Part shown: one piece after another, positions 1-64,000 of the stretch
Position numbering within the stretch: position 1 is the stretch's first letter
Layout of the letters: the number at the start of each line of letters is the position of its first letter
Assembly: GCA_965219575.1 (NCBI GenBank)
Contig: OZ244779.1
Coordinates: 1,409,928-1,473,927 of the forward strand
Direction of reading: 5' to 3'
Source of the DNA: Candidatus Oxydemutatoraceae bacterium
GTDB taxonomy: Bacteria > Pseudomonadota > Gammaproteobacteria > Poriferisulfidales > Oxydemutatoraceae
Length of the DNA: 64,000 nucleotides
Program-made: the position numbers and the translations under genes
Notes under the pieces: model-generated
What the model saw: only the letters and a program-made list of their open reading frames with translations
What the model was told of the DNA's origin: nothing
The model's database searches: none

Positions 1-868
1 GCAAACCGATAACATCGAGCCCCAGCATGTCGCTGTTCGGTAATCGCCCGGTGCTGATTAAAACGGCATCGAAGCGGCGCGTGATAACGGTATCCGGTGT
101 TTTAATTTCGGCAAGCAAGCGGTTTTTATCGTTTTCGATTTTGCTAATTCGGGCTTGCATGTAGATTGCATCACAAATGTCGGTCAATCGGCTTAGTAAC
201 GGTTTACCGATATCGGTATCGCACATCTCGAGTAATTGCGGTTGGAGTTCGACAATTTCAACCGCCGACCCGAGGCCTTGATAGATAAAAGCGTTTTCTA
301 TGCCGATGATACCGCCACCTACAATCAATAACCGCTTAGGAACATGCTTTATGTTTAGGGCATCGCCCGAATACATAAGTTGTGTGCCATCTGTTATACT
401 TTCTATACGACGGTTGCGGGAGCCGGTTGCAATAATCACTTTATCAAAGCCTATAGTTTTTGATGACTCGGCCAGCTTTAATTCGTGTTCGGAATGGAAG
501 CAGGCCGTATCGTGTATTACTCGAATGTGTCGTTGTTCGGCAAGTTTGGCAAGCCCTTTGTTCAAACGAGCGATGACCGAATCCTTGAATTGCATCAATT
601 CTTTTGGTTTGATTTCGGGACAACCAAAGACAATGCCTTGCTCTTTTAATCCTTGTGCGGCTCTAATCACGGCACTCGTATGGAGCAATGTTTTAGACGG
701 GATACAACCGACATTCAAGCATACGCCACCCAATACCGGATAACGCTCGATAAGCGTAACCTCAAAGCCCAAGTCGGCAGCTCTGAACGCTGCGCTGTAG
801 CCGCCGGGTCCGCCGCCGATAACGACTAGATGTTCACTGCCCTGTTGTTTAGTAGAAGTTGCAGCCAT
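1..868 (-). CDS. lpdA: Dihydrolipoyl dehydrogenase (PDH E3), 5' portion; gene continues past window start
   Basis: Reverse-strand translation from the ATG at 868..866 gives MAATSTKQQGSEHLVVIGGGPGGYSAAFRAADLG... This is the FAD-binding GxGxxG motif typical of Lpd. A GGAGA SD lies upstream. It sits immediately downstream of aceF, as in the canonical aceEF-lpd operon. Confidence 0.85.
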   Translation of the reverse strand, partial: MAATSTKQQGSEHLVVIGGGPGGYSAAFRAADLGFEVTLIERYPVLGGVCLNVGCIPSKTLLHTSAVIRAAQGLKEQGIVFGCPEIKPKELMQFKDSVIARLNKGLAKLAEQRHIRVIHDTACFHSEHELKLAESSKTIGFDKVIIATGSRNRRIESITDGTQLMYSGDALNIKHVPKRLLIVGGGIIGIENAFIYQGLGSAVEIVELQPQLLEMCDTDIGKPLLSRLTDICDAIYMQARISKIENDKNRLLAEIKTPDTVITRRFDAVLISTGRLPNSDMLGLDVIGL

Positions 869-874
869 TATCTC

Positions 875-2140
875 CTAATTGAAAATATCGGGTTTAGATA
901 ATAACGCTTTGTAATGATTAAGAAAATTAACTGCGGCAACACCGTTATTCAAGCGATGGTCGTAGCATAGATGCAACGGTAGCATGGGTCTGGGCACGAA
1001 TTGTTCGCCATCCCAGACCGGCGTGATGCGGGTACGGCTAATACCCAGAATTGCCGCTTCGGGTGCGTTGATTATCGGTGTAAATGCACCACTGTCAAGA
1101 CCGCCTAGATTGCTGATGGTGATGCAACCTCCGGACATATCGTCGGCACTCAATTTGCCTGCTTTGGCCCGTTCTGCAAGCTGTTTGAGTTCGCTGTTTA
1201 TAGTTTTGATATCTTTTTGATCTACATCTCGTATCACCGGTACGAATAAGCCATGCTCGGTATCAACCGCAAAGCCGATGTGATAATAATCTCTAAGCAA
1301 CAGGGTTCTAGAGTTTTCCAAAGAAGCATTAAAGCGAGGAAACTCTCTTAACGAGTGTGCCAATGCTTTGATTAGAAAAGGCAATAATGTGGTCTTGTTT
1401 GATTTTTTAGCTCCGTTAAAGTGTTGCTTGCGGTAGTCTTCCAATTCACTTATATCGACTTCGCCGTGTTGCCATACATGCGGGATGGTTTGCCATGTGC
1501 TTTGCAAATGCTCGGCGGTTGCGCGTTGTACTCTACCGATATCTTCGCTCCGTGTATTGCCGAAACGTTTGTAGTCAACTCGTTTTGTTGCCGATGTGCT
1601 TTGCACCGCCGATGAAACCGCAGTGCGAAAGTATTGGGCAACATCCGCTCTGGTAATCCGTTCTTTAGCACCGGTGCCGGCAACCGCCGAAAGCCTAACA
1701 CCGAGCTCACGCGCAAAACGTCTCACCGAAGGGCTTGCACGCAGTGCCGTTGTATCTTTTGCAGCGGCATTATCATCGGTTTGTGGTTGTATAGTAGGCG
1801 CTTCTTTATCTACAGCTCGAGTTTGCGGTGCCACTCGGGTTGGTGTCGTGTCTTCGCTCAGTGTTGCAGATTCGGGTTCCCGAGTCTCGGCTTGCTTCGT
1901 GTCCGATACTGTTTCCAGTGTAACCAACAGGGTATCGGTTTTAACCGCCTCGCCTACTTTTACATGTATATCTCTAATCACTCCCGATTTGGGAGACGGG
2001 ATTTCCATCGACGCTTTTTCACTTTCCAAAGTCACGATACTATCGTCGGCATTTACGGTATCGCCGAGCGCAACCAATATCTCGCTGATTTCAACAAGAT
2101 CGAAGTCGTCTACATTCGGTACGGTTATTTGTGATTCCAT
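875..2140 (-). CDS. aceF: Dihydrolipoamide acetyltransferase, PDH E2 component
   Basis: N-terminal lipoyl domain (IVTLESEKASMEIPSPKSGVI), Ala/Pro-rich linker, peripheral subunit-binding domain and C-terminal catalytic domain ending DHRLNNGVAAVNFL. The operon position also fits. Confidence 0.9.
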   Translation of the reverse strand: MESQITVPNVDDFDLVEISEILVALGDTVNADDSIVTLESEKASMEIPSPKSGVIRDIHVKVGEAVKTDTLLVTLETVSDTKQAETREPESATLSEDTTPTRVAPQTRAVDKEAPTIQPQTDDNAAAKDTTALRASPSVRRFARELGVRLSAVAGTGAKERITRADVAQYFRTAVSSAVQSTSATKRVDYKRFGNTRSEDIGRVQRATAEHLQSTWQTIPHVWQHGEVDISELEDYRKQHFNGAKKSNKTTLLPFLIKALAHSLREFPRFNASLENSRTLLLRDYYHIGFAVDTEHGLFVPVIRDVDQKDIKTINSELKQLAERAKAGKLSADDMSGGCITISNLGGLDSGAFTPIINAPEAAILGISRTRITPVWDGEQFVPRPMLPLHLCYDHRLNNGVAAVNFLNHYKALLSKPDIFN

Positions 2141-2229
2141 AGTAATATCCGTTATCGTTCGATTATCATCAATTATAACGCAGGCATTTATTAATTCTGA
2201 AGAACTTGGATTATGGTTGCCATCCGTCT

Positions 2230-4875
2230 CTAATGTTTTGCGGGATTTTCGGTATCGGAATCGATTTGATATTTTTTTATTGCCGAAGCCGATATATCGG
2301 GCGGTAGTTTTTCGTTGTCGGCCAGAGCTTGCAATGCAGTTAATACGATATGGTATCTATCTACTTCGAAGAAGCGTCGTAGTTGCTCGCGAGTATCCGA
2401 GCGTCCGTAGCCGTCGGTTCCCAGAGTGTAGTAGGGTGCGGGAATGTATGCGCGTATTTGTTCGGCGTAGCCGTGCATGTAGTCGCTGGCAGCGACGACG
2501 GGGATATCCGCTTGAGGTAGACATTGGGTGACATAAGGTGTACTTTTATCGGCCAGCGGATGCAATCTATTTCGGCGCACCGCATCGTATCCGTCGCGAG
2601 ACAATTCGGTGAAGCTGGTGACACTATAGACTTCGGCTTCTATATCCCAATCGTTTTGCAGTAGTGCTTGTGCGGCGATACACTCTCGCAAAATTGCACC
2701 ACTACCCAATAGACGAACTCGAGGCTGAGACGATGGTTTAAGGCAATAGATACCACGAATAATCTGCGCAGTGACATTCGCGGGCATCTCGGGATGTTCG
2801 TAGTTTTCGTTCATCACGGTGATATAGAAGAAGACATTCTCCTGTTTGCCGACCATACGTTTCAATCCGTGATGAATAATTACCGCAAGTTCATAAGCAA
2901 AGCAAGGGTCGTAGCTAATACAGTTGGGTATGACTGCGGCTTGTAAATGACTTTGTCCGTCTTGATGTTGCAAGCCTTCGCCGGCTAAGGTGGTGCGTCC
3001 CGATGTTGCGCCGATTAAAAAGCCGCGTGCCTCCATATCGCCTGCTGCCCAGGCGAGATCACCGATGCGCTGAAAACCGAATATCGAATAGAATATATAA
3101 AAAGGCACCATGTTCAAGCTATGCTCGCTGTACGAAGTTGCCGCAGCGATCCACGATGAAAAAGCACCCGCCTCGCAGATAGATTCTTCCAGTATCTGTC
3201 CCGATTTATCTTCTTTGTAATACATGATTTCATCTATATCTTCCGGTTCGTAAAGTTGTCCGATCGACGAATAAATACCCAGCGTGCGAAACATTCCTTC
3301 CATACCGAAAGTACGCGCTTCGTCGGGAACAATCGGTACTACATAACGCCCGAATTGTCGATCTCTGCACAGCAAAGTTAAGATGCGTACGAAAGCCATC
3401 GTCGTAGAAAAGGCTTTGGATGTCGGTTTGAGCAAAGCGGAGAGACTATCCAGACTCGGGTAGGGTAGCGGTGAGGCTTTGCGCAGATGACTTCTTTGTG
3501 GCATGAAGCCGCCGAGCTTCGTGCGATGTTCATACAGATAATGATATTCGTCGCTATCCTTCGACAAAGTGATATACTCCAGATTTTCTACTTGTCTGTC
3601 GGTGAGCGGCAAATTAAAGCGATCGCGCATCATTTTTAACGGTTCTATGTCCATCTTCTTTTGCTGATGCGAGCGGTTTTGTCCTTCGCCCGACTCTCCC
3701 ATGCCGTAACCTTTGACCGTTTTGGCTAAAATTACGGTGGGATGTTCTTTGTGATTGACCGCCTTATGATAGGCTGCATAGACTTTATTGGGGTCGTGTC
3801 CGCCTCGGTTCAATTTCCATAAATCCAGATCGGATAAGTCGGAAACCATATCGAGCAACTGCGGGTATTTGCCGAAAAAATGTTTGCGTATATAAGAACC
3901 TCCCTTCGCTTTGTAGTTTTGATAATAGCCGTCTATTACTTCTCCCATTCTTTTCACCAATAGACCCTCCTTATCTTTTTGCAATAAAGGCTCCCAATAA
4001 GATCCCCAAATGACTTTGATAACATTCCAACCCGACCCTCTGAAGATAGCTTCCAGTTCTTGAATGATTTTGCCGTTGCCGCGCACCGGTCCGTCCAATC
4101 GTTGCAAATTGCAGTTGATAACAAAAGTCAAGTTATCGAGCTTCTCACGACCGGCGAGAGAAATAGCTCCCAATGACTCGGGTTCGTCCATCTCGCCGTC
4201 TCCTAGAAATACCCAAACTCGTCGTCCTTTGCATGTTGCAAGTTTGCGGTTTTCCAAATAGTGCATGAAGCGCGCTTGGTAAATTCCCATGATCGACGAG
4301 AGGCCCATAGAGACGGTCGGGAATTGCCAAAAATCGGGCATCAATTTAGGATGTGGATAGGAGGATAAACCCTGTTCGCCGATTTCAAAACGAAATCCGT
4401 TGAGCTGCTTCTCGGAGAGGCGCCCCTCTAGGAATGCCCGCGCATAAATACCCGGTGAACTGTGCCCTTGAATGAACAATAAATCGCTACCGTCGGGATG
4501 GTCGGGTCCTTTGAAGAAATGATTGAACCCCACATCGTAGAGTGTCGCTGCAGAAGCGAAGGTTGCGATATGTCCACCGATGCCTTTGTACTTTTTGTTG
4601 GCACGAATCACCATGACTGCGGCATTCCATCGTATCAACGAGCGAATACGGTGTTCTATCGCATTATCACCCGGACTTGCCGCCTGTTCGTCGGTCGGGA
4701 TCGTGTTGACATAAGGGGTATTGGCGATAGTGCTCGGCGCAGAAATGCCTTGCGCTTGTGCATATTCATCTATACGTTTCAATAAATAAACGGCGCGTTG
4801 CTTGCCGGCTATTTCGTTAAGATCGTCGAGCGCATCGAGCCATTCTCTGGTTTCTTGCGGGTCGCTGTCTATCAT
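2230..4875 (-). CDS. aceE: Pyruvate dehydrogenase E1 component
   Basis: ~880-aa ORF with an AceE-like N-terminus (MIDSDPQETREWLDALDDL) and conserved E1 regions. The six-frame ORF extends to 4926, but the likely start is the internal Met at 4875. Confidence 0.88.
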   Translation of the reverse strand: MIDSDPQETREWLDALDDLNEIAGKQRAVYLLKRIDEYAQAQGISAPSTIANTPYVNTIPTDEQAASPGDNAIEHRIRSLIRWNAAVMVIRANKKYKGIGGHIATFASAATLYDVGFNHFFKGPDHPDGSDLLFIQGHSSPGIYARAFLEGRLSEKQLNGFRFEIGEQGLSSYPHPKLMPDFWQFPTVSMGLSSIMGIYQARFMHYLENRKLATCKGRRVWVFLGDGEMDEPESLGAISLAGREKLDNLTFVINCNLQRLDGPVRGNGKIIQELEAIFRGSGWNVIKVIWGSYWEPLLQKDKEGLLVKRMGEVIDGYYQNYKAKGGSYIRKHFFGKYPQLLDMVSDLSDLDLWKLNRGGHDPNKVYAAYHKAVNHKEHPTVILAKTVKGYGMGESGEGQNRSHQQKKMDIEPLKMMRDRFNLPLTDRQVENLEYITLSKDSDEYHYLYEHRTKLGGFMPQRSHLRKASPLPYPSLDSLSALLKPTSKAFSTTMAFVRILTLLCRDRQFGRYVVPIVPDEARTFGMEGMFRTLGIYSSIGQLYEPEDIDEIMYYKEDKSGQILEESICEAGAFSSWIAAATSYSEHSLNMVPFYIFYSIFGFQRIGDLAWAAGDMEARGFLIGATSGRTTLAGEGLQHQDGQSHLQAAVIPNCISYDPCFAYELAVIIHHGLKRMVGKQENVFFYITVMNENYEHPEMPANVTAQIIRGIYCLKPSSQPRVRLLGSGAILRECIAAQALLQNDWDIEAEVYSVTSFTELSRDGYDAVRRNRLHPLADKSTPYVTQCLPQADIPVVAASDYMHGYAEQIRAYIPAPYYTLGTDGYGRSDTREQLRRFFEVDRYHIVLTALQALADNEKLPPDISASAIKKYQIDSDTENPAKH

Positions 4876-4883
4876 CGGCGGTA

Positions 4884-5633
4884 TCAGTTGCGGATGCGAA
4901 CACCCCGCACCAGCAGCTGCAAGCAAATAGTCACCAAAACGATTAAACAGCCGGCCAGAATAATCAGCGATCTGGAAACATTGACATCACTAAATCCCAT
5001 GCTGGCGTGTCTGAATATATCTATCATATAAAAGATCGGATTGAATAAAGTGATGTTGCGCCATACTTCGGGTAGTATTTCCACTGAATAAAAGACACCG
5101 CCTAGATAGGTCAGAGGCATCAAAATAAAAGTAGGAATGATTGAAATGCCGTCGAAACTTCTGGCGTATATACCGTTGATCATGCCGGCGGTAGAAAATA
5201 CCGCCGAAGTCAACAGCAACACGACGATTGTCAAACCGAAATCGGGGAAGGGGAGCGTTGCAAAAGTTAAGGAGACTACCCAAACGACCAGACCGACGAC
5301 TAGACCCCTTGCCATGCCGCCGACAATAAAGCCGATCATTAATATATACGCCGGCATCGGTGAGATAAGCATTTCCTCTATATTTTTATGGAAGCGAGTG
5401 CTGTAGAACGAGGTGACAACATTACTGTAAGAATTGGTGATTACCGACATCAGGATTAATCCCGGAATAATGTATTCCATATAGGTGTATCCTCCCATCC
5501 CGGAGAGCTGCCGACCCACCAATTCTCCGAAGATAACGCAATACAGCATCGTCGTTATCGCCGGCGGTAGCAGAGTCTGTATCCAAATACGCATAAAACG
5601 TAATATCTCTCGTCTCAATAGGGTATAAAGCAC
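4884..5633 (-). CDS. ABC-2 type transporter permease (YadH-like)
   Basis: Multi-TM protein with an N-terminal motif LRREILRFMRIWIQTLLPP matching the YadH/ABC-2 family. It is paired with the upstream ATPase. The track ORF (to 5840) would overlap the ATPase by 166 nt, so a GTG start near 5633 is inferred. Confidence 0.6.
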   Translation of the reverse strand: MLYTLLRREILRFMRIWIQTLLPPAITTMLYCVIFGELVGRQLSGMGGYTYMEYIIPGLILMSVITNSYSNVVTSFYSTRFHKNIEEMLISPMPAYILMIGFIVGGMARGLVVGLVVWVVSLTFATLPFPDFGLTIVVLLLTSAVFSTAGMINGIYARSFDGISIIPTFILMPLTYLGGVFYSVEILPEVWRNITLFNPIFYMIDIFRHASMGFSDVNVSRSLIILAGCLIVLVTICLQLLVRGVRIRN

Positions 5634-5674
5634 AATCGCTATATATTGCGGATATTCGGATTGAGATTGGTTCA

Positions 5675-6637
5675 CTATGCGTGCCTCTCTATATCGGAAT
5701 CGCTCAACGGTAAAGTATCGTGCTCGGATACTAATTTTAGAAACAACTCTTCCAATCGGTTGGAGGTATTGCGCAGACTCAATAAGCGAATGTTGTGGCG
5801 CGACAGCTCGGTAAATACTCGCGCCAAATCGGTATTGCAACCGGTAATCACCTCTAAAGTATACGCATCGATCTGCTTTAAGGTCACCGAATCTATGGTC
5901 GGCATATTATCCGCAGTGATAGGTTCGGTTAGATAAAGGGTGAACGATTCCGAATCCGAGCTATTGAGTAAATTGCGCATCGTTGTATTGGCAATGATTT
6001 TTCCTTGATCGATGATGGCGATATTGCGGCATAATTTTTCGGCTTCCTCCAAGTAATGCGTGGTGAGTATAATCGTCGTACCCTGTTCGTTCAGTTCGCT
6101 TAGAAAGTGCCATATCATCCGTCTTATCTCTATATCGACACCGGCAGTCGGTTCGTCCAGAATCAGTAGTTGAGGCTTATGTAGCATCGCACGGGCAATC
6201 ATCAAACGTCGTTTCATTCCTCCCGAGAGATTGCGTGCTTCTTGATAACGCTTCTCCCATAAACCTAGGTCTTTAAGGTACTCTCCGGCGCGACTACGCG
6301 CTTTACGAGGCGGCACACCGTAATAACCTGCTTGGTTGACTAAAATTTCAATCACCGGTTCGAATTGATTAAAACTGAACTCTTGTGGCACCAGCCCGAT
6401 ATACTTTTTAGCTTTATTGAAATGTGTATCTATGTTGAGTCCGTATATATGTACTTCACCCGAAGTTTTCTTGATTAGTGAAGTAATGATACCGAGGGTT
6501 GTAGACTTGCCTGCACCGTTAGGACCTAGAAGGGCGAAAAAATCACCGTGTTCTACGACTAGATTAACTTTGTCCAGAGCTATTTGTCCGTTCGGATAGA
6601 TTTTGTCCAAATTTGAAATATGAAGAGCGGATTTCAT
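5675..6637 (-). CDS. ABC transporter ATP-binding protein (YadG-like)
   Basis: Walker A GPNGAGKST, signature LSGGMKRRL and Walker B LLILDEP. Confidence 0.85.
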   Translation of the reverse strand: MKSALHISNLDKIYPNGQIALDKVNLVVEHGDFFALLGPNGAGKSTTLGIITSLIKKTSGEVHIYGLNIDTHFNKAKKYIGLVPQEFSFNQFEPVIEILVNQAGYYGVPPRKARSRAGEYLKDLGLWEKRYQEARNLSGGMKRRLMIARAMLHKPQLLILDEPTAGVDIEIRRMIWHFLSELNEQGTTIILTTHYLEEAEKLCRNIAIIDQGKIIANTTMRNLLNSSDSESFTLYLTEPITADNMPTIDSVTLKQIDAYTLEVITGCNTDLARVFTELSRHNIRLLSLRNTSNRLEELFLKLVSEHDTLPLSDSDIERHA

Positions 6638-6708
6638 AACGCCTATTGTACGACATACAATGTCGATACGCTTTTGTTTAATCGTAAAACATTACATATA
6701 ATAAGCCG

Positions 6709-7707
6709 ATGAATTTAAGCGAGCATAGACGTTTTTGTGTGGCACCGATGATGGCTTATACCGACCGCCATTTCCGCTATTTATTACGATTGATTAGCCG
6801 TCATGCGATGCTGTATACGGAAATGCTTAGCAGTCATGCAATACTGAACGGTGATTGTAGTCGTTTATTGGGTTTTTCCGATCAGGAACATCCTTTGGCG
6901 TTGCAGGTCGGAGGGAGTTGTGCCGAAGATATGGCGCGTTGTGCCGAATATGCCGAGCAATACGGTTACGACGAGATTAACATCAACGCAGGATGCCCCA
7001 GCCCCAGAGTGGGCAAGGCACAATTCGGAGCTTGCTTGATGAAAACACCACAACGCATCGCAGACTGTGTCCACTTAATGTCGCAAGCGAGCAATTTACC
7101 CGTCAGTGTGAAGTGCAGAATCGGTGTTGACGATCACGACGGCTACGAACGGTTTTATCGTTTCGTAGCATGTATTGCCGATGCCGGTTGCAACATATTC
7201 ATCGTCCATGCCCGTAAGGCACTGCTAGGCAAATTATCTCCCAAACAGAATAGAGAAATACCACCGCTCGAATACGAGTATGTCTATAGGCTCAAGCAAG
7301 CGCGTCCCGACTTGGAGATTATCTTGAACGGTGGCATAAACGATATAGCTACTGCGTACCGAGAATTGGATATCGTAGACGGAGTGATGCTGGGCCGAGC
7401 GGTACAGAAAAATCCTTTTATACTACACGAAGTCGATGCACTGTTTTATAATCGGCATACCGGTTATAAATCCCCGATAGATATTGCCGGAATGATGTTA
7501 CTTTATATAGAATATCAAATCGGCAAAAACACATACAATAAAAAATTGTTACAAGCCGTGCAGAATTTATTTAAGGGACATAGGCACGCTAAAAAATGGA
7601 GACACCTACTGAGCGTAGAAGCGAATAGGATAGAAAAAAATAAACTCGTCGGATGGTTGGACGAACAACTGAAATCATTCGAGGAGGAATTACTTGAAAA
7701 TATATAA
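6709..7707 (+). CDS. dusA: tRNA-dihydrouridine synthase A
   Basis: DusA-type N-terminus (FCVAPMMAYTDRHFRYLLRLIS, LYTEM) and a TIM-barrel Dus fold. Confidence 0.85.
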   Translation: MNLSEHRRFCVAPMMAYTDRHFRYLLRLISRHAMLYTEMLSSHAILNGDCSRLLGFSDQEHPLALQVGGSCAEDMARCAEYAEQYGYDEININAGCPSPRVGKAQFGACLMKTPQRIADCVHLMSQASNLPVSVKCRIGVDDHDGYERFYRFVACIADAGCNIFIVHARKALLGKLSPKQNREIPPLEYEYVYRLKQARPDLEIILNGGINDIATAYRELDIVDGVMLGRAVQKNPFILHEVDALFYNRHTGYKSPIDIAGMMLLYIEYQIGKNTYNKKLLQAVQNLFKGHRHAKKWRHLLSVEANRIEKNKLVGWLDEQLKSFEEELLENI

Positions 7708-7723
7708 GATTTAAGGATACGAA

Positions 7724-8506
7724 ATGAGTTTATGGGTACGGTTTGAACACCGAAATCAAATAAAAATAGGTTGCTTGGAAGGGCAGGAAATCAGACTTTG
7801 TGATACCGAGGATGACCATCCTTTCGGCACTCCGCCGCTCACCGATCAAACCGTGCGTTTGGATAAAGTTACATTATTAACGCCGTGCACACCGAGTAAA
7901 ATGATTGCATTGTGGAATAATTACGCCGCCCTTGCCGATAAAAATGAATTGCCTTATCCCGAGACACCTTTGTATTTATTCAAGCCTGCGAATACTTATG
8001 CCGGACCCGAGGCGATTATCAGATATCCTAGGTTTTACGAAGGTGAAGTTTTTTATGAGGGTGAACTCGGTATCGTTATCGGCAGGCTTGCGTGTAATCT
8101 TGAAAATCCTAAAGCCGGCAACGATGCGATATTCGGTTATACCTGCATCAACGATGTGACCGCCTTCGATTTATTAAAAGAATACGCAGGCTTCGATCAA
8201 TGGAGCCGTGCAAAAGGTTTTGACGGCTTCGGTATATTCGGTCCTGCGATTGCCACACAATTGGATTGGCGAGCACTCGAAATCATAACCCGTGTGAACG
8301 GTGCCGAAGTCCAGCATTACCCGGCAAAAGATATGATTTTTAATCCACCCGAGGTAGTTACCGCATTGTCGCGCAATATGACACTATATCCAGGGGATAT
8401 TATCTGCTGCGGTACTTCGATCGGATTAGGTCCGATGCCGGTAGATTGCATTGTTGAAGTTGAAATCGCAGGTATCGGCCGTCTGACCAATAGAACCGCC
8501 GATTGA
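7724..8506 (+). CDS. Fumarylacetoacetate hydrolase (FAH) family protein
   Basis: FAH-fold motifs (GEVFYEGELGIVIGR, FGYTCINDVTAFDL). Confidence 0.7.
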   Translation: MSLWVRFEHRNQIKIGCLEGQEIRLCDTEDDHPFGTPPLTDQTVRLDKVTLLTPCTPSKMIALWNNYAALADKNELPYPETPLYLFKPANTYAGPEAIIRYPRFYEGEVFYEGELGIVIGRLACNLENPKAGNDAIFGYTCINDVTAFDLLKEYAGFDQWSRAKGFDGFGIFGPAIATQLDWRALEIITRVNGAEVQHYPAKDMIFNPPEVVTALSRNMTLYPGDIICCGTSIGLGPMPVDCIVEVEIAGIGRLTNRTAD

Positions 8507-8630
8507 GCCGATAGGTCAATCGGCATAACTTCTTACAAAATCTAAATATTGTGTCCATAATTCATTCCCCTCCTGTGGAGGGGTGGCAGGCGCAATATAA
8601 ACGGTAGAGTGGGAGTTGTTGAAAAAGTGC

Positions 8631-8659
8631 GTCGCTTGCTCTATAGAGGAGCAAGCGAC
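8631..8659. terminator. Putative bidirectional hairpin between convergent genes
   Basis: GTCGCTTGCTC-tatag-aGGAGCAAGCGAC stem-loop lying between the convergent FAH-family gene and the PstS-like gene. There is no clear U-tract, so this is weak. It sits inside a family B/A repeat fragment. Confidence 0.3.
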
Positions 8660-8673
8660 GGAATTTATTATTG

Positions 8674-9720
8674 TTATAAGGTTGCCGAGAGAATTTCTAG
8701 ATTGTTTACCGCATCCATGACGGATTCGTGTTCGGCCGGACCCATCGGTATTAAGCCTCTCTCTATTAGATAGCCTTCCGGACCGGTTGCCTCGGGATTG
8801 ATAAACGCTTTAGCGTATTCGGCAACACCCGGGATAACGCCTACATGTTGTTTTTTCACATAGAAATACAATGCCCTGGATATCGGATAGCTACCGTCGG
8901 AGATGGTCTCGAATACCGGGGACACATCGCCGATTAAAGCACCCTGTACGAGATCCATATTCTGCTCGAGGAAACTAAATCCGAAGATTCCGAAAGCATC
9001 GGGATTGACGCTGAGTTTCTGCACGATGAGGTTATCGTTTTCACCGGCTTCTACATAAGCACCGTCTTCGCGAATGCTGTGGCAACGTGCTTTGTATGTA
9101 GTTTTATCGACGGACTTCATTGCTTTGATCCACTCGTAATTTTTGCAACCCCCTTCCATTCCGAGTTCTACGAAAGCATCACGGGTACCCGAAGTAGGCG
9201 GAGGACCTAGCACCATAATCTCGGTTTCGGGGAGGTCTGCATTGACATCGCTCCACATTTTATGAGGATTGGGCACGAACGACTCCGAACCGTCCGGGTT
9301 GGGGATGTCTTTGGCAAGTGCCAAGTAAATATCCTTAAGCTCAACTTTCATCGTATCGGCTTTTTTAGAATTAGCCAACACGATGCCGTCGTAGCCTACT
9401 TTAACCTCTATAATTTGGTCGACACCGTTTTCACGACAACTATCAACCTCGCTTTGTTTGATTCGGCGAGATGCGTTGGTGATGTCCGGTGTTTGTACCC
9501 CGAGTCCCGAGCAGAAAAGTTTCAAGCCACCGCCCGAACCGGTTGATTCTATTTTGGGGGTTTTGAAACTAGTGGTTTGACCGAAATGCTCGGCGACTAC
9601 GGTTGCGAATGGATAGACCGTTGAAGAGCCGACGATGGAGATTTGCTCTCTTGCATCGGCAATGCCGATACTCAGAACGAAAAATCCAGCGAGGGCAAGG
9701 TAAGATTGAAATTTTTTCAT
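8674..9720 (-). CDS. PstS-family phosphate-binding protein / ABC substrate-binding protein
   Basis: Signal peptide followed by a PBP-fold signature GSSTVYPFATVVAEHF...STGSGGG typical of the PstS family. Confidence 0.6.
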   Translation of the reverse strand: MKKFQSYLALAGFFVLSIGIADAREQISIVGSSTVYPFATVVAEHFGQTTSFKTPKIESTGSGGGLKLFCSGLGVQTPDITNASRRIKQSEVDSCRENGVDQIIEVKVGYDGIVLANSKKADTMKVELKDIYLALAKDIPNPDGSESFVPNPHKMWSDVNADLPETEIMVLGPPPTSGTRDAFVELGMEGGCKNYEWIKAMKSVDKTTYKARCHSIREDGAYVEAGENDNLIVQKLSVNPDAFGIFGFSFLEQNMDLVQGALIGDVSPVFETISDGSYPISRALYFYVKKQHVGVIPGVAEYAKAFINPEATGPEGYLIERGLIPMGPAEHESVMDAVNNLEILSATL

Positions 9721-9868
9721 TCCATACTCCTGAATAGTTAATCAAATTATTGCTAGGGATAATCCTGCAATGCCACTATAATGATGCGAAAATATGACAG
9801 GAATATGTAAAAATGGAATTATCGAGCGATATTCGTTTAGCTTTCGGCACCGACTTTTAATCGAACAA

Positions 9869-12052
9869 ATGAAAAACAAAGACATAGCAAATTATGCGAT
9901 GATTTTTGCATGGCTATTACGAGGCAAACAATGGTATCTTTACCCGATGATATTGCTATTATTATCGGCGTGTGGCGATGCGGTGTGGAATAATCCGTAC
10001 GGAGGTTCGATCGACAATACCTATTATTCCAGTTTTACCGAACGTCCGAAGCATTTAGATCCGGCGCGCGCATACAGTAGTAACGAGTATGCGATTCTGG
10101 GGCAAATATACGAACCGGTGTTGCAATACCATTATCTAAAGCGACCCTATCAGCTCATCCCGCTAACCGCCAACCGGATGCCGACCCTATCTTATGTGGA
10201 TACAGAAGGGTATCGCACCGATGAGAAGAACGCAGCCTATATCGTCTACGATATAGAAATAAACCCGGGTATTTTGTTCCAGCCGCATCCGGCGTTTGTA
10301 GCTTCCGGCGACGATTATTTATATCATGCGATGTCCGACGAACAGTTGACCGAGATAGAACGACTGGCGGACTTTCGCGAACAAGCGACGCGTGAATTAA
10401 AAGCCGCCGACTATGTTTATCAGATCAAACGACTGGCGGACCCGGCGCGGTATTCTCCGATTGCAAGTATTTTGGCACAATACATTGTCGGCTTTCCGGA
10501 GTTCAGGGCGCGCATCGAGAGCGTGCGTAAAGACCTTGCGCGTGAGGCGTGGTTGGATTTGCGCAACGAGCAAATGGCAGGCGTAGAACTCATCGACGAT
10601 TATCGGTATAGGATCACGGTGAGCAAGGATTATCCGCAATTCATCTATTGGCTTGCGATGCCGTTTTTTGCGGCGATGCCGTGGGAGGCCGATCGCTTTT
10701 ATCATCAGCCGGGGCTCAAAGAACGCAATATCACGCTGGATTGGTTTCCTATCGGTACGGGGGCTTTTATGATGACCGAGAATAACCCTAACTTGCGGAT
10801 GACTCTGGTACGCAACCCCAATTTTAGAGCCGACTATTATCCCGCCGAAGGCGATATCGGGGACCGAGAACAAGGGCTTTTGGTTGACGCAAATAAACAA
10901 CTGCCGTTTATCGATAAAGTGATCTATAGCTTGGAGAAAGAGAGTATTCCCTATTGGAATAAATTTTTACAGGGCTATTACGACAGTTCGGGCATCAGCA
11001 CCGATAGCTTTGATCAAGCGATACAAATAGGCAAGCAGGGCGAACTGGATTTGACCGATTTTATGATCGATAAGGGTATCCGATTGTCGGTTTCTTACCA
11101 GCTATCCACTTATTACACAGGGTTCAATATGCTGGATCCGATTGTCGGTGGTAGCGACGAGCGAGCTAGAAAGTTGCGGCAAGCACTCTCTATCGCCCTC
11201 AATATGGAAGAGTATATTTCTATTTTTCTAAACGGGCGTGGCTTATCGGCGCAAGGTCCGTTACCACCCGGTATGTTCGGCAATGTATCGGGTGCCGAAG
11301 GCATCAACCCTTATGTCTACGATTGGGTAGACGGGCAAGCTCGGCGCAAACCCATATCCGAAGCCAAGCGTTTATTGGCCGAAGCCGGTTACAGAGACGG
11401 CATAGATCAACAAACCCAAAAACCGTTGGTGATAAATTTCGATACGGTCGGAACGGGACCCGACGCCAAAGCATTTCTGAATTGGACGCGCAAGCAATTC
11501 GATAATCTAGGCGTGCAGTTGGTGATACGCAACACCGACTATAATCGTTTTCAAGACAAGCTGAACAAAGGCACCACACAAGTGTTTCGCTTGGGATGGA
11601 ATGCCGATTATCCCGACCCGGAGAATTTTTTCTTTTTGTTTTACGGTCCCAACGGGAAAGTTTCCAACCAAGGCGCAAACTATTCCAACTATCAAAACTC
11701 ACGCTTCGACGAGATGTTCGAGCGGATGCGCAGTTTGCCGAACGGTGCCGAGAGACAAGTGTTGATAGACGAAATGCTGGAGCTCCTACGCTACGATGCA
11801 CCGTGGATTTGGGGCATCCATCCCAAATCTTTCGCACTGTACCACGACTGGTTGGGCAACGTAAAACCGAATCAGTTGGCGCATAATAGACTAAAATACT
11901 TCAACATCAATAGCGAGCTGCGCGCACAAAACCAAGTACAATGGAATCAACCGGAACTCGAACCGATTTTAATTTTCTTGTTGCTACTATTTATTGCTGT
12001 TTTGCCTGCCTTTTATATCTATAAAAAACGACAACGAGCGGTTGCGTTATGA
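9869..12052 (+). CDS. yejA: ABC transporter substrate-binding protein, family 5 (YejA-like), lipoprotein signal plus C-terminal TM anchor
   Basis: SBP_bac_5-like length and motifs. Lipobox LLLSAC after a candidate start (9869 or 9947; the track ORF starts at 9794). First gene of a four-gene yejABEF-like operon linked by ATGA overlaps. Confidence 0.7.
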   Translation: MKNKDIANYAMIFAWLLRGKQWYLYPMILLLLSACGDAVWNNPYGGSIDNTYYSSFTERPKHLDPARAYSSNEYAILGQIYEPVLQYHYLKRPYQLIPLTANRMPTLSYVDTEGYRTDEKNAAYIVYDIEINPGILFQPHPAFVASGDDYLYHAMSDEQLTEIERLADFREQATRELKAADYVYQIKRLADPARYSPIASILAQYIVGFPEFRARIESVRKDLAREAWLDLRNEQMAGVELIDDYRYRITVSKDYPQFIYWLAMPFFAAMPWEADRFYHQPGLKERNITLDWFPIGTGAFMMTENNPNLRMTLVRNPNFRADYYPAEGDIGDREQGLLVDANKQLPFIDKVIYSLEKESIPYWNKFLQGYYDSSGISTDSFDQAIQIGKQGELDLTDFMIDKGIRLSVSYQLSTYYTGFNMLDPIVGGSDERARKLRQALSIALNMEEYISIFLNGRGLSAQGPLPPGMFGNVSGAEGINPYVYDWVDGQARRKPISEAKRLLAEAGYRDGIDQQTQKPLVINFDTVGTGPDAKAFLNWTRKQFDNLGVQLVIRNTDYNRFQDKLNKGTTQVFRLGWNADYPDPENFFFLFYGPNGKVSNQGANYSNYQNSRFDEMFERMRSLPNGAERQVLIDEMLELLRYDAPWIWGIHPKSFALYHDWLGNVKPNQLAHNRLKYFNINSELRAQNQVQWNQPELEPILIFLLLLFIAVLPAFYIYKKRQRAVAL

Positions 12053-13026
12053 TTAACTATTTGTTTCGTCGTATCGTTTATGCGATACCTATTCTGATAG
12101 GAGTAAACTTGCTAACCTTTGCGTTGTTTTTCGTCGTCAACACACCCGACGACATTGCGCGCATGCACTTGGGTGATCGCTATGTCACACAAGAACAGAT
12201 AGATTTTTGGAAAAGCGAGCGTGGCTACGATAAACCTTTGTTATATAACGGCGAACGGCAAGGCCTCGATGCGCTAACCGATACCATCTTTTATATAAAA
12301 TCGGTACGCCTGTTTGCATTTGATTTCGGTCCTTCGGACAGCGGGCGTAACATCGGCCACGATATCAAGCAACGCATGTGGCCGAGCTTGGCAATCGCCG
12401 TGCCGACTTTGCTGATCGGTTTGCTGGTCAATATCAGCTTTGCACTGTTCATGGTATTTTTCAGAGCAACATATGTTGATTTCGGTTCGGTCGTATTGTG
12501 CGTCGTCTTGATGTCCATCTCGGCACTTTTTTATATCATCGCCGGACAATATCTGTTTGCCAAACTACTCAATCTGGTGCCTATATCGGGCTACGATACC
12601 GGTGTCGACGCAATCAAATTCGTCATACTGCCGGTGTTGATCGGTGTCGTTGGCGGCATCGGGGCAGGCAGTCGCTGGTACCGTACGATATTCCTCGAGG
12701 AAATCTCCAAAGATTATGTCACTACCGCAAGAGCCAAAGGGCTGAACGATTTTTATATTTTGTTCAATCATGTGTTGCCGAATGCAATGATCCCGATACT
12801 CACCGGTATTGTCGTCATCTTGCCCTTGTTGTTTTTGGGGAGCTTGATTATAGAGTCGTTTTTCGGCATCCCGGGGCTAGGCAGCTATACCATAGATGCG
12901 ATTGCCCGAGAAGATTTTGCGATCGTCAGGGCAATGGTCTTTTTGGGGTCGTTCCTATACATCATCGGTTTACTATTGACCGATATTTCCTATACACTGG
13001 TCGATCCTAGGGTGCGTTTAGAATGA
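12049..13026 (+). CDS. yejB: ABC transporter permease (YejB/DppB-like)
   Basis: Six-TM BPD_transp_1 permease with an ATGA overlap to both neighbours. Confidence 0.75.
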   Translation: MINYLFRRIVYAIPILIGVNLLTFALFFVVNTPDDIARMHLGDRYVTQEQIDFWKSERGYDKPLLYNGERQGLDALTDTIFYIKSVRLFAFDFGPSDSGRNIGHDIKQRMWPSLAIAVPTLLIGLLVNISFALFMVFFRATYVDFGSVVLCVVLMSISALFYIIAGQYLFAKLLNLVPISGYDTGVDAIKFVILPVLIGVVGGIGAGSRWYRTIFLEEISKDYVTTARAKGLNDFYILFNHVLPNAMIPILTGIVVILPLLFLGSLIIESFFGIPGLGSYTIDAIAREDFAIVRAMVFLGSFLYIIGLLLTDISYTLVDPRVRLE

Positions 13027-14486
13027 TCAAGCCGGTTATTTTGTTGAGCGACGGGTTCTTCTTCGTATTGATCGCATTATTCATCGTATATTTTTATTAT
13101 GCACGCACGCGCACCCATCTGCGAGCGATCTGGAGAAAACTCGCACGCAACAAAACCGCAATGATCTCCGCGGTGTTTCTGATGTTCTACTTTATGGTTG
13201 CGTTTCTAGACTCGCTGCATTTTCATAAAGCGTTGGATCAGCGAGGTGCGAACAACGAGGTTATTTATTCAAACGAGATCGTCAGTGTTTTGGATCAGAT
13301 CTTACTACCGCTGCGCGAGCGCACCGAGAAAAGCTATTCGGCACCTTTTGCAACGCATGCGTATGTCAAAGAATTCTATATTGACGACGGAGCGACCCAG
13401 CAGCATTACCCGCGCCTTCGGCATGGCGGTGCACATTTGGATGATCTCGAACAACTACAACCGCTCCACGCATGGATCCATAAACGTCTGCAGACTATGG
13501 AGCAGCAAAAGGCTTTTGATATCGGTGTGCGCCTCTTCAAAGGGATATTTTTCGGATTGCTATGCTTTCTTTTCATTTACTTACTGATTTGCTTTTTCTA
13601 TGCCAGACATAGTGCCAAGCCTATAGAGCGGGTTGTGCCGATGTTGATACACGATCATCATGAGTTGCCGTGGCGGGCGGTGATGATTACCCTGATGCTA
13701 CTCGTTGTGACAATTTTTACGATTGCCTATACGAGTCACTACTATTACGTACTAGGCACCGATAAGATCGGCTCGGATGTGTTGTATCAAGCAATCAAAA
13801 GTATACGCACCGGATTTTTAATCGGCACGCTGACAACGCTGATAATGCTACCCTTTGCATTGGTGTTGGGAGTCTGCGCCGGCTATTTTCTGGGTAGAAT
13901 AGACGATGTCATTCAATATCTTTACACAACGCTGAACTCGGTGCCGGGTGTGCTTCTGGTTGCTGCCGCAATTCTGATGCTCCATGTTTATATGGATCAA
14001 AACCCCGACCAATTTAATAATCTCACCGAACGCTCGGATTTGAGATTGCTGTTTCTGTGCGGCATCCTCGGCATTACCAGCTGGACCGGCTTATGCCGCT
14101 TGCTACGAGCCGAGACGCTGAAGATTAAAGAGATGAATTATATAGAAGCCGCACAAGTGTTGGGTATTCCGCAATGGCAATTGCTACTGCGCCATATTTT
14201 GCCGAATGTGATGCACATCGTGTTCATCACTATCGCACTGGATTTTAGCGGCTTGGTGCTAGCCGAAACGGTGCTATCGTATATCAATATCGGCGTAGAC
14301 CCGACGATGAATAGCTGGGGCAACATGATTAACAGTGCGCGTTTGGAGATGGCACGCGAGCCTATAGTCTGGTGGCCGTTGCTCGCTGCAATGCTCTTTT
14401 TATTCGGCTTGGTATTGTGTGCCAATCTCTTTGCCGACGGCGTTAGAGACGCTTTTGACCCTCGCTCCGCGGAGACCGCCAAATGA
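13023..14486 (+). CDS. yejE: ABC transporter permease (YejE/DppC-like) with a long N-terminal extension
   Basis: Permease domain in the C-terminal half. The extra N-terminal ~190 aa carry two TM helices. Confidence 0.75.
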   Translation: MIKPVILLSDGFFFVLIALFIVYFYYARTRTHLRAIWRKLARNKTAMISAVFLMFYFMVAFLDSLHFHKALDQRGANNEVIYSNEIVSVLDQILLPLRERTEKSYSAPFATHAYVKEFYIDDGATQQHYPRLRHGGAHLDDLEQLQPLHAWIHKRLQTMEQQKAFDIGVRLFKGIFFGLLCFLFIYLLICFFYARHSAKPIERVVPMLIHDHHELPWRAVMITLMLLVVTIFTIAYTSHYYYVLGTDKIGSDVLYQAIKSIRTGFLIGTLTTLIMLPFALVLGVCAGYFLGRIDDVIQYLYTTLNSVPGVLLVAAAILMLHVYMDQNPDQFNNLTERSDLRLLFLCGILGITSWTGLCRLLRAETLKIKEMNYIEAAQVLGIPQWQLLLRHILPNVMHIVFITIALDFSGLVLAETVLSYINIGVDPTMNSWGNMINSARLEMAREPIVWWPLLAAMLFLFGLVLCANLFADGVRDAFDPRSAETAK

Positions 14487-16108
14487 AACCTTTGTTGCGT
14501 GTTCGTGATTTGACGATAAAAACCATAGACCCTGCACAAGGCGGTGTGCTGGTCGATAATATCAGCTTTGATATAGCCGAAGGGCAAAGCTTTGCGTTGT
14601 TGGGAGAATCGGGGTCGGGTAAATCGCTGACCGCATTGGCTTTGCTTCGTTTGCTGTCATCCAATTTGCAAATTAGTTCGGGTTCGGTAGAACTGAACGG
14701 CACCGACTTACTTAAACTGCCGGCATACCAAATGCGCTTTTATCGCGCTGCCAAACTGGCGATGATCTTCCAAGAGCCGATGACCTCTTTTAATCCGGTG
14801 ATGAAAATAGGTAAACAAATTTTAGAACCGCTGGCACTGCATCGCAAGCAGAAGGGTGCTACGGCGCATCGGAGTGCATTAAAATTGTTTGAAGATGTCG
14901 GACTGCCGGATCCTGAGCGCGTGTTCCAATCGTACCCGCATCAGTTATCGGGTGGCATGAAACAGCGGGCGATGATTGCGATGGCACTGGTTGCAAACCC
15001 CGCTTTATTGATTGCCGACGAACCGACAACCGCATTGGATGTTACGATACAAGCCCAGGTGCTCGAACTGTTGTGCGATATACAAAAACGCCGCGGCATG
15101 GCAATGCTGTTTATCTCTCATGATTTGTCGGTGGTCGCTAATGTTGCCGAGCGTATCGCAGTGATGCGATACGGCAAGATACTGGAGGAAGCGAATGCCG
15201 ATATATTCTTTAAGCAAGCGCGCCACGACTATACTCGTAGTCTTTATCAAATGCTACCCGACCAATCCAAGCGCGGTTATCTGTTAAACCCCGAAGGGCA
15301 ACTACAAAAGCTCAACGGCAGTGGCAAAACTTCCGAGGGCAGGATAGAGGTTGACGATTTAGCCGTCCATTTCCAATTACGCAGCGGATTATTGAGGCAA
15401 ATAAAACATACCGTAAAAGCCGTAGACGGTGTCTCGTTTACGCTACGACGCGGAAAAACACTGGCATTGGTCGGTGAGTCGGGGAGCGGTAAAACCACCA
15501 TTGCCAGAGCTTTGCTGGCTTTGAATAAACCCAGCCGTGGAAAAATCCATATTGCCGCCGATAGTGGAGCCCCCGAGCCCGTAAACGATATCAAAGCGCA
15601 GACGCAGATCGTATTCCAAGATCCGTTTTTTTCGCTGAACCCTAAGATGTCCGTTGCACAGATTCTAAGCGAAGCACTACTATGTAAAGGGTGCGATGAC
15701 TTGAATGCCGAACTGAATAGATTGCTGGAGCAAGTCGGTTTAAGCGATGATTATCTAAGACGCTACCCGCATCAGCTGTCGGGCGGTCAACGCCAACGTA
15801 TCTGCATCGCTAGATCGCTTGCCGCCAAGCCCGACTTCATTATATGGGACGAGCCGACCAGTGCATTGGATGTGCTGGTGCAGGCGCAAATACTCAATTT
15901 ATTACAAGAATTACAAATACAACTCAATCTAGGCTACCTGTTTATTACCCACGATATCTCTATCGTTGCCTATCTGGCACACGAAATTGCCGTTATTTAT
16001 AAGGGAAAATTCATAGAATACGGGGATACCTTGAAAATTTTATCAAAACCGAAGCATGCATACACCCAAGAATTATTGGCAGCCGTGCCTACGCTTTCCG
16101 TTGCTTGA
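14483..16108 (+). CDS. yejF: Fused double-ATPase ABC protein (YejF-like)
   Basis: Two complete ABC cassettes (GESGSGKS x2, LSGGMKQR / LSGGQRQR) in 541 aa, as in YejF. Confidence 0.85.
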   Translation: MKPLLRVRDLTIKTIDPAQGGVLVDNISFDIAEGQSFALLGESGSGKSLTALALLRLLSSNLQISSGSVELNGTDLLKLPAYQMRFYRAAKLAMIFQEPMTSFNPVMKIGKQILEPLALHRKQKGATAHRSALKLFEDVGLPDPERVFQSYPHQLSGGMKQRAMIAMALVANPALLIADEPTTALDVTIQAQVLELLCDIQKRRGMAMLFISHDLSVVANVAERIAVMRYGKILEEANADIFFKQARHDYTRSLYQMLPDQSKRGYLLNPEGQLQKLNGSGKTSEGRIEVDDLAVHFQLRSGLLRQIKHTVKAVDGVSFTLRRGKTLALVGESGSGKTTIARALLALNKPSRGKIHIAADSGAPEPVNDIKAQTQIVFQDPFFSLNPKMSVAQILSEALLCKGCDDLNAELNRLLEQVGLSDDYLRRYPHQLSGGQRQRICIARSLAAKPDFIIWDEPTSALDVLVQAQILNLLQELQIQLNLGYLFITHDISIVAYLAHEIAVIYKGKFIEYGDTLKILSKPKHAYTQELLAAVPTLSVA

Positions 16109-16118
16109 CCATATGGAT

Positions 16119-16385
16119 CTGTTGAAAAAGTGCCGTTCTGCACGAACTCAACCGCTATGCGCTGCATAATTATCCAAACCACCTGTAGGGGCGGACTGGC
16201 ATGTCCGCCCTAGAGTGCCGTTCTGCACAGCCGTAACCGCTTGCGCCGTATGGTTTTGGTTTCCATAAATCGGGTGAATGAATGTATAAATCGTGCCGAC
16301 AAACGCGTCACGGGCGGACATGTCGTAGGGGCGGACTTACATGTCCGCCCGCCCCTACATTGTATGAAATACTTTTTCAACAGCC
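16119..16385. repeat. MITE-like element, family A, full copy
   Basis: Bounded by the inverted repeats CTGTTGAAAAAGT...ACTTTTTCAACAGCC. Contains the GTAGGGGCGGAC-n-GTCCGCCCCTAC palindrome twice. It starts 11 nt after the yejF stop. Confidence 0.8.
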
Positions 16386-16466
16386 TAGTCATATCTGCAA
16401 AAGTCTATTCATCAAGCCAATTTGAGACAACCACTATGACGATAAAACCATTTTTTCATCAGCCTC

Positions 16467-17219
16467 ATGCTTAACTTTAAGAAAAAACGTATCGAAAGAA
16501 CACCATCGCAAAACTCTTTATTATTGGACGAGTGGTATCAAAGCGATGTCAATAGAAAGCTATGGATGGAAACCGAACCGGCACTACAGCCTTGGTTAGA
16601 GAGAACGATGGGCTATTACGCAGCGCATATTGCATCCTTTCAAGTCGGTGACGAGTTATTATCGTGTAGTCGCGTGCGCACTAAGTGTATTGTCAATGCA
16701 ACTAGGTACTCCGACACCGGTATACTCGCCGATTTCACATCTCTACCGCTCGATACCGAAAGCATGGATTTGATCATCGCACACCATATATTTGAATTCA
16801 TCTCGCAGCCGCACGAGTTTTTGCGCGAGGTTGATAGAGTGCTAATCTCCGAAGGGTTACTTATAATAATCTGTTTTAATCCGATAAGTTATCAAGGTTT
16901 ATTCAAACTGTTTCAATTACACGGACGAGCCAATCCACCGTGGTGTGGCAACTTCTATACGCCTTTTCGAGTAAAAGACTGGCTCTCGGTGCTGGGCTTT
17001 AAGGTAAAAGAATTACGCTATTTTGCTCCCCCGCTGATCCGATACAAAAACCACCCCGGTTATGCAGGCAAAATCTCGCGAGGTTGCAAGCGTTTTATGA
17101 AATGGGGTAGCTCTTTTTATGCAATACTCGCAGTAAAACAAGTCTCGCGTTTGATACCGCTAGGTCCGGTATGGAAAGACCGAATAATAAAGCCCGAAGC
17201 ACCGCAACCGACCGCTTGA
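16467..17219 (+). CDS. Class I SAM-dependent methyltransferase (YafS-like)
   Basis: Methyltransferase-like core. Its position directly upstream of rnhA mirrors yafS in enterobacteria. Confidence 0.5.
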   Translation: MLNFKKKRIERTPSQNSLLLDEWYQSDVNRKLWMETEPALQPWLERTMGYYAAHIASFQVGDELLSCSRVRTKCIVNATRYSDTGILADFTSLPLDTESMDLIIAHHIFEFISQPHEFLREVDRVLISEGLLIIICFNPISYQGLFKLFQLHGRANPPWCGNFYTPFRVKDWLSVLGFKVKELRYFAPPLIRYKNHPGYAGKISRGCKRFMKWGSSFYAILAVKQVSRLIPLGPVWKDRIIKPEAPQPTA

Positions 17220-17229
17220 GGAAGCTGTC

Positions 17230-17685
17230 ATGCCGGACATGATGCCTATCTATGTCTATACCGACGGCGCATGTCGAGGCAACCCCGGGCCGGGCGGTTG
17301 GGCAGCGATATTGATCTACGGAACACATGAAAAAGTACTCTGCGGCGGAGAACATCACACCACGAATAACCGCATGGAACTCACCGCCGCAATACGAGGC
17401 CTCTCGGCAATCAAGCCGGAAAAACTCAAAAGTAAGAAACATATCGTCTATCTCATAACCGACTCGCTCTACCTCAAAAACGGCATAGAGATATGGATTG
17501 CCAACTGGAAGCAAAACAACTGGCGAACGATAAGCAAAAAGGTAGTCAAAAACCAAGACCTATGGAAAGAGCTAGACCACCTGAACACACTAATGCAAAT
17601 CAACTGGCAATGGGTCAGAGGCCACAGCGGCTATGCAGAGAACGAACGCGCCGACCAACTCGCAAAAGATAGCATCCCCTCGTAG
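17230..17685 (+). CDS. rnhA: Ribonuclease HI
   Basis: IYTDGACRGNPGPGGWAAIL...TNNRMELTAAI is the canonical RNase H catalytic motif set. Confidence 0.92.
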   Translation: MPDMMPIYVYTDGACRGNPGPGGWAAILIYGTHEKVLCGGEHHTTNNRMELTAAIRGLSAIKPEKLKSKKHIVYLITDSLYLKNGIEIWIANWKQNNWRTISKKVVKNQDLWKELDHLNTLMQINWQWVRGHSGYAENERADQLAKDSIPS

Positions 17686-17790
17686 AGCAACATTTCGTGT
17701 AGAGGCGTGGTCGCAGCATATCTGCACCAGTCAATTCCCATTATTGTAGAGGCAGCAGGCTTCACCTGACCGGGTGGTCGCTGCATGGGA

Positions 17791-17992
17791 CTGTTGAAAA
17801 AATACTGTTCTGCAAAACCGTAACCGCTTGCGCCGCATAATTATCCAACCCACCTGTAGGGGCGGACTAACATGTCCGCCCGTAACGCGTTGTGCCTACA
17901 CGATTTATACATTCATCCATCCAATTTATGGAAACCAAAACAAAATGGCGCAAGTGATTAGATTCGTACGATGCCGCACTTTTTCAACAGCC
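17791..17992. repeat. MITE-like element, family A, preceded by a family B hairpin repeat (17695..17790)
   Basis: Same terminal inverted repeats and CGGACTAACATGTCCGCC palindrome. Confidence 0.8.
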
Positions 17993-18152
17993 CGTAAGGG
18001 TCTGCACAGTTGCAACAAGTAGCGACTCAACCACCTCATATTACCCCAACATACCGTTTATCGGATATTTACTACTGTTCATCCATTTGTCTAAAAACAC
18101 CTCAAGTATTCGCTCAAACTACAGGTTTTAACTAAAACTTGCAGGAGATTTC

Positions 18153-19076
18153 ATGGCAAAAAAAACTCAATCTAAATACTTAGCACTGACAGAAGACATT
18201 TCCTTCAAGCGATACTTCTCAAGCAGTAAGCAATTACTATTCTCGCTACTTAAGAGCTTCCTGCCGATCTCCGATCGTGCCTCGGGTATGGTGATACTCA
18301 ACCCCGACATACTAGACACCGCATCCGCTACCACCAATCAACCCGGTCAATCGGACGATAAGCTACATCTGCAAGACAGTGCTATCCCACCGGACACACC
18401 GGATGGCAAACAAGTAGTGCTAGACCTCCATGTCGAATTAAATAGCGGTGAGCATGTGGACATAGAGATGCAAAGCCACCCGCATAAAGATTTCTTGTTT
18501 AGAATGTTAGCCTACTGGGTGCGGTTGCATAATCAATCCTTAAAGCGCGGACAGAAGACCAAAGAAAATAAACCGACCTACTCACTAATATTTACCAAGT
18601 TCAGCGTGCTTAGCAAAGCCGAGAGAGACTATATCAAAAAGGCGAACATCAATTTCGAAGGCTATCAGGATAGAGCACTTTACTGGGGGTTTAAGATGTT
18701 TTTCGTGGAATTGAATAGGTTCAATAAGAGCCACCTTGAACTAGTTGATATGGCAGACAGGTGGTGCTATATTATGAAGCATTCGGCGGACTTGACAGCC
18801 GAACAAGTAGCGTATTTATCACAACATGGAGAGACGAAGATGGCATTAGAACATTTAGAGGAAGTATCCAAAGAAAAGAGGGAGTATTGGAAGGCTGCAT
18901 CTCGAGAGAGACGCGAGTGGGAGCATGAGATGAGAAAGCAAGGACTAATAGAAGAAGGCATAGAAAAAGGACATCGAGAAATCGCTTTGAACATGTTGCA
19001 AAAGGGTTTAGAGGTCTCGTTGATTTCCGAAGTCACAGGTTTATCCGTTGCCGAGATTAAACAGCTAAAAAGATAG
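18153..19076 (+). CDS. Rpn-family recombination-promoting nuclease / putative transposase (PD-(D/E)XK, Transposase_31-like) with DUF4351-like C-terminus
   Basis: N-terminal YhgA/Rpn-like core (DLHVELNSGEHVDIEMQSH). The C-terminal tail ...EIALNMLQKGLEVSLISEVTGLSVAEIKQLK is shared with the truncated paralog at 20753. Confidence 0.6.
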   Translation: MAKKTQSKYLALTEDISFKRYFSSSKQLLFSLLKSFLPISDRASGMVILNPDILDTASATTNQPGQSDDKLHLQDSAIPPDTPDGKQVVLDLHVELNSGEHVDIEMQSHPHKDFLFRMLAYWVRLHNQSLKRGQKTKENKPTYSLIFTKFSVLSKAERDYIKKANINFEGYQDRALYWGFKMFFVELNRFNKSHLELVDMADRWCYIMKHSADLTAEQVAYLSQHGETKMALEHLEEVSKEKREYWKAASRERREWEHEMRKQGLIEEGIEKGHREIALNMLQKGLEVSLISEVTGLSVAEIKQLKR

Positions 19077-19162
19077 AACTGAACCACAAGTACGATACTG
19101 GTACATTCCTCTCCCGTAGAGGGGTGTCAGGCATAGCCTGACGGGGTGGTCGCTAAAGAGGG

Positions 19163-19206
19163 CTGTTGAAAAAGTATTTCATAAAATGTAGGGGCGGACT
19201 AGCATG
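19163..19206. repeat. Left part of a family A MITE interrupted by IS110
   Basis: CTGTTGAAAAAGTATTTCATAAAATGTAGGGGCGGACTAGCATG, then the sequence diverges. Confidence 0.75.
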
Positions 19207-20531
19207 ATGCCTTATTAAAAATCAAGTCATTTTATTCATTTTTTATCTCCGTTTTATATTTTTCCTGAGTATCGATTTAGGACGCAGATGCGCAACAATA
19301 ATTCGGGTCAAACGGCTTCCTGTATCTGAGTATCCCGTAAATAATACGTGCCAGCTTATGGGCGCAAGCAACAATAATCTGCTTTTTAGTTAACTCCGGA
19401 CGCCGCCGACTTAATTGGTCGGCAAAGGCACGGATGATTGGGTTATGAACCCGTGCCGAGAGTGCCGCCATAAACAGCAGGGTGCGCAGTTCGGCATCGC
19501 CCATTTTAGAGATATGCGCCTTCGCCTCGTAGTTGCCGGACTGCCGGCGCCTTGGGTTGAGACCGACATAGACTGCGAATTGCTCTGCGTTATCAAATGT
19601 CTTATCATTGAAAACAGCACACAGGGCAATCGCTGTCTGAGTGCCGATGCCGGTAATGGAACACAGCAACTGCTCAAGCTCTGCGAGTTGCTCGTCTTGA
19701 GCGATAATTTGCTCCATTTCGGCATCCTGCTTAGCAATCTGTTTGTCAAAGTATCTCAGGTTCTCAGCTGCTCGTTTTTTTTGCCTTGCATCGCATAAGG
19801 TTTTCATACAATTACTTAACCCGGTATGATCTTTGACTAATTGCCTGCGCACTTTTCGTGCATCTCTCAAGGCGAGTGCAGTCGGCGACGGCATTTGCCA
19901 ATCTTTACCGTCAACAGCGAATGCGAACAGTGCGATGAGCCGCGCATCATCGCGATCGGTTTTATTGTGCATACCAAGCGATTGGCGGAAGCTGGCAACC
20001 TGCGCCGGTTTGACAATCCTAATCGGATGTTGCGCCAGATAGCCGGCTTTGCACAGGGCGAACTCAAAACCGCCGGTGGCTTCAACACAGATGCGACAGT
20101 GCGGTGCGCAGTGTTTGCTAGCCCAAGCTAACAGCTGCTTAATGCCTTTAGCATCATTGCTAAATTGTGCCTCGGCAAAACTATTATCGGTGAATAATAG
20201 AGCGGCCTCTAAAGTGTCTTTAGAGACATCCACGCCGATTATGGCAGGGTGTTTGTTTTCCATAATAATATCCTCCATTATGGTTGTTCAGTGAATAAAA
20301 TACTCGGTAGCCAGTTCAGGAAAGTATGACTACGCCGCCCACACAGGTAAATACGAGATCTAAAGTCTCAAGCTGCCTTCCGAGCTCTATAGTCATAGCG
20401 CCGGAGGAGTGCTTTTCATGCTAACAGGCTTTAATGCCTCGTCCGTCCTGCGGCGTGTCTCCTCCGACTTCCTAGGTACTGCAACTACCTAAGCATTTAT
20501 CTTATATAAATAAGCTAGGGTTTAATATACC
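19207..20531 (-). mobile_element. IS110-family insertion sequence (~1.3 kb) inserted in a MITE palindrome
   Basis: Carries a single DEDD-transposase ORF. The flanks reconstitute an intact family A palindrome (…GGCGGACTAGCATG | IS | TCCGCCCGTAACGCG…). Boundaries are ±3 bp. No terminal inverted repeats, as expected for IS110. Confidence 0.7.
19277..20278 (-). CDS. IS110-family transposase (DEDD)
   Basis: N-terminal IIGVDVSKDTLEAALL (DEDD_Tnp_IS110) and a C-terminal Transposase_20-like domain, in 333 aa. Confidence 0.85.
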   Translation of the reverse strand: MEDIIMENKHPAIIGVDVSKDTLEAALLFTDNSFAEAQFSNDAKGIKQLLAWASKHCAPHCRICVEATGGFEFALCKAGYLAQHPIRIVKPAQVASFRQSLGMHNKTDRDDARLIALFAFAVDGKDWQMPSPTALALRDARKVRRQLVKDHTGLSNCMKTLCDARQKKRAAENLRYFDKQIAKQDAEMEQIIAQDEQLAELEQLLCSITGIGTQTAIALCAVFNDKTFDNAEQFAVYVGLNPRRRQSGNYEAKAHISKMGDAELRTLLFMAALSARVHNPIIRAFADQLSRRRPELTKKQIIVACAHKLARIIYGILRYRKPFDPNYCCASAS

Positions 20532-29224: not shown

Positions 29225-32200
29225 ATGCCGAAACATACCGAATACGCTTTTGAGACTGCGATTGAAACCGCGCTAACCGGTTCCGGTGGCTATGAGAAGC
29301 GTAGCCCCGATGCCTTTGATGAAACACTTGCGCTGTTCCCCGACGATGTTTGCGGTTTTCTCAAAGACAGCCAAGCTACAAAATGGAGATCACTTGAAAT
29401 GTTGCTTGGAGAGAAAACCAATGCAACCGTGTTGGAAGACTTGTCGAAGGAATTGGAACTCAAGGGTACGCTTCACATTCTACGCCACGGCTTCAAGTGC
29501 TACGGCAAAACATTCCGCATGGCTTGGTTCCAACCGAACACTGCTATGAATCCCGAAGCTGCCCAGAACTATGCTCGGAACCGGCTGACCGTTACTCGGC
29601 AAGTTGCTTTTACTTCGGTTCTGGGACATGCGGACGGTAAAAATCGCCGTTGCATTATTGATGTTGCACTTTCCGTTAACGGCATTCCCGTCGTCACTGC
29701 CGAACTTAAGAACCCGCTAACCGGGCAATGCGCCGCTGATGCAAAACACCAATATATGAATGAGCGAAGTGGGAATGATTTGCTCTTTGATTTCAAAAAA
29801 CGAGCACTGGTTCATTTCGCAGTGGATGCGGACGAAGTATGGATGACAACTCGCTTAGAGGGCAAGGAAACCTCTTTCCTACCTTTCAACCGGGGCAATA
29901 ATCATGCAGCAGGCAATCCGCCGGTTGAAGGAAACCACAAGACACATTATCTATGGGATGAGGTACTGCAGGCTGATAGCCTATTAGATATCTTGCAACG
30001 TTTCATGCACCTTGAGGTCAAGGAGAAGTATGTCAGACTCTACGAGGGTATGCAAACCGATAAGAGAGAGACGATGATATTCCCACGCTATCACCAACTT
30101 GATGTGGTTCGGAAACTGGTCGCACATGCAAAGGTTCATGGTGCAGGGCGGAATTATCTAATCCAACATTCGGCTGGTTCGGGTAAATCAAACTCAATTG
30201 CATGGCTTGCACATCGATTGGCTAGCCTGCATGACGAGCATGACGAAAAAGTGTTTCATTCCGTTGTCGTAGTGACCGACCGGCGCGTATTAGATCAACA
30301 GCTACAAGAAACGATATACCAATTTGAACACAAGACCGGCGTAGTGGAGAAGATTGACGAAAACACACAACAACTCGCCCGCGCCTTATCCCACGGTACG
30401 CCTATCGTCATTACCACCATACAGAAATTCCCTTTCATCTCGCGTGCGCTGACAACCCTTGAGAATAAGGGAGACGACATAAAAATCAATACTGCAGGTA
30501 AACGCTTTGCCGTCATCGTTGATGAAGCACACTCATCTCAGAGCGGAGAAACTGCGGCTACTCTTAGAGGTATGTTGAACAAGGAGGGAATCGAGGCTGC
30601 CATTGCCGCCCAACTTTCCGAAGAGGAAGATAGCGACCTCTCCGATGATGCAAAGGCAGCGATACTACGCGATGCACTGAAGCGGAGACGCCAGCCTAAT
30701 ATCAGTTTTTTTGCTTTTACAGCCACACCCAAATTTAAGACCAAAGCCTTGTTTGACGAACCCGGTCCGTCCGGTGCATCTCCGTTTCACGAGTACACCA
30801 TGCGGCAAGCCATTGAGGAAGGTTTCATCATGGATGTGCTTCAAAACTATACCACCTATAAACGTTTCTTTGGTCTAATCAAACAGATTGAGAGTGATCC
30901 CGATGTGCCTCGCAGAGAGGCTGCAAAGGCTCTCATGCGCTATCAAGAGCTTCATCCTGTCAATATAGAGCAACTCATCTCGGTGATTGTTGAGCATTTT
31001 TGGCTTAAAGTGAAAAACGAGATCGGCGGACGCGCAAAGGCTATGGTAGTCACAAACTCTCGCCTCGCTGCCGTAAAATACAAACTTGCCTTTGATCGCT
31101 ATATTCAAGACCGAGAATATCCCGGCATTCATTCTCTGGTAGCTTTCTCAGGCACGGTTTCGGATCCGGACATTCCCGGATCGTCGTATACCGAAGTAGC
31201 AATGAACGGTGGCATTGCTGAAACCGAGTTGCCGGATGCCTTCGCAGGAAACGATTATCAAGTTCTTTTAGTTGCAGAAAAGTATCAGACCGGATTTGAT
31301 CAACCCTTATTGCAGACAATGTATGTGGTTAAGAAGTTGGCAGGTGTCCAAGCGGTTCAGACTCTCTCAAGGCTCAACCGCGTCACACCCGGTAAATCGC
31401 GTATCTTCGTTCTGGATTTCGCTAACGAAGAAGAAGACATCTACGAAGCATTCAAACCTTATTATGAGACGACACCTATCGGAAAGAATGCCGAACCGCA
31501 TCGACTTTCCGAACTGCAGCATCGTCTGCTTGGATGGGCTATATTCACGCAAGCCGATGTATATGCATTCGCCGAAGTTTGGTATCGTGGTAAGAACCAT
31601 TCGGTTAGCGATCATCCTCAAATAAACGCTATTCTTGATGCTGTTGTCCAACGCTTCAAGAGTCGCAAGGAAGAAGAACAAGAACAGTTTTTTGGACAGT
31701 TGACGGCTTATAGAGGTCTCTACGCTTTCCTATCACAAATCATCCCTTATGCCGATACCGATCTTGAGCAGCTTTACACCTTCGTGAGAAATCTCTTGAT
31801 GAAACTGCCGCCGATTGATGGCAAAGCCTTTGCTCTAGATGACAAAGTTGCATTGCAATACTTTCGAATGCAGCAAATATCCGAGAATTCTATTAAGCTG
31901 GCAGAGGGTGTGGCGGAACCCTTGAAAGGACCGACCGATGTCGGCACCGGTCGCACTAAAGATCAAGAGGTGACACTTTCAAGTTTGATCGACCGCCTCA
32001 ATGAACGTTTTGGCACGAACTTTACTATGGCAGATCAGTTGTTCTTCGATCAGATACAGACTTCGGCAGAGAACAACCAGAATATTGTTGAAGCAGTGCA
32101 TGCTAATAATTTTGCAGACTTTGTTTCGTATCTAGACACCGCTCTAAACGATCTATTTATTAAGAGAAGGGAGGGTAACGAAGAGATATTTTCTAAGATT

Positions 32201-32287
32201 ATGTCGGACTCCGAATTCCGTTCAATCGTACATAAACATCTTGCGCAAGAGATTTTTAATCGGGTTCGCGAAAAACAATCCTCCTGA
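29225..32287 (+). CDS. hsdR: Type I restriction enzyme R subunit
   Basis: HsdR_N nuclease region, SF2 helicase motifs (QHSAGSGKSN, VVVTDRRVLDQQ, DEAH-like IVDEAHSSQ) and a C-terminal domain, in 1020 aa. Confidence 0.9.
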   Translation: MPKHTEYAFETAIETALTGSGGYEKRSPDAFDETLALFPDDVCGFLKDSQATKWRSLEMLLGEKTNATVLEDLSKELELKGTLHILRHGFKCYGKTFRMAWFQPNTAMNPEAAQNYARNRLTVTRQVAFTSVLGHADGKNRRCIIDVALSVNGIPVVTAELKNPLTGQCAADAKHQYMNERSGNDLLFDFKKRALVHFAVDADEVWMTTRLEGKETSFLPFNRGNNHAAGNPPVEGNHKTHYLWDEVLQADSLLDILQRFMHLEVKEKYVRLYEGMQTDKRETMIFPRYHQLDVVRKLVAHAKVHGAGRNYLIQHSAGSGKSNSIAWLAHRLASLHDEHDEKVFHSVVVVTDRRVLDQQLQETIYQFEHKTGVVEKIDENTQQLARALSHGTPIVITTIQKFPFISRALTTLENKGDDIKINTAGKRFAVIVDEAHSSQSGETAATLRGMLNKEGIEAAIAAQLSEEEDSDLSDDAKAAILRDALKRRRQPNISFFAFTATPKFKTKALFDEPGPSGASPFHEYTMRQAIEEGFIMDVLQNYTTYKRFFGLIKQIESDPDVPRREAAKALMRYQELHPVNIEQLISVIVEHFWLKVKNEIGGRAKAMVVTNSRLAAVKYKLAFDRYIQDREYPGIHSLVAFSGTVSDPDIPGSSYTEVAMNGGIAETELPDAFAGNDYQVLLVAEKYQTGFDQPLLQTMYVVKKLAGVQAVQTLSRLNRVTPGKSRIFVLDFANEEEDIYEAFKPYYETTPIGKNAEPHRLSELQHRLLGWAIFTQADVYAFAEVWYRGKNHSVSDHPQINAILDAVVQRFKSRKEEEQEQFFGQLTAYRGLYAFLSQIIPYADTDLEQLYTFVRNLLMKLPPIDGKAFALDDKVALQYFRMQQISENSIKLAEGVAEPLKGPTDVGTGRTKDQEVTLSSLIDRLNERFGTNFTMADQLFFDQIQTSAENNQNIVEAVHANNFADFVSYLDTALNDLFIKRREGNEEIFSKIMSDSEFRSIVHKHLAQEIFNRVREKQSS

Positions 32288-32508
32288 TATTTAAGTATTA
32301 CTGTGCCGAATGGCACGGCTGTTGCGTCCGTCATTATTCCTTTTCTTTGGAGGAGTGGCAGGCGCAGCCTGACAGGGTGGTTACAATACTACGCGCCACT
32401 CGATTTGTAGTTTTGCAAACCGAATGATTTATACTATCAAGCACATAGGATAGCTTTACATGCTTACCATAAACCACAACCGACAACGCAATTAAATTCA
32501 AGGAGGCT

Positions 32509-33378
32509 TTGATGTTGAAAAATAAAATTGAATCTATGAAATCTGATTGGCACAAAAAATATAAGTCATGGATTCTACGGAAAACAAAATTTAAATCTAT
32601 AAAGCGTTGGTGGTGCGAAAATATCAAACCCTATACACTACTAGAATTGACTCTAAAATATCGAAAAATTTCTCTGGTTTTGGCAGGTACTTTTGGAATA
32701 GTGTTAGCGTGCTATGTGTATCAGTTTTTTTCCAATCAAGTTGATATCAATAAGACTGCCTTGCATGGTAGTTTAACTATTTTAGCCTTAGGCTTGCCTA
32801 CCTTTTTTATACTTTGGTTATTTAGAACCCATGATGTTCAAGAAAATATAAATAATAGCACCTTTTTTGAATGTGCGAGAATGCTGACAGAAAAATATCC
32901 AGAAAAGAACATAGAAGAGAAATTTCCAATACTAGCTGATGAAACAGGTATTCCTCCTCATATATTGGAAAAATCTTTACCAACAAAAATAGCACTTGAG
33001 CAACTCGCATATCTCAGAAGAGAAACTGGTTTTGACAAAGAAAGAATAGAACTCGTTACTCAGCAACTTAAATTGGGTAAAATGTATTTAGTAGGTGCTC
33101 GCTTAAGCGGTTTGAATTTAACTAGAGCCGTTTTATATGATACCCGGTTAAGTTTTGCCGATTTGAGTTATGCTAATTTGACTAGCTCTCTTTTGGATAA
33201 AGCTGATCTAGGAGGTGCTAAACTAATGGGGGCTAATCTGACAAATACGGATACTAGAGAAACCATATTGAGTGGTGCTAAGTATGATAAAAACACTACT
33301 TTCAACTCTTGGCTTGATACCGAAGAAAAGCGTATTAAAGCAGGCATGGTTCCTTATGAACCCGAAGAACAAAAATAG
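32509..33378 (+). CDS. Membrane-anchored pentapeptide-repeat protein
   Basis: N-terminal TM helices, then pentapeptide repeats (ARLSGLNLTRAVLYDTRLSFADLSYANLTSSLLDKADLGGAKLMGANL). Confidence 0.65.
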   Translation: MMLKNKIESMKSDWHKKYKSWILRKTKFKSIKRWWCENIKPYTLLELTLKYRKISLVLAGTFGIVLACYVYQFFSNQVDINKTALHGSLTILALGLPTFFILWLFRTHDVQENINNSTFFECARMLTEKYPEKNIEEKFPILADETGIPPHILEKSLPTKIALEQLAYLRRETGFDKERIELVTQQLKLGKMYLVGARLSGLNLTRAVLYDTRLSFADLSYANLTSSLLDKADLGGAKLMGANLTNTDTRETILSGAKYDKNTTFNSWLDTEEKRIKAGMVPYEPEEQK

Positions 33379-33478
33379 AAATTTTGCCTGCTAATTTATA
33401 TAATGCTCATTATTCAATTTGAAAAAGAGTATAATTTTGCCTCCTAAAAAACCAATGACCGTATCAGCGAAAGCCTAA

Positions 33479-33673
33479 ATGATTAAAGCAAGATTCCAAA
33501 ACATAGGTCCGATTAAAGATGCCGAATTAGAGCTAGGAGATCTAACCATTATTGCCGGGCAAAATAATACCGGCAAAACCTATTTGGTTTATACACTTTA
33601 TAGCCCTTGGGATTTTCAGAAAGACAATTTACTTAACCTTTTGTATAGGCCTGAAGACCACTCTGAAAAATAA
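33479..33673 (+). pseudogene. N-terminal fragment (64 aa) of an AAA/ABC-type defence ATPase (Walker A only)
   Basis: IGPIKDAELELGDLTIIAGQNNTGKTYL is the N-terminus typical of AAA_15/AAA_21-type ATPases (OLD, GajA or PtuA-like). The ORF stops after 64 aa, and its stop overlaps the next start (TAATG). Confidence 0.5.
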
Positions 33674-34590
33674 TGAATTTTCCCAGAACTTTGTATTACC
33701 GCAGGCGTGTGCTACTGGCAATTCTGGCTCGCGGGAAAGGTCGCACGGAGAAAATCCGCCTGCAAAAGTTACTCTTTCTATTTACCCAACATCAAGAGAA
33801 GCCGATTTATCATTTCTTACCGTATAAGTACGGGTGTTATTCATTTCAAGCTAACGAAGATGCTCGGATACTCGCCGATTATTATCGGTTGTTGGCAATA
33901 ACGAAAAACGACAAAGCATACATTGTAAATAGTAAGAAAATTAAAGGGATGATCAACTTGAAACCTGAGGATGAAGAGTGTCTAGACGCTATATTTGATG
34001 CGTATGGAAAACTTTCCAATGATGCCCTTATCTACGAGGTATATAGAAAGTATCCGTACTACGCAATCAATAGCGAGCTTCTGGACAAACCGAAATTTAA
34101 ACCGTTGCGCCGTTATATATCTAAAGAAAAACCACAGATCAAAAATAAACATTTAACGCTTTACACCATAGGTTACGAAGGAAAAAGCATAGAACAATAT
34201 CTGAGAGGTTTAATCGATAACGGCATCTCTGCACTGATAGATGTGAGGTATAATCCTTTCAGCATGAAAAAAGGCTTTTCCAAAAAACAACTACAAGATA
34301 TAACCGGCAGGTTCGGAATAGCTTATATCCATATCCCGGAATTAGGCATTAAGGGAAATTTGCGAAAGAATATAAAACCTCGCACCGAATATAATCAACT
34401 GTTCAATCAATACCGAAAAACCTTAAGCCAAACCGATAAAGAGCAAGCATTGCAGGATGTAGTGAAAATCATTCGGCAACACCGAAGAGTTGCTATCACT
34501 TGCTTTGAGCAAGATCACACATGCTGTCACCGCAATCATGTGGCAGAGGCAATAGCCGACAAACACAAAATAATCATTCGGCACTTGTAA
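33673..34590 (+). CDS. Panacea (DUF4065)-like N-terminal domain fused to a DUF488 C-terminal domain
   Basis: N-terminal half: KIRLQKLLFLFTQ...PIYHFLPYKYGCYSF resembles the Panacea/SocA-like antitoxin domain. C-terminal half: LYTIGYEGKSIEQYLRGLIDNGISALIDVRYNPFSMKKGF...IAYIHIPELGI...ITCFEQDHTCCHRNHVAEAI is the DUF488 (YeaO-like) signature. Confidence 0.55.
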   Translation: MNFPRTLYYRRRVLLAILARGKGRTEKIRLQKLLFLFTQHQEKPIYHFLPYKYGCYSFQANEDARILADYYRLLAITKNDKAYIVNSKKIKGMINLKPEDEECLDAIFDAYGKLSNDALIYEVYRKYPYYAINSELLDKPKFKPLRRYISKEKPQIKNKHLTLYTIGYEGKSIEQYLRGLIDNGISALIDVRYNPFSMKKGFSKKQLQDITGRFGIAYIHIPELGIKGNLRKNIKPRTEYNQLFNQYRKTLSQTDKEQALQDVVKIIRQHRRVAITCFEQDHTCCHRNHVAEAIADKHKIIIRHL

Positions 34591-34595
34591 GATAT

Positions 34596-35085
34596 GAGGT
34601 TTTTGAAAAAGTATGGGGTGTTGAAAAAATGAGGCTGCTGAAAAAGTATTTCATACAATGTAGGGGCGGACTTGCATGTCCGCCCGTAACGCGTTGGCCG
34701 GCACGATTTATACATTCATTCAACCGATTTATGGAAACCAAAACCAAATGGCGTAAGCGGTTGAGTTTGTACAGAACGGTACTTAAGGGCAGACACACAG
34801 GTCTGCCCCTACGACTTTGTGGTTATCATAATTATGTGGCGCAAGCGGTTGGATTTATGCAGTGCCAATACTTTTTCAACAGTCACACGATACAACCAGC
34901 CCATGGAAAGGCTTTACATTTTGTACTATGTACTAAGATTTCGCACAATGTTACGCCGATTGACCTACCGGCTCAATCGGCGGCTCTATTCTGCCCCTAC
35001 GGCTCGGCGGTTTGCGTAAATCCACGGCACAGGCGGTTCTGTTCGTGCAAAACATTATTTTTCTAACAGCTCCAACATTGATACA
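34596..35085. repeat. Repeat block: family A MITE (degenerate left end) plus a family C repeat
   Basis: …GTAGGGGCGGACTTGCATGTCCGCCCGTAACGCG… then GCACAATGTTACGCCGATTGACCTACCGGCTCAATCGGCGG (family C). Fills the gap to dnaQ. Confidence 0.75.
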
Positions 35086-35097
35086 CAGGATGCGCTA

Positions 35098-35781
35098 ATG
35101 AGACAGATTGCATTGGATACCGAGACGACCGGGCTTGAGGTCAGGGATGGGCATCGGATTTTGGAGATAGGGTGTGTTGAGATTATAGACCGCGGTATCA
35201 GCGAGCGGACTTTTTATTCTAAGGTGAATCCCAAGCGTGAGGTGAGCGAAGGTGCGCGACGGGTGCACGGTTATACTTGGGAGATGCTCAAGGGGAGTCC
35301 GCTGTTTGGCAGTGTATGCGACGAGTTTTTGAAATTCGCTCAGGGTAGCGAGGTGCTGATACATAATGCGCCGTTTGATTTGGGTTTTCTGGATGCCGAG
35401 TTGGCGCGTCTAAATCGTGGCACTTTTATACAGGAGACGGGTTGCACCATCATTGACACAGTGGAACTTGCTAAGAAAGTGCATGTCGGTTCGTCTTATT
35501 CTTTGAATGCGCTTAGCGATCACTATCAGATTGATAGAAGTCATCGCGAGTTGCACGGTGCGTTGATAGATGCGGATTTATTGGCGCAGGTTTATTTAGC
35601 TATGACGAGCGGGCAGACGAGTATATCCTTCGCCGGTGAACCGCAAGTTGATAGGCATGAAGTTGTTGCCGCCGACGAGAAAGAGGAGGTTTTGTCCGAC
35701 AAGGGCTTGATAGTGATTAAGGCAACCGAGGACGAATTGAATCGCCACGAACAGTTTTTAGCGGCAAAGTTTGCGAAATAG
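35098..35781 (+). CDS. dnaQ: DNA polymerase III epsilon subunit (3'-5' exonuclease)
   Basis: Exo I motif IALDTETTGL, Exo II LIHNAPFDLGFL and Exo III HGALIDADLLAQVY. Confidence 0.88.
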   Translation: MRQIALDTETTGLEVRDGHRILEIGCVEIIDRGISERTFYSKVNPKREVSEGARRVHGYTWEMLKGSPLFGSVCDEFLKFAQGSEVLIHNAPFDLGFLDAELARLNRGTFIQETGCTIIDTVELAKKVHVGSSYSLNALSDHYQIDRSHRELHGALIDADLLAQVYLAMTSGQTSISFAGEPQVDRHEVVAADEKEEVLSDKGLIVIKATEDELNRHEQFLAAKFAK

Positions 35782-35783
35782 TC

Positions 35784-36290
35784 GTAGGAGGGGAATGGGC
35801 AGCACCATGTTTGTGTTGAAAAAATATTGTTCCGCAAAACCGTAACTGCTTCGCGCCATTAAGTTTACGATAACCACCGAGTCGTAGGGGCAGACCTGTG
35901 TGTCTGCCCAAAACGATACCGCTCTGTACAAACTCAACCGCTTGCGCCATTTGGTTTTGGTTTCCATAAATCGGGTGAATGAATGTATAAATCGTGCATG
36001 CGCAACGCGTTACGGGCGGACATGCTAGTCCGCCCCTACGGCGGTTTGTAAATATTCACGGCGCAAGCGGTTGCAGTTGTGCAAAAACAGTGCTTTTCAA
36101 CTTACGGGCGGACATGCTAGTCCGCCCCTACGGCGGTTTGTAAATATTCACGGCGCAAGCGGTTGCAGTTGTGCAAAAACAGTGCTTTTTCAACAGCCCC
36201 ACGCCAAGCCTCTACATTTCGTAGCTTACATCGTGGTTCAGCACAATGTTACGCCACTTGCCCAACTGGAGCAAGTGGCGGTTCCATTAT
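35784..36290. repeat. Repeat block: family B fragment, a family A MITE with an internal ~88-bp tandem duplication, and a family C remnant
   Basis: TTACGGGCGGACATGCTAGTCCGCCCCTACGGCGGTTTGTAAATATTCACGGCGCAAGCGGTTGCAGTTGTGCAAAAACAGTGCTTTT occurs twice in tandem (about 36030-36200). Confidence 0.75.
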
Positions 36291-36949
36291 TCGTTTCCAT
36301 GCAACACCGAGAACAGGTTCAGCAGATGCACGAATAGCACATAGATGTTGGCGTAAAGCGATACGGTCATCATGACATAGTTGGTCTCGCCGCCGTGTAT
36401 CATGCGGCTGGTGTCGTAGAGTATGAGTCCCGACATGATGAATACCGCAACCGACGATATGGTCAGCGATAGCAACGGTATCGCTAAAAATAGATTGGCA
36501 ACGATTGCAACGAGCAATATAATCAAGCCGGTGAACAGGAAACTGCGCATGTAGCTGAAGTCTTTTCTAGTTGCCAAGGTATATGCGGAAAGTCCGACAA
36601 AAACCGCTGCAGTGGTGCCGAACGACATCATCACGATTTGCGGTCCGTTGCTTAGGCTCAAATAAAGACTCAGTATAGGTCCCAACACATAGCCCATGAA
36701 TGCCGTGAACGCAAAGGTCAGCACCAACCCCCAAACGCTGTTGCGAAAGCGGTTGATGACAAACGGCATGCCGATGAATATTGCCAGCATCAGTAGCCAA
36801 TTCACCGGGCGGGCACCGATATTCATTGCAACCGCAGCGGTGATTGTGCTGGTGAGCAGGGTTAGGGTAAGTAGCAGGTAGGTATTGCTAATAATCCGGC
36901 TATTCGCAAGACCTGCCCGCCTAGATTGAGAAATAACAACTTGTTCCAT
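36287..36949 (-). CDS. Bax inhibitor-1 / YccA family membrane protein
   Basis: Seven-TM protein with a YccA-like N-terminus (ISNTYLLLTLTLLTSTITA). Confidence 0.8.
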   Translation of the reverse strand: MEQVVISQSRRAGLANSRIISNTYLLLTLTLLTSTITAAVAMNIGARPVNWLLMLAIFIGMPFVINRFRNSVWGLVLTFAFTAFMGYVLGPILSLYLSLSNGPQIVMMSFGTTAAVFVGLSAYTLATRKDFSYMRSFLFTGLIILLVAIVANLFLAIPLLSLTISSVAVFIMSGLILYDTSRMIHGGETNYVMMTVSLYANIYVLFVHLLNLFSVLHGNE

Positions 36950-37039
36950 AATAAAAGCCTCCGATAGTTTAATTATGCAAATTATACCAAAATATGTACA
37001 ATGCTTCTATAAGCAAATCCAATTATATAGTACTTAATC

Positions 37040-38269
37040 ATGAGAAAATTTTTGAAAATATCGTATTTGTTTGCCACAACGATTCTGATATGGGTTCTGT
37101 TCAATCCGAATTCAAGTGCGCATACACAGATGTTCGGTTACGACGAACAGCTTTTTGAGACCAACGATTTATCTTGGCGTTTGATTGTGCCGTCGGGCTA
37201 TACGCTCGAGCTATTGGTTGAGATGGAGAAACCGCGTATGTTAACAAGGACGGCAGGCGATGTACTTTTGGTAGGTTCGTCGGTAGGTGATATCTACCGT
37301 GTCAAGCCACCTTATGACAAAGTTGAGATCATTGCCGAGCCGGGAGGTTTCCCGCACAGCGTTACAGTACGCGACGGTGAATTGTTGGTCGGCATGACCA
37401 ACGGTGTCTATCGTGCGCCGTATGAACCCGACGGCAACAAGCGGTTGGACGATGACGATTTTGAACTGGTCGCAGCGTTGCCGTCCGGTGGCGGGCATGC
37501 CAGTCGAACCGTAGCCGCAGGTCCCGACGGCAAAATCTATTTGGGGTTGGGTATCAGCGGTAACTGTAGCGATCAATATATAGGTGAAGGGTATAGTTTT
37601 GCCGAGCAGCGCGGTGGCATTTTGATACTTTCCGAATCAAAAAACGGATCCGCACAATGGAAACCTTATGCAACTGGTCTGCGCAATCCGATGGGTTTTG
37701 ATTGGCATCCGAGCAGTGGTGTGCTTTATGCGAGCAATAACGGTCCCGACCATCACGGCTATGAACTACCGTCCGAATACTTTAGTCGCATCGATTCCGG
37801 TTCTTTTCATGGGATGCCGTGGTTTTGGTTGAACGAGCGCAACGAGTTGCTGGCGGATAATTGTATAAATAGTCCGCCACCGCGCAACGATGCACGGCCG
37901 CCGGTTGCGACTTTTCCGGCGCGTAGCGCGCCGATGGGTGTTGCTTTTGTTCCGCAAGGTGCGTTGCAACCGGAAATGGTCGGCAGTGCCGTTGTTGCGA
38001 TACACGGTTCGTGGGCAACGAAACCGAGAGGTGGCTATTTCGGAAGTAAGGCAACCCGCAGACCGCCTCGTGTTGTATTGGTACACTTTAGAGAGGGTGA
38101 AGCGTCCGAAGTTATGCCGTTGATCGAAGACTTGCAAGATGACGCAGGGGATCGTCTGATGCGTCCTATGGGTGTTGCTTTTGCATCGGACGGTGCGCTT
38201 TATTTCACCAGCGACGGTGGAATCATCGAAGGGTTGTTCAGATTGCGACGCCAAACGGATAAACCTTGA
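37040..38269 (+). CDS. Secreted beta-propeller sugar dehydrogenase-like protein (YliI / sorbosone dehydrogenase family)
   Basis: Signal peptide. Motifs GGHASRTVAAGPDGKIYLGLG and GMPWFW match the PQQ-dependent aldose dehydrogenase family. Family assignment is tentative. Confidence 0.45.
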   Translation: MRKFLKISYLFATTILIWVLFNPNSSAHTQMFGYDEQLFETNDLSWRLIVPSGYTLELLVEMEKPRMLTRTAGDVLLVGSSVGDIYRVKPPYDKVEIIAEPGGFPHSVTVRDGELLVGMTNGVYRAPYEPDGNKRLDDDDFELVAALPSGGGHASRTVAAGPDGKIYLGLGISGNCSDQYIGEGYSFAEQRGGILILSESKNGSAQWKPYATGLRNPMGFDWHPSSGVLYASNNGPDHHGYELPSEYFSRIDSGSFHGMPWFWLNERNELLADNCINSPPPRNDARPPVATFPARSAPMGVAFVPQGALQPEMVGSAVVAIHGSWATKPRGGYFGSKATRRPPRVVLVHFREGEASEVMPLIEDLQDDAGDRLMRPMGVAFASDGALYFTSDGGIIEGLFRLRRQTDKP

Positions 38270-38297
38270 TGGTTTTGTTCGTGCAGAGCAGTTGGGG

Positions 38298-38502
38298 CTG
38301 TTGAAAAAGTGCGGCATCGTACGAATCCAATCACTTGCGCCATTTGGTTTTGGTTTCCATAAATTGGATGGATGAAATGTATAAATCGTGTAGGCACAAC
38401 GCGTTACGGGCGGACATGTTAGTCCGCCCCTACGGGTGGTTTGCAAATATTCACAGCGCAAGCGGTTACGATTGCGCCGAGACGATACTTTTTCAACAGC
38501 CC
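38298..38502. repeat. MITE-like element, family A
   Basis: CTGTTGAAAAAGTGCGG...GGGCGGACATGTTAGTCCGCCCCTACGGGTGGTTTG...ACTTTTTCAACAGCC. Confidence 0.8.
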
Positions 38503-38644
38503 TAGTATTTCAGGGGGCATATTAGCTTTCTCTACAATGGTTTGCGTAATTGTTTCGGGGTTATTTGCTCAGTCCGGCGGCACAATGCCACCCGATATTA
38601 AGTTGGAAATTTGGAGATATTGATAGAATAACTTTCCTCTGTAT

Positions 38645-41600
38645 ATGAAATTAAAACCTATATTCGTAGCACAATTTATTTTACTTGCAGTTCTGCCATG
38701 TCAGTCTGCGCTTGGGCAAGTACCCTCGGAGAATCCCGGTATCACTCTGCAAAAGGGGATTACGATTGAAGGCTCGGCAAACGAAGGCGAGGAATTGACT
38801 TTAAGTCTCCCCGACGATGCGATTGCCGGTGGCAGCGGGAATAGCGAAAACTATTCTTATCGGTGGGAATATCGACCGAGCGACCGGTCGCAGCTGTTGA
38901 ATCCGAATTTGCAACTGTCGGATCCCAACACCCGAACTTTGACTGTGCGCATCCCTACAGATTTCATTGCGCGTGATTATAACCAAAGCGATGTGATTTT
39001 CACTGTGACGGTCGGCGAAGACGGCTCTACGGCAAGCACCGAGAGCATAGTGACGATTATCAAGCGGAACAACTTTGTTCCCACCCTTGATGTGAATCTG
39101 AAACTGAATTCAAATATATCGGGTACGACCGCCTCTATAACCGCCGTTGTAGATAATATCTCGGATTCGGACGGCGACGGCGAGTTCACATACTCGTGGC
39201 AATCTCTAGCTTTAGGCGACACGCAATGGCGTGGTGTCAAAATGGAAACCACCACGAGAACACTATCCGCTTACACGGTACCGGAAGGCACCACCCCGAC
39301 TACCCGCTATCGCGTGGAAATAAGCTATACCGATGCGCAGGGGCATGCGGTTACCGAACAATTCGGAACCTACAGAACCGATGTGGACATAGACGACGAC
39401 GGATTGATAGAGATTTATTACCTTGAGGATTTAGACGCAATTCGCTATCAAGTGAACGGCAGCGGCTATCAACCGGTTCCCTCCGATGATATAGACCTTA
39501 ATAACTCGGGTTGCAACGAAGATGGTGATGGCACTTGTAACGGATATGAAATCGCCAGGCATTTGGATTTCGGCAACGATGCACACTATCAAGACTTAAG
39601 CAATAAAGCGACTTGGACTGAAGGAGCAGGGTGGTCCCCGATAGATAGTTTAGCTACGGCATTGGAAGGTAACGGCAACACAATTTCTGGTTTGCGTATC
39701 GTGCGTAATCAGGGCAACCAGGGTTTATTTGCGCAGTTGGGAGGATCATCGGGAATAATCCGCAATCTTGGTTTGCTCAAAGTGAATATCAATATTATGA
39801 GTAGTGGTATAGCAGGTGGGTTTGCAGGTAGATTGGGTGGCCGTATTATCAGAAATAGTTATGTCAAAGGTACTATAGTAGGAAACCAAGAGATAGGTGG
39901 TTTTGCAGGCGATGGCTTAGGTCAAATAATAAATAGCTATGCGAATGTAAATATTGAAGGGAGATTTAGTGGTGGATTATATGGTGAAGGTGATGCCGGG
40001 ATTACTTCCAGTTATGTAACAGGATCTGTCACCGGACCGTCGGTAGGTGCGATAGTGTCGGAGAGTAATAGCTTTATTGCGAATAGCTACGCAGCAAATA
40101 ATCTAGGAAATATAAAAGATAATAATCAAACCGGTATTTCCAATAGTTACGCCCGAGTACCAGATCGGCACAATGAACTTAAAGAACCCACCGCACCCGG
40201 TACTTCCGACCCCGAATTATATATAGGATGGCGTACCAACAGGTGGGATTTCGGCACATCCGAGCAATTCCCGATTCTAAAATATGTGGAGGATTGCTCA
40301 AACGACCCACAAACCCAAAGAACCGACCCACCGCAATGCGGCACATTCCTGCCGGACCAAAACGACGGTTTGAGAGACTTGGAAATAATAAGCGAGGTTA
40401 TTAAACTGGATAAAGTTTTTGCCTCCGAAATCACCAACTATGATGTAAGTTTTAATGATGATACACCGAACTTAACATTGAGATTAAAGGCTTACGAGAG
40501 CGACTCGCAAATCAGTGTCCGCAGACACGGAGACAGTACGGATTACTTTGCCGGGATGCGTGATACCCCCGATGTCGGCAACGATATTTCCCTGACGGGC
40601 ACAGAGCAAACAACCGTGACGATTACGGTGAGAGAAGTCTTTCCTGCCACCGAGACCGAATATGTACTTACTTTGATAAATGAGACGCTGATAGTTTCCG
40701 GAGAAATCGGCATTACGGGAGATGTAATGATTACCGAGAATGTAATATCCACCACCGAAGGCAGATCTTTTACTTTAGAAGCACCTCAAGTTAGTGGTGG
40801 TATCGACATGCCCGACTACGAATGGACGGTGACGCCGGAAAATACATCACAGTTGCTGAACCCGAATTTGCAACTATCGGATACCACCACCCGAACTTTG
40901 ACCGTGACCATACCTAATGATTTTATAGGGCGCGCTTCTACGAGTAGCAATGTGAGATTCAAGTTAACGGTGAATAACGATGTTTCCGGCAGTAGCCGAA
41001 ACATCGTAGTGAGGATAGATAAAACGAATAACGATAGTTCGGAACTGAATCCGACATGGGTAGAGGACGGTATTTCATTAGATGCCGTGATAGATATTGA
41101 AGATATTGAAGATTTGGACGGCAATCCCGGCGAGAATGATATCAGCTATCAATGGCAGCGTAAAGCCATAAACAATGATGTATGGATGAATATTCCCGAT
41201 GATGCAACGTCTGAAACTTATACGATACCACAACTGGAGTATCCCATTGCCTTTAACTATCGCGTCGGTGTGCGCTACACGGACCGGCAAGGCTATCTAA
41301 GTGATATCGCTTATAGCGACCCCACACCTGCAGATTATCGACCGGACATAGACACAGACGATGACGGATTGATAGAGGTTTATTACCTTGAGGATTTGGA
41401 TGCAATCCGTTATCAATTAGACGGTAGCGGCTATAGAACGAGCACTCAAGCAACGGTGATAAAAGCGGGTTGTGGCTATAACGATAATGGTAGCATGGTG
41501 TGCAGAGGCTACGAGTTGATAAGAGATTTAGACTTCGGCGTTGATAACAGCTATAGCTCGACGGCTAATCGGGTTATTTGGCAGCCGAATGACGGCAAAA

Positions 41601-44600
41601 GCAACGAGGGCTGGATGCCGATCGGTAGCAATAGCCAAACGACCGTTAGTGCGCCGATGATATTTGAAGGCAACGGCTATACAATCTCCAATCTGTATCA
41701 AAACACCGCTACTGATAGTGGTTTATTCGGCAATATAGAAAATGTCAGGGAGAGACCGCTCGCTATTTACAATATCGGTCTGCTTGATATAGATATTCAA
41801 ACCCGAGGCGGCGATAACGGCGGCTTAGCCGCTGCATGCCGGAATTGTCGTATAGCAAACAGCTATGTCACCGGCACCTTGTCGTCTGAAGGAACGGTTG
41901 ATACGCTGGGCGGTTTGGTGGGCCGCGCTACTTCTGATTCAGCAGGTGCTACTGAATATCGAAACATTTATGCGCGGGTTGATTTAACAGGGAATGCGGT
42001 ACATTCGGGTCATTTGCTGGGTTTGGCTACGGTTCGTATTGCCGAGTCTTATGCCAGAGGCTACCGACAAGAAACCTACGAAGGCGCAATAGTAGGAAGT
42101 TTAAGTATAAGGAACGACAATGAATTCGGTTTTCTCGTAAATTCCTATGCAACGGGTAGCGATATTACCGATATTATTATTGAAAATACCCTTTTATTCA
42201 TGGACTCTACCGCAACACAGACCGTATCCGCACTAACATCACCGACCACTAACGAAGGCATCTATGAACAATGGAATCAAGGAGAAAACATCTGGGATTT
42301 CGGCACATCCGAACAGTACCCGATTCTAAGATATAACATAGGCAATAACTTTAGACGCGTCTACGATTATGATTTATGTTCTCAAGGACTTCGCATGAAA
42401 AGCACCGACCAACCACAATGCGGCACATTCCTGCCCGATCAAGGGATCGGCTTGAGAGACCTGAATATACTTGAACCTACAATAACAAGAACCGATAACA
42501 TCTTCGTTTCCGACCGAACCGAATACACCTTATGGATCAGAGAGAATGAAGCGCAAATTCAATTGGAACTGAACGGATATGACTTTAGAGGTATTATCAC
42601 GATTGACGGTGTCGGTGCGGCGATCGGTACCACGATGACTACGATTGCATTGCCTAACGACATATCGGTACGGAACATCGTTGTCGCCGATGCCGCTTCA
42701 ACGGAATATAAACTCACCATTATCAAATCAGCGGATATTGCCGGAACAGGAGTAATCACGGTGGATCCCATGCCTGCCGAAGACGGAACTTGGGACGAAG
42801 GGAGCAGAATTGAACTGACATCCGACATAGTCGGAGGAAGCTATTTATGGACCCAACCGGAAGAAAGCGCGTTAGAAATAGTGGAGCAGAACGATGCCAT
42901 GATCACGGTTCGGGCGCCGGGAGACTTCGTGGCGCCGGATGCAATGACTCGCAACACGACATTGACACTGACGGTTTCCGATCCCCTAGAGCAAGACGGC
43001 AGGGTAATAAGCCGAGTATTGACGATAAACAAAATAGACAACGGGCCTGCCGAGATTGATTTTGTGGGGCAATTCGGCAATAGGCAGCTAACCGTTATCG
43101 TGGGCAATGATCCCGACGGTGATGTTGCCGAATACCGATATCGATGGCAGAGCCAAGCCCCCGGTTCAAACTTATGGGCAACCGTAGCCTCGATAACGAC
43201 TGCCTTGAATAAGGTTGATTATCAAATACCGGCGGATACTACCACCGCTACCCGCTATCGGGTGGAGGTGCAATACACTGATGCGCAAGGGTATAGCACC
43301 GACGAGGTAGCGGGCAATTATTTATACAGAGCCGGAGATAACGACGATAACGACAACGGTTTTATAGATATTTATACGTTGGAAGATTTGGCCGCAACGA
43401 CAAGCGATGGCCGCTACGAATTGAGAGGAAACTTAGACTTCAACGACCCGCTGAGCTATGCCGATACTAGAAACATGGATGACTGGAGTGCGAATGAAGA
43501 TAGAAGCAATCGGGGGTGGGAGCCTATTCCTCCTGTAAATCTTGAGTTTGTCGGTTATATTTTTAACGGGAATGGTCATACCATCTCCAACCTTTATATC
43601 AATAGAGCGGTTAATAGAAACTCTGAAAATCAAAGGATCGCTTTATTCCGCGAAATAGGACCGAGTAGCACGATCAGAAATATAGGTTTAATCAATGTAG
43701 ATATTAGAGGATACTTTTTCGCAGGTGGATTGGTCGGTATCTCAGACGGTAGTGTTATTTCTAGCTATGTGGGCGGTTCCGTTAAAATCAGCAGTAATGA
43801 TAGGGCGGCAGGATTAGTTGGTGAAAACACTAACACGGGTATCATTGATAATAGCTATGTTATCGCAACGAGCGGCACGATTGTAGGTCTTGGGAACACA
43901 GGAGGACTGGTAGGTTTTAATTCCGGTACAATCAGGAATAGTGGAGCGAATGTAGCGGTACAAGGAACCGATGGAGTTGGCGGCTTAATAGGTCGCAACA
44001 GAGCTGTGGGTGACACTGCTCGTACGTCCAGGGTTCATAATAGCTTCGCGCAGGGTTCCGTCACCGGGAATCAGAATGTAGGTGGTTTAATAGGACTTAT
44101 TCAACCGATGTCCACCGTTCAAAATAGCTATGCAAGCGGCGATGTTACCGGTTCATCCAATTTAGGTGGGTTGATCGGTTCTTCCACAGTTCCTGCGCTT
44201 TCCATCGAAAACAACTATACGATATCTAAAGTAATTCCCAATGGCGATGGAAGGATAGGAGGATTGCTGGGTAATACTGGCAGTCCAGCCGCTAGCTACT
44301 GGAATAGCGATGTTTATACCGAAGACGACAGACGCCCCACCGATGACGATGCCACAAGCAAAACCACGGTGGAACTGCAATCACCGATAGATGCAACCGA
44401 CATTTATCGACAATGGAGTACAGACAACTGGGATTTCGGTGATGAGATGACTTATCCGATGCTTCGCTACGACCCGACCTCATGTAACTTAGATTCCGAT
44501 ACCGCACGCTGCGGGCTATTGCCCAATCAGCAATATGAGACTGGTCTGGGCGCACTGTTTCTGCTATCGAACGGCGAGGTATTGAATCCCGATCTACGCC

Positions 44601-47600
44601 TCGGTAATCAACCGTTTTCCGTTTTGCGAGAGAATTATAGTATAGGTATTCTGAATCGGAGCGAGGTTCAATTAAGACCTTTTGCCGTCGGTGGTGATGC
44701 CGAGATTAAAATCATAAGTGACGGCGATAACCAAGATTATTTTTCCGGCAAATCCAGCGGTCAGCCTAGCAACCCGATTCCATTAAGTCTAGATATCGCA
44801 ACGACTGTATCCGTTGTCGTGACCGACGGCGATATAAATACCACTTACACGCTGGCCATGAGCAGATACGACATAGAGACCGAAAGCACGGTCGTAGATG
44901 AAGGAGACGAAATCACCTTAAACACCGGTGCGATAGGCGATAGTCGTAACTGGTCGTTTATGCCGCCGGACTCGGTTGACATTCTATCGGGGCAGGGCAC
45001 CCCTACTTTGAGGGTGAGGATACCCGATACCTTTGTGCCGGGAGGTATGGAGACTACCATGGCCACCCTCGTATTTGAAGTAGATATAGTTGACGGGGCA
45101 ACAACCTATACACCGAGAGAAACACTGATAGTCAATAAGATAAATAACGGGATGCCTCCCGATATCGGTTTGGAAATAGGCTCGACGACCCTGAGTATCG
45201 TTCTCGGCGAAGGTACCGATTCGGACGGCGAAGGTGAGTTTATGTACACATGGGAAAAGGTATCTGTTGAAAATGGTAGAAAAGAGCGGAATGAGGTTTC
45301 TACTTCACCTGAATATAGATTGCCCGACACCGACAACGGAAGTACCCGCTATTTCGTGAATGTAATCCACATCGACGGTCAAGGCTTTGTAACAGACTAC
45401 GCAACCCGAGAGCCATCTATTTCGGAGCCGATTAGGCGAATAGATATAGACATAGACGATGACGACAATGGCTTGATAGATATCTACTACTTGGACGACT
45501 TGGACGAAATACGCGAACATTTGACCGAAATGCCGGCAACTTGCGGTCAAAACAACGATCAACCTTGTGAAGGTTATGAATTGCAAAGAAGCTTGAACTT
45601 TCGTTCCGGTGGCTCTTATATCGGAGATGTGAATCAGGCATGGATATCTACATTTACATCATCACCTCCAGGTTGGCAACCCATAGGGAGCATTGAAACC
45701 CCTTTCAATACCGTTTTTACGGCAGCTACCGATAATCTATTCATCGATCGCTTGTATATCAATAGACAAGAGGAGGACAATATCGGTTTGTTCGGTGTGA
45801 TCGGTCCCCGAGCCCAAATTTTGGATATTCAGGTACGGAATCCAAACATTAGAGGGCGGTATGCGGTCGGCGGTTTAGTCGGCGTGACGAGTAGGTTAAC
45901 CGATAGCGAAGGTTCGGTTACCGAGAGTTCTCTTATTGCCAACAGCTCCGTAGTTTTTACTCAATTGACTGGTACTCAACTAAGAGCGACTCGCGCATGG
46001 CTCGGTGGACTGGTCGGTTCTAATTACGGTTCAATCGTCAATAGCTATACCCAAGTCAGGCTAAACGGGGATTTTGCAGTGGGTGGTTTGGCAGGTTACA
46101 GCTTCGGTCCGATCAGTGATAGCTACGCACTCAGCTTCTATAGCATACCCGCTACTAGCGGAATTAACGAAGGCAATGATATCATAGAAGCCGGAAATGC
46201 GGTCGGTGGCTTGGTCGGTTATAACCATAACGAGAGCCCATTCAAAGGAGGGGGTTCCATTACCAATAGTTATGCCATCAATAGTGTACTGGGTGATTTC
46301 GATGTCGGCGGCTTGGTCGGCTATAACGATGCCGGCACTATCACGAACAGCTATGCGCTCGGTCATGTGGTCGGTGGCACGAATGTCGGCGGCTTGGTCG
46401 GCTACAATAGCAACGGAACGATTGTCGGCTATGCCGGTAATATCGTAACAGGCGGAAATAATGTCGGCGATTTGGTATCCCTCGAGTCCGGCGGTACGGT
46501 CACCGCACTGCTTACTACGCCGACCCTGACATACACAAGGAATTTTGACGGCAACGGCTATTCAAGTTGTGCCGTTGCCGACGGACAAACCGATTATCGA
46601 GTCAAATTACCGGCTTGCGACACACCGCTTCCGGAGCAAGATTCAAGAATCGGCAGAGGTACTCCGGCATTGAGCGGTGTGACTTTATCGGTCGGTACAT
46701 TGGAACCTGAGTTTGACCCGGCTAGAAGCGCATTCTCTAGTTTTAATGGTTATGAGATTTTTGATATCCCCGAGGGCACGACGAAAATAACGGTGACGGC
46801 TACAACGAATAGTCCAAATACTGATTTGGTTTTTGCCGCGGGTTCTTCTACCACTAGAGAAAATAATTCGCGTACAATTTCGCGTACAATTCCGTTAGAT
46901 ATTGAAGAGGCATTTATTTCTGCAGAGCGAGGTACAGCAAGCGATTACGCCATAGTAATGCCTGACCAGCCTGATTTAAGCGGCACCCCGCGAATGCCAT
47001 GCCGCGCAGATACCGCAGATAGAGATGGCGACGGCTTGATAGAAATTTGCGATCTGGAAGGCTTGTATGCGATGCGCTATCGATTGGATGCCGATGCCAT
47101 GCCGAAGACTTGTGGAGAGAGTAACGATAGTGCTTGCATCGGATATGAGTTGGTCAGAGATTTAGACTTTAACGAGAACGAAAGCTATCGCAATGCATCC
47201 GAGAATAAACCGATATGGACGACCGGTAGAGGTTGGCGACCGATAGGAAATCCCAATAATCCTTTCAATGTGGAATTTAGCGCAACCACCGGCCACAGCA
47301 TCGCTAATCTGATGATTAATAGAGACTTTATTAGAAATTATAGCGGATTATTCGGCTATACCGGACGCAATGCTCGTATCGTCAATATCGAACTATCGGA
47401 TGCAAATGTTCGCGGTAGATACTTAACCGGTGGCTTGGTCGGTCGCAACGAAGGCACGATTATCAATAGCCGTGTAACCAGCGCGAGCACGGTTATCGTA
47501 AGGAATGCATGGGGTGGCGGTCTGGTAGGTGATAACGCCGGAATCATCAACGATAGCTACACGGATGGCGATGTGACAGGCAGAGATCAGATCGGTGGCT

Positions 47601-48544
47601 TGGCCGGTATTAACAGCGGGCAGATTATCAATAGCGTAGCCAAGAGCAATGTGGCAGGGGCTACCTTCGCCGGTGGCTTGGTCGGTGTCAATGCCGGCAA
47701 CATTAATAATAGTTATGCAAGCGGTACGGCGGGAGAGAACTTTTATTATGCCGGCGGTTTGGTCGGTTTGAATGTCGGTAGCATCGCAGACACATACTCA
47801 ATCGGCAATGTGAACGGAAGGGAACGAGTAGGCGGTTTGGTCGGTGATAACAGAAACTTGATAGCCTCGAGTTATGCTGCCGTCGGCAATGTGGTAGGAA
47901 CCAGACTGGTCGGTGGCTTGGTCGGCATCAACAGTGGCTCGATTATCGACAGCTACGGCGATCAAAGTACTTATGGTTTAGTCGGTGAAAATTTCCCTGT
48001 CGGAACGATAAGGAACAGTCAAATTTTAAGCGATATGAACTTTCAATCGCAATTCTCCATTCCCGGATGGCGTGCTACCAGCTGGGATTTCGGCACCAAC
48101 AGGCAATACCCGGCACTCAAATATCTAAGAAGCGAAACCGACCCGATTGACTGCGAACAATGTGGCATGTTACTGCAGGGTCAAGCGATGAGACCTGATT
48201 TTTCATTGAGTGCGCCGGCGGAATCGGAAACTCTAATTGAAACGCCGAGCGGCTATACGCTGAACATCAACTTCAACGCAAGGCAAGCCACCCTGATTCC
48301 CGATGCGGATGTTGACAATGTTGTTATTCGTTATAGAGTAGATAACGGGGTGGACCAGACAGCTACGAACAGACAACCCTTTACCGTAGCACTGCCTTCT
48401 AGTGCTAGAACAATCACAATCACATTAGACTTAGGTGGTGACGAAGACTTCCAAGTTGGCGAAATGATAGAATATAGGGTTGATGTCCGCAGAGTTATCT
48501 ATACCCAAATCAGATTATTCCCCGAAGGCCTACTAAATCCATAA
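38645..48544 (+). CDS. Giant secreted repetitive surface protein (3299 aa) with GLUG-like GGLVG repeats and 4-5 tandem ~650-aa modules
   Basis: Signal peptide MKLKPIFVAQFILLAVLPCQSALG. Recurring module: LLNPNLQLSD..TRTLTV.IP.DF segment, acidic DxDxDGLIEIYYLEDLDAIRY (dockerin/EF-hand-like) motif, long arrays of NSYA.G.V.G...VGGLVG (GLUG-type), and a closing WDFGTSEQYPILKY...QCGTFLPDQ. Confidence 0.8.
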   Translation: MKLKPIFVAQFILLAVLPCQSALGQVPSENPGITLQKGITIEGSANEGEELTLSLPDDAIAGGSGNSENYSYRWEYRPSDRSQLLNPNLQLSDPNTRTLTVRIPTDFIARDYNQSDVIFTVTVGEDGSTASTESIVTIIKRNNFVPTLDVNLKLNSNISGTTASITAVVDNISDSDGDGEFTYSWQSLALGDTQWRGVKMETTTRTLSAYTVPEGTTPTTRYRVEISYTDAQGHAVTEQFGTYRTDVDIDDDGLIEIYYLEDLDAIRYQVNGSGYQPVPSDDIDLNNSGCNEDGDGTCNGYEIARHLDFGNDAHYQDLSNKATWTEGAGWSPIDSLATALEGNGNTISGLRIVRNQGNQGLFAQLGGSSGIIRNLGLLKVNINIMSSGIAGGFAGRLGGRIIRNSYVKGTIVGNQEIGGFAGDGLGQIINSYANVNIEGRFSGGLYGEGDAGITSSYVTGSVTGPSVGAIVSESNSFIANSYAANNLGNIKDNNQTGISNSYARVPDRHNELKEPTAPGTSDPELYIGWRTNRWDFGTSEQFPILKYVEDCSNDPQTQRTDPPQCGTFLPDQNDGLRDLEIISEVIKLDKVFASEITNYDVSFNDDTPNLTLRLKAYESDSQISVRRHGDSTDYFAGMRDTPDVGNDISLTGTEQTTVTITVREVFPATETEYVLTLINETLIVSGEIGITGDVMITENVISTTEGRSFTLEAPQVSGGIDMPDYEWTVTPENTSQLLNPNLQLSDTTTRTLTVTIPNDFIGRASTSSNVRFKLTVNNDVSGSSRNIVVRIDKTNNDSSELNPTWVEDGISLDAVIDIEDIEDLDGNPGENDISYQWQRKAINNDVWMNIPDDATSETYTIPQLEYPIAFNYRVGVRYTDRQGYLSDIAYSDPTPADYRPDIDTDDDGLIEVYYLEDLDAIRYQLDGSGYRTSTQATVIKAGCGYNDNGSMVCRGYELIRDLDFGVDNSYSSTANRVIWQPNDGKSNEGWMPIGSNSQTTVSAPMIFEGNGYTISNLYQNTATDSGLFGNIENVRERPLAIYNIGLLDIDIQTRGGDNGGLAAACRNCRIANSYVTGTLSSEGTVDTLGGLVGRATSDSAGATEYRNIYARVDLTGNAVHSGHLLGLATVRIAESYARGYRQETYEGAIVGSLSIRNDNEFGFLVNSYATGSDITDIIIENTLLFMDSTATQTVSALTSPTTNEGIYEQWNQGENIWDFGTSEQYPILRYNIGNNFRRVYDYDLCSQGLRMKSTDQPQCGTFLPDQGIGLRDLNILEPTITRTDNIFVSDRTEYTLWIRENEAQIQLELNGYDFRGIITIDGVGAAIGTTMTTIALPNDISVRNIVVADAASTEYKLTIIKSADIAGTGVITVDPMPAEDGTWDEGSRIELTSDIVGGSYLWTQPEESALEIVEQNDAMITVRAPGDFVAPDAMTRNTTLTLTVSDPLEQDGRVISRVLTINKIDNGPAEIDFVGQFGNRQLTVIVGNDPDGDVAEYRYRWQSQAPGSNLWATVASITTALNKVDYQIPADTTTATRYRVEVQYTDAQGYSTDEVAGNYLYRAGDNDDNDNGFIDIYTLEDLAATTSDGRYELRGNLDFNDPLSYADTRNMDDWSANEDRSNRGWEPIPPVNLEFVGYIFNGNGHTISNLYINRAVNRNSENQRIALFREIGPSSTIRNIGLINVDIRGYFFAGGLVGISDGSVISSYVGGSVKISSNDRAAGLVGENTNTGIIDNSYVIATSGTIVGLGNTGGLVGFNSGTIRNSGANVAVQGTDGVGGLIGRNRAVGDTARTSRVHNSFAQGSVTGNQNVGGLIGLIQPMSTVQNSYASGDVTGSSNLGGLIGSSTVPALSIENNYTISKVIPNGDGRIGGLLGNTGSPAASYWNSDVYTEDDRRPTDDDATSKTTVELQSPIDATDIYRQWSTDNWDFGDEMTYPMLRYDPTSCNLDSDTARCGLLPNQQYETGLGALFLLSNGEVLNPDLRLGNQPFSVLRENYSIGILNRSEVQLRPFAVGGDAEIKIISDGDNQDYFSGKSSGQPSNPIPLSLDIATTVSVVVTDGDINTTYTLAMSRYDIETESTVVDEGDEITLNTGAIGDSRNWSFMPPDSVDILSGQGTPTLRVRIPDTFVPGGMETTMATLVFEVDIVDGATTYTPRETLIVNKINNGMPPDIGLEIGSTTLSIVLGEGTDSDGEGEFMYTWEKVSVENGRKERNEVSTSPEYRLPDTDNGSTRYFVNVIHIDGQGFVTDYATREPSISEPIRRIDIDIDDDDNGLIDIYYLDDLDEIREHLTEMPATCGQNNDQPCEGYELQRSLNFRSGGSYIGDVNQAWISTFTSSPPGWQPIGSIETPFNTVFTAATDNLFIDRLYINRQEEDNIGLFGVIGPRAQILDIQVRNPNIRGRYAVGGLVGVTSRLTDSEGSVTESSLIANSSVVFTQLTGTQLRATRAWLGGLVGSNYGSIVNSYTQVRLNGDFAVGGLAGYSFGPISDSYALSFYSIPATSGINEGNDIIEAGNAVGGLVGYNHNESPFKGGGSITNSYAINSVLGDFDVGGLVGYNDAGTITNSYALGHVVGGTNVGGLVGYNSNGTIVGYAGNIVTGGNNVGDLVSLESGGTVTALLTTPTLTYTRNFDGNGYSSCAVADGQTDYRVKLPACDTPLPEQDSRIGRGTPALSGVTLSVGTLEPEFDPARSAFSSFNGYEIFDIPEGTTKITVTATTNSPNTDLVFAAGSSTTRENNSRTISRTIPLDIEEAFISAERGTASDYAIVMPDQPDLSGTPRMPCRADTADRDGDGLIEICDLEGLYAMRYRLDADAMPKTCGESNDSACIGYELVRDLDFNENESYRNASENKPIWTTGRGWRPIGNPNNPFNVEFSATTGHSIANLMINRDFIRNYSGLFGYTGRNARIVNIELSDANVRGRYLTGGLVGRNEGTIINSRVTSASTVIVRNAWGGGLVGDNAGIINDSYTDGDVTGRDQIGGLAGINSGQIINSVAKSNVAGATFAGGLVGVNAGNINNSYASGTAGENFYYAGGLVGLNVGSIADTYSIGNVNGRERVGGLVGDNRNLIASSYAAVGNVVGTRLVGGLVGINSGSIIDSYGDQSTYGLVGENFPVGTIRNSQILSDMNFQSQFSIPGWRATSWDFGTNRQYPALKYLRSETDPIDCEQCGMLLQGQAMRPDFSLSAPAESETLIETPSGYTLNINFNARQATLIPDADVDNVVIRYRVDNGVDQTATNRQPFTVALPSSARTITITLDLGGDEDFQVGEMIEYRVDVRRVIYTQIRLFPEGLLNP

Positions 48545-48554
48545 AGACAAACCA

Positions 48555-48898
48555 TTCCCCTCCTTCGGAGGGGTGGCAGGCGTTAGCCTGACGGGGTGGT
48601 CGCTTCGTGGGACTGTTGAAAAAATACCGTTTGGCACGGATAATATGTTTATCCACAAAATTTATGTTTACCTACCGTAGGGGCGGACTAACATGTCCGC
48701 CCTAAAGTGCCGTTCTGCACAGCCGCAACCGCTTGCGCCAACAAATAATGGTTTCCATAATATTAATGGGTAAACGCGTTAATCGTGCAAACATGATACG
48801 TTTCGGGCGGACATGTTAGTCCGCCCCTACGGGTGGTTTGTAAATATTCACGGCGCAAGCGGTTGCAATTATGCAAAAACAGTACTTTTTCAACAGCC
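48555..48898. repeat. Family B hairpin repeat plus a full family A MITE (two palindromes)
   Basis: CATTCCCCTCCTTCGGAGGGGTGGCAGGCGTTAGCCTGACGGGGTGGTCGC, then CTGTTGAAAAAATACC…ACTTTTTCAACAGCC. Confidence 0.8.
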
Positions 48899-48941
48899 CC
48901 AACGGTTCTGCACAAGTCAACCACACAAACTACTTTGACAA

Positions 48942-49892
48942 TCAATCCAACGCAATAAAAGTGCCACGGCTTTGTCTGGCAACCTCGCGCAACAAAGTGG
49001 AAAGACGAAGTATATCGCCGCCTTGTTGGTTATAAAAACCGATACCGTGGATGCGGGCAATAGGCTTGCCCGTTCCTCTATCGGTATTGAGTCCGGCGAT
49101 CGTTTGCAATACCGGGTCGTAAGACGAACCGGTGTAATCATCTCCTAAAATATAGATTGATACTTTCATATTAGGCTTCACATAGAGTTTTAAGGCTTCT
49201 TGTAAGCCTTCTACCGGGCTACTGTTAGAGAATGCTTGCCACGAGCGCAGTAATTGCAATACGCGTCTGCGCAAGCTGGGTGTGTCGTCGATCCATTTTC
49301 TCTTATAGGCGGAAATCAAATGTATGCCGTTGTCGTTGAGGATTTGAAAGCCTTCCACTTTCGGATGTATGTTGAGTATATTTTCCATGTCTTTCATGAC
49401 CTTAGCCCATATCTCTAACATAGAGCCCGAAGTGTCTACTATAAAGACGATGTAATTCGCATCAACCGGTATGCCGCCGGCGTAGACTTCGTCTTCGACA
49501 TTTCTATCTACACTTGTCGTTGCCGAAGGCGAATTTGTTTTTTGTTGCAGTATAGCCATCTCGGCCTGCAAGGTTGAGTTCTCCGATTGTAGCGTTGCAA
49601 GCGTTTGGCTTGCTTTTTTAATAGCACTTTGAAGTTGCGTCTCTTTATCTGTTTGTGTATCGATTGTAGACGAAAGTTGTTGCGATTGCGATTCAAGTTC
49701 GCCACTTTGTACTTGCGTTTGAGTGAATGTTTTGAGCAGCTCTGCGATGCGATCTATATCGATCGTGCCACCGCCGATCGTCGATTTGGAAAGCAATACC
49801 AACAGCACGACGGCACCGAAACCACACGAGATAACATCCAAAAAGGAAAGGTTGAATATCTGGAAATTGCGTAAACGTCTTTTCATGGCCAC
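48942..49892 (-). CDS. ExbD/TolR-like N-terminal TM + coiled coil + vWA-domain protein (paralog 2)
   Basis: N-terminus RRLRNFQIFNLSFLDVISCGFGAVVLLVLL matches the ExbD/TolR TM region (…INVTPFIDVMLVLL…), including the conserved Asp. A Q/S-rich coiled coil follows, then a vWA domain with MIDAS VFIVDTSGSM. It overlaps the upstream paralog by 10 nt. Confidence 0.6.
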   Translation of the reverse strand: MAMKRRLRNFQIFNLSFLDVISCGFGAVVLLVLLSKSTIGGGTIDIDRIAELLKTFTQTQVQSGELESQSQQLSSTIDTQTDKETQLQSAIKKASQTLATLQSENSTLQAEMAILQQKTNSPSATTSVDRNVEDEVYAGGIPVDANYIVFIVDTSGSMLEIWAKVMKDMENILNIHPKVEGFQILNDNGIHLISAYKRKWIDDTPSLRRRVLQLLRSWQAFSNSSPVEGLQEALKLYVKPNMKVSIYILGDDYTGSSYDPVLQTIAGLNTDRGTGKPIARIHGIGFYNQQGGDILRLSTLLREVARQSRGTFIALD

Positions 49893-50959
49893 GAATGTTC
49901 GGGTGATATGAGTAAGCCATCGCTTCTAGCCGTCCATTGCCAAAAAGCACCGGCTGCGTAAGAATCGCCCTCCAACGGGAGGAGGATAACATTGACTTCT
50001 GCGCGTTCCCTATACGATGCGACTATGTCGTTGAGTAACCTGACCCTGCATTTACCGCTAATTTTTTGGGCATTGCCGGTGATAGAAGCACATCCTCTGA
50101 AAAACGAAGCGACTGCTCTGATCCTTCCGGTATTTCCCTGCGTAGGCAAGCCGTCGGTTAGCAGATAGACGTTCGAGAAACCTGCGGCACTGCTACGCAT
50201 CAACGCAACTGCGGCGTGTAGATTTGTGCCACCTTCGGGTACGATTTGCTTAAAGTCCGACAATATCATTGCCGCAGCTTGAGGATCTGCGCCTTTTTTC
50301 CAAGCACTTCCGCCGACGACCGAGGCATTTTCGGCAAAGCGGATGATTTTATAATCACTACCTTCGGGTACTCTGGCAACCAGCCACTCTACGATCCGCA
50401 GAGTGCGTTGCCATTTGGGACTTTGTTGACGTTCTTGTGCGGATGCGACTTTATATCGAATGACATCTATTAGCCGCTCTTCGGTCATCGAGGCACTGCT
50501 GTCCACCAGTATGACGATCCTTCTTCCTTTTACCTCCAAGCCCAGCAGATAATCTTCCAATCCTTTGTTGACCACCGGCACCGGAGCAGGGGGAGCTTGT
50601 GTAGGTGTAGGTGTATCTGCTTGCGATTGCAGTTTTGCGATTTGCGCTTTTAATGATTGTTGCGTCTCTTTTTGATTATTGATATTCGTCACCAAAGCGA
50701 TTAGTTGTGCATTGAGTTGTGTCAATTCGGTTTGAGTATCGTCGGCTTGGGTTTGCAGTGTTTCTACGGTTTGTTTAGATTGTCGGTTCTGCTGTTCCAA
50801 AGTTGCAATATCGGCTTGTAAGGCGGACGATTGCCGGTCGGGTAATTCGGTTTGATATTTGACCAGCATCAGTATTAATATGACAGCCCCTAGACCGCAC
50901 GACATGACGTCCAAGAAGGCGATATTGAATCCTTCGGTTTTTCTTTTCAGGTGCCGCAT
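49883..50959 (-). CDS. ExbD/TolR-like N-terminal TM + coiled coil + vWA-domain protein (paralog 1)
   Basis: N-terminus RKTEGFNIAFLDVMSCGLGAVILILML. Coiled coil. vWA domain with MIDAS VILVDSSASM. Confidence 0.6.
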   Translation of the reverse strand: MRHLKRKTEGFNIAFLDVMSCGLGAVILILMLVKYQTELPDRQSSALQADIATLEQQNRQSKQTVETLQTQADDTQTELTQLNAQLIALVTNINNQKETQQSLKAQIAKLQSQADTPTPTQAPPAPVPVVNKGLEDYLLGLEVKGRRIVILVDSSASMTEERLIDVIRYKVASAQERQQSPKWQRTLRIVEWLVARVPEGSDYKIIRFAENASVVGGSAWKKGADPQAAAMILSDFKQIVPEGGTNLHAAVALMRSSAAGFSNVYLLTDGLPTQGNTGRIRAVASFFRGCASITGNAQKISGKCRVRLLNDIVASYRERAEVNVILLPLEGDSYAAGAFWQWTARSDGLLISPEHSWP

Positions 50960-50962
50960 TGC

Positions 50963-51201
50963 ACTAGTCTATCCCTCTTCTATGGAGGGGTGGCTAACAT
51001 GTCTACCTAAAGTATTGCGTCTGTACAATTCCATTTATTGAGCCAATTAATGACCACCCGCCGTAGGGGCGGACTAGCATGTCCGCCCGTAACGCGTTGC
51101 GCCTGCACGATTTATACATTCATCCATCCAATTTATGGAAACCATTATTTGTTGGCGCAGGGCGGTTGGTGTTGTGCGATGTCCGCACTCTTTCAACAGC
51201 C
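50963..51201. repeat. Family B-like hairpin plus a partial family A MITE inserted between the MotA-like gene and the vWA genes
   Basis: …CCGTAGGGGCGGACTAGCATGTCCGCCCGTAACGCGTTGCGCCTGCACGATTTATACATTCATCC…CTTTCAACAGCC. The left terminal inverted repeat is missing. Confidence 0.7.
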
Positions 51202-51230
51202 TCATCGTATCTGCTCCAGTTCTGCACCAA

Positions 51231-52004
51231 CTATTCACTCTGCCCTATCGGATTCATGATGTGCTGTTCGCAATAAGCCCTGATATCGACGATCAAGCCG
51301 TCTTGTATTCTTTGTAGCTGGTGCAACAAAAGCATCAGAAATATACTAATGACAAGCGCAACCAGAGTAGAATTGAATGCCACTCCCAAGCTATTTGTCA
51401 TCCCGGCGATATTTCCCGCTAAGGCTTGGTCGGCTTGCGATAGGGCTTGCCCAATACCGCGCACCGTACCGATGAAACCGATTGACGGAATTGCCCAAAT
51501 CAAATAGCGTATCATCGAGTTTTCCGCCTCTATGCCGAGCACCAGTGCGTCCATTTTCGCGTCTATCGCTTCGGCGGTGTAATGCACATCTTTGGTGATC
51601 AAAAAACGATCCAAACCGACGAGTAGTGTTTGCACCAAAGAAGTTTTGACGATGTCGGTCGGTAGTGTATTGAGCTGGTCGCGTGCCGCTTTGGCGATTT
51701 CAATTTTATTGCCGTTTTCTATCTTGGAGAAATCTACCAAACTTTCGTCGAACAAGTAGCGGTCTTTACCGATTGCGATAATTTTTCCGACTATCAAATA
51801 GGTTCCCCATAGCATCAGAATGAGGCAGATTTCCTGTTCCAGATCTTTTAGGATTACGAAAAGGTTGCGAGGCACCGCTTGCCCTCGCTGTTCGGCAAAT
51901 TGAATGGCAATATCGGCATTGGGAAGAATGAAACCGATATAAATCAAATGCACGAATAGCACCGATATTATCAAAGCAATAAGGCTTTTGATTAGCTTCG
52001 ACAT
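51231..52004 (-). CDS. MotA/TolQ/ExbB proton-channel family protein
   Basis: Three-TM topology. C-terminal channel signature IWAIPSIGFIGTVRGIGQAL...GMTNSLGVAFNSTLVALV. Confidence 0.8.
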   Translation of the reverse strand: MSKLIKSLIALIISVLFVHLIYIGFILPNADIAIQFAEQRGQAVPRNLFVILKDLEQEICLILMLWGTYLIVGKIIAIGKDRYLFDESLVDFSKIENGNKIEIAKAARDQLNTLPTDIVKTSLVQTLLVGLDRFLITKDVHYTAEAIDAKMDALVLGIEAENSMIRYLIWAIPSIGFIGTVRGIGQALSQADQALAGNIAGMTNSLGVAFNSTLVALVISIFLMLLLHQLQRIQDGLIVDIRAYCEQHIMNPIGQSE

Positions 52005-52012
52005 CGGTACGC

Positions 52013-52153
52013 TTATATATCTACGGGAAAGGTCGCCGGTGAATTGAGGCTCAGAGAGTAGCCGGCGATGCCGGCAATCGCGATGCCGGCAAGCAATAAG
52101 AGTATTGCTATTACGATGGCTACACGATACTTTGTCTTAAAGCTATATTTCAT
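52013..52153 (-). CDS. Small single-TM peptide (46 aa) immediately upstream of the MotA-like gene
   Basis: Hand-translated: MKYSFKTKYRVAIVIAILLLLAGIAIAGIAGYSLSLNSPATFPVDI. Its stop lies 9 nt before the MotA-like start. Not in the ORF track (<60 aa). Confidence 0.3.
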   Translation of the reverse strand: MKYSFKTKYRVAIVIAILLLLAGIAIAGIAGYSLSLNSPATFPVDI

Positions 52154-52278
52154 AATTGCAGTATATCAAATATTTATGAATGTATGATTTTTCAATAACC
52201 CTATATTATAATATCCACATTTTGCCAAACCTATTAAAAGAATTCTCGGATAGGAAACCGAATAAGAGAGGAATCATT

Positions 52279-53694
52279 ATGAAAAAGAAATATATTACAA
52301 AAAAAGAATACAAAGCGATCGAAATTCAAAGCCAAATCGGCATCGACAAAATAGAACAAAAAGACTACGACGGTGCAATTATAGCCTTTGATAAAGTAAT
52401 CGAGTTAGAACCGGATAATGTTTTTGCCTACAATATCAGAGGAATCGCTAAATTAGAATCGGGTGATTATGCAGGCGCAATTGCCGATTACGACCATACA
52501 CTTAAGTTAGAACCGAATAATGCGTCCGCTCACGGTGCCAAAGGAATTGCTAAGATGAGATCGGGTGATTATGCAGGTGCGCTTGCCGATCTTGATTGCG
52601 TACTTGAGTTAGAACCGAATAATAAGAACGTTCGTGAAACTAGGGAAATTGTTAAAGCACTTTTGGATAACTCCGAGGAGGCGATTGCCGATTTTGACCG
52701 TGCGCTTGAGTTAGATTCGAATAATCAAGCGGCTTTTAGTGCCAGAGGAATTGCTAAAATAGCATCGGGCGACCTTGCAGGTGCTGTTAGCGATTTTGAT
52801 CGCACACTTGAGTTAGAACCGAATAATAGTGCTATCTACAATGCCAGAGGACTTGCTAAGCATGACTTAGGCGATTATGCCGGTGCGATCGCCGATTTTG
52901 ACCGTGCGCTTGAGTTAGATCCGAATAATTCCATCGCCTACAGTGTTAGAGGAGCTGCTAAAGCTAATTTGCAACATTACGAGGAAGCGATTGCCGATTA
53001 CGATCGCGCGCTCGAGTTAGATCCGAATAATCTCACTGCCTACAGTGAGAGAGGAAATGCTAAGATTTACTTAGGCGACTATGCAGGTACGATTGCCGAT
53101 TACGATCGCGCGCTTGAATTAGGGCTGGATCATCCGGCTGCCTACAATAGCCTTGGAATTGCTAAGAGGGAATTAGGTGATTACGCGGGCGCGATTGCCG
53201 ATTACGATCGCGCGATCGAGATGGATCCGGATAGAGCGGATAGCTATTATAACCGGGGTAATGCTAAAGCCGATTTGGAAAACTATAAGGAGGCGATTGC
53301 CGATTACGACCGCGTGCTTGAGTTGGTGCCGAGTGATGTGGATGCTTATTATCATCGAGGAATTGCTAAGGATAAATCAGGCGATTATGCAGGTGCGATT
53401 GCCGATTGCAACCGTGCACTTGAGTTGGCACCGGATAATGTGGATATTTATTTTTACCGAGGTGCCGTGAAGGATAAATTAGGCGATCATATAGGTGCGA
53501 TTGCCGACTACGATCGCGTACTTGAGATTGACCCGGATGCTGCGCGTGCTTACAATAACCGAGGATATGCCAAGGCAAACTTAGGGGACAACGAGGGGGC
53601 GATGGACGACTACAACCGTGCAATCGAATTAGAGCCGAGTCATCATTTCGCGATTGCAAATCGAGAATTACTTAAAGCAAAACTGGGTCGTTGA
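52279..53694 (+). CDS. Tetratricopeptide-repeat protein (paralog a)
   Basis: About 12 TPR units (DYxGAIADYDRALELEPNN). Start placed at MKKKYITKK, preceded by AGAGAGGAATCATT. Confidence 0.7.
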   Translation: MKKKYITKKEYKAIEIQSQIGIDKIEQKDYDGAIIAFDKVIELEPDNVFAYNIRGIAKLESGDYAGAIADYDHTLKLEPNNASAHGAKGIAKMRSGDYAGALADLDCVLELEPNNKNVRETREIVKALLDNSEEAIADFDRALELDSNNQAAFSARGIAKIASGDLAGAVSDFDRTLELEPNNSAIYNARGLAKHDLGDYAGAIADFDRALELDPNNSIAYSVRGAAKANLQHYEEAIADYDRALELDPNNLTAYSERGNAKIYLGDYAGTIADYDRALELGLDHPAAYNSLGIAKRELGDYAGAIADYDRAIEMDPDRADSYYNRGNAKADLENYKEAIADYDRVLELVPSDVDAYYHRGIAKDKSGDYAGAIADCNRALELAPDNVDIYFYRGAVKDKLGDHIGAIADYDRVLEIDPDAARAYNNRGYAKANLGDNEGAMDDYNRAIELEPSHHFAIANRELLKAKLGR

Positions 53695-53737
53695 AAAAAA
53701 CTTCTCAGGCAGTAAACCAAATAAGAGAGAAATCATT

Positions 53738-54445
53738 ATGAAAAGCAAAGATATGACAAAAAAAGAACACGAAGAACTCAAGACTCAAAGCAAAATTGCG
53801 CTTGCCAAGTTAAGCCAAAAAGACTACGAAGGCGCAATTATAGCCTTTGACAGAGTAATCGAGTTAGACCCGAACAATCCTTATGCCTATGGTGTCAGAG
53901 CAATCGCGAAAAAAGAATTAAAAGATTATGCGGGTGTGATTACCGATTGCAATCGAGCACTCGAGTTAGAACCTAACGATGCGAGTATCTACAATAATCG
54001 AGCAATTGCTAAGAGTGAATCAGAGGATTATGCAGGTGCGATTGCCGATTATGACCGCGCACTTGAATTAGAACCTAGCAATGCAGATGTTTATAATAAT
54101 CGAGGAAATGCTAAGACTGAATCGGGCGATTATGCCGGTGCGATTGCCGATTACGGCCGCGCACTTGAGATTTCACCGAATGATAATGATGCGGATGTCT
54201 ATTATAATCGAGGAAATGCTAAAGCTGAATCAGGTGATTATGCCGGTGCGATTGCCGATTTCAACCTTGGCCTTGAGATCAATCCGAACGATGTATATGG
54301 CTATTTCAGTCGAGGAAATGCCAAGAAAAACTTAGAGGATAACGAGGGGGCGATTGCCGATTATGATCGCGCACTTGAATTAGACCCGAATAATGCCATT
54401 GTGCGTAACAAACGAAGTTTAGTCAAAGAACAATTAGGTCATTAA
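53738..54445 (+). CDS. Tetratricopeptide-repeat protein (paralog b)
   Basis: Same repeat consensus. Start at MKSKDMTKK. The leader AAACCAAATAAGAGAGAAATCATTATG nearly duplicates the leader of paralog a. Confidence 0.7.
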   Translation: MKSKDMTKKEHEELKTQSKIALAKLSQKDYEGAIIAFDRVIELDPNNPYAYGVRAIAKKELKDYAGVITDCNRALELEPNDASIYNNRAIAKSESEDYAGAIADYDRALELEPSNADVYNNRGNAKTESGDYAGAIADYGRALEISPNDNDADVYYNRGNAKAESGDYAGAIADFNLGLEINPNDVYGYFSRGNAKKNLEDNEGAIADYDRALELDPNNAIVRNKRSLVKEQLGH

Positions 54446-54504
54446 GATAAAACCACCAATTGAGCCGGTAGGTCAATCGGCTTAACTTGTGCAGAACCTT
54501 GAGG

Positions 54505-54650
54505 CTGTTGAAAAAGTATTTCATACAATGTAGGGGCGGACTGGCATGTCCGCCCATAACGCGTTATGCCTGCACGATTTATACATTCATTCACCCAATT
54601 TATGGAAACCAAAACCGAATGGCGCAAGCGGTTACGGTTATGCGGTTCAA
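54505..54650. repeat. Family A MITE, right end truncated, preceded by a family C fragment (54455..54490)
   Basis: GGCTGTTGAAAAAGTATTTCATACAATGTAGGGGCGGACTGGCATGTCCGCCCATAACGCG…. Confidence 0.7.
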
Positions 54651-56650
54651 TAGATATAGCGAGCGATGCGAAAGCCTATGCTATCGGATTTGCCGACCGC
54701 TCGCCGGCGATAGGCGGAGCGTAGTTCCGACAAAGTGCCGGAACGCCAGCTGGAACCCTTGACGACATGACCGCTTTGGCTGGTATTGTTTGTCGGACCC
54801 AGGGGGTTGCGCAGCGGTTCCGAGGGCATCTCTACTGAATAGACATCGTGAACCCATTCACTGAGGTTGCCGACTAGGTCGTATAGACCGGCACGATCGC
54901 GATTGAAAGAACCGACAGGTGCCAGTTTCGGATAGCCGTCGTTATAATTCGGAATATACGATGTAACATTATTTTTAGCACTTTCATCGGCGAGGTTGCC
55001 GACATTTTTAGGAAGTGTTGTTTTATTACCCCAGATAAACAGAGTTGAGGCACTGCGGTTCGCGTAGCGTGCGAGCCATTCCCACTCCGCCTCACTAGGC
55101 AAACGATAGCCGATACCATTCGGATTATAGCCTCTAACGATATTGTTATCGGTGATATAAAACGGAGGTAGACCCTCTTGTGCGCTCAAGTCGTTGCAAA
55201 AAAGTGCCGCCTCGCCCCAAGAGATATTATTCACCGCAAGTTCCGACGGTGAAATTTGCCGATTGAAAGTATGGTATTGTTTAGCGGATATTTCGCTACG
55301 GCTGATATAAAAAGGTTTATCAAGGCTTACGCTACGCAAAACCTCGTTGGCACGCTGACCTTTCTCGCTACGGTGTGCGCCCAATTCAAAGGTGCTCGCT
55401 TTATCGGGCCTGAACAAGATCAGTTCCAGCCCTATAGAATTTTTGGCAACGGTAGGGCTTTCGGCTAAGGTCGCTTGTCGGTCGGTGCGCAATGTTTCGT
55501 TAATTCGGATCGGGTTGCGGCTACTCGGGCGAATGACTTTTTGAATTGTGCGATACCCGGGTCTGGAGAGACGCACCGTATGAGGTAATGCTCTTAGCAT
55601 AAGAGTTTGAGGTGTTTTCCCTATTGCTTCGTTGTCTATTATGATGTCTGATTGCGGGTTTGCATCGATAATCACTTCACCGAATTCCGCTTGTAGTGAT
55701 ATGGAAATATCCTGTTGTTGCGCCGGCCTAAAGGTGCGCTTAATCGTTTTTGCCGAGTAGCCGGGTTTGGTGTAGTCGATGACGGTTTCACGCATCGCTT
55801 CGAGATCCAGCGGCATCGTGTTTGTAGGTGTTAGTTTGCCGTTGATCAGCAACTGCCCACCGGGTGGTTCGAGTGTGAGTGTGAGCAGGGCTTTTTTATA
55901 AATCAGTCTATAGTTTCTATCGGCAACCGGCTGTGCATAAGTAATCTCAATGGTATCGTCGATGCTTTCAAAGTCGGGGGTTTCTATGCGCAGGCGATAG
56001 CTACCGCCGGGTCGGTTTAACGAGAGCGGGGTTTGTCCTGCAGATATATCGTTCAACAAAATCGATACACCTTCGGGTTCGGAGGTTATATCGAGTGAAC
56101 CTTGCACAGGTTCTAAAACAAATTCCAGTGTTTGTTCGTCGCCGCGCATCAAATCAACCGAGACTTGTTGTGGTTGATAGTAGGGATGCACGACTTCCAC
56201 GGTATGCGTGCCGGGTTCTATGGGCACCTGTAGTTCGGGTCCCGATGCAATATATTCCGAGTCAATTCGCCATTGTATATCGGGATCGGCAGGGGTTGCG
56301 GTCGCTTTGATCAAAGCCGGTGCTTCTTTGAGTTCAATAATAATACGCCGAGCCAGTGTGCTACGCTCCAGGCGGATCGTTTCGGCAATAAAACCCGATG
56401 CCGAAACTTTCAAGTCTGCCTCGGGTGATAGCAAATAGACTTTATCTTGTTGAACCCAACCCAACCCGTCCAATACACGCTCGGCATTGATCGCCGCCAC
56501 TTCGGGCATTACTTCGACGACAACCGCTTTGACCCAAAAGATAAATACGAAAAGGGCGACGATTGCGATGATTGCCACGCTGCCGGTTGCAATAATCTTT
56601 TGCCAAAAAGATCTTCTTTGTCTGCGGAAATGCGCCTCAGATAGTTTCAT
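54647..56650 (-). CDS. Membrane-anchored PEGA-domain protein with C-terminal formylglycine-generating-enzyme (FGE/SUMF1-type) domain
   Basis: N-terminal TM. Three PEGA-like beta-sandwich segments (…LDITSEPEGVSILLND…, …IIDANPQSDIIIDNEAIGKTP…). C-terminal FGE-sulfatase signature (GYRLPSEAEWEWLARY, YDLVGNLSEWV, GFRIARY). Confidence 0.7.
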   Translation of the reverse strand: MKLSEAHFRRQRRSFWQKIIATGSVAIIAIVALFVFIFWVKAVVVEVMPEVAAINAERVLDGLGWVQQDKVYLLSPEADLKVSASGFIAETIRLERSTLARRIIIELKEAPALIKATATPADPDIQWRIDSEYIASGPELQVPIEPGTHTVEVVHPYYQPQQVSVDLMRGDEQTLEFVLEPVQGSLDITSEPEGVSILLNDISAGQTPLSLNRPGGSYRLRIETPDFESIDDTIEITYAQPVADRNYRLIYKKALLTLTLEPPGGQLLINGKLTPTNTMPLDLEAMRETVIDYTKPGYSAKTIKRTFRPAQQQDISISLQAEFGEVIIDANPQSDIIIDNEAIGKTPQTLMLRALPHTVRLSRPGYRTIQKVIRPSSRNPIRINETLRTDRQATLAESPTVAKNSIGLELILFRPDKASTFELGAHRSEKGQRANEVLRSVSLDKPFYISRSEISAKQYHTFNRQISPSELAVNNISWGEAALFCNDLSAQEGLPPFYITDNNIVRGYNPNGIGYRLPSEAEWEWLARYANRSASTLFIWGNKTTLPKNVGNLADESAKNNVTSYIPNYNDGYPKLAPVGSFNRDRAGLYDLVGNLSEWVHDVYSVEMPSEPLRNPLGPTNNTSQSGHVVKGSSWRSGTLSELRSAYRRRAVGKSDSIGFRIARYIY

Positions 56651-58136
56651 TGCAGATAACTTTGACGGTTGCCGGCTGATTCGGTTTTATCTCTATTTCA
56701 ACGAGTTTGTCTTGATAACCTCTGCGCTCTCCTTTGAATCGGTAGCGTCCCGGTTTTAGGCCTTCTTTTAACCTATATTCGCGTACTTTGCCGATGACAC
56801 CGATTCCGAGTACCGACACATAGGTTTTTTCATCGGAATAAACCGTAACCGCAACCGGTTTAGACATTTCTACTATCGCATCGTTTAGCCGCATAATAAG
56901 CTGTTGCAGTTGTGCGCTGTATTCGGCGGATAGAGTACTGTCTTCGGCTATCTGTTTCATCGCTGTTGCAATTTGCTCGTCGGCCAAGCGTTCGGGTTTT
57001 GCCAGTGCTTGTTTGATTATCCCGGTGTACCGATTAATCTGCACGGCGCGTTGTAAGTTGTCTTCGGTATCTTTATTATTCGGATATATTCCGAGTGCTT
57101 GTCGGTAATAGTTTTCGGCAGATTGCCAATCGTCTCTATCTGCCGATGTATTCGCTTTTGCAATTAGGCTTCGGTAGGATAGTTCGGTTTGTATCTGTTT
57201 AAGTTTAGCGGTGAGCAAGCCTAAGGACGGGTGATTGGCATCTATTTGCTTGATTTGCATAAGCGATGCTTGGGCTGTTTTGACATTTTTATTGTCCAGT
57301 GCTTGCGATGTTTGTTGTAGCAAGGAGTCGAGTTTTTGTTGGCGTTGTTTTGCTATCAGTATTTCGCGTCTTTCTATCAGGGCACCACGATCGGGGTCCA
57401 ATTCGATCGCTTGTTCGAGTAAATTAATCTCTTCGTTTATATTGTTTTCAATACGCGCAATATCGGCTTGCTCGATGAGTGCGGAAACCGCTTCCATTGC
57501 GCCGATACGTTCTTTTAATAGTAATGCTTCCGCGGCCTCGGGGAAATAGCGTAGTGCATCATCGATTGCCGCTTGCGCTTGCGCCGGTTGATTTGCTTCG
57601 AATGCCTGCTCGGCATTACTAAAAGCCGATTGAAAATTCCGACTTTGAAGTGATCGTAATTCGCTTACCTTTCCAAATAGATCATCCAGACGGTTTAAGG
57701 CTTGACCGTATCGTGTTTCGGCAAATGCCCTGATTGCCTCTTGTTCTTTTGCTTGTAATTCCGGTATGCTCTCGGGGGACCATGCAGAAAGATTGAGTGT
57801 GCCGATTTCAGGTTTGATTTCATTCTCATAGCGGTTCATTTGTACGATATATTTTTGTCGTAGTGCCTCGCTTTGTTCTTCGTTCGGCGACTCACCGATA
57901 GTATCATCGGTAATTTTCTCCTCTTCTTCGGGTATGTAGATCGGTTCGATGTCCGGCGACTCACCGATAGTGTCATCGGTAATTTTCTCTTCTTCTTCGG
58001 GTGTATAGATCGGTTCGATACGCCCGTACACCAAAACTAAAATGGCAATGACAAGTAATATCGCACCGCCGATAAGGTTGACGATTAAGGAATATCTTTG
58101 GGTTCTTTTTCCGCTTTTGAGTTGATGATTATCCAA
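56637..58136 (-). CDS. TM protein with a duplicated acidic repeat, helical/TPR-like region and C-terminal PEGA domain
   Basis: TM near the N-terminus. Direct 23-aa repeat IEPIYxPEEEEKITDDTIGESP. C-terminus VAVTVYSDEKTYVSVLGIGVIGKVREYRLKEGLKPGRYRFKGERRGYQD is PEGA-like. Overlaps the downstream gene by 14 nt. Confidence 0.5.
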   Translation of the reverse strand: MDNHQLKSGKRTQRYSLIVNLIGGAILLVIAILVLVYGRIEPIYTPEEEEKITDDTIGESPDIEPIYIPEEEEKITDDTIGESPNEEQSEALRQKYIVQMNRYENEIKPEIGTLNLSAWSPESIPELQAKEQEAIRAFAETRYGQALNRLDDLFGKVSELRSLQSRNFQSAFSNAEQAFEANQPAQAQAAIDDALRYFPEAAEALLLKERIGAMEAVSALIEQADIARIENNINEEINLLEQAIELDPDRGALIERREILIAKQRQQKLDSLLQQTSQALDNKNVKTAQASLMQIKQIDANHPSLGLLTAKLKQIQTELSYRSLIAKANTSADRDDWQSAENYYRQALGIYPNNKDTEDNLQRAVQINRYTGIIKQALAKPERLADEQIATAMKQIAEDSTLSAEYSAQLQQLIMRLNDAIVEMSKPVAVTVYSDEKTYVSVLGIGVIGKVREYRLKEGLKPGRYRFKGERRGYQDKLVEIEIKPNQPATVKVICNETI

Positions 58137-58167
58137 AGGCTCAAAATCGTTCTACGAGTCGGTATCC

Positions 58168-59433
58168 TCAGAGTTGTATGTCGGGAGTTTGTTCCTCGGC
58201 GTATATTCGCCTCAATGCGGCGCGCCACTGATTGAATTGCGCAGTTGCATCCCCGGTGAGTTCTATGGTTTTCTCTTCGAATTCGATGACTTGAGGAGCG
58301 ACTTCTACATCTATCGATTTTCCCAACTCCGTCAAGGTTTCATAATGAAATTTCGATTCTTTAAAGTTTTGTGCGCTACTCGACAGCAACACGGCACCGG
58401 TGGTGAGTGCGCCGACCGTGGCAACCGTTCCGGCAGTGTTATTATTGTTGGATGCGGCAACTGCGCCTAAACCGATGGCAAGGATGCCCGCCAAAGCCTG
58501 CCATGTTGCCTTGCTTTTAGCCTCACGGTTCGCTTTCGACGCCGAAAAAGCGGCCTCTTGCCAGGTTTTATAAGACGCTTCTACCTTTTGGTTGAAATCG
58601 TAATAGTATTGCTGCATCTTATCGATAAAGAGTTGGTCTTCCACTCTATATTGATAAATACGCTTAAACATCGGGTCGTTGTCGGCAGGTGCTTGCACCA
58701 GTTCTACGCGGCTACCTCTGAATTTTAGAAATTGCTCGAAACTCTCGTCGGACATTGAATAGGCAAAGCGCACTTCGGTTAGCCGATTGAGTTCTTCTAA
58801 ATAGCTTCGGTCTTTGGTGCGCAGCTGTTTGACTATATCGGCTGCCGCTTGTTCGAATACCGGATCGTAAGGATTTTTACCCTGATTACGCACACTGGTG
58901 TAAAAATACTCGTCCACTCGATGTTTGTAGTTTTTGTTGAGCCAGCTTCTGCCGTCTATACCGATGACCTTGATGTTGATTGCAATATCCTCACCGCTTG
59001 ATTTGTTGATTGTGCCGATTACATATAGGTCTCCGCTAACCTTTTGATCGGGCGTAACCCGAACCGCCCCGAGTTGTTCGGTATCCTCCAGAGCCTTTTT
59101 CATCTTCAGAGCAAAGTCTATAGCTTCTATTCGACGTAGTTCCGGCCAAATCCCTTTTTTCTCCCAAGTATCGGAATCTTCCGGTATATTCGGATTAAAA
59201 ACCGGGACGATGACTTCCAGTTCTCTTTGTATTTCACGCACCAATAGCGATTGTTTTTCCGATGCGGTCATTATTTCCGTGGAGCTTTCGGGTCCCACTA
59301 TATTTGCAGAGTTTCCCGATAGTGATGACCCCGTAGTCGCATAACATCCACTTAGTATGAGTGTTGCACTCAGTAATAGATAAAATACCACCGGCGAGGT
59401 GGTATGGCTATTTTTGTTGTTGCGATAACACAT
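58168..59433 (-). CDS. Lipoprotein of unknown function
   Basis: Lipobox LILSGC. C-terminal hydrophobic/Gly-Ala-rich segment. No family recognised. Confidence 0.5.
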   Translation of the reverse strand: MCYRNNKNSHTTSPVVFYLLLSATLILSGCYATTGSSLSGNSANIVGPESSTEIMTASEKQSLLVREIQRELEVIVPVFNPNIPEDSDTWEKKGIWPELRRIEAIDFALKMKKALEDTEQLGAVRVTPDQKVSGDLYVIGTINKSSGEDIAINIKVIGIDGRSWLNKNYKHRVDEYFYTSVRNQGKNPYDPVFEQAAADIVKQLRTKDRSYLEELNRLTEVRFAYSMSDESFEQFLKFRGSRVELVQAPADNDPMFKRIYQYRVEDQLFIDKMQQYYYDFNQKVEASYKTWQEAAFSASKANREAKSKATWQALAGILAIGLGAVAASNNNNTAGTVATVGALTTGAVLLSSSAQNFKESKFHYETLTELGKSIDVEVAPQVIEFEEKTIELTGDATAQFNQWRAALRRIYAEEQTPDIQL

Positions 59434-59453
59434 TTTGGGTCTCCTATTTAAGT

Positions 59454-60212
59454 CTATTTTGTCGGAATACCTTTATAGCGTCGGTATTCGTTCCATAGTT
59501 TTTCCTGTTTTTGAGGGTCGGGTTCTGCAAGCGCAGCTTCTCTAATCTGTTTAGCAATTATATCATCATTGTCTGCCGGCGGTATGTCTTCGGGTAATTT
59601 ACCGTTGTTTAGTGCCCTTTTGTCATTCGTGCCGGTGAACGGAGGAGGGTCTTCGGATGAATCGCTTATCGCACCTTCGCTATCGGTTTGTCGAGTTGTC
59701 GGTGGTTCGGTACCCGATAATTCGCCGCTCGGTGTCGCAATTTCCGGTGTTCGTGTAGTGGTTTGTTCGTCGAAATCGTCGGAGACTTCGCTGCCGGAAA
59801 GCTCACTGCTCGGTGTTGCGGTTTGTTGGTTTTGCGAGTCGCCTTGCTCGGATTCGGCATTGTCCGCTTGTTCTGCATTGCTATCGGCACCTGCATTTGC
59901 ATCGTCGGAACTATTAGCATTGCCGGCATTACCACTATCTTGCTTTTGCACATCGCTGATCGTTTGCTTACAATCTTGCACCTGAGCGAGTGCATCCTTT
60001 AGAGCTTGATCCATCAGTTGTATGCGCTCTTCTCTGGTAAGAAGCATCATATTATCGAAGTCAGGCATCACGATAGGACAATCGCCTTCGTCTGCGGCAT
60101 CGTTTGCATAGAGCGCGGTCATACATAAAGCCAGCACCCCGGCAAGACATGCTCTGATAATTTTATTCCCCACTTGTGGATTTGTGCCGGCATGTTGCGT
60201 TCGGGCGGTCAT
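59454..60212 (-). CDS. Secreted acidic low-complexity protein
   Basis: The track ORF extends to 60539 only because it reads through the upstream MITE. The first Met outside the repeat is at 60212 (MTARTQ…). A signal-peptide-like region is followed by a D/S/E/A/N-rich tract. Confidence 0.4.
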   Translation of the reverse strand: MTARTQHAGTNPQVGNKIIRACLAGVLALCMTALYANDAADEGDCPIVMPDFDNMMLLTREERIQLMDQALKDALAQVQDCKQTISDVQKQDSGNAGNANSSDDANAGADSNAEQADNAESEQGDSQNQQTATPSSELSGSEVSDDFDEQTTTRTPEIATPSGELSGTEPPTTRQTDSEGAISDSSEDPPPFTGTNDKRALNNGKLPEDIPPADNDDIIAKQIREAALAEPDPQKQEKLWNEYRRYKGIPTK

Positions 60213-60215
60213 GTA

Positions 60216-60484
60216 GGGCTGTTGAAAAAGTGCGAACATCGCACAAATCCAACCGCTTTGCGCCGCATAATTATCCAACCCACCTGTAGGGGTGGGCGGA
60301 CATGTTAGTCCGCCCCTACTATATCTGCCCTTAAGTGCCGTTCTGCACAGCCGTAACCGCTTGCGGCGTATGGTTTTGGTTTCCATAAATCGGGTGAATG
60401 AATGTATAAATCGTGCCGGCCAACGCGTTACGGGCGGACATGCAAGTCCGCCCCTACATTGTATGAAATACTTTTTCAACAGCC
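60216..60484. repeat. MITE-like element, family A, full copy (two palindromes)
   Basis: It exactly fills the 277-bp gap between the aldolase stop and the next gene start. The terminal inverted repeats are intact. Confidence 0.8.
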
Positions 60485-60489
60485 CCATG

Positions 60490-61284
60490 TTAGTCCGCGC
60501 CTGCATCTTCGGCAAGTCTTTGCTGCAAATCATCGACATAATTTTTGGTATTGCTTCCTAAGGTCACGCAATCTACACCGACGGTAATCAATGTGGCACC
60601 TCTTTTTATCCACGGCACGACTGCGTCTACATTCATACCGAAAAATCCCAAGATTTTATTGTTCGATAAGCAGCTACGACAAATCGTGTCCATTGCATCT
60701 TGTATTTCCACATCGTCTATCATGCCTGCTTTGCCGTAACTGGCCGATAAATCGTAAGGCCCTATCAAAATTCCGTCAACGCCTTCTACCGATGCAATCG
60801 CTTCGATTTCGGAAACCGCGTCTTTGTGTTCGGCTTGTACGATTATGACGGTTTCTTCGGCAGCGGATTCTAGATAATCCTTAAACTCAAATCCGTAGCG
60901 ATGGGCACGTGCAAGACCTACGCCGCGTGTGCCGGCAGGTGGATAGCGACACCACGAGACGATGTCTTGTGCAACCTGTGCATTATTCACTTGCGGCACG
61001 ATAATCCCGGCAGCCCCTATATCCAGAGCATTTCTTATTGCAATTTGTTCGGCGTGCGAGACTCTGACCAAAGCGGGAATGTTGGCTGCTTGCAAGAGGT
61101 TTTGCAGATCATCGATGCCGAGTGCACCGTGTTCGCCGTCTATGAAAAGCCAATCCAGGCCGGCTTCGGATAACAATTCCGTGACTTGTGGTGCATTGAT
61201 GGTTACCATCGTGCTATTGAGGAAGTCGCCGTTGCGTAGCCGTTTGGCGAAGGTTTGATTTTGTTGCCGTATGCCTATAACCAT
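60490..61284 (-). CDS. HpcH/HpaI-family aldolase (2-keto-3-deoxy-sugar acid aldolase)
   Basis: Motifs LDWLFIDGEHGA and PALVRV…NALDIGAAGIIVPQV typical of the HpcH/HpaI/GarL aldolase family. Confidence 0.8.
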   Translation of the reverse strand: MVIGIRQQNQTFAKRLRNGDFLNSTMVTINAPQVTELLSEAGLDWLFIDGEHGALGIDDLQNLLQAANIPALVRVSHAEQIAIRNALDIGAAGIIVPQVNNAQVAQDIVSWCRYPPAGTRGVGLARAHRYGFEFKDYLESAAEETVIIVQAEHKDAVSEIEAIASVEGVDGILIGPYDLSASYGKAGMIDDVEIQDAMDTICRSCLSNNKILGFFGMNVDAVVPWIKRGATLITVGVDCVTLGSNTKNYVDDLQQRLAEDAGAD

Positions 61285-61340
61285 CTGCTTGATGAGTGAT
61301 TTGTATTCAGGTTGATAGGCTTCAATTCCTTAGTGTGCAA

Positions 61341-61556
61341 TCATAAAAATTTAATCATTAAGCCCACGGCTGCAATTATTATTGCAACAGCACCATAGAT
61401 TTGTTTGATTAGTCTTGTCTCCAGTTGCGCTATGACTGCATCGATATATTCTTTCGTCGCTACATCATCCATTCTGTTTATTTTTGTAGCAACTTCGTGT
61501 ACCATACTATCGCTTATGCCAGGTATTTTTTTTAATGCCTCATATACTATGTCCAT
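61341..61556 (-). CDS. Small coiled-coil protein with C-terminal TM (DUF1640-like)
   Basis: …VATKEYIDAVIAQLETRLIKQIYGAVAIIIAAVGLMIKFL has an architecture and motif like the DUF1640 family. Confidence 0.35.
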   Translation of the reverse strand: MDIVYEALKKIPGISDSMVHEVATKINRMDDVATKEYIDAVIAQLETRLIKQIYGAVAIIIAAVGLMIKFL

Positions 61557-61739
61557 TATTTCATCTCCTTGCTGACAATCTGTATTATCTCACAAATTAA
61601 TCGGATATCGGCTTTTTGAATTATGGCAATTTTATACCCTATGATATATTAGGGAACATTGTATAAAGCTATCGGGGAGAGGGTTATGTAATCCTCTCCC
61701 TTTTTTTACCGATATTATAAATTAAATAAGGAGTGGAAA

Positions 61740-61982
61740 ATGTTGACAAAATTTATACGAGAACTTTTTGAACCTTTAATAGAAGGGGTTCTTTGGCTAT
61801 CTTTGTTGGGTGCTTTTATAGCAGGAGCGTATGCGAATGGAGTCCCGGGCGTTTTAGTCGCTCTTTTAACTTGGCTGCTCATGTCAATCCTTTTTATAGG
61901 ACTTGCTTTGATTATCGTTGATATAAGAAACATCGTTAAAAAGATCGAAGAGCGTCAGTCCCATAGAGAGGCTGAAAACTAG
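61740..61982 (+). CDS. Small two-TM membrane protein, hypothetical
   Basis: 80-aa hydrophobic ORF preceded by an AAGGAG-like SD (ataaggagtggaaaATG). Confidence 0.3.
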   Translation: MLTKFIRELFEPLIEGVLWLSLLGAFIAGAYANGVPGVLVALLTWLLMSILFIGLALIIVDIRNIVKKIEERQSHREAEN

Positions 61983-61994
61983 TTCGGCAGCTAC

Positions 61995-62150
61995 ATACTT
62001 TAAGAAACTTGTGCAGATACGCCACGACCACCCCGTCAGGCTTTGCCTGCCACCCCTCCAAAGGAGGGGAATGTACCGACACTGTACCTTGTGCAGACAC
62101 TTGATAACCACCCAGTCAGACTGCGCCTGCCACCCCTCCACAGGAAGGAA
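61995..62150. repeat. Two tandem inverted copies of the family B hairpin repeat
   Basis: …CGCCACGACCACCCCGTCAGGCTTTGCCTGCCACCCCTCCAAAGGAGGGGAATG… twice. This is the reverse complement of the GGAGGGGTGGCAGGCG-n-AGCCTGACGGGGTGGTCGC unit. Confidence 0.7.
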
Positions 62151-62155
62151 ATAGA

Positions 62156-63112
62156 ATGAACGGTTATCTTGACTTTGAACAGCCCGTTATTCAATTAGAG
62201 GCAAAAATCGAAGAACTGCAGAATGTAAGCGGTCATAACCGATTGGATATTACACAGGAGATAAAGCAGTTAGAAGAGAAACGTAATAAACTGGTCAAAA
62301 GTATTTATACGGAGCTCAGTCCGTGGCAGATTACCCAACTCGCCCGTCATCAACAGCGTCCATATACCCTAGATTATATACAGGCGTTATTCACCGATTT
62401 TGAGGAATTGCACGGCGATCGGCATTATGCCGACGATGCCGCTATCGTCGCCGGTGTTGCACGTTTTGAGAAGCACTCGGTGGTTGTCATAGGTCATCAG
62501 AAAGGGCGAGATACTCAAGAGAAAGTCAGGCGTAATTTCGGTATGTGCAAACCCGAAGGTTATCGCAAAGCCAAGCGTATGTTTGAACTTGCCGAACGAT
62601 TTAGACTGCCGGTATTGACTTTTATAGATACGCCCGGTGCCTATCCCGGCATAGATGCCGAGGAGCGCAACCAAAGCGAGGCGATTGCTGCGAATTTGAA
62701 ATCTCTGGCACAGTTGGAAGTGCCGGTGATCTGCACGATTATCGGCGAAGGTGGTTCGGGCGGGGCATTAGCAATAGGTGTCGGAGATTATTTGATTATG
62801 TTGCAGTATAGCATTTATTCGGTGATCTCACCGGAAGGCTGCGCGTCTATATTGTGGAAGGATGCCAAACATGCCGACACCGCCGCTAGGGCACTAAAAT
62901 TAACTGCCGACGAATTATACGAGCTAGGTCTGATCGACGAAATCGTAGCCGAAGCAAACGGTGGTGCGCATCGCAGTTTCGATAGCGCATATAACGAATT
63001 GGCATCGGTTTTGAAATCACAAATTAGTCGGCTCACCCACCTATCTACCAAACAACTATTGGCAAAACGATACAAGAAGTGGGCCGATATCGGATACTTC
63101 ACAGATGTCTGA
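62156..63112 (+). CDS. accA: Acetyl-CoA carboxylase carboxyltransferase alpha subunit
   Basis: [21 protein letters not shown]…. Core motifs [14 protein letters not shown] and [10 protein letters not shown]. Confidence 0.92.
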
Positions 63113-64000
63113 TATCGACCGCAAGATAGTTTCAAAAGTACAAGACCAGCTTCAACAATTTTTAGACCACGGCAACGGTGAGCGTATCGTCGTTGCATAC
63201 AGCGGTGGATTGGACTCTACCGTGTTGTTGCATTTAACACGGAGTCTATCGGCAAAACTGCACTGCGAGTTATTGGCGGCACATATCAATCATCGTTTGC
63301 ATCCCGAAGCCGATGGTTGGGAGGTACACTGCCGCAGACAAGCAGCACGCATGGGCATTGCGTATCGAAGCGAGGTAGCGCGGGTCACCGATAAACATCC
63401 ACAGGGCGTAGAGGCGGCAGCTCGTGAGTTGCGTTATAGTGCATTGCAGGGCATGATGCAAGCGGGCGATGTATTGCTGACCGCACACCATCAAAACGAC
63501 CAAGCCGAGACCGTGCTATTGCGTTTGTTGCGCGGTGCCGGCACTACCGGCCTTAAAGCAATTCCGGAATATCGTGCTTTGCCGGAAGGTGTACTGGTGC
63601 GACCGATGTTATCCGTACCTCGCGCCGACATTCGCCGCTATGCACAAGTGCATCGATTAAACTGGCTGGACGACCCCGGCAACGAGGACTTGCGCTATGC
63701 TCGCAACTACATAAGGCACCGTATTGCGCCTATACTGGAAGCACGTTGGCCGACATGGCAGCGGACTATCGCAAGGGCTGCGACACATCAAGGCGATGCC
63801 GATACGATAATTACTAACGAGATAAAACGATATCTTTATCGCTGTTTGCTACCGAACAGTTTGAATTTACTGCTCAGAGCTTTGCTGGCACTACCTACTG
63901 CGTACCGTCATTCGGTATTGCGCGCATGGTGCAAGTTGAACGATATACCGCTACCCGACACGCGCCAACTCAGATATATTTGCGATATGGTTTCCGAACA
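63105..64000 (+). CDS. tilS: tRNA(Ile)-lysidine synthetase, 5' portion (continues beyond window)
   Basis: PP-loop [12 protein letters not shown] near the N-terminus. Overlaps the accA stop. Its position after accA matches the enterobacterial arrangement. Confidence 0.8.

Follow-up and report, generated by a model that had tools for sequence, protein, structure and literature searches.

The window, i.e., the whole 64,000-nucleotide stretch of DNA analysed here, contains ten copies, plus fragments, of a repeat called family A. Its elements are 164–390 bp long and together occupy 2,786 bp (4.35%) of the window. All of the copies lie between ORFs, and coding capacity is absent: the only ORFs in the elements are spurious ones that cross the repeats. 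A preliminary description had reported these intergenic MITE-like repeats and their spurious ORFs from the sequence; both observations hold, and copies exist at all of the places that it listed, including a split copy and a fragment. The repeats are genuine, small, non-coding mobile elements with a modular build.

The copies come in several forms. Copy 1 (16115–16466) consists of a long-form MITE (16115–16387) with a 79-bp extension that is closed by a third, degenerate end (16450–16466), and it occupies the entire gap between the stop codon of a yejF-like ABC ATPase (16108) and the start of a methyltransferase gene (16467). The genes on either side, separated by 2 nt in the sister genome described below, stand 358 nt apart in the window. 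Copy 2 (17787–17994, plus strand) is a short form, made up in order of a 46-nt end, an h spacer, a GTAG hairpin, an AT-rich core and a second 46-nt end. Copy 3 (19159–20737) is a long form that is split by an IS110-family element into two parts, 19159–19206 and 20532–20737. Copy 4 (34596–35072) starts with three tandem end remnants (34598–34647), followed by a long form to 34886 and a tail (34887–35072) that represents a degenerate partial copy with a P2 palindrome. Copy 5 (35810–36200) has a degenerate left end and includes an 88-bp direct repeat whose two units (36010–36097 and 36102–36189) are 100% identical.

Copy 6 (38294–38503, minus strand) is a short form in the orientation opposite to that of copy 2, with a GSDH-like gene on one side and a 3,299-aa ORF on the other. 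In copy 7 (48609–48900), the core is a variant one and there are two hairpins, inverted relative to each other; the copy sits within a family-B repeat, with 48553–48608 on its left and TCTGCACAAGT on its right. Copy 8 (51020–51203, plus strand) consists of a hairpin, core and right end; its left end is unrecognisable and its left boundary approximate. Copy 9 (54501–54646, plus strand) has an S-type end, a hairpin and a core but no complete right end, being truncated at the stop codon of a gene with an FGE-sulfatase domain (54647). Copy 10 (60215–60486), a long form that shares 93% identity with copy 1 across 122 nt, lies in the loop of another hairpin, a degenerate one (GGGCGGTC/ATGT/TAGTCCGCGC). 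A solo end fragment (8612–8628, plus strand) adjoins a family-B P1 hairpin. No strand is assigned to copies 1, 3, 4, 5, 7 and 10.

The copies share common termini. The terminal inverted repeat is 17 bp long, (G/A)GGGCTGTTGAAAAAGT, and in many copies reaches about 46 nt, an extension that takes in the “variable segment” GCGCAAGCGGTT. A search of the window with the end motif GGCTGTTGAAAAAGT, allowing up to two mismatches, produced 22 matches compared to 0.12 expected by chance, in agreement with the earlier proposal of a non-autonomous mobile family; a second motif, CGTAGGGGCGGAC, was matched 20 times (0.76 expected). Copies were matched at 16117, 17789, 19161/20532 (split), 34633, 35812, 38296, 48611, ~51049, 54503 and 60217, along with the fragment at 8614. 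A match at 28529 is probably unrelated: it has two mismatches, is located inside a long ORF (27315–28628) and has no other family A motifs nearby. Paired inverted ends are found in eight window copies and in seven copies in the MAG loci. The inverted-repeat boundaries given in the preliminary description apply to most copies, the exceptions being the left end of copy 8 and the right end of copy 9, which are missing, and the degenerate left end of copy 5.

Between the ends lie the AT-rich core and the GCGCAAGCGGTT segment, both conserved among copies as previously described, and a hairpin. The latter has an 8-bp GC stem, GGGCGGAC/GTCCGCCC, and a 6-nt loop in the layout GTAG-G-GGGCGGAC-N6-GTCCGCCC; in most copies, GTAG is present on a single side. 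The stem had been given as 12 bp, but since GTAG/CTAC normally stands beside one arm only, that length comes from combining the two orientations.

The IS110-family insertion sequence in copy 3 (19207–20531, minus strand; 1,325 bp) is an unrelated guest inside the MITE rather than a component of it. Its recombinase gene (19277–20278, minus strand) carries PF01548 and PF02371 and scores 223 bits against NF033542, for which the cutoff is 140 bits. Its target is the MITE hairpin loop, which was entered at an identical position in two MITE copies in two genomes (the window and locus L005), with identical junctions and a 2-nt core, CA, repeated at both. The 268-nt 5′ non-coding end (20264–20531, minus strand) has bridge-RNA-like loops in an architecture that matches that of IS621 (PMC11208160). 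Judging by sequence matches in the two IS copies, this region is a putative bridge RNA, for which Rfam gave no match, in which one loop would serve the target and the other the element’s own ends. The left-target guide GGACGGACG is matched with GGGCGGACA, the right-target guide UUAGCAUG with CATGCTAG, the left-donor guide AAGGCAGC with AAGGCATCA and the right-donor guide UACCUG with CAGGTA; the left arms read sense and the right arms antisense, and each includes the core. In both copies, the guides follow the target and end of the copy that carries them, and so differ between the two. Where the loop reads CATGCTA, in the window, the right-target guide is UAGCAUG, and where it reads CATATCA, in L005, this guide is UGGUAUG, while the right-donor guide is UACCUG in the window, where the IS starts with GGTA, and CAUCUG in L005, where the counterpart is GATA.

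A comparison with a sister MAG (OZ244052.1), that of the sponge symbiont ‘Ca. Porisulfidus’, indicates the unit that is gained or lost. Locus L001 of this MAG is 94–96% identical to positions 15725–21793 of the window. Two of the three copies in this ~6-kb stretch, copies 1 and 3, are missing from the MAG, while copy 2 has an orthologue there (L001 6089–6292). In L001, 16109 runs directly into 16467 and 19156 into 20738, and the boundaries of both missing blocks coincide exactly with element ends. At the copy 1 site, the MAG reads TGA-CG-ATGT where the window has ATAT[element]ATGC; at the copy 3 site, the empty GCTAAGGGTATGCAC corresponds to GCTAAAG[AGGGCTG..CAGCCCT]TAAGGGTCTGCAC. The empty sites carry the 4-mer once, and the duplication in the window is imperfect (ATAT/ATGC vs. 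ATGT and AAAG/TAAG vs. TAAG). Copies 1 and 3 are polymorphic between the two genomes compared, by insertion or perhaps by precise loss. Family A is also found at ten dispersed loci in the 2.2-Mb sister MAG and, at 76–85% identity, in a third assembly on a contig of 2.88 Mb, which rules out a local duplication.

Target-site duplications give a mixed picture. Perfect 4-bp duplications flank copy 10 (ATGT, 60211–60214 and 60487–60490) and a copy at 498–661 of locus L002 (ACAT), which are the best preserved, but there is no consistent duplication over the 15 complete copies, for which the best setting gave a mean match of 0.42–0.44. None is seen at the copies flanked by family-B sequence, which may reflect composite spread, recombination or simply old age.

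IS1182-family insertion sequences from related assemblies end in the same 17 nt as family A. One of them, an intact IS of 1.47 kb (L011 2319–3790), carries GGGGCTGTTGAAAAAGT at either end and is flanked by ATGT left and right, a perfect 4-bp duplication. Its 461-aa transposase, P0008, is 72% identical over the N-terminal 279 aa to that of a relative in the sister MAG, a 1,457-bp element (L010 449–1905) with GGCTGTTGAAAAAG(T) at both ends and no clean target duplication around it. In this relative, a frameshift splits the transposase gene, and the resulting two ORFs score 224.5 and 111.9 bits against NF033551 (IS1182 family), each half alone falling below the cutoff of 270 bits. The halves carry the Pfam domains DUF772 and DDE_Tnp_1_6, and precomputed annotation of the 461-aa intact homologue lists PF01609, PF13751 and PF05598. 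In the end alignment, the IS sequence GGGGCTGTTGAAAAAGTATTTGATGTAGG faces the MITE sequence GGGGCTGTTGAAAAAGTATTTCATACAATGTAGG, and the MITE “S” end has a further 6 of 7 nt in common with the transposase-proximal IS end, where the similarity extends to ~24 nt. No IS1182-type partner transposase was found within the window.

Twelve unrelated MITEs of 94–156 bp in other metagenomes share the core end, most of them flanked by 4-bp TTAG, CTAG or TTAA duplications. IS1182-type transposases that are 24–38% identical to P0008 are encoded in five fetched metagenome loci, and the transposase adjoins the TIR in three of them, namely the three with a listed TIR position. ISPse1, an IS1182-family element that was captured experimentally, has 16-bp inverted repeats and makes a 4-bp duplication (PMC3281130).

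Family A is very probably a MITE family that derives from an IS1182-family DDE transposase element and would be moved in trans by such a transposase. The transposase would bind the common ends, cut out or copy any intervening DNA and insert it with a 4-bp staggered cut. Any pair of ends would suffice, so that composites and nested copies should also be mobile, which would account for the mosaic of modules seen in the short, S and long forms. The hairpin loop, often TAACAT/G, holds the preferred 4-mer, which would explain an apparent tendency of the elements to insert in one another, in solitary hairpins and at one spot of family B.

The hairpins could also be read as REPs spread by a RAYT (Y1/HUH) transposase, with their surroundings as BIME-like linker. 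REPs are defined by a GC-rich palindrome that comes after GTAG or a similar tetranucleotide, and GTAG plus G, an 8-bp GC stem and a 6-nt loop is just such a layout. The hairpins are strictly intergenic, some copies, such as copy 7, have two of them inverted, and they are targeted by an IS110-family element, as are the REPs of E. coli and Pseudomonas (PMC1525189, PMC12288879). However, in the 161 kb examined, all 29 hairpins are located inside TIR-bounded family A elements and none is free or in a simple doublet, which speaks against the pure REP/BIME interpretation raised in the preliminary description. Moreover, the polymorphic blocks span inverted repeat to inverted repeat, not hairpin to hairpin, an HUH mechanism is not expected to give 4-bp duplications, and a crude six-frame scan for HUH/Y motifs revealed no RAYT-like ORF in the same 161 kb. 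A REP origin is very unlikely.

It is likewise improbable that family A is a structured element selected for a host function (a terminator, mRNA stabiliser, small RNA or protein-binding site) and immobile now. The strictly intergenic location would suit such a role, as would the strong predicted folding, with z-scores of -5.7 and -7.5, but the inverted repeats, which form the terminal stem in the MFE structures, explain much of the latter. The single variable stem position is always compensated in the 29 intact hairpins (21 G:C, 8 A:T and no mismatches), a tally that omits the IS110-split L005 hairpin, where that position pairs A with C. However, all of the A:T stems occur in one module context and so probably represent a single inherited change. 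The hairpins had been suggested to act as terminators, but no T-tract comes after them (GTAACG or CTACGG follows instead) and a terminator scan of 34000–39000 did not flag them. Rfam gave no match at the gathering threshold or at E ≤ 1. The elements also occur in both orientations and with variable module orders, and a close relative does without two of the copies.

That the IS110-family recombinase mobilises family A, as the preliminary description had it, is scarcely credible: the two are physically tied in two genomes and the recombinase does target the family A hairpin loop, but the IS110 element lies within that loop as an inserted guest flanked by its 2-nt core, its guide loops fit the hairpin (target) and its own ends (donor) rather than the MITE ends, and the latter match IS1182-family elements exactly.

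Family A is most likely selfish DNA whose effects are incidental, such as the wider spacing of the genes around copy 1. The kind of element is ordinary, while the documentation of the case is unusually good. Like bacterial MITEs derived from IS families, in this case the IS1182 family (DDE transposases of the IS5/IS1182 superfamily), it is small, non-coding, dispersed, intergenic and insertion-polymorphic; its 17-bp inverted repeats are the same as those that bound an IS1182-family element, and its two perfect duplications are 4 bp long, as in ISPse1 and the L011 IS. It stands apart from IS-derived MITEs in its unusual modularity (short, S and long forms as well as nested composites), in its REP-like hairpin, and in the loss, or original absence, of a recognisable duplication at most copies. 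The target 4-mer is ATGT/ACAT, compared to TTAG, CTAG or TTAA in the metagenomic MITEs with the same ends.

With the REP, BIME and REPIN sequences of enterobacteria and Pseudomonas, family A shares a GTAG-headed, GC-rich palindrome, intergenic mosaics and its role as a favoured IS110-family target. Unlike in those systems, the hairpin never occurs outside a TIR-bounded unit, the unit of gain and loss is the whole MITE, the youngest copies show target duplications and no RAYT is seen in 161 kb. The guest resembles IS621, ISPpu9 and ISPpu10, IS110-family elements that enter REP sequences by means of a bridge RNA, in its DEDD and Transposase_20 domains, its lack of inverted repeats, the 2-nt core at both junctions, its insertion into a repeated palindrome and the apparent target and donor loops of its 5′ non-coding end, whose left sides read sense and right sides antisense. 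It differs in that the target hairpin is MITE-borne, not a free REP, and that the core is CA, not CT. To our knowledge, IS110 elements lack inverted repeats of the family A type.

Correia elements of Neisseria, RUP and BOX of Streptococcus pneumoniae, and ERIC are likewise abundant structured intergenic repeats of 100–300 bp, and Correia elements have a TA duplication. We know of no sequence or end similarity between family A and the Correia, RUP/BOX or ERIC consensus, and of none among them with IS1182-type ends. The modular build of family A is nevertheless reminiscent of that of BOX.

Judged from its sequence, family A consists of modular MITEs that have IS1182-type ends and belong to a sponge-associated, SUP05-like lineage. 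At a window G+C content of 46.1%, the end motif GGCTGTTGAAAAAGT has 22 matches in the window with two or fewer mismatches, against 0.12 expected, and the palindrome arm CGTAGGGGCGGAC has 20 against 0.76. Reading the regions named in the preliminary description and mapping six modules by BLAST bore out ten copies where they had been placed, along with a solo end at 8614, and every window copy lies between ORFs. Family A accounts for 4.35% of the window, 2,786 bp in all.

The copies are assembled from a small set of modules: T, an end in which the 15 nt are followed by about 31 more, (G/A)CCGTTCTGCAC..AACCGCTTGCGCC; S, an alternative to T with the same 15 nt followed by ATTTCATACAAT; a short spacer, h; the hairpin headed by GTAG; and C, the AT-rich core of 65 nt. 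The S form of about 164 bp, found at L002, a locus of the sister genome OZ244052.1, reads S, hairpin, C, T'. The short form of about 205 bp, seen in copy 2 and, the other way round, in copy 6, reads T, h, hairpin, C, T'. Copies 1, 3, 4 and 10 are of a long form that measures about 270 bp. One end is missing in copy 8, and likewise in copy 9. The segment GCGCAAGCGGTT, first described as variable, belongs in many copies to a longer inverted repeat of about 46 nt. Copy 5 includes an 88-bp direct repeat (36010-36097 and 36102-36189, 92 bp from start to start) composed of hairpin, spacer and T end; its 100% identity suggests that local duplication or slippage took place very recently. Just ahead of copy 4 there are three tandem, progressively degenerate 15-nt ends at 34598-34647 (GGTTTTTGAAAAAGT, GGGTGTTGAAAAAAT and GGCTGCTGAAAAAGT).

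The palindrome is real, but its stem is 8 bp (GGGCGGAC/GTCCGCCC) around a 6-nt loop rather than the 12 bp first reported, and GTAG adjoins only one of its arms in most copies. All 29 hairpins found in the window and the loci are inside family-A copies, and the single variable stem position is compensated in each of these intact hairpins (21 G:C, 8 A:T). All of the A:T stems occur in one module context and thus probably reflect a single inherited double change. The IS110-split hairpin of the sister-genome locus L005, which is not among the 29, has an A paired with a C. Whole elements fold strongly (z-scores of -5.7 and -7.5), as expected from their inverted repeats. Rfam returned no hit, either for the whole window at the gathering threshold or for 16.0-20.8 kb at E<=1. 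The suggested role as terminators found no support: no T-run follows the hairpins, and a terminator scan of 34-39 kb flagged none. A crude HUH/Tyr motif scan of 161 kb gave no RAYT-like ORF, RAYTs being the Y1/HUH transposases of REP elements.

A scan of one genome per species, covering 185,579 species, found the family-A core motif in a single genome, OZ244052.1, at 10 separate loci. This is a MAG of 2.22 Mb that bears the label “uncultured candidatus Porisulfidus sp.”. Since family-A copies are dispersed in other genomes, a local duplication is ruled out. The TPR-rich, FGE-sulfatase and VWA genes of the window would suit a sponge symbiont. In the literature, Porisulfidus appears among SUP05-related sulfur oxidisers and in sponge-associated metagenomes. 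An exact-protein look-up for further strains, using the HpcH aldolase and RNase H of the window, returned no record.

One MAG locus, L001, is orthologous to window 15725-21793 at 94-96% identity. It keeps copy 2 but fuses window 16109 to 16467 and 19156 to 20738, and therefore copy 1 and copy 3 (with its IS110) are absent from the MAG. Each missing block starts at one inverted repeat and stops at the other. For copy 1, the empty site of the MAG is TGA-CG-ATGTTTAAC, consisting of the ABC ATPase stop, 2 nt and the methyltransferase start, where the window has TGA-CC-ATAT[GGATCTG...CAGCCTC]ATGCTTAAC. For copy 3, the empty site is GCTAAGGGTATGCAC, against GCTAAAG[AGGGCTG...CAGCCCT]TAAGGGTCTGCAC in the window. 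In both cases, the 4-mer is single in the MAG and imperfectly duplicated in the window. Family A appears to be, at least in part, recently active in the window's genome.

The insertion point of copy 1 is the ATGT that holds the methyltransferase start codon (window 16108-16470; L001 7600-7625). The distance from the ABC ATPase stop to this start is 2 nt in the MAG and 358 nt in the window, where the start codon now comes from the right-hand duplicate, ATGC. A polar or uncoupling effect on the two genes is possible.

The likely source of transposase for family A is an IS1182-family IS. In the MAG, L010 449-1905 is a 1,457-bp element with family-A ends on both sides and two overlapping ORFs of 279 and 193 aa. 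These match NF033551, “IS1182 family transposase” (NCBIfam), at positions 3-161 and 329-486 (224.5 and 111.9 bits), as well as Pfam DUF772 and DDE_Tnp_1_6, and the copy looks frameshifted. A protein search identified an intact relative of 461 aa (P0008, 72% identical). It is encoded on L011 (ENA ERZ26051807) by a 1,472-bp IS that terminates on either side in GGGGCTGTTGAAAAAGT and is flanked left and right by ATGT. About 24 nt agree between the S end of the MITE and the transposase-proximal end of the IS. A 2.88-Mb contig of a third assembly (L012, ERZ25067984) has an N-terminal transposase ORF (278 aa, 78% identical) behind the same end, in an insertion that sits in a hairpin loop, and also carries family-A-like and family-B repeats at 76-92% identity. 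The partner transposase was not found in the 64-kb window.

The ends themselves are more widely shared. A metagenome scan with the end plus 3 nt (GGCTGTTGAAAAAGTATT) matched at least 120 loci; no family-A core or hairpin was among the matches listed, and the scan is no measure of family A's range. The matches listed were mostly single matches and unrelated MITE or IS1182 elements. They include at least 12 loci (L015, L016, L026, L048, L055, L086, L098, L102, L122, L123, L124 and L130) with unrelated MITEs of 94-156 bp that have the same end, mostly as CAGGCTGTTGAAAAAGT. These MITEs come from diverse metagenomes, end in (CA)GGCTGTTGAAAAAGT, and most have 4-bp TTAG, CTAG or TTAA duplications. 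Among the fetched loci, at least five have genes for IS1182-type transposases that share 24-38% identity with P0008, and the transposase adjoins the end in all three for which a TIR position was listed. The occurrence of this end in unrelated MITEs and with divergent transposases indicates that it is a widespread IS1182-clade terminus, of which family A is one lineage-specific MITE user.

When the target-site duplications were checked over the 15 complete copies, no length or offset stood out (best mean match, 0.42-0.44). A 4-bp duplication is read instead from the intact IS, from two copies in which it is perfect and from the two empty sites. With the ends set as 2 nt followed by GGCTG..., copy 10 is flanked by a perfect duplication of ATGT, which restores the loop of a solitary hairpin (GGTC-ATGT-TAGTCC), and L002 by a perfect one of ACAT. 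Experimental capture in Paracoccus yielded the IS1182-family element ISPse1, whose inverted repeats are 16 bp long and whose duplication is 4 bp (PMC3281130).

Many family-A copies are found at one spot within a second repeat, family B, and no duplication is seen around these. Family B consists of a hairpin (P1 or P2), described for the window copies as ATTCCCCTCCTTCGGAGGGGTGG, then CAGGCG.AGCCTGACGGGGTGGTCGC, then ..TCTGCACAAGT, and occurs in the window at 8565-8592, 17764-17781, 19100-19153, 32367-32384, 48555-48603 and 62007-62151 (two copies). Family B is also present in uninterrupted form, at window 62007-62041 as well as L001 3899 and 4941, which makes A the insert and B its host. The IS1182 element is also found repeatedly at the same spot. 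P2 is a third small palindromic module (GCCGATTGACCTACTGGTTCAATCGGCGG), present at window 8496-8524, 21742-21770, 34955-34983 and 54453-54481 and at L005 ~7700-7750. In L005, a P2-bearing unit of about 48 nt lies within a family-A hairpin loop, and this unit may itself be a very small mobile element.

Copy 3 is split by an IS110 element (19207-20531) encoding a 333-aa DEDD recombinase with PF01548 and PF02371 (NF033542 at 223 bits). A second, 80% identical element in the MAG (L005 6248-7578) interrupts a different family-A copy at the same hairpin-loop position, ...CATG|ATGCC...ATA(C/T)C|TGTCCGCCC. The hairpin target is ACGGGCGGACATGCTAGTCC, and each junction has a TG dinucleotide, which is CA when read along the IS. 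In that same orientation, two stem-enclosed loops lie within the 268-nt 5' non-coding end. Loop 1, CAGGACGGACG-(AGGC/GCCT stem)-GUUAGCAUG, corresponds to the left target GGGCGGACA in sense and the right target CATGCTAG in antisense. Loop 2, GGAAGGCAGC-(stem)-UUUACCUG, corresponds in sense to AAGGCATCA, the right end of the IS with the core, and in antisense to CAGGTA, the core with the left end of the IS. The right-target guide is UAGCAUG against the loop CATGCTA in the window and UGGUAUG against CATATCA in L005, a difference of two compensatory changes and one wobble. Likewise, the right-donor guide is UACCUG against the IS start GGTA in the window and CAUCUG against GATA in L005. The guide differences between the two copies thus track their own substrates.

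The idea that this IS110 mobilises the MITE does not hold, as the element inserts in the hairpin loop and its guides match that loop and its own ends. IS110-family elements are well known to insert into repeated palindromes (PMC1525189, PMC12288879), and this, together with the loop and guide evidence, makes the MITE a target of IS110. The REP-like hairpin of family A apparently serves both elements of its own kind and the putative bridge-RNA IS110 as a landing site.

Paralogous ORFs at 18153-19076 and 20753-21631, in DNA segments 82-85% identical, flank copy 3, and both lie among repeats. The first matches PF12784 and TIGR01784, the Rpn/PD-(D/E)XK “putative transposase” family; the second matches only Yae1_N, weakly. 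The TPR-repeat genes at 21884-22966 and 52180-54445, 30 kb apart, consist of 102-bp tandem units that are 60-75% identical to one another, and both loci use the same unit. A single 3,299-aa ORF with internal repeats (38645-48544) has family-A copies on both sides.

In the copies as read, there are 8 matches to the strict core motif in the 64-kb window, compared to 10 in the whole 2.22-Mb MAG, reflecting either a large expansion in the window's genome or a regional hot spot. A tentative reading, which we consider possible rather than probable, combines a recent burst in the window's lineage with a self-propagating landing pad for the MITE's own IS1182-type transposase and the bridge-RNA IS110. 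The hairpin loop would supply the 4-mer preferred by the transposase, leading to nested mosaics, and would also be the programmed target of IS110, with the guide retuned to the variants CATGCTA and CATATCA. If true, this would provide a natural system in which to follow the retargeting of bridge RNAs and the expansion of a MITE within the small genome of a sponge symbiont. For annotation, the MITE makes up about 4% of the window, is a source of spurious ORFs and separates the genes of at least one tightly packed pair, and gene calls in such symbiont genomes would improve if it were masked.

A full-text literature search on the repeat sequences gave nothing relevant, only the papers placing Porisulfidus. 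The kind of element is already known, but family A itself appears to be undescribed, as does the three-way relationship, read here from sequence alone, between an IS1182-family IS, a MITE with a REP-like hairpin and an IS110 with bridge-RNA-like guides. No new mechanism is revealed, and the system is rather a convenient natural case in which guide and target co-vary, and one that shows how mosaic intergenic repeats can arise by nested insertion. The loops in the 5' non-coding end of the IS110 are arranged as described for the bridge RNA of IS621, in which the left arm is in sense and the right arm in antisense, with the core included (PMC11208160).

Follow-up and report, generated by a model that had tools for sequence, protein, structure and literature searches.

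The rnhA–dnaQ locus

The window, meaning the whole 64,000-nucleotide stretch of DNA analysed here, holds an interval of 17,412 bp bounded on the left by rnhA, encoding RNase HI (17230..17685, + strand; Pfam RNase_H 1.7e-42), and on the right by dnaQ, encoding DNA polymerase III epsilon (35098..35781, +; RNase_T 2e-27). These positions confirm the preliminary description, which had placed a block of ~17.4 kb between the end of rnhA at 17685 and the start of dnaQ at 35098. The rnhA gene is 97% identical to that of Ca. Porisulfidus OZ244052.1, and the homologues of dnaQ carry the name DNA polymerase III subunit epsilon. The conserved left flank includes a gene for a SAM-dependent methyltransferase (MT; 16467..17219, +; Pfam Methyltransf_11), which precedes rnhA in most of the gammaproteobacterial loci compared; judging from these sequences, MT-rnhA-dnaQ is an ancestral gene trio.

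The claim that rnhA and dnaQ are normally neighbours holds well. They are co-directional and separated by 18–172 bp in 44 of 45 genome loci, the gap is at most 330 bp in 70 of 72 metagenome loci, and it measures 12–330 bp in 114 of the 117 other proteobacterial loci from genomes and metagenomes. Outside Porisulfidus an insert at this junction was present in three of the 117 loci, and the two that were inspected are RND efflux pairs. On these comparisons rnhA|dnaQ is not a hotspot beyond the Porisulfidus lineage, and they support the view that the window interval is an insertion relative to an ancestral rnhA–dnaQ adjacency. ORF calls and a Pfam search found no integrase in the interval, a tRNA search of the interval returned none, and an Rfam search gave no match. 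Att-type flanking direct repeats are absent around the interval, the repeats there being MITEs that occur window-wide, and an empty rnhA–dnaQ site was not found within the genus among the comparison set of about eight related assemblies, most of them from two metagenome samples.

Gene content of the interval

All of the genes previously listed for this block (Rpn, IS110, truncated Rpn, TPR, TcmP/DUF5131, Type I R-M with an additional ORF, pentapeptide, ATPase and DUF488) are in place. The first is an Rpn, a YhgA-like PD-(D/E)xK recombination-promoting nuclease (18153..19076, +; PDDEXK_2 1.3e-29; TIGR01784 6.9e-31), in which PDDEXK_2 spans residues 70–261 and TIGR01784 reaches the C-terminus, as in a full-length PD-(D/E)xK Rpn with its variable C-terminal domain; it shares 95% aa identity with its counterpart in GA, the nearest relative. 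The second Rpn gene (20753..21631, +) is truncated, matching TIGR01784 at positions 174–273 only (2e-9) and the tail of PDDEXK_2 at E 0.021. Its nuclease core is missing, and its translation shows two RpnS-like C-terminal modules arranged in tandem and containing 4-aa repeats; the GA copy, 90% identical at the aa level, has an in-frame stop at codon 15.

The next gene encodes a TPR repeat protein (21884..22966, +; Pfam TPR_1 4.7e-52), whose repeat number varies, with lengths of 238–503 aa in relatives. Further low-GC TPR genes of a similar kind lie at 52180–54445 of the window. Two genes on the minus strand follow, one for a DUF5131 protein of the Gp37/Gp68 family (23094..23849; PF07505 1.1e-105; PADLOC PDC-M30B 7e-113) and the other for its partner TcmP, the three-Cys-motif partner protein (23834..24880; TIGR04474 2.2e-36; PADLOC PDC-M30A 1.3e-53). 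The two are adjacent with a 16 nt overlap, which is the A + B gene content of the PADLOC candidate system PDC-M30, and the pair is regarded as a candidate defence module. The DUF5131 protein shares 92–94% aa identity with those of genomes B and D (dN/dS 0.05–0.09), and TcmP is AT-rich and fast-evolving (dN/dS 0.28).

The centre is occupied by a Type I R-M operon consisting of hsdM, the methyltransferase gene (25138..27318, +; HsdM_N + N6_Mtase), hsdS, for the specificity subunit (27315..28628, +; Methylase_S), and hsdR, for the restriction subunit (29225..32287, +; HSDR_N, ResIII, SWI2_SNF2 and T1R_D3-like). By length and domain content the gene set is complete in one operon, with full-length hsdM, an hsdS with two target-recognition domains and full-length hsdR: HsdM, HsdS and HsdR comprise 726, 437 and 1020 aa, and their homologues 725–728, 419–462 and 1022–1029 aa, respectively. 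The 255-aa C-terminal extension of HsdM had no family match in a profile search. Relative to genomes B and D, aa identity is 87–88% for hsdM and 88% for hsdR, and the hsd genes show dN/dS of 0.11–0.12. The second target-recognition domain of hsdS (~28031–28461) is replaced in L167 and genome D, the swap being seen as an alignment gap at 28031–28461 within an alignment that is otherwise 85–99% identical.

Between hsdS and hsdR lies a fourth operon gene, orfX (28625..29221, +), which is translationally coupled, with stops and starts overlapping between its two neighbours. Its product belongs to a conserved family of ~200 aa with 756 homologues, carries a D...ExK motif (CDFVIF...CIEFKS) and is a probable PD-(D/E)xK nuclease; the match to PADLOC PD-T4-4_B is weak (1.3e-7), and comparison with B partners by hhalign gives a probability of 63% (E 7e-5). 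The order hsdS-orfX-hsdR also occurs in Comamonadaceae and Alkalilimnicola. Because orfX (dN/dS 0.27) stays with a single HsdM/HsdR subfamily in alpha-, beta- and gammaproteobacteria alike, it looks less like a passenger than like a fixed part of the operon. In genome B the Type I operon lacks orfX.

Downstream of the operon lies the gene for a membrane-anchored pentapeptide-repeat protein (32509..33378, +; Pentapeptide 3.3e-12), with two hydrophobic helices in its translation and 34–51% identity to its relatives. This family is found in every form of the interval seen and is probably its oldest resident, rather than defence cargo, because it is the sole occupant in the more distant relative L165, where the interval holds two pentapeptide genes only. 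The ATPase gene that follows (33479..33673, +) had been described as a remnant, and it is a true one: what is left is the 5' end, 61 codons long, of an ABC ATPase gene of the PD-T4-4_A type (PD-T4-4_A positions 2–43, 4.6e-16). It is 78% identical to the N-terminus of a 464-aa gene in GA, which has that PD-T4-4_A gene intact at the corresponding spot, together with a partner of 187 aa. In the window a deletion of 1.8 kb, cleanly joined at ~33651–33672, took the rest of the ATPase and the 187-aa partner of this PD-T4-4-like system, so that residues ~1–61 of A are retained and no adjacent B, and not the A + B pair by which PD-T4-4 is recognised; orfX, with its weak match to B, belongs to a different operon. 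Relatives carry from one to five tandem PD-T4-4_A paralogues.

The last gene encodes a two-domain DUF488 protein (33673..34590, +; DUF488 3.5e-27; PADLOC PDC-M19A 2.9e-98), formerly read as a Panacea-DUF488 fusion. The C-terminal DUF488 domain stands, whereas the match to Panacea (SocA/PanA, PF13274) scores 19.8 bits (E 0.0015), less than the 25.7 that Pfam requires, and covers residues 78–126 only. The N-terminal domain can be described as DarG-C-terminal-like or weakly Panacea-like: positions 163–240 of the PADLOC DarG profile align to residues 9–85, and Foldseek, given the predicted fold (AF2 model, pLDDT 92.4), finds its best PDB match in one 187-aa chain from the DarTG structure 7yk3 (probability 1.0, E 3.7e-3). 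This gene is conserved at 83–93% aa identity in four relatives, with dnaQ adjoining or one to two genes off.

Repeats and the IS110 element

The MITE family consists of 200–285 bp elements with termini GGGCTGTTGAAAAAG / CTTTTTCAACAGCCC and at least nine copies in the 64 kb. They are short, non-coding and multicopy, end in terminal inverted repeats and show filled/empty polymorphism, as MITEs do. Inside the island the family is represented by a short form at 17791..17990 (termini CTGTTGAAAAA / TTTTTCAACAG; hairpin GGGCGGAC..GTCCGCCC), by a copy at 19163..20733 that is split by IS110, as seen from a junction comparison with GA, and by a long form with two hairpin modules at 34618..34882, detected in a repeat search. 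The earlier count of at least five MITE copies in the island is thus right for hairpin modules, of which there are five, but these belong to only three composite elements. Since at least six further copies lie outside the island across the whole window, the family is not island-specific. An ORF called at 34521–35066 is probably spurious, because it overlaps the MITE and its tblastn matches fall on MITE copies.

The IS110-family element (19207..20531, −; 1325 bp) encodes a transposase at 19277–20278 that scores 223 bits against NF033542 (cut-off 140). The DEDD_Tnp_IS110 and Transposase_20 domains and the absence of terminal inverted repeats are those of the IS110 family, the element ending in ATGCC... 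and ...ATACC. It sits in the loop of a MITE hairpin with TG at both junctions, and its excision in silico restores the full MITE with 2 extra nt. A search for a bridge RNA gave no Rfam match and one 7-nt guide-like match, TAGCATG, where ~1.7 are expected by chance. The block of MITE plus IS (19157–20737) is missing in GA, with TAA...TAA at the filled site and a single TAA at the empty one; given this empty site, the IS110 and MITE represent a late local insertion. A second dispersed repeat family is found at 21631..21793 (hairpin CCCCTTCTGTGGAGGGG ... CAGCCTGACGGGGTGG), with partial copies at 19076–19126 and 34943–34995, and it is at the copy at 21631–21793 that the segment differing between the window and GA has its left breakpoint.

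The interval in related genomes

Among Porisulfidus genomes, rnhA and dnaQ enclose at least five different contents. From its 17.4 kb in the window, the interval rises to 18.8 kb in GA, to ~23.5 kb and at least 23 kb in genomes B and D, respectively, and to ~74.5 kb in genome C, where it is mostly one 16,050-aa gene; in L165 it is 2.7 kb. Genes for an FGE-sulfatase and a KilA-N protein, the latter matching BstA, are present in the intervals of genomes B, C and D. Over 16467–19156, 20738–21793 and 33672–34631 the window matches GA at 94–95% identity, and between these blocks the two share only one 65%-identical pentapeptide gene. The centre of GA contains Type III mod and res genes, between which an ABC-ATPase pair and a multi-ubiquitin/E2/E1-JAB set are nested. 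The assembly that contains GA, whose name gives 179x, also contains L167, a contig of the window type whose name gives 3x; the 12.1 kb of L167 carry the segment from truncated Rpn-TPR through hsdR-pentapeptide at 91–99% identity to the window. Several changes in place can be seen across these intervals. A MITE has inserted, and IS110 into its hairpin; 1.8 kb have been deleted; an hsdS domain has been swapped; ATPase genes and rnhA have been duplicated in tandem; and the whole central segment has been replaced between conserved ends.

Alongside this variability, the genes from DUF5131 through hsdR, together with the DUF488 gene, are syntenic in two other Porisulfidus species, represented by genomes B and D. 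Island genes have dS of 0.48–0.77 against genome B, where the flanks have 0.43–0.84, and of 0.44–0.90 against genome D, with flanks at 0.40–0.63; against GA, dS is 0.13 for the full-length Rpn, 0.17 for the DUF488 gene and 0.15–0.23 for the flanks. With dN/dS of 0.05–0.28 throughout, the island backbone is under purifying selection. It has diverged at synonymous sites as far as the core genes beside it and, with selection and synteny to match, is old and vertically inherited; the alignments show that, from DUF5131 to the DUF488 gene, it already existed in the ancestor shared by at least three Porisulfidus species.

Base composition had been noted along with the proposal of an integration hotspot. 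The TcmP, pentapeptide and DUF488 genes are indeed more AT-rich than their flanks, with GC of 0.343, 0.343 and 0.394 compared with 0.471 ± 0.023 for 28 genes outside the island, while hsdM and hsdR are native-like at 0.48 and 0.47. The low GC of these three genes is likewise present in relatives (0.335–0.338 for TcmP), and, being conserved across species, it is not evidence of recent arrival.

Nature and history of the island

Within 17 kb, PADLOC, Pfam and NCBIfam identify Type I R-M, PDC-M30, PDC-M19A, Rpn and a PD-T4-4 remnant, a density by which the interval qualifies as a defence island. The proposal of an integration hotspot for defence cargo fares less evenly. The insertion itself, its richness in defence genes and its variable content stand, and conserved core genes flank differing cargo in Porisulfidus, as at a hotspot; integrase, tRNA and att sites were not found in the interval, nor empty sites in the genus, and the backbone, with dS at the core value, is vertically inherited. 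Relatives having the same content with native composition would contradict the hotspot idea; they do so only by half, which calls for changing the idea but does not refute it. Probably, the block between the two genes is a defence island that is long-lived, specific to its lineage and without an integrase, set in the MT-rnhA-dnaQ trio of the sponge symbiont genus Candidatus Porisulfidus, from which the window comes. Since most of it is old and inherited, the window island is an ordinary, well-resolved defence island.

Functionally, it would form a stack of independent immunity modules, the first being Type I R-M (HsdM, HsdS and HsdR) with the co-translated orfX. Further candidate modules would be the TcmP/DUF5131 pair, the toxin-type Rpn nuclease with its truncated antitoxin-like copy, the single-gene DUF488 candidate and the stump of a PD-T4-4-type ATPase-nuclease system, with the TPR and membrane pentapeptide proteins as non-defence residents among them. 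We infer that these modules defend against phages, that phage pressure maintains the alternative forms, and that homologous recombination, using the conserved flanks and the repeats inside the island, may be what replaces the central segment. A more far-reaching, two-part proposal is tentative and, taken as a whole, rather doubtful: first, that the rnhA|dnaQ locus of Porisulfidus holds deeply diverged Type I and Type III R-M immune forms that coexist within a single population associated with sponges, where homologous recombination exchanges them and no mobile-element machinery is needed; second, that a widespread subfamily of Type I R-M systems has in orfX a true fourth component, nuclease-like and descended from the PD-T4-4-type B effector, which alters the way in which this subfamily restricts DNA. 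Both R-M types may have been ancestral and then differentially lost, or they may have been exchanged between lineages, and species ~15% apart fit either course.

Alternatively, the bacterium being host-associated, the region could be a flexible genomic island of general content, since the TPR, pentapeptide, FGE-sulfatase and giant-adhesin genes found in it across relatives are non-defence. It would then carry symbiosis and surface factors, among them TPR, pentapeptide, sulfatase-maturase-like and giant adhesin genes; defence genes would be one passenger class, and "defence hotspot" too narrow a term. The TPR and pentapeptide genes of the window, the FGE-sulfatase and KilA-N genes of genomes B, C and D, the 16,050-aa gene that fills most of the genome C interval, the L165 interval of pentapeptide genes alone and the RND efflux pumps among the rare inserts of other lineages all fit this explanation; however, known or candidate defence accounts for ~12 of the 17 kb in the window, the other form, that of GA, consists almost entirely of defence genes and KilA-N itself matches BstA, which leaves a flexible island unlikely. 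Far less credible is the recent integration of a discrete mobile element (an integrative island, ICE/IME or prophage remnant) that brought the defence genes with it. The low GC of several genes, the IS110 and MITEs, and the integrases that adjoin orfX-bearing Type I operons in Comamonadaceae may suggest such an event, but the low GC is shared across species, the IS110 and MITE are a late insertion missing in GA, integrase, tRNA and flanking direct repeats are lacking, and island dS equals core flank dS in two other species, by which this explanation is largely refuted. That an assembly or binning chimera joined unrelated pieces between rnhA and dnaQ is extremely improbable despite the apparently metagenome-type, repeat-rich source and an exact dnaQ protein that is not on record, as almost every junction recurs in independent assemblies (rnhA-Rpn-truncated Rpn and DUF488 gene-dnaQ in GA, truncated Rpn-TPR through hsdR-pentapeptide on the L167 contig, pentapeptide-ATPase in genomes B and D), the deletion junction at ~33651–33672 being the sole one unique to the window.

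Comparison with known systems

Rpn has been reported as a toxin-antitoxin defence in which the antitoxin, RpnS, is intragenic (Zhong et al. 2023, PMC10327210). The window likewise has a full-length PD-(D/E)xK Rpn and a copy keeping only C-terminal modules with 4-aa repeats, but here the antitoxin-like part appears to form a truncated gene of its own, in which two C-terminal modules follow each other in tandem. PD-T4-4 and PDC-M47 are PD-(D/E)xK nuclease-NTPase systems (10.1101/2025.07.10.664194); the stump matches the N-terminus of PD-T4-4_A, and relatives have an intact A with a 187–189-aa B partner sharing the D...ExK motif, whereas the window system is destroyed, with 61 codons of A left and B gone. 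R-M operons can have defence genes embedded in them, PrrC within EcoprrI hsdMSR being an example of this "guilt by embedding" (10.1101/2024.01.29.577857). The position of orfX inside hsdS-hsdR and that of the five genes nested in the Type III mod-res of GA follow this pattern, although orfX is a lone ~200-aa protein without the usual ABC-ATPase partner.

IS110-family elements, such as IS621 and IS1111, target repeated palindromes, that is, REP-type sites. The element in the window resembles them in its DEDD transposase, absence of terminal inverted repeats, 2-nt core at both junctions and hairpin-loop target, and differs in that this hairpin lies within a MITE.

Defence islands were reportedly described by Makarova et al. 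in 2011, and surveys of E. coli and Pseudomonas aeruginosa have revealed defence hotspots flanked by core genes. As in these, unrelated immunity systems are clustered between housekeeping genes at rnhA–dnaQ, with variable content and remnants of lost systems. Unlike them, the island has neither an integrase nor mobile-element hallmarks and the genus no empty site, 114 of the 117 other loci are uninterrupted, and the island's content has mostly co-diverged with the core genome.

Gene content and ancestral order of the rnhA-dnaQ interval

Between the rnhA stop codon (17685) and the dnaQ start codon (35098), the ORF listing leaves an interval of 17,412 bp. The preliminary description saw a defence-rich region here, and the ORF listing and profile searches agree with it, bearing out almost every item of its gene map. 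From the left, a MITE (17791-17990) is followed by a full-length Rpn nuclease gene (18153-19076), a second MITE (19163-20733) interrupted by an IS110 element of 1325 bp (19207-20531) with its transposase on the minus strand (19277-20278), a truncated Rpn gene (20753-21631) and a TPR protein gene (21884-22966). A minus-strand pair, DUF5131 (23094-23849) and TcmP (23834-24880), is a candidate PDC-M30 by PADLOC profiles and precedes a Type I restriction-modification (R-M) operon made of hsdM (25138-27318), hsdS (27315-28628), an extra gene termed orfX (28625-29221) and hsdR (29225-32287). The right part holds a pentapeptide gene (32509-33378) whose product has two predicted membrane helices, a 64-codon ORF (33479-33673) with a match confined to the initial ~43 positions of PD-T4-4_A-type ATPases, the gene of a 305-aa DUF488 protein (33673-34590), a candidate PDC-M19A by the same profiles, and a third MITE (34618-34882). 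A further ORF at 34521-35066 was taken as spurious, because it sits on the MITE and is similar to other MITE copies only. Neither a tRNA nor an Rfam family was found by scans of the island, and promoter and terminator scans at both its edges gave counts at or below shuffle expectation.

An RnhA protein scan of one genome per species returned 80 loci, and in 45 of them dnaQ lies downstream of rnhA on the same strand, the gap being 18-172 bp in all but one (44/45). A DnaQ metagenome scan, used as an adjacency control only, gave 72 loci with both genes and a gap of at most 330 bp in 70 of these; no Porisulfidus relatives were among them, the best identity being 50%. The ancestral gene order is MT-rnhA-dnaQ, since short gaps prevail and a methyltransferase gene (MT) usually precedes rnhA in the scanned loci, as it does in the window. 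Exceptional gaps measure 4.3 kb (L068), 4.5 kb (L153) and 1.2 kb (L120), and in the two that were looked into, L068 and L153, the insert is an RND efflux pair. The 17 kb insert described here is thus exceptional, and rnhA-dnaQ is not a general hotspot. A literature search on rnhA/dnaQ genomic islands retrieved nothing relevant, and an exact-protein look-up with the DnaQ of the window found none on record.

The interval in related genomes

The closest matches to the window in the RnhA scan are MAGs of Candidatus Porisulfidus, a genus known from sponge metagenomes (PMC12988363), whose intervals were rebuilt from rnhA-anchored loci and from contigs encoding homologues of DnaQ, orfX or the DUF488 protein. 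In the nearest relative, GA (OZ244052.1), the flanks are ~95% identical to the window and the interval spans 18.8 kb, containing, in order, an Rpn gene, a truncated Rpn gene, a third Rpn gene, an RDD protein gene and a pentapeptide gene, then a Type III mod gene, an ABC-ATPase pair with a multi-ubiquitin/E2/E1-JAB set and the Type III res gene, and finally an intact PD-T4-4_A ATPase gene (464 aa), its 187-aa partner and the DUF488 gene before dnaQ. The mod (868 aa) and res (936 aa) genes of this Type III operon (L161:1-6811 with L001:15879-20327) enclose five genes, which encode an NsnB/PDC-M55A-like ABC-ATPase with a 191-aa partner, and a multi-ubiquitin/Prok-E2_E/ThiF-JAB trio. L164 and L166 carry the Type III form as well, and the nested arrangement of L164 is 84% identical to that of GA across 9.3 kb.

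Genome B has an interval of ~23.5 kb, with a tandem MT-rnhA duplicate, an FGE-sulfatase gene, a KilA-N/BstA-like gene, a pentapeptide gene and a TPR gene on the left, DUF5131, TcmP, hsdM, hsdS and hsdR without orfX in the middle, and a second pentapeptide gene, PD-T4-4_A with its partner, the DUF488 gene and two further genes before dnaQ. Its MT-rnhA copies (L002:6768-7980 and 9238-10450), with MITE copies between them, show 93-94% and 81-83% amino acid identity to the window genes. Genome D has the backbone of genome B, to which it adds orfX and a tandem array of four to five ATPase paralogues. The interval of genome C (OZ241323.1) reaches ~74.5 kb, most of it taken up by one called gene without a Pfam hit; this gene encodes 16,050 aa and stops 210 bp short of dnaQ (L162:1-9791). 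In the assembly ERZ25067984, five or more Porisulfidus lineages can be told apart (among them genomes B, C and D, L164 and L166), and the interval differs in each of these. In the more distant L165 (DnaQ 71% identical), the interval measures 2.7 kb and holds nothing but two pentapeptide genes and, between them, a decayed second rnhA copy (8377-8612; residues 51-80 and 101-151), which points to early tandem duplication of a unit made up of rnhA and a pentapeptide gene. The pentapeptide gene of the window is 43-51% identical to the 'A' and 'B' copies of relatives alike.

Age and composition of the island genes

Comparison of relatives at this site, as the preliminary description had proposed, reveals variable content, but also a backbone that is old, with synonymous distances like those of core genes. 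Nei-Gojobori distances were computed for genes common to the window and each relative. Against genome B, dS is 0.48-0.77 for island genes (DUF5131, TcmP, hsdM, hsdR and the DUF488 gene) and 0.43-0.84 for flanking core genes (ABC, MT, rnhA, dnaQ, BaxI and GSDH); the corresponding ranges are 0.44-0.90 and 0.40-0.63 against genome D, while against GA the values are 0.13 for Rpn1, 0.17 for the DUF488 gene and 0.15-0.23 for the flanks. The dN/dS ratio is 0.05-0.28 throughout (orfX 0.27, TcmP 0.28). Island and flanks being alike in dS at such ratios, the backbone has therefore co-diverged with the core genome and is maintained by selection.

The AT-rich genes keep their low GC in relatives: across genomes it is 0.335-0.343 for TcmP, 0.326-0.366 for the pentapeptide genes and 0.388-0.410 for the DUF488 gene. 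Low GC is a stable trait of these genes and no sign of recent arrival, and that of the TPR gene is like that of the other TPR genes of the window. Two neighbouring TPR genes of 102-nt (34-aa) repeats at 52180-54445 have a GC of 0.41-0.44 and cross-match the island TPR gene at 60-73%. As for the MITEs, they are indeed present in the interval but are spread over the whole window; just 3' of dnaQ, an expanded 400-bp form (35813-36196) includes two identical tandem 88-nt sub-modules, 92 nt apart (36010-36189). Further downstream, a 3299-aa ORF (38645-48544) has counterparts of 3916-5388 aa in relatives, which are only 68-73% identical at the nucleotide level and show faint hits to Glug and Cadherin-like domains; it looks like a giant, fast-evolving surface protein.

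How the island changes

Alignment of the window with GA, at 94-95% identity, covers 16467-19156, 20738-21793 and 33672-34631 and resumes at dnaQ, the sole common item in 21794-33476 being the pentapeptide gene (65% identical). The window-type centre recurs, at 91-99% identity, on L167, a contig of the same assembly as GA (ERZ25070844), and contig names suggest a coverage of 3x for L167 and 179x for the Type III form of GA; both island forms seem to coexist in that assembly. On its left, the replaced segment has its breakpoint where a second dispersed repeat (21631-21793) ends; this repeat also borders modules in genomes B, C and L166.

Smaller changes are equally traceable. Window bases 19157-20737 are absent from GA, which has a single TAA where the filled site has TAA...TAA; IS110 interrupts the MITE hairpin GGGCGGACTAGCATG / TGTCCGCCC in its loop, and taking the IS out in silico restores a full-length MITE but for two duplicated bases. 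Guide-like matching between the non-coding end of IS110 and its target was at chance level. A deletion of ~1.8 kb relative to GA left 174 nt of the ATPase gene, which now abut the DUF488 start codon (AATA|ATG). In hsdS, the second recognition domain (28031-28461) is unalignable with L167 or genome D, whereas the sequence on either side aligns at 85-99%, a pattern that would correspond to specificity switching. Tandem duplication affects the ATPase genes (1-5 copies), MT-rnhA in genome B, and rnhA with a pentapeptide gene in L165. Arrays of 3-5 PD-T4-4_A-like paralogues, 56-86% identical to each other, occur at L163:1827-8339 and L166:3713-8644, with a nuclease (B) partner for only one or two of them, and one L163 copy is in two pieces (68 + 407 aa) owing to a frameshift or stop.

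The preliminary description's hotspot thus stands as a site that is variable, rich in defence genes and lineage-specific, and that contains one or more true remnants, but integration of mobile cargo is not supported. Most of the island is old, inherited and maintained by selection; on this backbone, change proceeds via local deletion, duplication, IS/MITE insertion, specificity-domain swap and whole-segment replacement. The locus is a well-resolved example of a defence island lasting and diversifying without integrases in a host-associated bacterium with a small genome, and a warning for genome scans, as low GC and nearby repeats do not equal recent acquisition here.

Candidate new components and their known counterparts

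The orfX family comprises at least 756 proteins of ~203 aa, 62-75% identical across proteobacterial classes, and in Comamonadaceae and Alkalilimnicola ehrlichii the gene has the identical position (hsdS-orfX-hsdR) in operons with overlapping stops and starts and a 725-728-aa HsdM. The latter shares the 255-aa C-terminal extension of the window HsdM (residues 472-726), for which a family search gave no match. A search for orfX in plasmids, and one for TcmP in phages, gave no match. An invariant motif, D89...E106-x-K108, a weak match to the PADLOC profile PD-T4-4_B and a profile-profile link to the B partners of the islands (63% probability, E 7e-5), the sole link since BLASTP against the relatives' B partners found none, suggest that orfX encodes a PD-(D/E)xK nuclease. 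According to its published description, PD-T4-4 combines a PD-(D/E)xK nuclease with an NTPase (10.1101/2025.07.10.664194). With the AlphaFold model of orfX (pLDDT 80.5), Foldseek gave nothing below E 0.06 in the PDB, its weak matches showing a suggestive excess of such nucleases; PDB sequence searches with TcmP, DUF5131, orfX and the DUF488 protein gave no meaningful match. As a lead, one Type I R-M subfamily may have the gene of this conserved ~200-aa protein as a fixed fourth member of its operon.

A second lead is the widespread two-domain DUF488 protein, whose N-terminal half would resemble the toxin-binding domain of DarG in a DarG-like/DUF488 fusion. Its 'Panacea' label is a sub-threshold match. 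By structure, its confident predicted model (pLDDT 92.4) best matches a chain of 187 aa from the DarTG complex of M. tuberculosis; we take this chain to be the C-terminal toxin-binding domain of DarG, and residues 9-85 match the PADLOC DarG profile in agreement. Finally, what the truncated Rpn of the window retains is the end of the nuclease domain plus two C-terminal modules bearing EGRxQGI-type repeats, a make-up that appears similar to that of the RpnS antitoxins described by Zhong et al. (PMC10327210).

What the first reader, a model, noticed from the sequence alone, without database searches (positions are those of the whole stretch)
33479..34590. Panacea (DUF4065)-like domain fused to DUF488, translationally coupled to a 64-aa ATPase remnant
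Seen in sequence: a 305-aa ORF whose N-terminal ~150 aa carry the Panacea/SocA-like pattern (KIRLQKLLFLFTQ…PIYHFLPYKYGCYSF). Its C-terminal ~150 aa carry a clear DUF488 signature (…IDVRYNPFS…HIPELG…CFEQDHTCCHRNHVAEAI). Its ATG overlaps the stop of a 64-aa ORF (TAATG). That short ORF is the N-terminus (Walker A GQNNTGKTYL) of an OLD/Gabija/Septu-type defence ATPase that has been cut off. Established knowledge: Panacea is a promiscuous antitoxin domain found with many unrelated toxins, and DUF488 (E. coli YeaO family) has no assigned function. Inference: a covalent Panacea-DUF488 fusion in a defence island suggests DUF488 is a toxin or effector domain under Panacea control, or that this is a single-chain TA or defence module. 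The ATPase stump suggests a former multi-gene defence system was replaced at this site.
Basis: partly seen in the sequence, partly recalled or inferred. Interest (0 to 1): 0.65.

Follow-up and report, generated by a model that had tools for sequence, protein, structure and literature searches.

The report
Orphaned half of a two-gene defence candidate
The 305-residue gene is an intact member of a catalogued but untested two-gene phage-defence candidate (PADLOC PDC-M19) that has lost its usual partner gene, and it sits directly behind the 64-codon stump of a deleted defence ATPase; this is a decaying defence island, not a new single-chain toxin-antitoxin.

Summary
The sequence facts hold. A 64-codon ORF (33479-33673) and a 305-codon ORF (33673-34590) overlap in TAATG.

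- **C-terminal half.** It is a clear DUF488 domain (Pfam E 3.5e-27).
- **N-terminal half.** It is only remotely Panacea-like. It falls below Pfam's cut-off (18.3 vs 25.7 bits), but its best solved-structure match is the DarG C-terminal antitoxin domain, which a 2026 paper states is homologous to DUF4065/Panacea.
- **64-codon ORF.** It is the true N-terminus (80% identity over all 64 residues) of a 465-residue PD-T4-4_A-type ATPase that is intact in a syntenic relative. About 1.8 kb has been deleted, and the TAATG coupling is a by-product of that deletion.

The interpretation does not hold. The fusion is PADLOC family PDC-M19A (E 3e-98). In 65 of 76 species genomes with room downstream, a full-length conserved partner, M19B, lies directly downstream. 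M19B has a predicted OB-fold and usually a clamp-binding-like C-terminal tail.

M19B is absent from this window. Yet the orphan M19A keeps every invariant residue and evolves under purifying selection (dN/dS 0.11-0.19). DUF488-only derivatives with intact motifs also exist.

Most likely M19A is the antitoxin-like, DarG-style half (binding domain plus enzyme) and M19B the effector. Interest is moderate to low.

The parts
33376..33404 (+). Promoter-like site (TAGAAA-17-TATAAT) upstream of the ATPase stump. It would now also drive the 305-aa gene.
   Evidence: 10 of 12 matches. The number of such sites in the region is no higher than in shuffles, so this is only a candidate.
33479..33673 (+). 64-codon remnant: N-terminus, including Walker A GQNNTGKT, of a PD-T4-4_A / PDC-M47A-type ABC ATPase (AAA_15/AAA_21).
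   Evidence: 80% identity over residues 1-64 of the 465-aa ATPase of L002. PADLOC PD-T4-4_A E 4.6e-16. No other fragment of the ATPase in the window.
33662..33672 (.). Deletion junction. About 1.8 kb is missing here: the rest of the ATPase, the ~189-aa partner gene and the spacer before M19A. Only a few bases of possible microhomology are present.
   Evidence: window 33340-33672 aligns to L002 5870-6179, and window 33672-34593 aligns to L002 8000-8921. The pattern is the same against L001 and L003.
33673..34590 (+). Intact PDC-M19A gene (305 aa), orphaned: no M19B follows it.
   Evidence: PDC-M19A E 2.9e-98, residues 7-300. (homologues). (no M19B hit in the window). (dN/dS 0.11-0.19). (all invariant residues present).
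33673..34137 (+). N-terminal domain (residues 1-155): helical with a small three-stranded sheet. Panacea / DarG-C-terminal-domain-like.
   Evidence: PADLOC DarG hit.
34189..34551 (+). DUF488 domain (Pfam residues 173-293), 'active' N3a subclade. Invariant motifs: GYEG, DVR, S-x-K-x-GF, CFE, CHR.
34660..34831 (.). REP-like palindromic repeat block filling the position where M19B lies in relatives.
   Evidence: 81-nt arms, 96% complementary to 35917-35997; copies elsewhere in the window and in relatives.

Best explanation
The 305-aa gene is an orphaned copy of PDC-M19A, which is normally the first gene of a self-contained, mobile two-gene cassette (M19A-M19B).

M19A has two parts:
- a divergent Panacea / DarG-C-terminal-type partner-binding domain;
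- a DUF488 enzyme-like domain.

This is the DarG design (binding domain plus enzyme) in reverse order. I infer that M19A is the neutralising, antitoxin-like half. I infer that M19B is the effector and acts on single-stranded DNA or replication forks. M19B has a predicted OB-fold and, in most homologues, a C-terminal Qxx[LM]xF clamp-binding-like tail.

In this lineage the island is decaying. M19B has been lost. A ~1.8-kb deletion removed an upstream, unrelated PD-T4-4-like ATPase system down to a 64-codon stump. That deletion fused the stump's stop codon to M19A's ATG. M19A is therefore probably now transcribed from the ATPase promoter and translated by re-initiation.

The orphan is still under purifying selection. 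It probably still does something on its own, through DUF488 activity or as immunity against incoming M19B-type effectors.

Shown: family identity, domain content, pairing statistics, the deletion, and selection. Inferred: who is toxin and who is antitoxin, the DNA target, and the mode of expression.
For: Identity: PADLOC PDC-M19A E 2.9e-98.

Partner:
- L002 carries M19B (PDC-M19B E 1.8e-100) starting 1 bp after the M19A stop.
- Of 76 species genomes with at least 900 bp of room, 65 have a full-length M19B within a few bases, 9 have a short or displaced M19B ORF, and 2 have none.
- Flanking genes are otherwise not conserved. The next most common neighbour family occurs in 8 of 79 loci and is an R-M methylase.
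- Reverse survey: all 76 metagenome loci with room upstream of M19B have M19A there, and none has M19B alone.
- The asymmetry, 11/76 versus 3/69, gives Fisher p = 0.05.

The orphan looks functional:
- dN/dS is 0.19 between the window and L001, which share the first 41 bp after the stop and both lack M19B. It is 0.11-0.13 against L002 and L003.
- All 32 invariant columns of 111 homologues are kept.

N-domain evidence.

M19B fold: model pLDDT 87.7. The best PDB matches are OB-fold ssDNA binders (TEBP alpha, Teb1, RecO, Rim1) at E >= 1.4e-3. The Qxx[LM]xF tail is present in 92 of 120 homologues.

Deletion. The ATPase is next to M19A only in the Ca. Porisulfidus loci.
Against: - No experiment exists for any PDC-M19 gene. 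PDC systems are explicitly untested candidates.
- The Panacea link is sub-threshold by sequence. The Foldseek E-value (9.6e-3) is modest.
- The OB-fold matches for M19B are weak (E > 1e-3). The Porisulfidus-type M19B lacks the clamp-like tail.
- The loss asymmetry is borderline. It rests on simple ORF calling in MAGs, where frameshifts are common.
- The DarG C-terminal domain and Panacea bind toxins, but the same fold could bind a non-toxic partner.
- An M19B copy elsewhere in this genome cannot be excluded from a 64-kb window.
- The deletion could in principle be an assembly error.
Confidence: 0.5

Rival explanations
1. DUF488 is a toxin or effector domain kept silent in cis by the Panacea-like domain, so the 305-aa protein is a single-chain TA or stand-alone defence module.
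For: - The N-domain is of an antitoxin type.
- The DUF488 belongs to the subclade that Pfam labels 'active'.
- The gene persists alone under purifying selection in three related loci.
- The setting is a defence island.
Against: - A conserved partner gene follows M19A in 65 of 76 genomes and is never seen without it.
- DUF488-only derivatives that lost the N-domain keep GYEG, DVR, CFE and CHR (P0074 and P0075, 62-64% identical).
- Stand-alone DUF488 proteins such as E. coli YeaO are common and have no antitoxin (established knowledge).
Confidence: 0.15
2. M19A is the effector or sensor of a two-gene defence system and M19B is an accessory DNA-binding subunit. The orphan copy here is a non-functional leftover that has not yet decayed.
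For: - The island is visibly decaying: ATPase stump, split ATPase in L001, truncated partner gene in L003.
- The N-half shows relatively more amino-acid changes than the C-half between the window and L001: 13 non-synonymous to 7 synonymous, against 9 to 18, p = 0.04.
Against: - The ORF is intact in all four related loci.
- Overall dN/dS is 0.11-0.19, and 0.11 for the DUF488 half.
- All invariant residues are retained.
Confidence: 0.2
3. M19A-M19B is not an immune or TA module. It is a DNA-repair or replication accessory pair: a clamp-tethered OB-fold protein plus a DUF488 enzyme.
For: - OB-fold-like model and clamp-binding-like tail of M19B.
- DUF488 is fused to ParB-CTPase and HTH domains in archaea and lies next to RadC, UvrD and YpsA genes on plasmids.
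Against: - There is no conserved synteny beyond the pair.
- The recurrent neighbours are restriction-modification genes.
- Presence is patchy even within one genus.
- PADLOC derived the family from genes embedded in R-M, BREX or DISARM systems.
Confidence: 0.1
4. The 64-aa stump and TAATG junction are an assembly artefact: a collapse between paralogous ATPase copies in a metagenome assembly.
For: Relatives carry two or three paralogous ATPase genes with similar 5' ends. The relatives come from metagenome assemblies.
Against: The right-hand breakpoint lies in unique sequence, the M19A start, not in a paralogous repeat. The junction shows at most a few bases of microhomology. Other relatives show independent, different decay states.
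Confidence: 0.05

Closest known systems
PADLOC PDC-M19 (phage defence candidate, Payne et al., bioRxiv 10.1101/2024.01.29.577857)
   Same: The 305-aa protein matches the PDC-M19A model end to end (E 2.9e-98). Relatives carry the matching PDC-M19B. As in the PADLOC work, the system lies next to or inside R-M loci.
   Different: The M19B gene is missing here, so the system as PADLOC defines it is incomplete. PDC-M19 itself has never been tested.
DarG antitoxin of DarTG (PDB 7YK3)
   Same: Two-module design: a helical toxin-binding domain of the DUF4065/Panacea type plus an enzyme domain. The DarG chain is the best solved-structure match, and the QKL.YF...F.P..YG.YS motif is shared.
   Different: Domain order is reversed. 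The enzyme is DUF488, not a macrodomain. The partner M19B is OB-fold-like, not a DarT ADP-ribosyltransferase.
PanA / SocA (Panacea, PF13274) antitoxins
   Same: Described fold of helices around a central helix plus a small three-stranded sheet. Antitoxin-first two-gene loci with tiny intergenic gaps. Recurrent sub-threshold PF13274 hits. SocA's toxin SocB acts through the beta clamp, and M19B carries a clamp-binding-like tail.
   Different: It does not reach Pfam's gathering score. It is fixed to one partner family rather than promiscuous. It is covalently joined to DUF488.
PD-T4-4 (Vassallo et al. 2022) / PDC-M47 ATPase systems
   Same: The 64-aa ORF is the N-terminus of a PD-T4-4_A-type ATPase. 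In relatives the intact gene is followed by a small partner gene.
   Different: Only 64 of about 465 codons remain, and the adjacent partner gene is gone. A distant PD-T4-4_B-like gene sits separately between hsdS and hsdR.

Membership tests
Pfam PF04343 DUF488 (and PF22751 DUF488-N3a) | Score above the curated gathering threshold | tested here: met
   95.9 bits against 22.2; 39.6 bits against 27. All 111 homologues also match.
Pfam PF13274 SocA_Panacea (DUF4065) | Score above the curated gathering threshold (25.7 bits) | tested here: not met
   18.3 bits, E 0.0046, partial coverage. Of 111 homologues, 24 give hits at E <= 0.1; the best E is 2.7e-4.
Panacea / DarG C-terminal domain superfamily (fold level) | Structural similarity to a solved member and a shared N-terminal motif | tested here: met
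   7yk3_D is the top PDB match (probability 1.00, E 9.6e-3, TM 0.52 on the target). Motif alignment to 7yk3_B. PADLOC DarG model E 0.0017. The significance is modest.
PanAT-type toxin-antitoxin pair | Conserved adjacent partner gene within 100 nt, in two or more species | tested here: inconclusive
   Met for the family: 65 of 76 genomes, with gaps of a few bases. Not met in this window, where no M19B is found.
PanAT-type toxin-antitoxin pair | Partner is toxic and is neutralised by the Panacea protein | not testable with these tools
   Needs expression assays.
PADLOC PDC-M19 | M19A gene present | tested here: met
   E 2.9e-98, residues 7-300 on model positions 1-287 of 294.
PADLOC PDC-M19 | M19B gene present in the same locus | tested here: not met
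   No hit with an M19B profile or by tblastn anywhere in the 64-kb window.
PD-T4-4 / PDC-M47 | Full-length ABC ATPase (Walker A, Walker B, signature motif) with an adjacent B gene | tested here: not met
   Only residues 1-64 remain, with no adjacent B gene. Relatives have 464-465 aa.
DarTG | Macrodomain in the antitoxin and a DarT partner | tested here: not met
   No Macro domain hit. The enzyme half is DUF488. The partner family has no Pfam, NCBIfam or PDB sequence match.

The most novel reading that the evidence does not exclude
PDC-M19 is a DarTG/SocAB-like module aimed at replication. M19B is an OB-fold, clamp-tethered effector that acts on single-stranded DNA. M19A neutralises it twice over: by binding through a Panacea-like domain, and by a DUF488 enzyme activity that undoes or prevents its effect. 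That would give DUF488 its first functional context. The orphan M19A kept in this genome would then serve as stand-alone immunity (anti-addiction) against incoming M19B-bearing elements.
Probability: 0.25. Interest if true: 0.65.

Novelty: new member of a known kind. Interest (0 to 1): 0.35.

Why it matters
For this window the result is mostly a correction. What looked like a novel single-chain toxin-antitoxin is an incomplete copy of a catalogued candidate system, next to a deleted ATPase system.

The family has wider value. The work here attaches three testable features to an untested PADLOC candidate:
- a DarG/Panacea-like binding domain on M19A;
- a conserved, probably catalytic DUF488 domain, for which the held literature assigns no function and the PDB has no sequence match;
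- an OB-fold partner with a clamp-binding-like tail.

A simple toxicity and neutralisation experiment on the pair could give DUF488 its first assigned role. The related loci also show, step by step, how a defence island erodes: intact, then split ATPase, then truncated partner, then stump.

Tried and rejected
- **BFVD search of the M19A model.** It gave only weak hits, several of them DUF488 phage proteins and none named Panacea. It was uninformative for the N-domain.
- **PDB by sequence.** No DUF488 structure and no M19B relative was found.
- **Literature.** Searches for DUF488, PF04343/COG5483/COG3189, DUF488-N3 and PDC-M19 found no functional study. Two Aravind-lab eLife papers that I suspected as the source of the 'N3a' name do not mention DUF488.
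- **Panacea sequences.** I looked for them in the supplement of PMC8832971, to build a profile-profile test, and found none. A motif scan of 83 loci found no bona fide PanA gene to use as a reference.
- **ATPase as a conserved third component of M19.** Rejected. It is next to M19A only in the four Ca. Porisulfidus loci.
- **Split Panacea + DUF488 gene pairs.** The DUF488-only relatives P0074 and P0075 follow a copB gene, not an N-domain gene. Many short N-domain-only proteins in the representative library could be contig-end fragments and were not resolved.
- **The 64-aa ORF as part of a longer frameshifted gene.** Rejected by tblastn.

Full report
**1. What is in the sequence**

Two same-strand ORFs exist exactly as described: 33479..33673 (64 aa) and 33673..34590 (305 aa). 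The stop TAA of the first shares one base with the ATG of the second.

They lie at the end of a run of defence genes:
- TcmP plus DUF5131 (a complete PADLOC PDC-M30 pair, 23094-24880, minus strand);
- a type I R-M operon: hsdM 25138-27318, hsdS 27315-28628, an embedded 198-aa gene, hsdR 29225-32287;
- a pentapeptide-repeat membrane protein (32509-33378).

Downstream come REP-like repeats, a DnaQ-like exonuclease (35098-35781) and housekeeping genes. The closest relatives are MAGs named Candidatus Porisulfidus.

**2. The 305-aa protein**

*C-terminal half.* Pfam gives a strong DUF488 match on residues 173-293 (E 3.5e-27). It also matches the DUF488-N3a 'active' subclade.

*N-terminal half.* It reaches only 18.3 bits on SocA_Panacea (cut-off 25.7) and covers residues 79-125, so it is not a Pfam-level Panacea member. 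The similarity is nevertheless not noise:
- Of 111 homologues scanned one by one, 24 give sub-threshold Panacea hits (best E 2.7e-4). No other family recurs on the N-half in more than 4.
- An AlphaFold2 model built on 29 homologues is confident (pLDDT 91.6, pTM 0.88).
- The N-domain has about six main helices and three short strands. Kurata et al. describe the same make-up for Panacea.
- The best Foldseek match of the model in the PDB is the DarG chain 7yk3_D of the M. tuberculosis DarTG complex (probability 1.00, E 9.6e-3).
- The PADLOC DarG model hits residues 9-85 (E 0.0017).
- A family profile aligns its most conserved motif to DarG residues 31-69.
- A 2026 paper states that DUF4065 proteins are homologous to the DarG C-terminal inhibitor domain (PMC13621843).

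I therefore accept 'Panacea/DarG-CTD-like' at the fold and remote-homology level, not as family membership.

**3. The fusion is a known, widespread family with a fixed partner**

PADLOC recognises the whole protein as PDC-M19A (E 2.9e-98). PDC systems are 145 untested candidates that Payne et al. derived from genes embedded in R-M, BREX and DISARM loci.

The protein search found thousands of relatives, mostly about 294 aa and mostly from Bacteroidota. A scan of one genome per species found at least 575.

In the syntenic relative L002, M19A is followed after 1 bp by a 267-aa gene that matches PDC-M19B (E 1.8e-100).

Survey from the M19A side (80 species genomes):
- 76 have at least 900 bp of sequence downstream;
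- 65 of these carry a full-length M19B within a few bases;
- 9 carry a short or displaced M19B ORF;
- 2 carry none.

No other neighbour is conserved. The next most frequent neighbour families occur in 8 or fewer of 79 loci and are restriction-modification proteins. This is the signature of a self-contained mobile two-gene cassette.

Survey from the M19B side (80 metagenome loci): every locus with room upstream has M19A there. That is 66 full-length, 6 cut by the contig end and 4 irregular. None has M19B alone.

**4. The partner protein**

M19B has no Pfam, NCBIfam or PDB sequence match. It is highly conserved (59% mean column identity).

Its model (pLDDT 87.7) is beta-rich. Its best, though weak, PDB matches are OB-fold single-strand DNA binders: telomere end-binding protein alpha, Teb1, RecO and Rim1, all at E >= 1.4e-3.

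Of 120 homologues, 92 end in Qxx[LM]xF. I read this as resembling the bacterial beta-clamp-binding motif; that reading is inference from established knowledge of the motif. The Porisulfidus-type M19B lacks this tail.

**5. What this window has and lacks**

No M19B is detectable anywhere in the 64 kb. REP-like palindromic repeats occupy the position where it would lie. Two other Porisulfidus relatives (L001, L003) also lack it, whereas L002 has it.

The orphan gene is not decaying:
- It retains all 32 columns that are invariant among 111 homologues.
- dN/dS is 0.11-0.19 in all pairwise comparisons. This includes window against L001 (0.19), two M19B-less copies that share the first 41 bp after the stop.
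- In that pair the N-half carries relatively more replacements than the DUF488 half: 13 non-synonymous to 7 synonymous, against 9 to 18, p = 0.04. This could reflect relaxed constraint on a binding domain that has lost its partner, but the numbers are small.

**6. The 64-aa ORF**

It matches PD-T4-4_A (E 4.6e-16) and PDC-M47A. It aligns over its full length, at 80% identity, to residues 1-64 of the 465-aa AAA_15/AAA_21 ATPase that occupies the same position in L002.

In L002 the order is hsdM, hsdS, hsdR, pentapeptide protein, ATPase (465 aa), 189-aa gene, M19A, M19B, a second ATPase, dnaQ.

DNA alignment shows window 33340-33672 matching L002 5870-6179, and window 33672-34593 matching L002 8000-8921. 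About 1.8 kb is therefore missing. The junction lies within 33662-33672 and has at most a few bases of microhomology. No other ATPase fragment exists in any frame.

The TAATG overlap is thus created by the deletion. The spacer that precedes M19A in relatives is gone, so M19A is probably expressed from the ATPase promoter by re-initiation. A promoter-like site lies at 33376-33404; this expression route is inference.

The ATPase is not part of the M19 system. Among 83 loci it lies next to M19A only in the Porisulfidus clade.

The clade shows graded decay of the ATPase system:
- intact in L002;
- small partner gene cut to 95 aa in L003;
- ATPase split into 406 + 58 aa in L001;
- a 64-aa stump here.

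**7. Mechanism**

The design of M19A parallels DarG: a toxin-binding Panacea-type domain plus an enzyme domain that reverses the toxin's chemistry. Four observations point the same way:
- the antitoxin-first gene order;
- the tight coupling of the two genes;
- M19B never being found without M19A;
- M19A surviving without M19B.

The loss asymmetry is 11 of 76 against 3 of 69 (Fisher p = 0.05).

Together these make M19A the likely neutralising half and M19B the likely effector, perhaps acting at replication forks. This is inference, and I put it at about 0.5.

- the obligatory partner gene;
- two DUF488-only derivatives (P0074, P0075) that have lost the N-domain but keep the GYEG, DVR, CFE and CHR motifs;
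- the many stand-alone DUF488 proteins that have no antitoxin (established knowledge).

It is not excluded.

**8. DUF488 itself**

The held literature assigns it no function, and no PDB chain matches it by sequence. It is reported fused to ParB-CTPase and HTH domains in archaea, and next to RadC, UvrD and YpsA genes on archaeal plasmids.

The model shows a small alpha/beta sandwich. The invariant residues are D190, R192, S197, K199, R231, C277, E279, C285, H286 and R287. This basic, Cys/His-containing set would suit a hydrolase or transferase acting on a phosphate-bearing substrate. That is only an inference.

**9. Verdict**

- The ATPase-remnant reading is right, although it is a deletion and not a replacement.
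- The headline inference of a single-chain TA with DUF488 as toxin is not supported.
- The locus is a new, degenerate member of a catalogued candidate family. Interest for this window is moderate to low.
- The family-level hypothesis is worth a bench test: a DarG-like Panacea-DUF488 antitoxin paired with an OB-fold, clamp-tailed effector.

Noticed in passing
window 28625-29221 (+): The 198-aa ORF wedged between hsdS and hsdR has no Pfam or NCBIfam hit. It matches PADLOC PD-T4-4_B (E 1.3e-7) and PDC-M47B. It is an orphan partner-type gene of the same kind of system whose ATPase survives only as the 64-aa stump 4 kb away. It is absent from the syntenic L002.
   Followed up: partly
window 23094-24880 (-): Overlapping TcmP (TIGR04474, 348 aa) and DUF5131 (251 aa) genes form a complete PADLOC PDC-M30 A+B candidate system.
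   Followed up: partly
window 34660-34831, 35865-36200, 38294-38500: A family of REP-like palindromic repeats (GGGGCGGAC...GTCCGCCCC, plus about 80-nt flanking modules). They lie in inverted orientation on both sides of the dnaQ-like gene, include a perfect 88-nt tandem pair at 36010/36102, and also occur in the relatives. They may drive the local rearrangements.
   Followed up: partly
M19B homologues P0121-P0240; loci L005-L083: 92 of 120 M19B proteins end in Qxx[LM]xF, which resembles a beta-clamp-binding motif. The Porisulfidus-type copies have lost it.
   Followed up: partly
L003 2709-7640; L001 6024-7417: L003 carries three tandem PD-T4-4_A-like ATPase paralogues. The L001 copy is split into 406 + 58 aa, and the small partner in L003 is cut to 95 aa. 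This system is decaying in steps across the clade.
   Followed up: partly
P0351 (680 aa): A protein with the M19A N-domain (residues 2-134) followed by about 520 residues with no Pfam hit. This may be the same binding domain on a different C-terminal module.
   Followed up: no
window 32509-33378 (+): A membrane protein with pentapeptide repeats lies directly after hsdR. It is conserved at the same position in L002, and its function is unknown.
   Followed up: no
window 18153-20278: A PDDEXK_2 transposase-like gene and an IS110-family transposase lie at the upstream edge of the island.
   Followed up: no
L164 5001-5522: A DUF488-only derivative of M19A (173 aa, 64% identical to the C-half, all motifs intact) lies directly after a copB gene in a related organism.
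   Followed up: partly

Follow-up and report, generated by a model that had tools for sequence, protein, structure and literature searches.

A TolQ-like channel and two membrane-tethered vWA proteins at the 3' end of a conserved envelope operon in a Candidatus Oxydemutatoraceae bacterium

The ExbB-ExbD, TolQ-TolR, and MotA-MotB/PomA-PomB systems pair a channel protein of the family PF01618 with a partner (ExbD, TolR, or MotB) that has an N-in single transmembrane (TM) helix and an essential-type Asp near the cytoplasmic end of this helix. More closely related to the locus described here are heterologous pairs of genes for TM-tethered von Willebrand A (vWA) proteins, tightly linked to tolQ-like genes without tolR or exbD, reported as “TPH-vWA” putative motors with a conserved Asp in the trans-pore helix and Thr residues in the channel (Williams-Jones et al., Mol Biol Evol 2025; PMC12204202, Fig. 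4c-d). This family is proteobacterial and includes an Idiomarina example, and AF3 models of the Idiomarina homologs place the Asp pair inside the Thr ring of a pentamer (PMC12204202). We found no experimental work on any member of the TolQ-like/TM-vWA family in the literature.

The locus analyzed here lies in a 64,000-nt stretch of the genome of a Candidatus Oxydemutatoraceae bacterium (referred to as the window), and it is a member of the putative TPH-vWA motor family, with an identical core architecture. Our comparison was made with Idiomarina xiamenensis (the published example is I. loihiensis), which has the same operon as the window and a vWA-A protein 35% identical to that of the window (E=1e-69). 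The gene set is real and widespread in bacteria. The first-pass annotation of this DNA had presented the architecture as new and uncharacterized, a claim that does not hold because a computational study of 2025 had already described both the architecture and the mechanism (PMC12204202). What the present analysis adds to the published putative motor is its eight-gene operon context, including five upstream genes (for a PEGA/FGE protein, a TPR protein, a lipoprotein, an acidic protein, and a mini-peptide) on which the text of PMC12204202 is silent. Different from the published TPH-vWA motors, the window operon is also interrupted by TPR genes and MITE-like repeats.

Organization of the operon

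The first-pass annotation described a minus-strand module of a 46-aa peptide, a MotA-like protein, and proteins of 358 and 316 aa, and all four ORFs are present (46 aa, 52013-52153; 257 aa, 51231-52004; 358 aa, 49883-50959; 316 aa, 48942-49892). The MotA-like, vWA-A, and vWA-B genes form the 3' end of a strictly conserved envelope operon of eight genes, g1 to g8, all of whose products are envelope proteins:

g1, 59454..60212, minus strand: secreted acidic low-complexity protein, first gene of the operon, in the same position in 66 of 84 loci (tblastn)
g2, 58168..59433, minus strand: lipoprotein of 421 aa, kept in 68 of 84 loci
g3, 56637..58136, minus strand: protein of 499 aa, TM-anchored at its N-terminus, with TPR-like repeats and a beta domain at the C-terminus; kept in 69 of 84 loci
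g4, 54647..56650, minus strand: protein of 667 aa, also TM-anchored at its N-terminus, that combines PEGA repeats with a domain of the FGE-sulfatase fold; kept in 77 of 84 loci
g5, 52013..52153, minus strand: precursor of 46 aa with a signal-peptide-like or TM segment followed by a C-terminal peptide LNSPxSFPVDI
g6, 51231..52004, minus strand: ion channel subunit of the MotA/TolQ/ExbB family, 257 aa (PF01618)
g7 (vWA-A), 49883..50959, minus strand: protein of 358 aa with a TM helix containing Asp17, a helix at residues 41-114, a linker, and a vWA domain (VWA_2)
g8 (vWA-B), 48942..49886, minus strand: protein with a TM helix containing Asp19, a helix at residues 46-119, and a cryptic vWA domain (alignment A4, AF2, Foldseek)

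The vWA pair is present in all 84 loci examined and the MotA-like gene in 82, the other two being contigs too short to reach that gene; a MotA-like protein and two TM-Asp/coiled-coil/vWA paralogs, whose co-occurrence elsewhere had been proposed as a check, are found together in every genome examined. Gene order is strictly kept at ~40% identity across Alpha-, Beta-, Gamma-, and Zetaproteobacteria, Desulfobacterota, and Binatia; no genes other than these eight recur, and the flanking regions differ between loci. Searches of 72,556 plasmid and 50,697 phage records gave no matches. The earlier suggestion that the PEGA/FGE envelope genes are partners of the channel and the vWA proteins gains support from their place in this conserved set.

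Among the upstream genes, g1 has an uncertain start, the ORF as listed extending to 60539 through a MITE-like repeat; in its product, a signal-peptide-like segment is present and the C-terminus (GKLPEDIPPADND...KLWNEYRKYKG) is conserved, and neither g1 nor g2 has a match in Pfam or NCBIfam. A lipobox is found in 58 of the 63 g2 homologs and an Asp at +2 is absent, suggesting a lipoprotein that is probably located in the outer membrane. Weak TPR matches in Pfam were obtained for g3, which contains a 69-nt tandem duplication at 57875-58012, while g4 matches both FGE-sulfatase (E=3e-31) and PEGA (E=2e-29). The TM anchors of g3 and g4 are not conserved in sequence. With few exceptions among 79 loci, the MotA-like gene is preceded at 0-24 nt by a small ORF that ends in the LNSPxSFPVDI motif (a loose search for the end motif gave 77 of 79, a count that includes a clear false positive and an ORF located 205 nt upstream). 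The end positions L-11, P-4, D-2, and I-1 are invariant in 74 distinct g5 sequences, 52 of which have an A-x-A site leaving 12-24 aa. The conserved part of g5 is this extracytoplasmic tail, not the hydrophobic segment, and no TM Asp is present; g5 resembles a precursor from which a small peptide is secreted.

The channel and the vWA pair

The assignment of g6 to the MotA/TolQ/ExbB family, made in the first-pass annotation, is confirmed by a match of residues 136-240 to Pfam MotA_ExbB PF01618 (E=4e-12, 46.4 bits against a cutoff of 22.9). Two Thr residues in its last two TM helices, T180 and T213, show no variation among 24 sequences and correspond to TolQ T145 and T178 in an hhalign alignment (E=1.3e-4), made with a TolQ sequence in which the numbering of the two residues checks out. 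The PF01618 channel and these equivalent Thr residues are what g6 shares with the ExbB-ExbD, TolQ-TolR, and MotA-MotB/PomA-PomB systems. At E<=1e-10, 642 clusters at 50% identity match g6, and the profile of the g6 family matched only one solved stator chain, weakly (B. subtilis MotA 6YSL, E=0.026). The N-terminal half of g6 has no recognized counterpart, and the protein may have four hydrophobic segments versus three in TolQ. No ExbD/TolR/MotB gene was found among the ORFs of the 84 loci and the window (phmmer, E<=10), or in the Pfam-annotated neighborhoods. Instead, the vWA pair occupies the genomic position of this usual partner gene.

The two vWA proteins are paralogs, as first annotated, with 32% identity over the first 160 aa (BLASTP, E=3e-17) and family profiles that align through the TM, coil, and vWA regions (hhalign 99.6%, E=1e-23). 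Their genes overlap by the 4 nt of ATGA in 51 of 56 relatives; in the window, the family-consistent ATG at 49886 gives the same overlap and a g8 product of 314 aa, while GTG at 49892 gives 316 aa, such that the annotated overlap is real but measures 10 nt only with the GTG start. In Pfam, vWA-A passes VWA_2 (30.9 bits against a cutoff of 27) and vWA-B stays below the vWA cutoff (17.9 bits), with no precomputed Pfam domain among the 120 vWA-B homologs listed. The AF2 model of vWA-A has a pLDDT of 78 overall and ~90 in the vWA domain, which Foldseek matches to vWA domains with probability 1.0; that of vWA-B has a high-confidence C-terminal domain matching the ANTXR1/2 vWA (probability 1.0, TM ~0.65). 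Both heads are vWA folds, and the coiled-coil plus vWA architecture noted at first reading stands, in the form of a ~74-residue helix followed by the head, with neither the ExbD/TolR periplasmic fold nor an OmpA-like peptidoglycan-binding domain in g7 or g8.

The N-terminal TM strings and the DSSASM and DTSGSM motifs were quoted exactly in the first-pass annotation, which regarded the MIDAS as intact in both paralogs. This is fully true of vWA-A, in which D153, S155, S157, T245, and D269 are invariant in 31 sequences (alignment A1). In vWA-B, where the invariant residues are F13, S16-D19, D153-S155, S157, and D251 (alignment A4), the DxSxS and D251 are retained, but the MIDAS Thr position reads SPVEG; “intact” therefore applies to one paralog only. 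Alignment A1 also contains an invariant Cys pair, C290/C304, which fits a periplasmic location, and shows D17 to be nearly invariant, missing only from N-terminally truncated entries. The spacing from the TM Asp to the MIDAS Asp is nearly constant and is matched between the two proteins (133-143 in vWA-A and 131-139 in vWA-B, 57 loci), while the coil sequence is variable.

Both N-termini consist of a basic tract and a hydrophobic segment at residues 15-33, predicting a single TM helix of N-in orientation whose Asp lies toward the cytoplasmic side, as in ExbD, TolR, and MotB. In both paralogs, conservation peaks in this helix, whereas the anchors of g3 and g4 are not conserved, and F15 and D17 do not vary across 39 sequences of the two. 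Its proposed similarity to ExbD/TolR was sustained only in part. The best local alignments do put the TM Asp opposite TolR D23 and ExbD D25, but the similarity is not significant: the 39 N-termini had no match to Pfam ExbD or MotB, and the vWA-paralog N-terminus none in PDB (both at E<=10), hhalign against TolR/ExbD gave E=0.11-0.14 with a probability below 1%, and TolR and ExbD ranked 184th and 499th among ~5,100 background ORFs against the vWA-family TM profile. The helix thus has no detectable sequence relationship to those of ExbD, TolR, MotB, or PomB, and homology to ExbD/TolR is not demonstrable at the sequence level; the helix may descend from that of a B subunit or resemble it by convergence. 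The AF2 monomer models of both proteins have low confidence in the TM region. A role like that of a B subunit is suggested by the lack of any B-subunit gene in the 84 loci, the extreme conservation of the TM helix, and the alignment of the g6 Thr residues with TolQ T145/T178.

A putative motor and its alternatives

We consider it fairly probable that the locus encodes a motor, in which a MotA/TolQ-like ring is combined with a vWA-A/vWA-B heterodimer in place of the ExbD/TolR/MotB dimer. Five g6 subunits would assemble in the inner membrane as a ring that conducts ions (a 5:2 stoichiometry). Translational coupling of the two vWA genes would yield equal amounts of vWA-A and vWA-B, and one of each would insert its N-terminal helix into the ring, where the ExbD/TolR/MotB dimer would otherwise sit. 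The invariant Asp of each helix would face the invariant Thr residues of g6 and carry the ion (H+, possibly Na+), and ion flow may turn or pull the heterodimer. The two ~74-residue helices could act as a stalk of fixed length, by estimate roughly 11 nm if straight, holding the vWA heads in the periplasm, where vWA-A at least, with its complete metal-ion site, would take hold of an acidic residue on a partner protein. The g2 lipoprotein, the TM-TPR protein g3, the TM-PEGA/FGE protein g4, the acidic protein g1, and the g5 PVDI peptide are likely partners. Such a motor would differ from ExbBD, TolQR, MotAB, and PomAB in that the partner subunits are two paralogs, predicted to form a heterodimer with vWA heads on a coiled-coil stalk; in addition, the g1-g8 system has no transducer like the TonB or TolA of ExbBD and TolQR. 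Our best guess is that it energizes a process in the periplasmic or outer-membrane part of the envelope.

It is unlikely, in our judgment, that the vWA proteins are instead ordinary membrane-anchored scaffold or adhesion proteins of the periplasm, standing outside the channel, with the MotA-like protein working alone, with g5, or with a B subunit from another locus. The model for such proteins is BatA/BatB of the Bacteroides/Leptospira aerotolerance systems, in which paired membrane-anchored vWA proteins are likewise co-encoded with a TPR protein, and BatA (4jdu) and BatB (3ibs) are among the Foldseek matches of vWA-A. The lack of significant similarity between the vWA N-terminal helix and ExbD/TolR/MotB is also consistent with this explanation, as is the small TM or signal-peptide gene g5 immediately upstream of the MotA-like gene. 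However, a buried invariant Asp with near-invariant neighbors in both paralogs is unusual in a passive anchor, and the anchors of g3 and g4 show no such conservation; g5 is conserved in its tail and devoid of a TM Asp; and we know of no MotA/ExbB/TolQ channel that works without a dimeric Asp-bearing partner. Further, Bat systems contain MoxR and DUF58 and, to our knowledge, no MotA/ExbB channel, whereas the g1-g8 operon has the channel, its eight proteins have no match to a MoxR-type AAA ATPase or DUF58, and no further gene is conserved across loci. The system is neither a Bat nor a gliding component, the two known identities that the first-pass annotation had raised.

Within the motor interpretation, it seems improbable that the apparatus serves secretion or surface movement in the manner of type IX secretion/gliding (T9SS; GldKLMN or PorKLMN), with a rotary motor driving a periplasmic or outer-membrane assembly based on the FGE fold. 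In both cases, genes for an ion-driven motor (here a predicted one) neighbor a gene for an envelope protein whose FGE fold is non-catalytic: the gldK gene lies beside those of GldLM, a 5:2 motor, and PorK/GldK is non-catalytic. The g4 product likewise appears to be a PorK/GldK-like, non-catalytic FGE fold, as it has no Cys in the stretch aligned to what we take to be the catalytic Cys336/Cys341 region of human FGE. Its best match in NCBIfam, and the best among named families, is PorK/GldK (E=4e-19), its FGE domain matches the PorK structures 9ots and 9mzu, and the operon encodes a lipoprotein and periplasmic beta-sandwich proteins. Nevertheless, the PorK/GldK score of 69 bits is far from the equivalog cutoff of 350, and g4 is TM-anchored with PEGA repeats and has no lipobox. 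The motor proteins are unrelated (GldL/GldM versus MotA-like/vWA), searches revealed neither homologs of GldL, GldM, or GldN nor a conserved gene for a cargo or an adhesin, and the host taxa are not known gliders.

Least probable is a Zorya-like anti-phage defense in which the vWA heads sense envelope perturbation. Zorya ZorAB also uses a MotA/ExbB-type channel outside motility and uptake, PADLOC gave weak partial matches of ZorA2 to g6 (E=4e-4, 17.5 bits) and of the ZorB3 N-terminus to vWA-A residues 13-66 (E=0.022), and the operon of one relative adjoins an SduA_C gene and a TniB gene, but the PADLOC matches are limited to the shared channel core, g6 ends ~30 residues past its last TM helix and therefore lacks a ZorA-like tail, the operon has no peptidoglycan-binding ZorB domain, ZorC/D/E effector, or other nuclease or NTPase effector among its eight envelope proteins, and the lack of matches in the plasmid and phage records and the strict gene order from Alphaproteobacteria to Binatia also argue against defense.

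Insertions and repeats in the window

Three insertions or repeat elements lie within or beside the operon:

52180..54643, plus strand: insertion splitting the operon, with two TPR paralog genes (52180-53694 and 53654-54445) and a MITE-like copy at ~54500-54643
about 51034..51200, no strand assigned: MITE-like repeat between g6 and g7 (repeat families D4, D5, D7, and I2; core motif 51067-51088)
48650..48900, no strand assigned: MITE-like repeat downstream of g8 (families D5, D7, and D8; core motifs at 48681 and 48805; inverted repeat I7 with 37-nt arms at 48670-48706 and 48801-48837)

The TPR paralog genes, which have a 102-nt repeat periodicity, occur in only 4 of the 84 loci, and in relatives g5 directly follows g4 without them. 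These genes and the MITE-like repeats are lineage-specific insertions outside the motor system, and the idea that the adjacent TPR paralogs are its partners can be set aside. The MITE annotated between the MotA-like gene and the first vWA gene is present as the repeat listed above; its palindromic core GGGCGGACnnnCATGTCCGCCC has 14 sites in the window versus 0 expected, and the g6-g7 gap is 271 nt versus a median of 10 nt in relatives.

Eight conserved genes and their surroundings

The four ORFs that the first-pass annotation read on the minus strand at 48942-52153 are present (46, 257, 358 and 316 aa) and form the 3' half of an eight-gene operon. Clustering all ORFs of 84 related loci, we found that g1 to g8 are the only genes common across them, while the flanks differ, and the gene-neighbourhood check gave an identical order, g1 to g8, in every locus with sufficient flank. 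The genes (all on the minus strand, from 5' to 3') and the main repeats and neighbours are:

g1, secreted acidic protein
g2, lipoprotein
g3, TM anchor and TPR-like repeats
54647-56650, minus, g4, TM anchor, PEGA repeats and FGE-sulfatase fold
52013-52153, minus, g5, small ORF of 46 aa, with a counterpart at this place in almost all of 79 related loci
51231-52004, minus, g6, MotA-like protein
g7, vWA-A
g8, vWA-B
48650-48900, 51034-51200, 54500-54643 and 60216-60487, examples of MITE-like copies
52180-54445, plus, TPR paralog genes
38645-48544, plus, giant repeat protein

The window carries the operon complete, though broken up by insertions, among them the TPR genes and a MITE-like copy between g4 and g5. 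The PEGA/FGE gene, earlier put forward as a possible partner of the channel module, is indeed a conserved operon member (g4); the adjacent TPR-protein paralogs, put forward likewise, occur in only 4 of the 84 loci and are insertions rather than partners. These two TPR genes lie on the opposite strand between g4 and g5 and have a strict 102-nt (34-aa) periodicity. The only other locus with similar genes close to the operon is that of a second Ca. Porisulfidus MAG (L006), and the TPR matches in the three other loci are weak (24-38% similarity) and located downstream.

The MITE reported between g6 and vWA-A is real; the palindromic core of this MITE-like family, GGGCGGACnnnCATGTCCGCCC, recurs at 14 sites in the window (spanning 16189-60453) where none is expected. 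There are three intergenic insertions in the operon (g4-g5, g6-g7, and just upstream of g1) and a further copy just downstream of it, and one copy carries 37-nt inverted arms. A promoter and terminator scan of 48500-54700 gave nothing over shuffled expectation. Within g3, a 69-nt tandem duplication (57875-58012, 88% identity) repeats IEPIYxPEEEEKITDDTIGESP just past the TM anchor.

A giant adhesin-like neighbour was considered as a linked gene and rejected, giant ORFs being found beside the operon in only 4 loci. In the window this is a 3,299-aa repeat protein convergent with the operon, an adjacency confined to close relatives; its counterpart in one of the related loci (L004) has 5,388 aa and faint Pfam matches to Glug, cadherin-like and Ig-like domains. 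A Glyco_hydro_114 gene lies directly 3' of vWA-B in Idiomarina xiamenensis and in a metagenome contig (relatives L085, 11060-11905, and L086, 2257-3102, both minus strand), and this family is not widespread among the 84 clustered loci, a set without those two.

The channel protein and the vWA pair

The assignment of g6 as a MotA/ExbB channel is borne out by Pfam (MotA_ExbB, E=4e-12, well over the curated cutoff), and its T180 and T213 are invariant and align with T145 and T178 of TolQ. With g6 as the phmmer query, PDB yielded no relevant match, and the g6 family profile matched only B. subtilis MotA, weakly. The protein has an extra hydrophobic segment (residues 59-77), so that its topology may be that of a four-TM protein (MotA-like) rather than a three-TM one (TolQ/ExbB-like). 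Its N-terminal half (residues 1-135) has no recognised counterpart.

Neither the ORFs of the window and the 84 loci nor the annotated neighbourhoods contained a homolog of ExbD, TolR or MotB, the B subunits that partner such channels. The most conserved part of both vWA paralogs is their TM helix, in which the Asp, and a Phe two residues N-terminal to it, show no variation in 39 sequences. As an internal control, the g3 and g4 TM anchors, encoded in the same operon, are not conserved, which supports a functional role of the TM helix in the vWA pair.

The similarity of these N-termini to ExbD/TolR, as originally proposed, did not hold up in profile searches: the first 40 aa of 39 sequences had no ExbD, TolR or MotB match in Pfam, and the N-terminal profile retrieved nothing for the three families from PDB sequences. 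When this profile was aligned by hhalign with E. coli TolR and ExbD, the Asp fell opposite TolR D23 and ExbD D25 at a non-significant E of ~0.1. The numbering of the E. coli sequences used for comparison reproduces the known D23, D25, T145 and T178. Ranked with the family TM HMM against ~5,100 background ORFs, TolR, ExbD, MotB and PomB were not significant; a few percent of random ORFs scored as well as TolR and ExbD or better, ranks that are slightly pessimistic because family members were incompletely removed from the background. We infer homology of the axle to ExbD/TolR from context, and sequence comparison does not establish membership in the ExbD/TolR/MotB family. The contextual evidence for the vWA pair as the B subunit is strong, and the pair plausibly works like one.

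That vWA-A and vWA-B are paralogs is clear from BLASTP (E=3e-17 over the N-terminal 160 residues) and from their family profiles, whose alignment runs from the TM helix and reaches into the vWA core (probability 99.6%, E=1e-23). vWA-A passes Pfam VWA_2; vWA-B fails Pfam, and a precomputed Pfam domain is present in 0 of its best 120 database relatives. AlphaFold2 models built from the family alignments have, in both paralogs, a single long helix (residues 41-114 in vWA-A and 46-119 in vWA-B), then a linker of low confidence, and at the C-terminus a domain (pLDDT ~90) that Foldseek matched to solved vWA domains with a probability of 1.0 (among them those of the anthrax toxin receptors, ITIH1, CLCA1, TFIIH p44, BatA/BatB and LapA). 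The MIDAS, the vWA metal-ion site described as intact in both proteins, is so in vWA-A, where D153, S155, S157, T245 and D269 are invariant in 31 sequences; vWA-B retains DxSxS and the final Asp and has SPVEG at the expected Thr position, so its metal site is altered. A Cys pair of vWA-A (C290 and C304), also invariant in the 31 sequences, fits a periplasmic location.

The spacing between the TM Asp and the MIDAS Asp is ~135 residues in both paralogs and across phyla, while the coil sequence drifts; as stalk lengths hardly vary in either paralog, there is no correlated change between the two to measure. The 10-nt overlap described for the two genes applies if a GTG start is chosen, and the ATG at 49886 gives instead an ATGA overlap, as found in 51 of 56 relatives. 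The two genes are translationally coupled.

Precedent, candidate partner proteins and a possible machine

Ion-driven 5:2 motors drive flagella, nutrient uptake, outer-membrane maintenance, gliding, type IX secretion and Zorya defence. This repertoire would be extended by a further widespread member, which would also point to an unknown envelope process, and the axle of a vWA-type motor ends in metal-dependent adhesion domains.

The architecture had been presented as novel, a claim superseded by a report of exactly this arrangement: heterologous pairs of TM-tethered vWA genes tightly linked to tolQ homologs without tolR/exbD, with AF3 models of a "trans-pore helix" whose conserved Asp lies inside a Thr ring, and with Idiomarina loihiensis as an example organism (Williams-Jones et al., Mol Biol Evol 2025, PMC12204202). 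The text of that report makes no mention of PEGA or sulfatase-fold genes. Since I. xiamenensis has the same eight-gene operon (its vWA-A is 35% identical to that of the window), the locus described here belongs to the published family. Literature searches on the operon composition (PEGA, FGE, vWA, MotA and NCBI product names) returned nothing relevant, and those for a functional study of the family found none. A motor mechanism is the best available reading and has independent support; for stoichiometry, pore insertion and output it rests on inference. The locus is not a Bat operon because it has no MoxR or DUF58. Zorya was rejected, with weak partial channel matches only and neither a ZorA tail nor effectors.

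With few exceptions among 79 loci, the MotA-like gene is preceded, at a distance of 0-24 nt, by a small ORF whose product has the near-invariant C-terminus LNSPxSFPVDI. Among 74 distinct g5 sequences, four C-terminal positions are invariant and the hydrophobic, signal-peptide-like N-terminal part is variable; in 52 of the 74, cleavage at an A-x-A site would leave a peptide of 12-24 residues. We read g5 not as a dedicated TM subunit but as the putative precursor, with a signal peptide, of a small periplasmic peptide; the secreted product may be about 15-20 aa long. Conceivably, the vWA heads bind its terminal Asp or carboxylate as a MIDAS ligand.

The FGE domain of g4 (residues 420-664) has no Cys in the stretch aligned to the catalytic region of human FGE (Cys336 and Cys341), and the best named match of g4, far under the family cutoff, is the T9SS ring lipoprotein PorK/GldK. 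The domain thus probably serves for structure or binding and is unlikely to be an enzyme. The gldKLMN system offers a parallel, as there also a 5:2 motor is encoded beside an FGE-fold protein, just as g4 is here encoded beside putative motor genes.

Rather doubtful in our own estimate, and offered tentatively, is a joint reading of the operon as a self-contained, previously uncharacterised trans-envelope machine. Its engine would be an ion-driven rotary motor of heteromeric 5:1:1 composition, with a coiled coil of fixed length as the axle and two vWA heads at its end. The heads would make contact with an outer-membrane lipoprotein and with a PorK-like scaffold of FGE fold and PEGA repeats, and a secreted peptide of ~15 aa ending in PVDI-COOH would be a MIDAS ligand gating or tethering them. 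If true, the PMF-powered envelope apparatuses (Ton, Tol, flagellar stators, Agl-Glt and T9SS) would gain a new functional class. Because the central idea is in print as a prediction, our contribution is narrower: it delimits the whole eight-gene operon, which gives experimenters a list of candidate partners, and identifies the conserved mini-peptide. The role of this widespread envelope machine and its mini-peptide is worth experiment, and Methylophaga, Idiomarina, Glaciecola, Pseudoalteromonas and Sneathiella are cultivable carriers.

Distribution

Plasmid and phage collections gave no match. The closest genomes are Candidatus Porisulfidus MAGs (Gammaproteobacteria), with vWA-A 94% identical, and a protein 100% identical to vWA-B is encoded on a 2.37-Mb contig. 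More than 2,000 relatives were scored in the vWA-A search and more than 4,400 in the vWA-B search, and a genome scan confirmed the family in at least 412 species, for the most part sponge symbionts and Proteobacteria of marine or other aquatic habitats. Among the carriers are Methylophaga, Alteromonadales (Glaciecola, Pseudoalteromonas and Idiomarina), Sneathiella and other Rhodospirillales, as well as Mariprofundus, Nitrosomonadaceae, Desulfocapsaceae and Binatia; further MAGs named after sponges are represented by Ca. Spongiihabitans and Ca. Porifericomitaceae.
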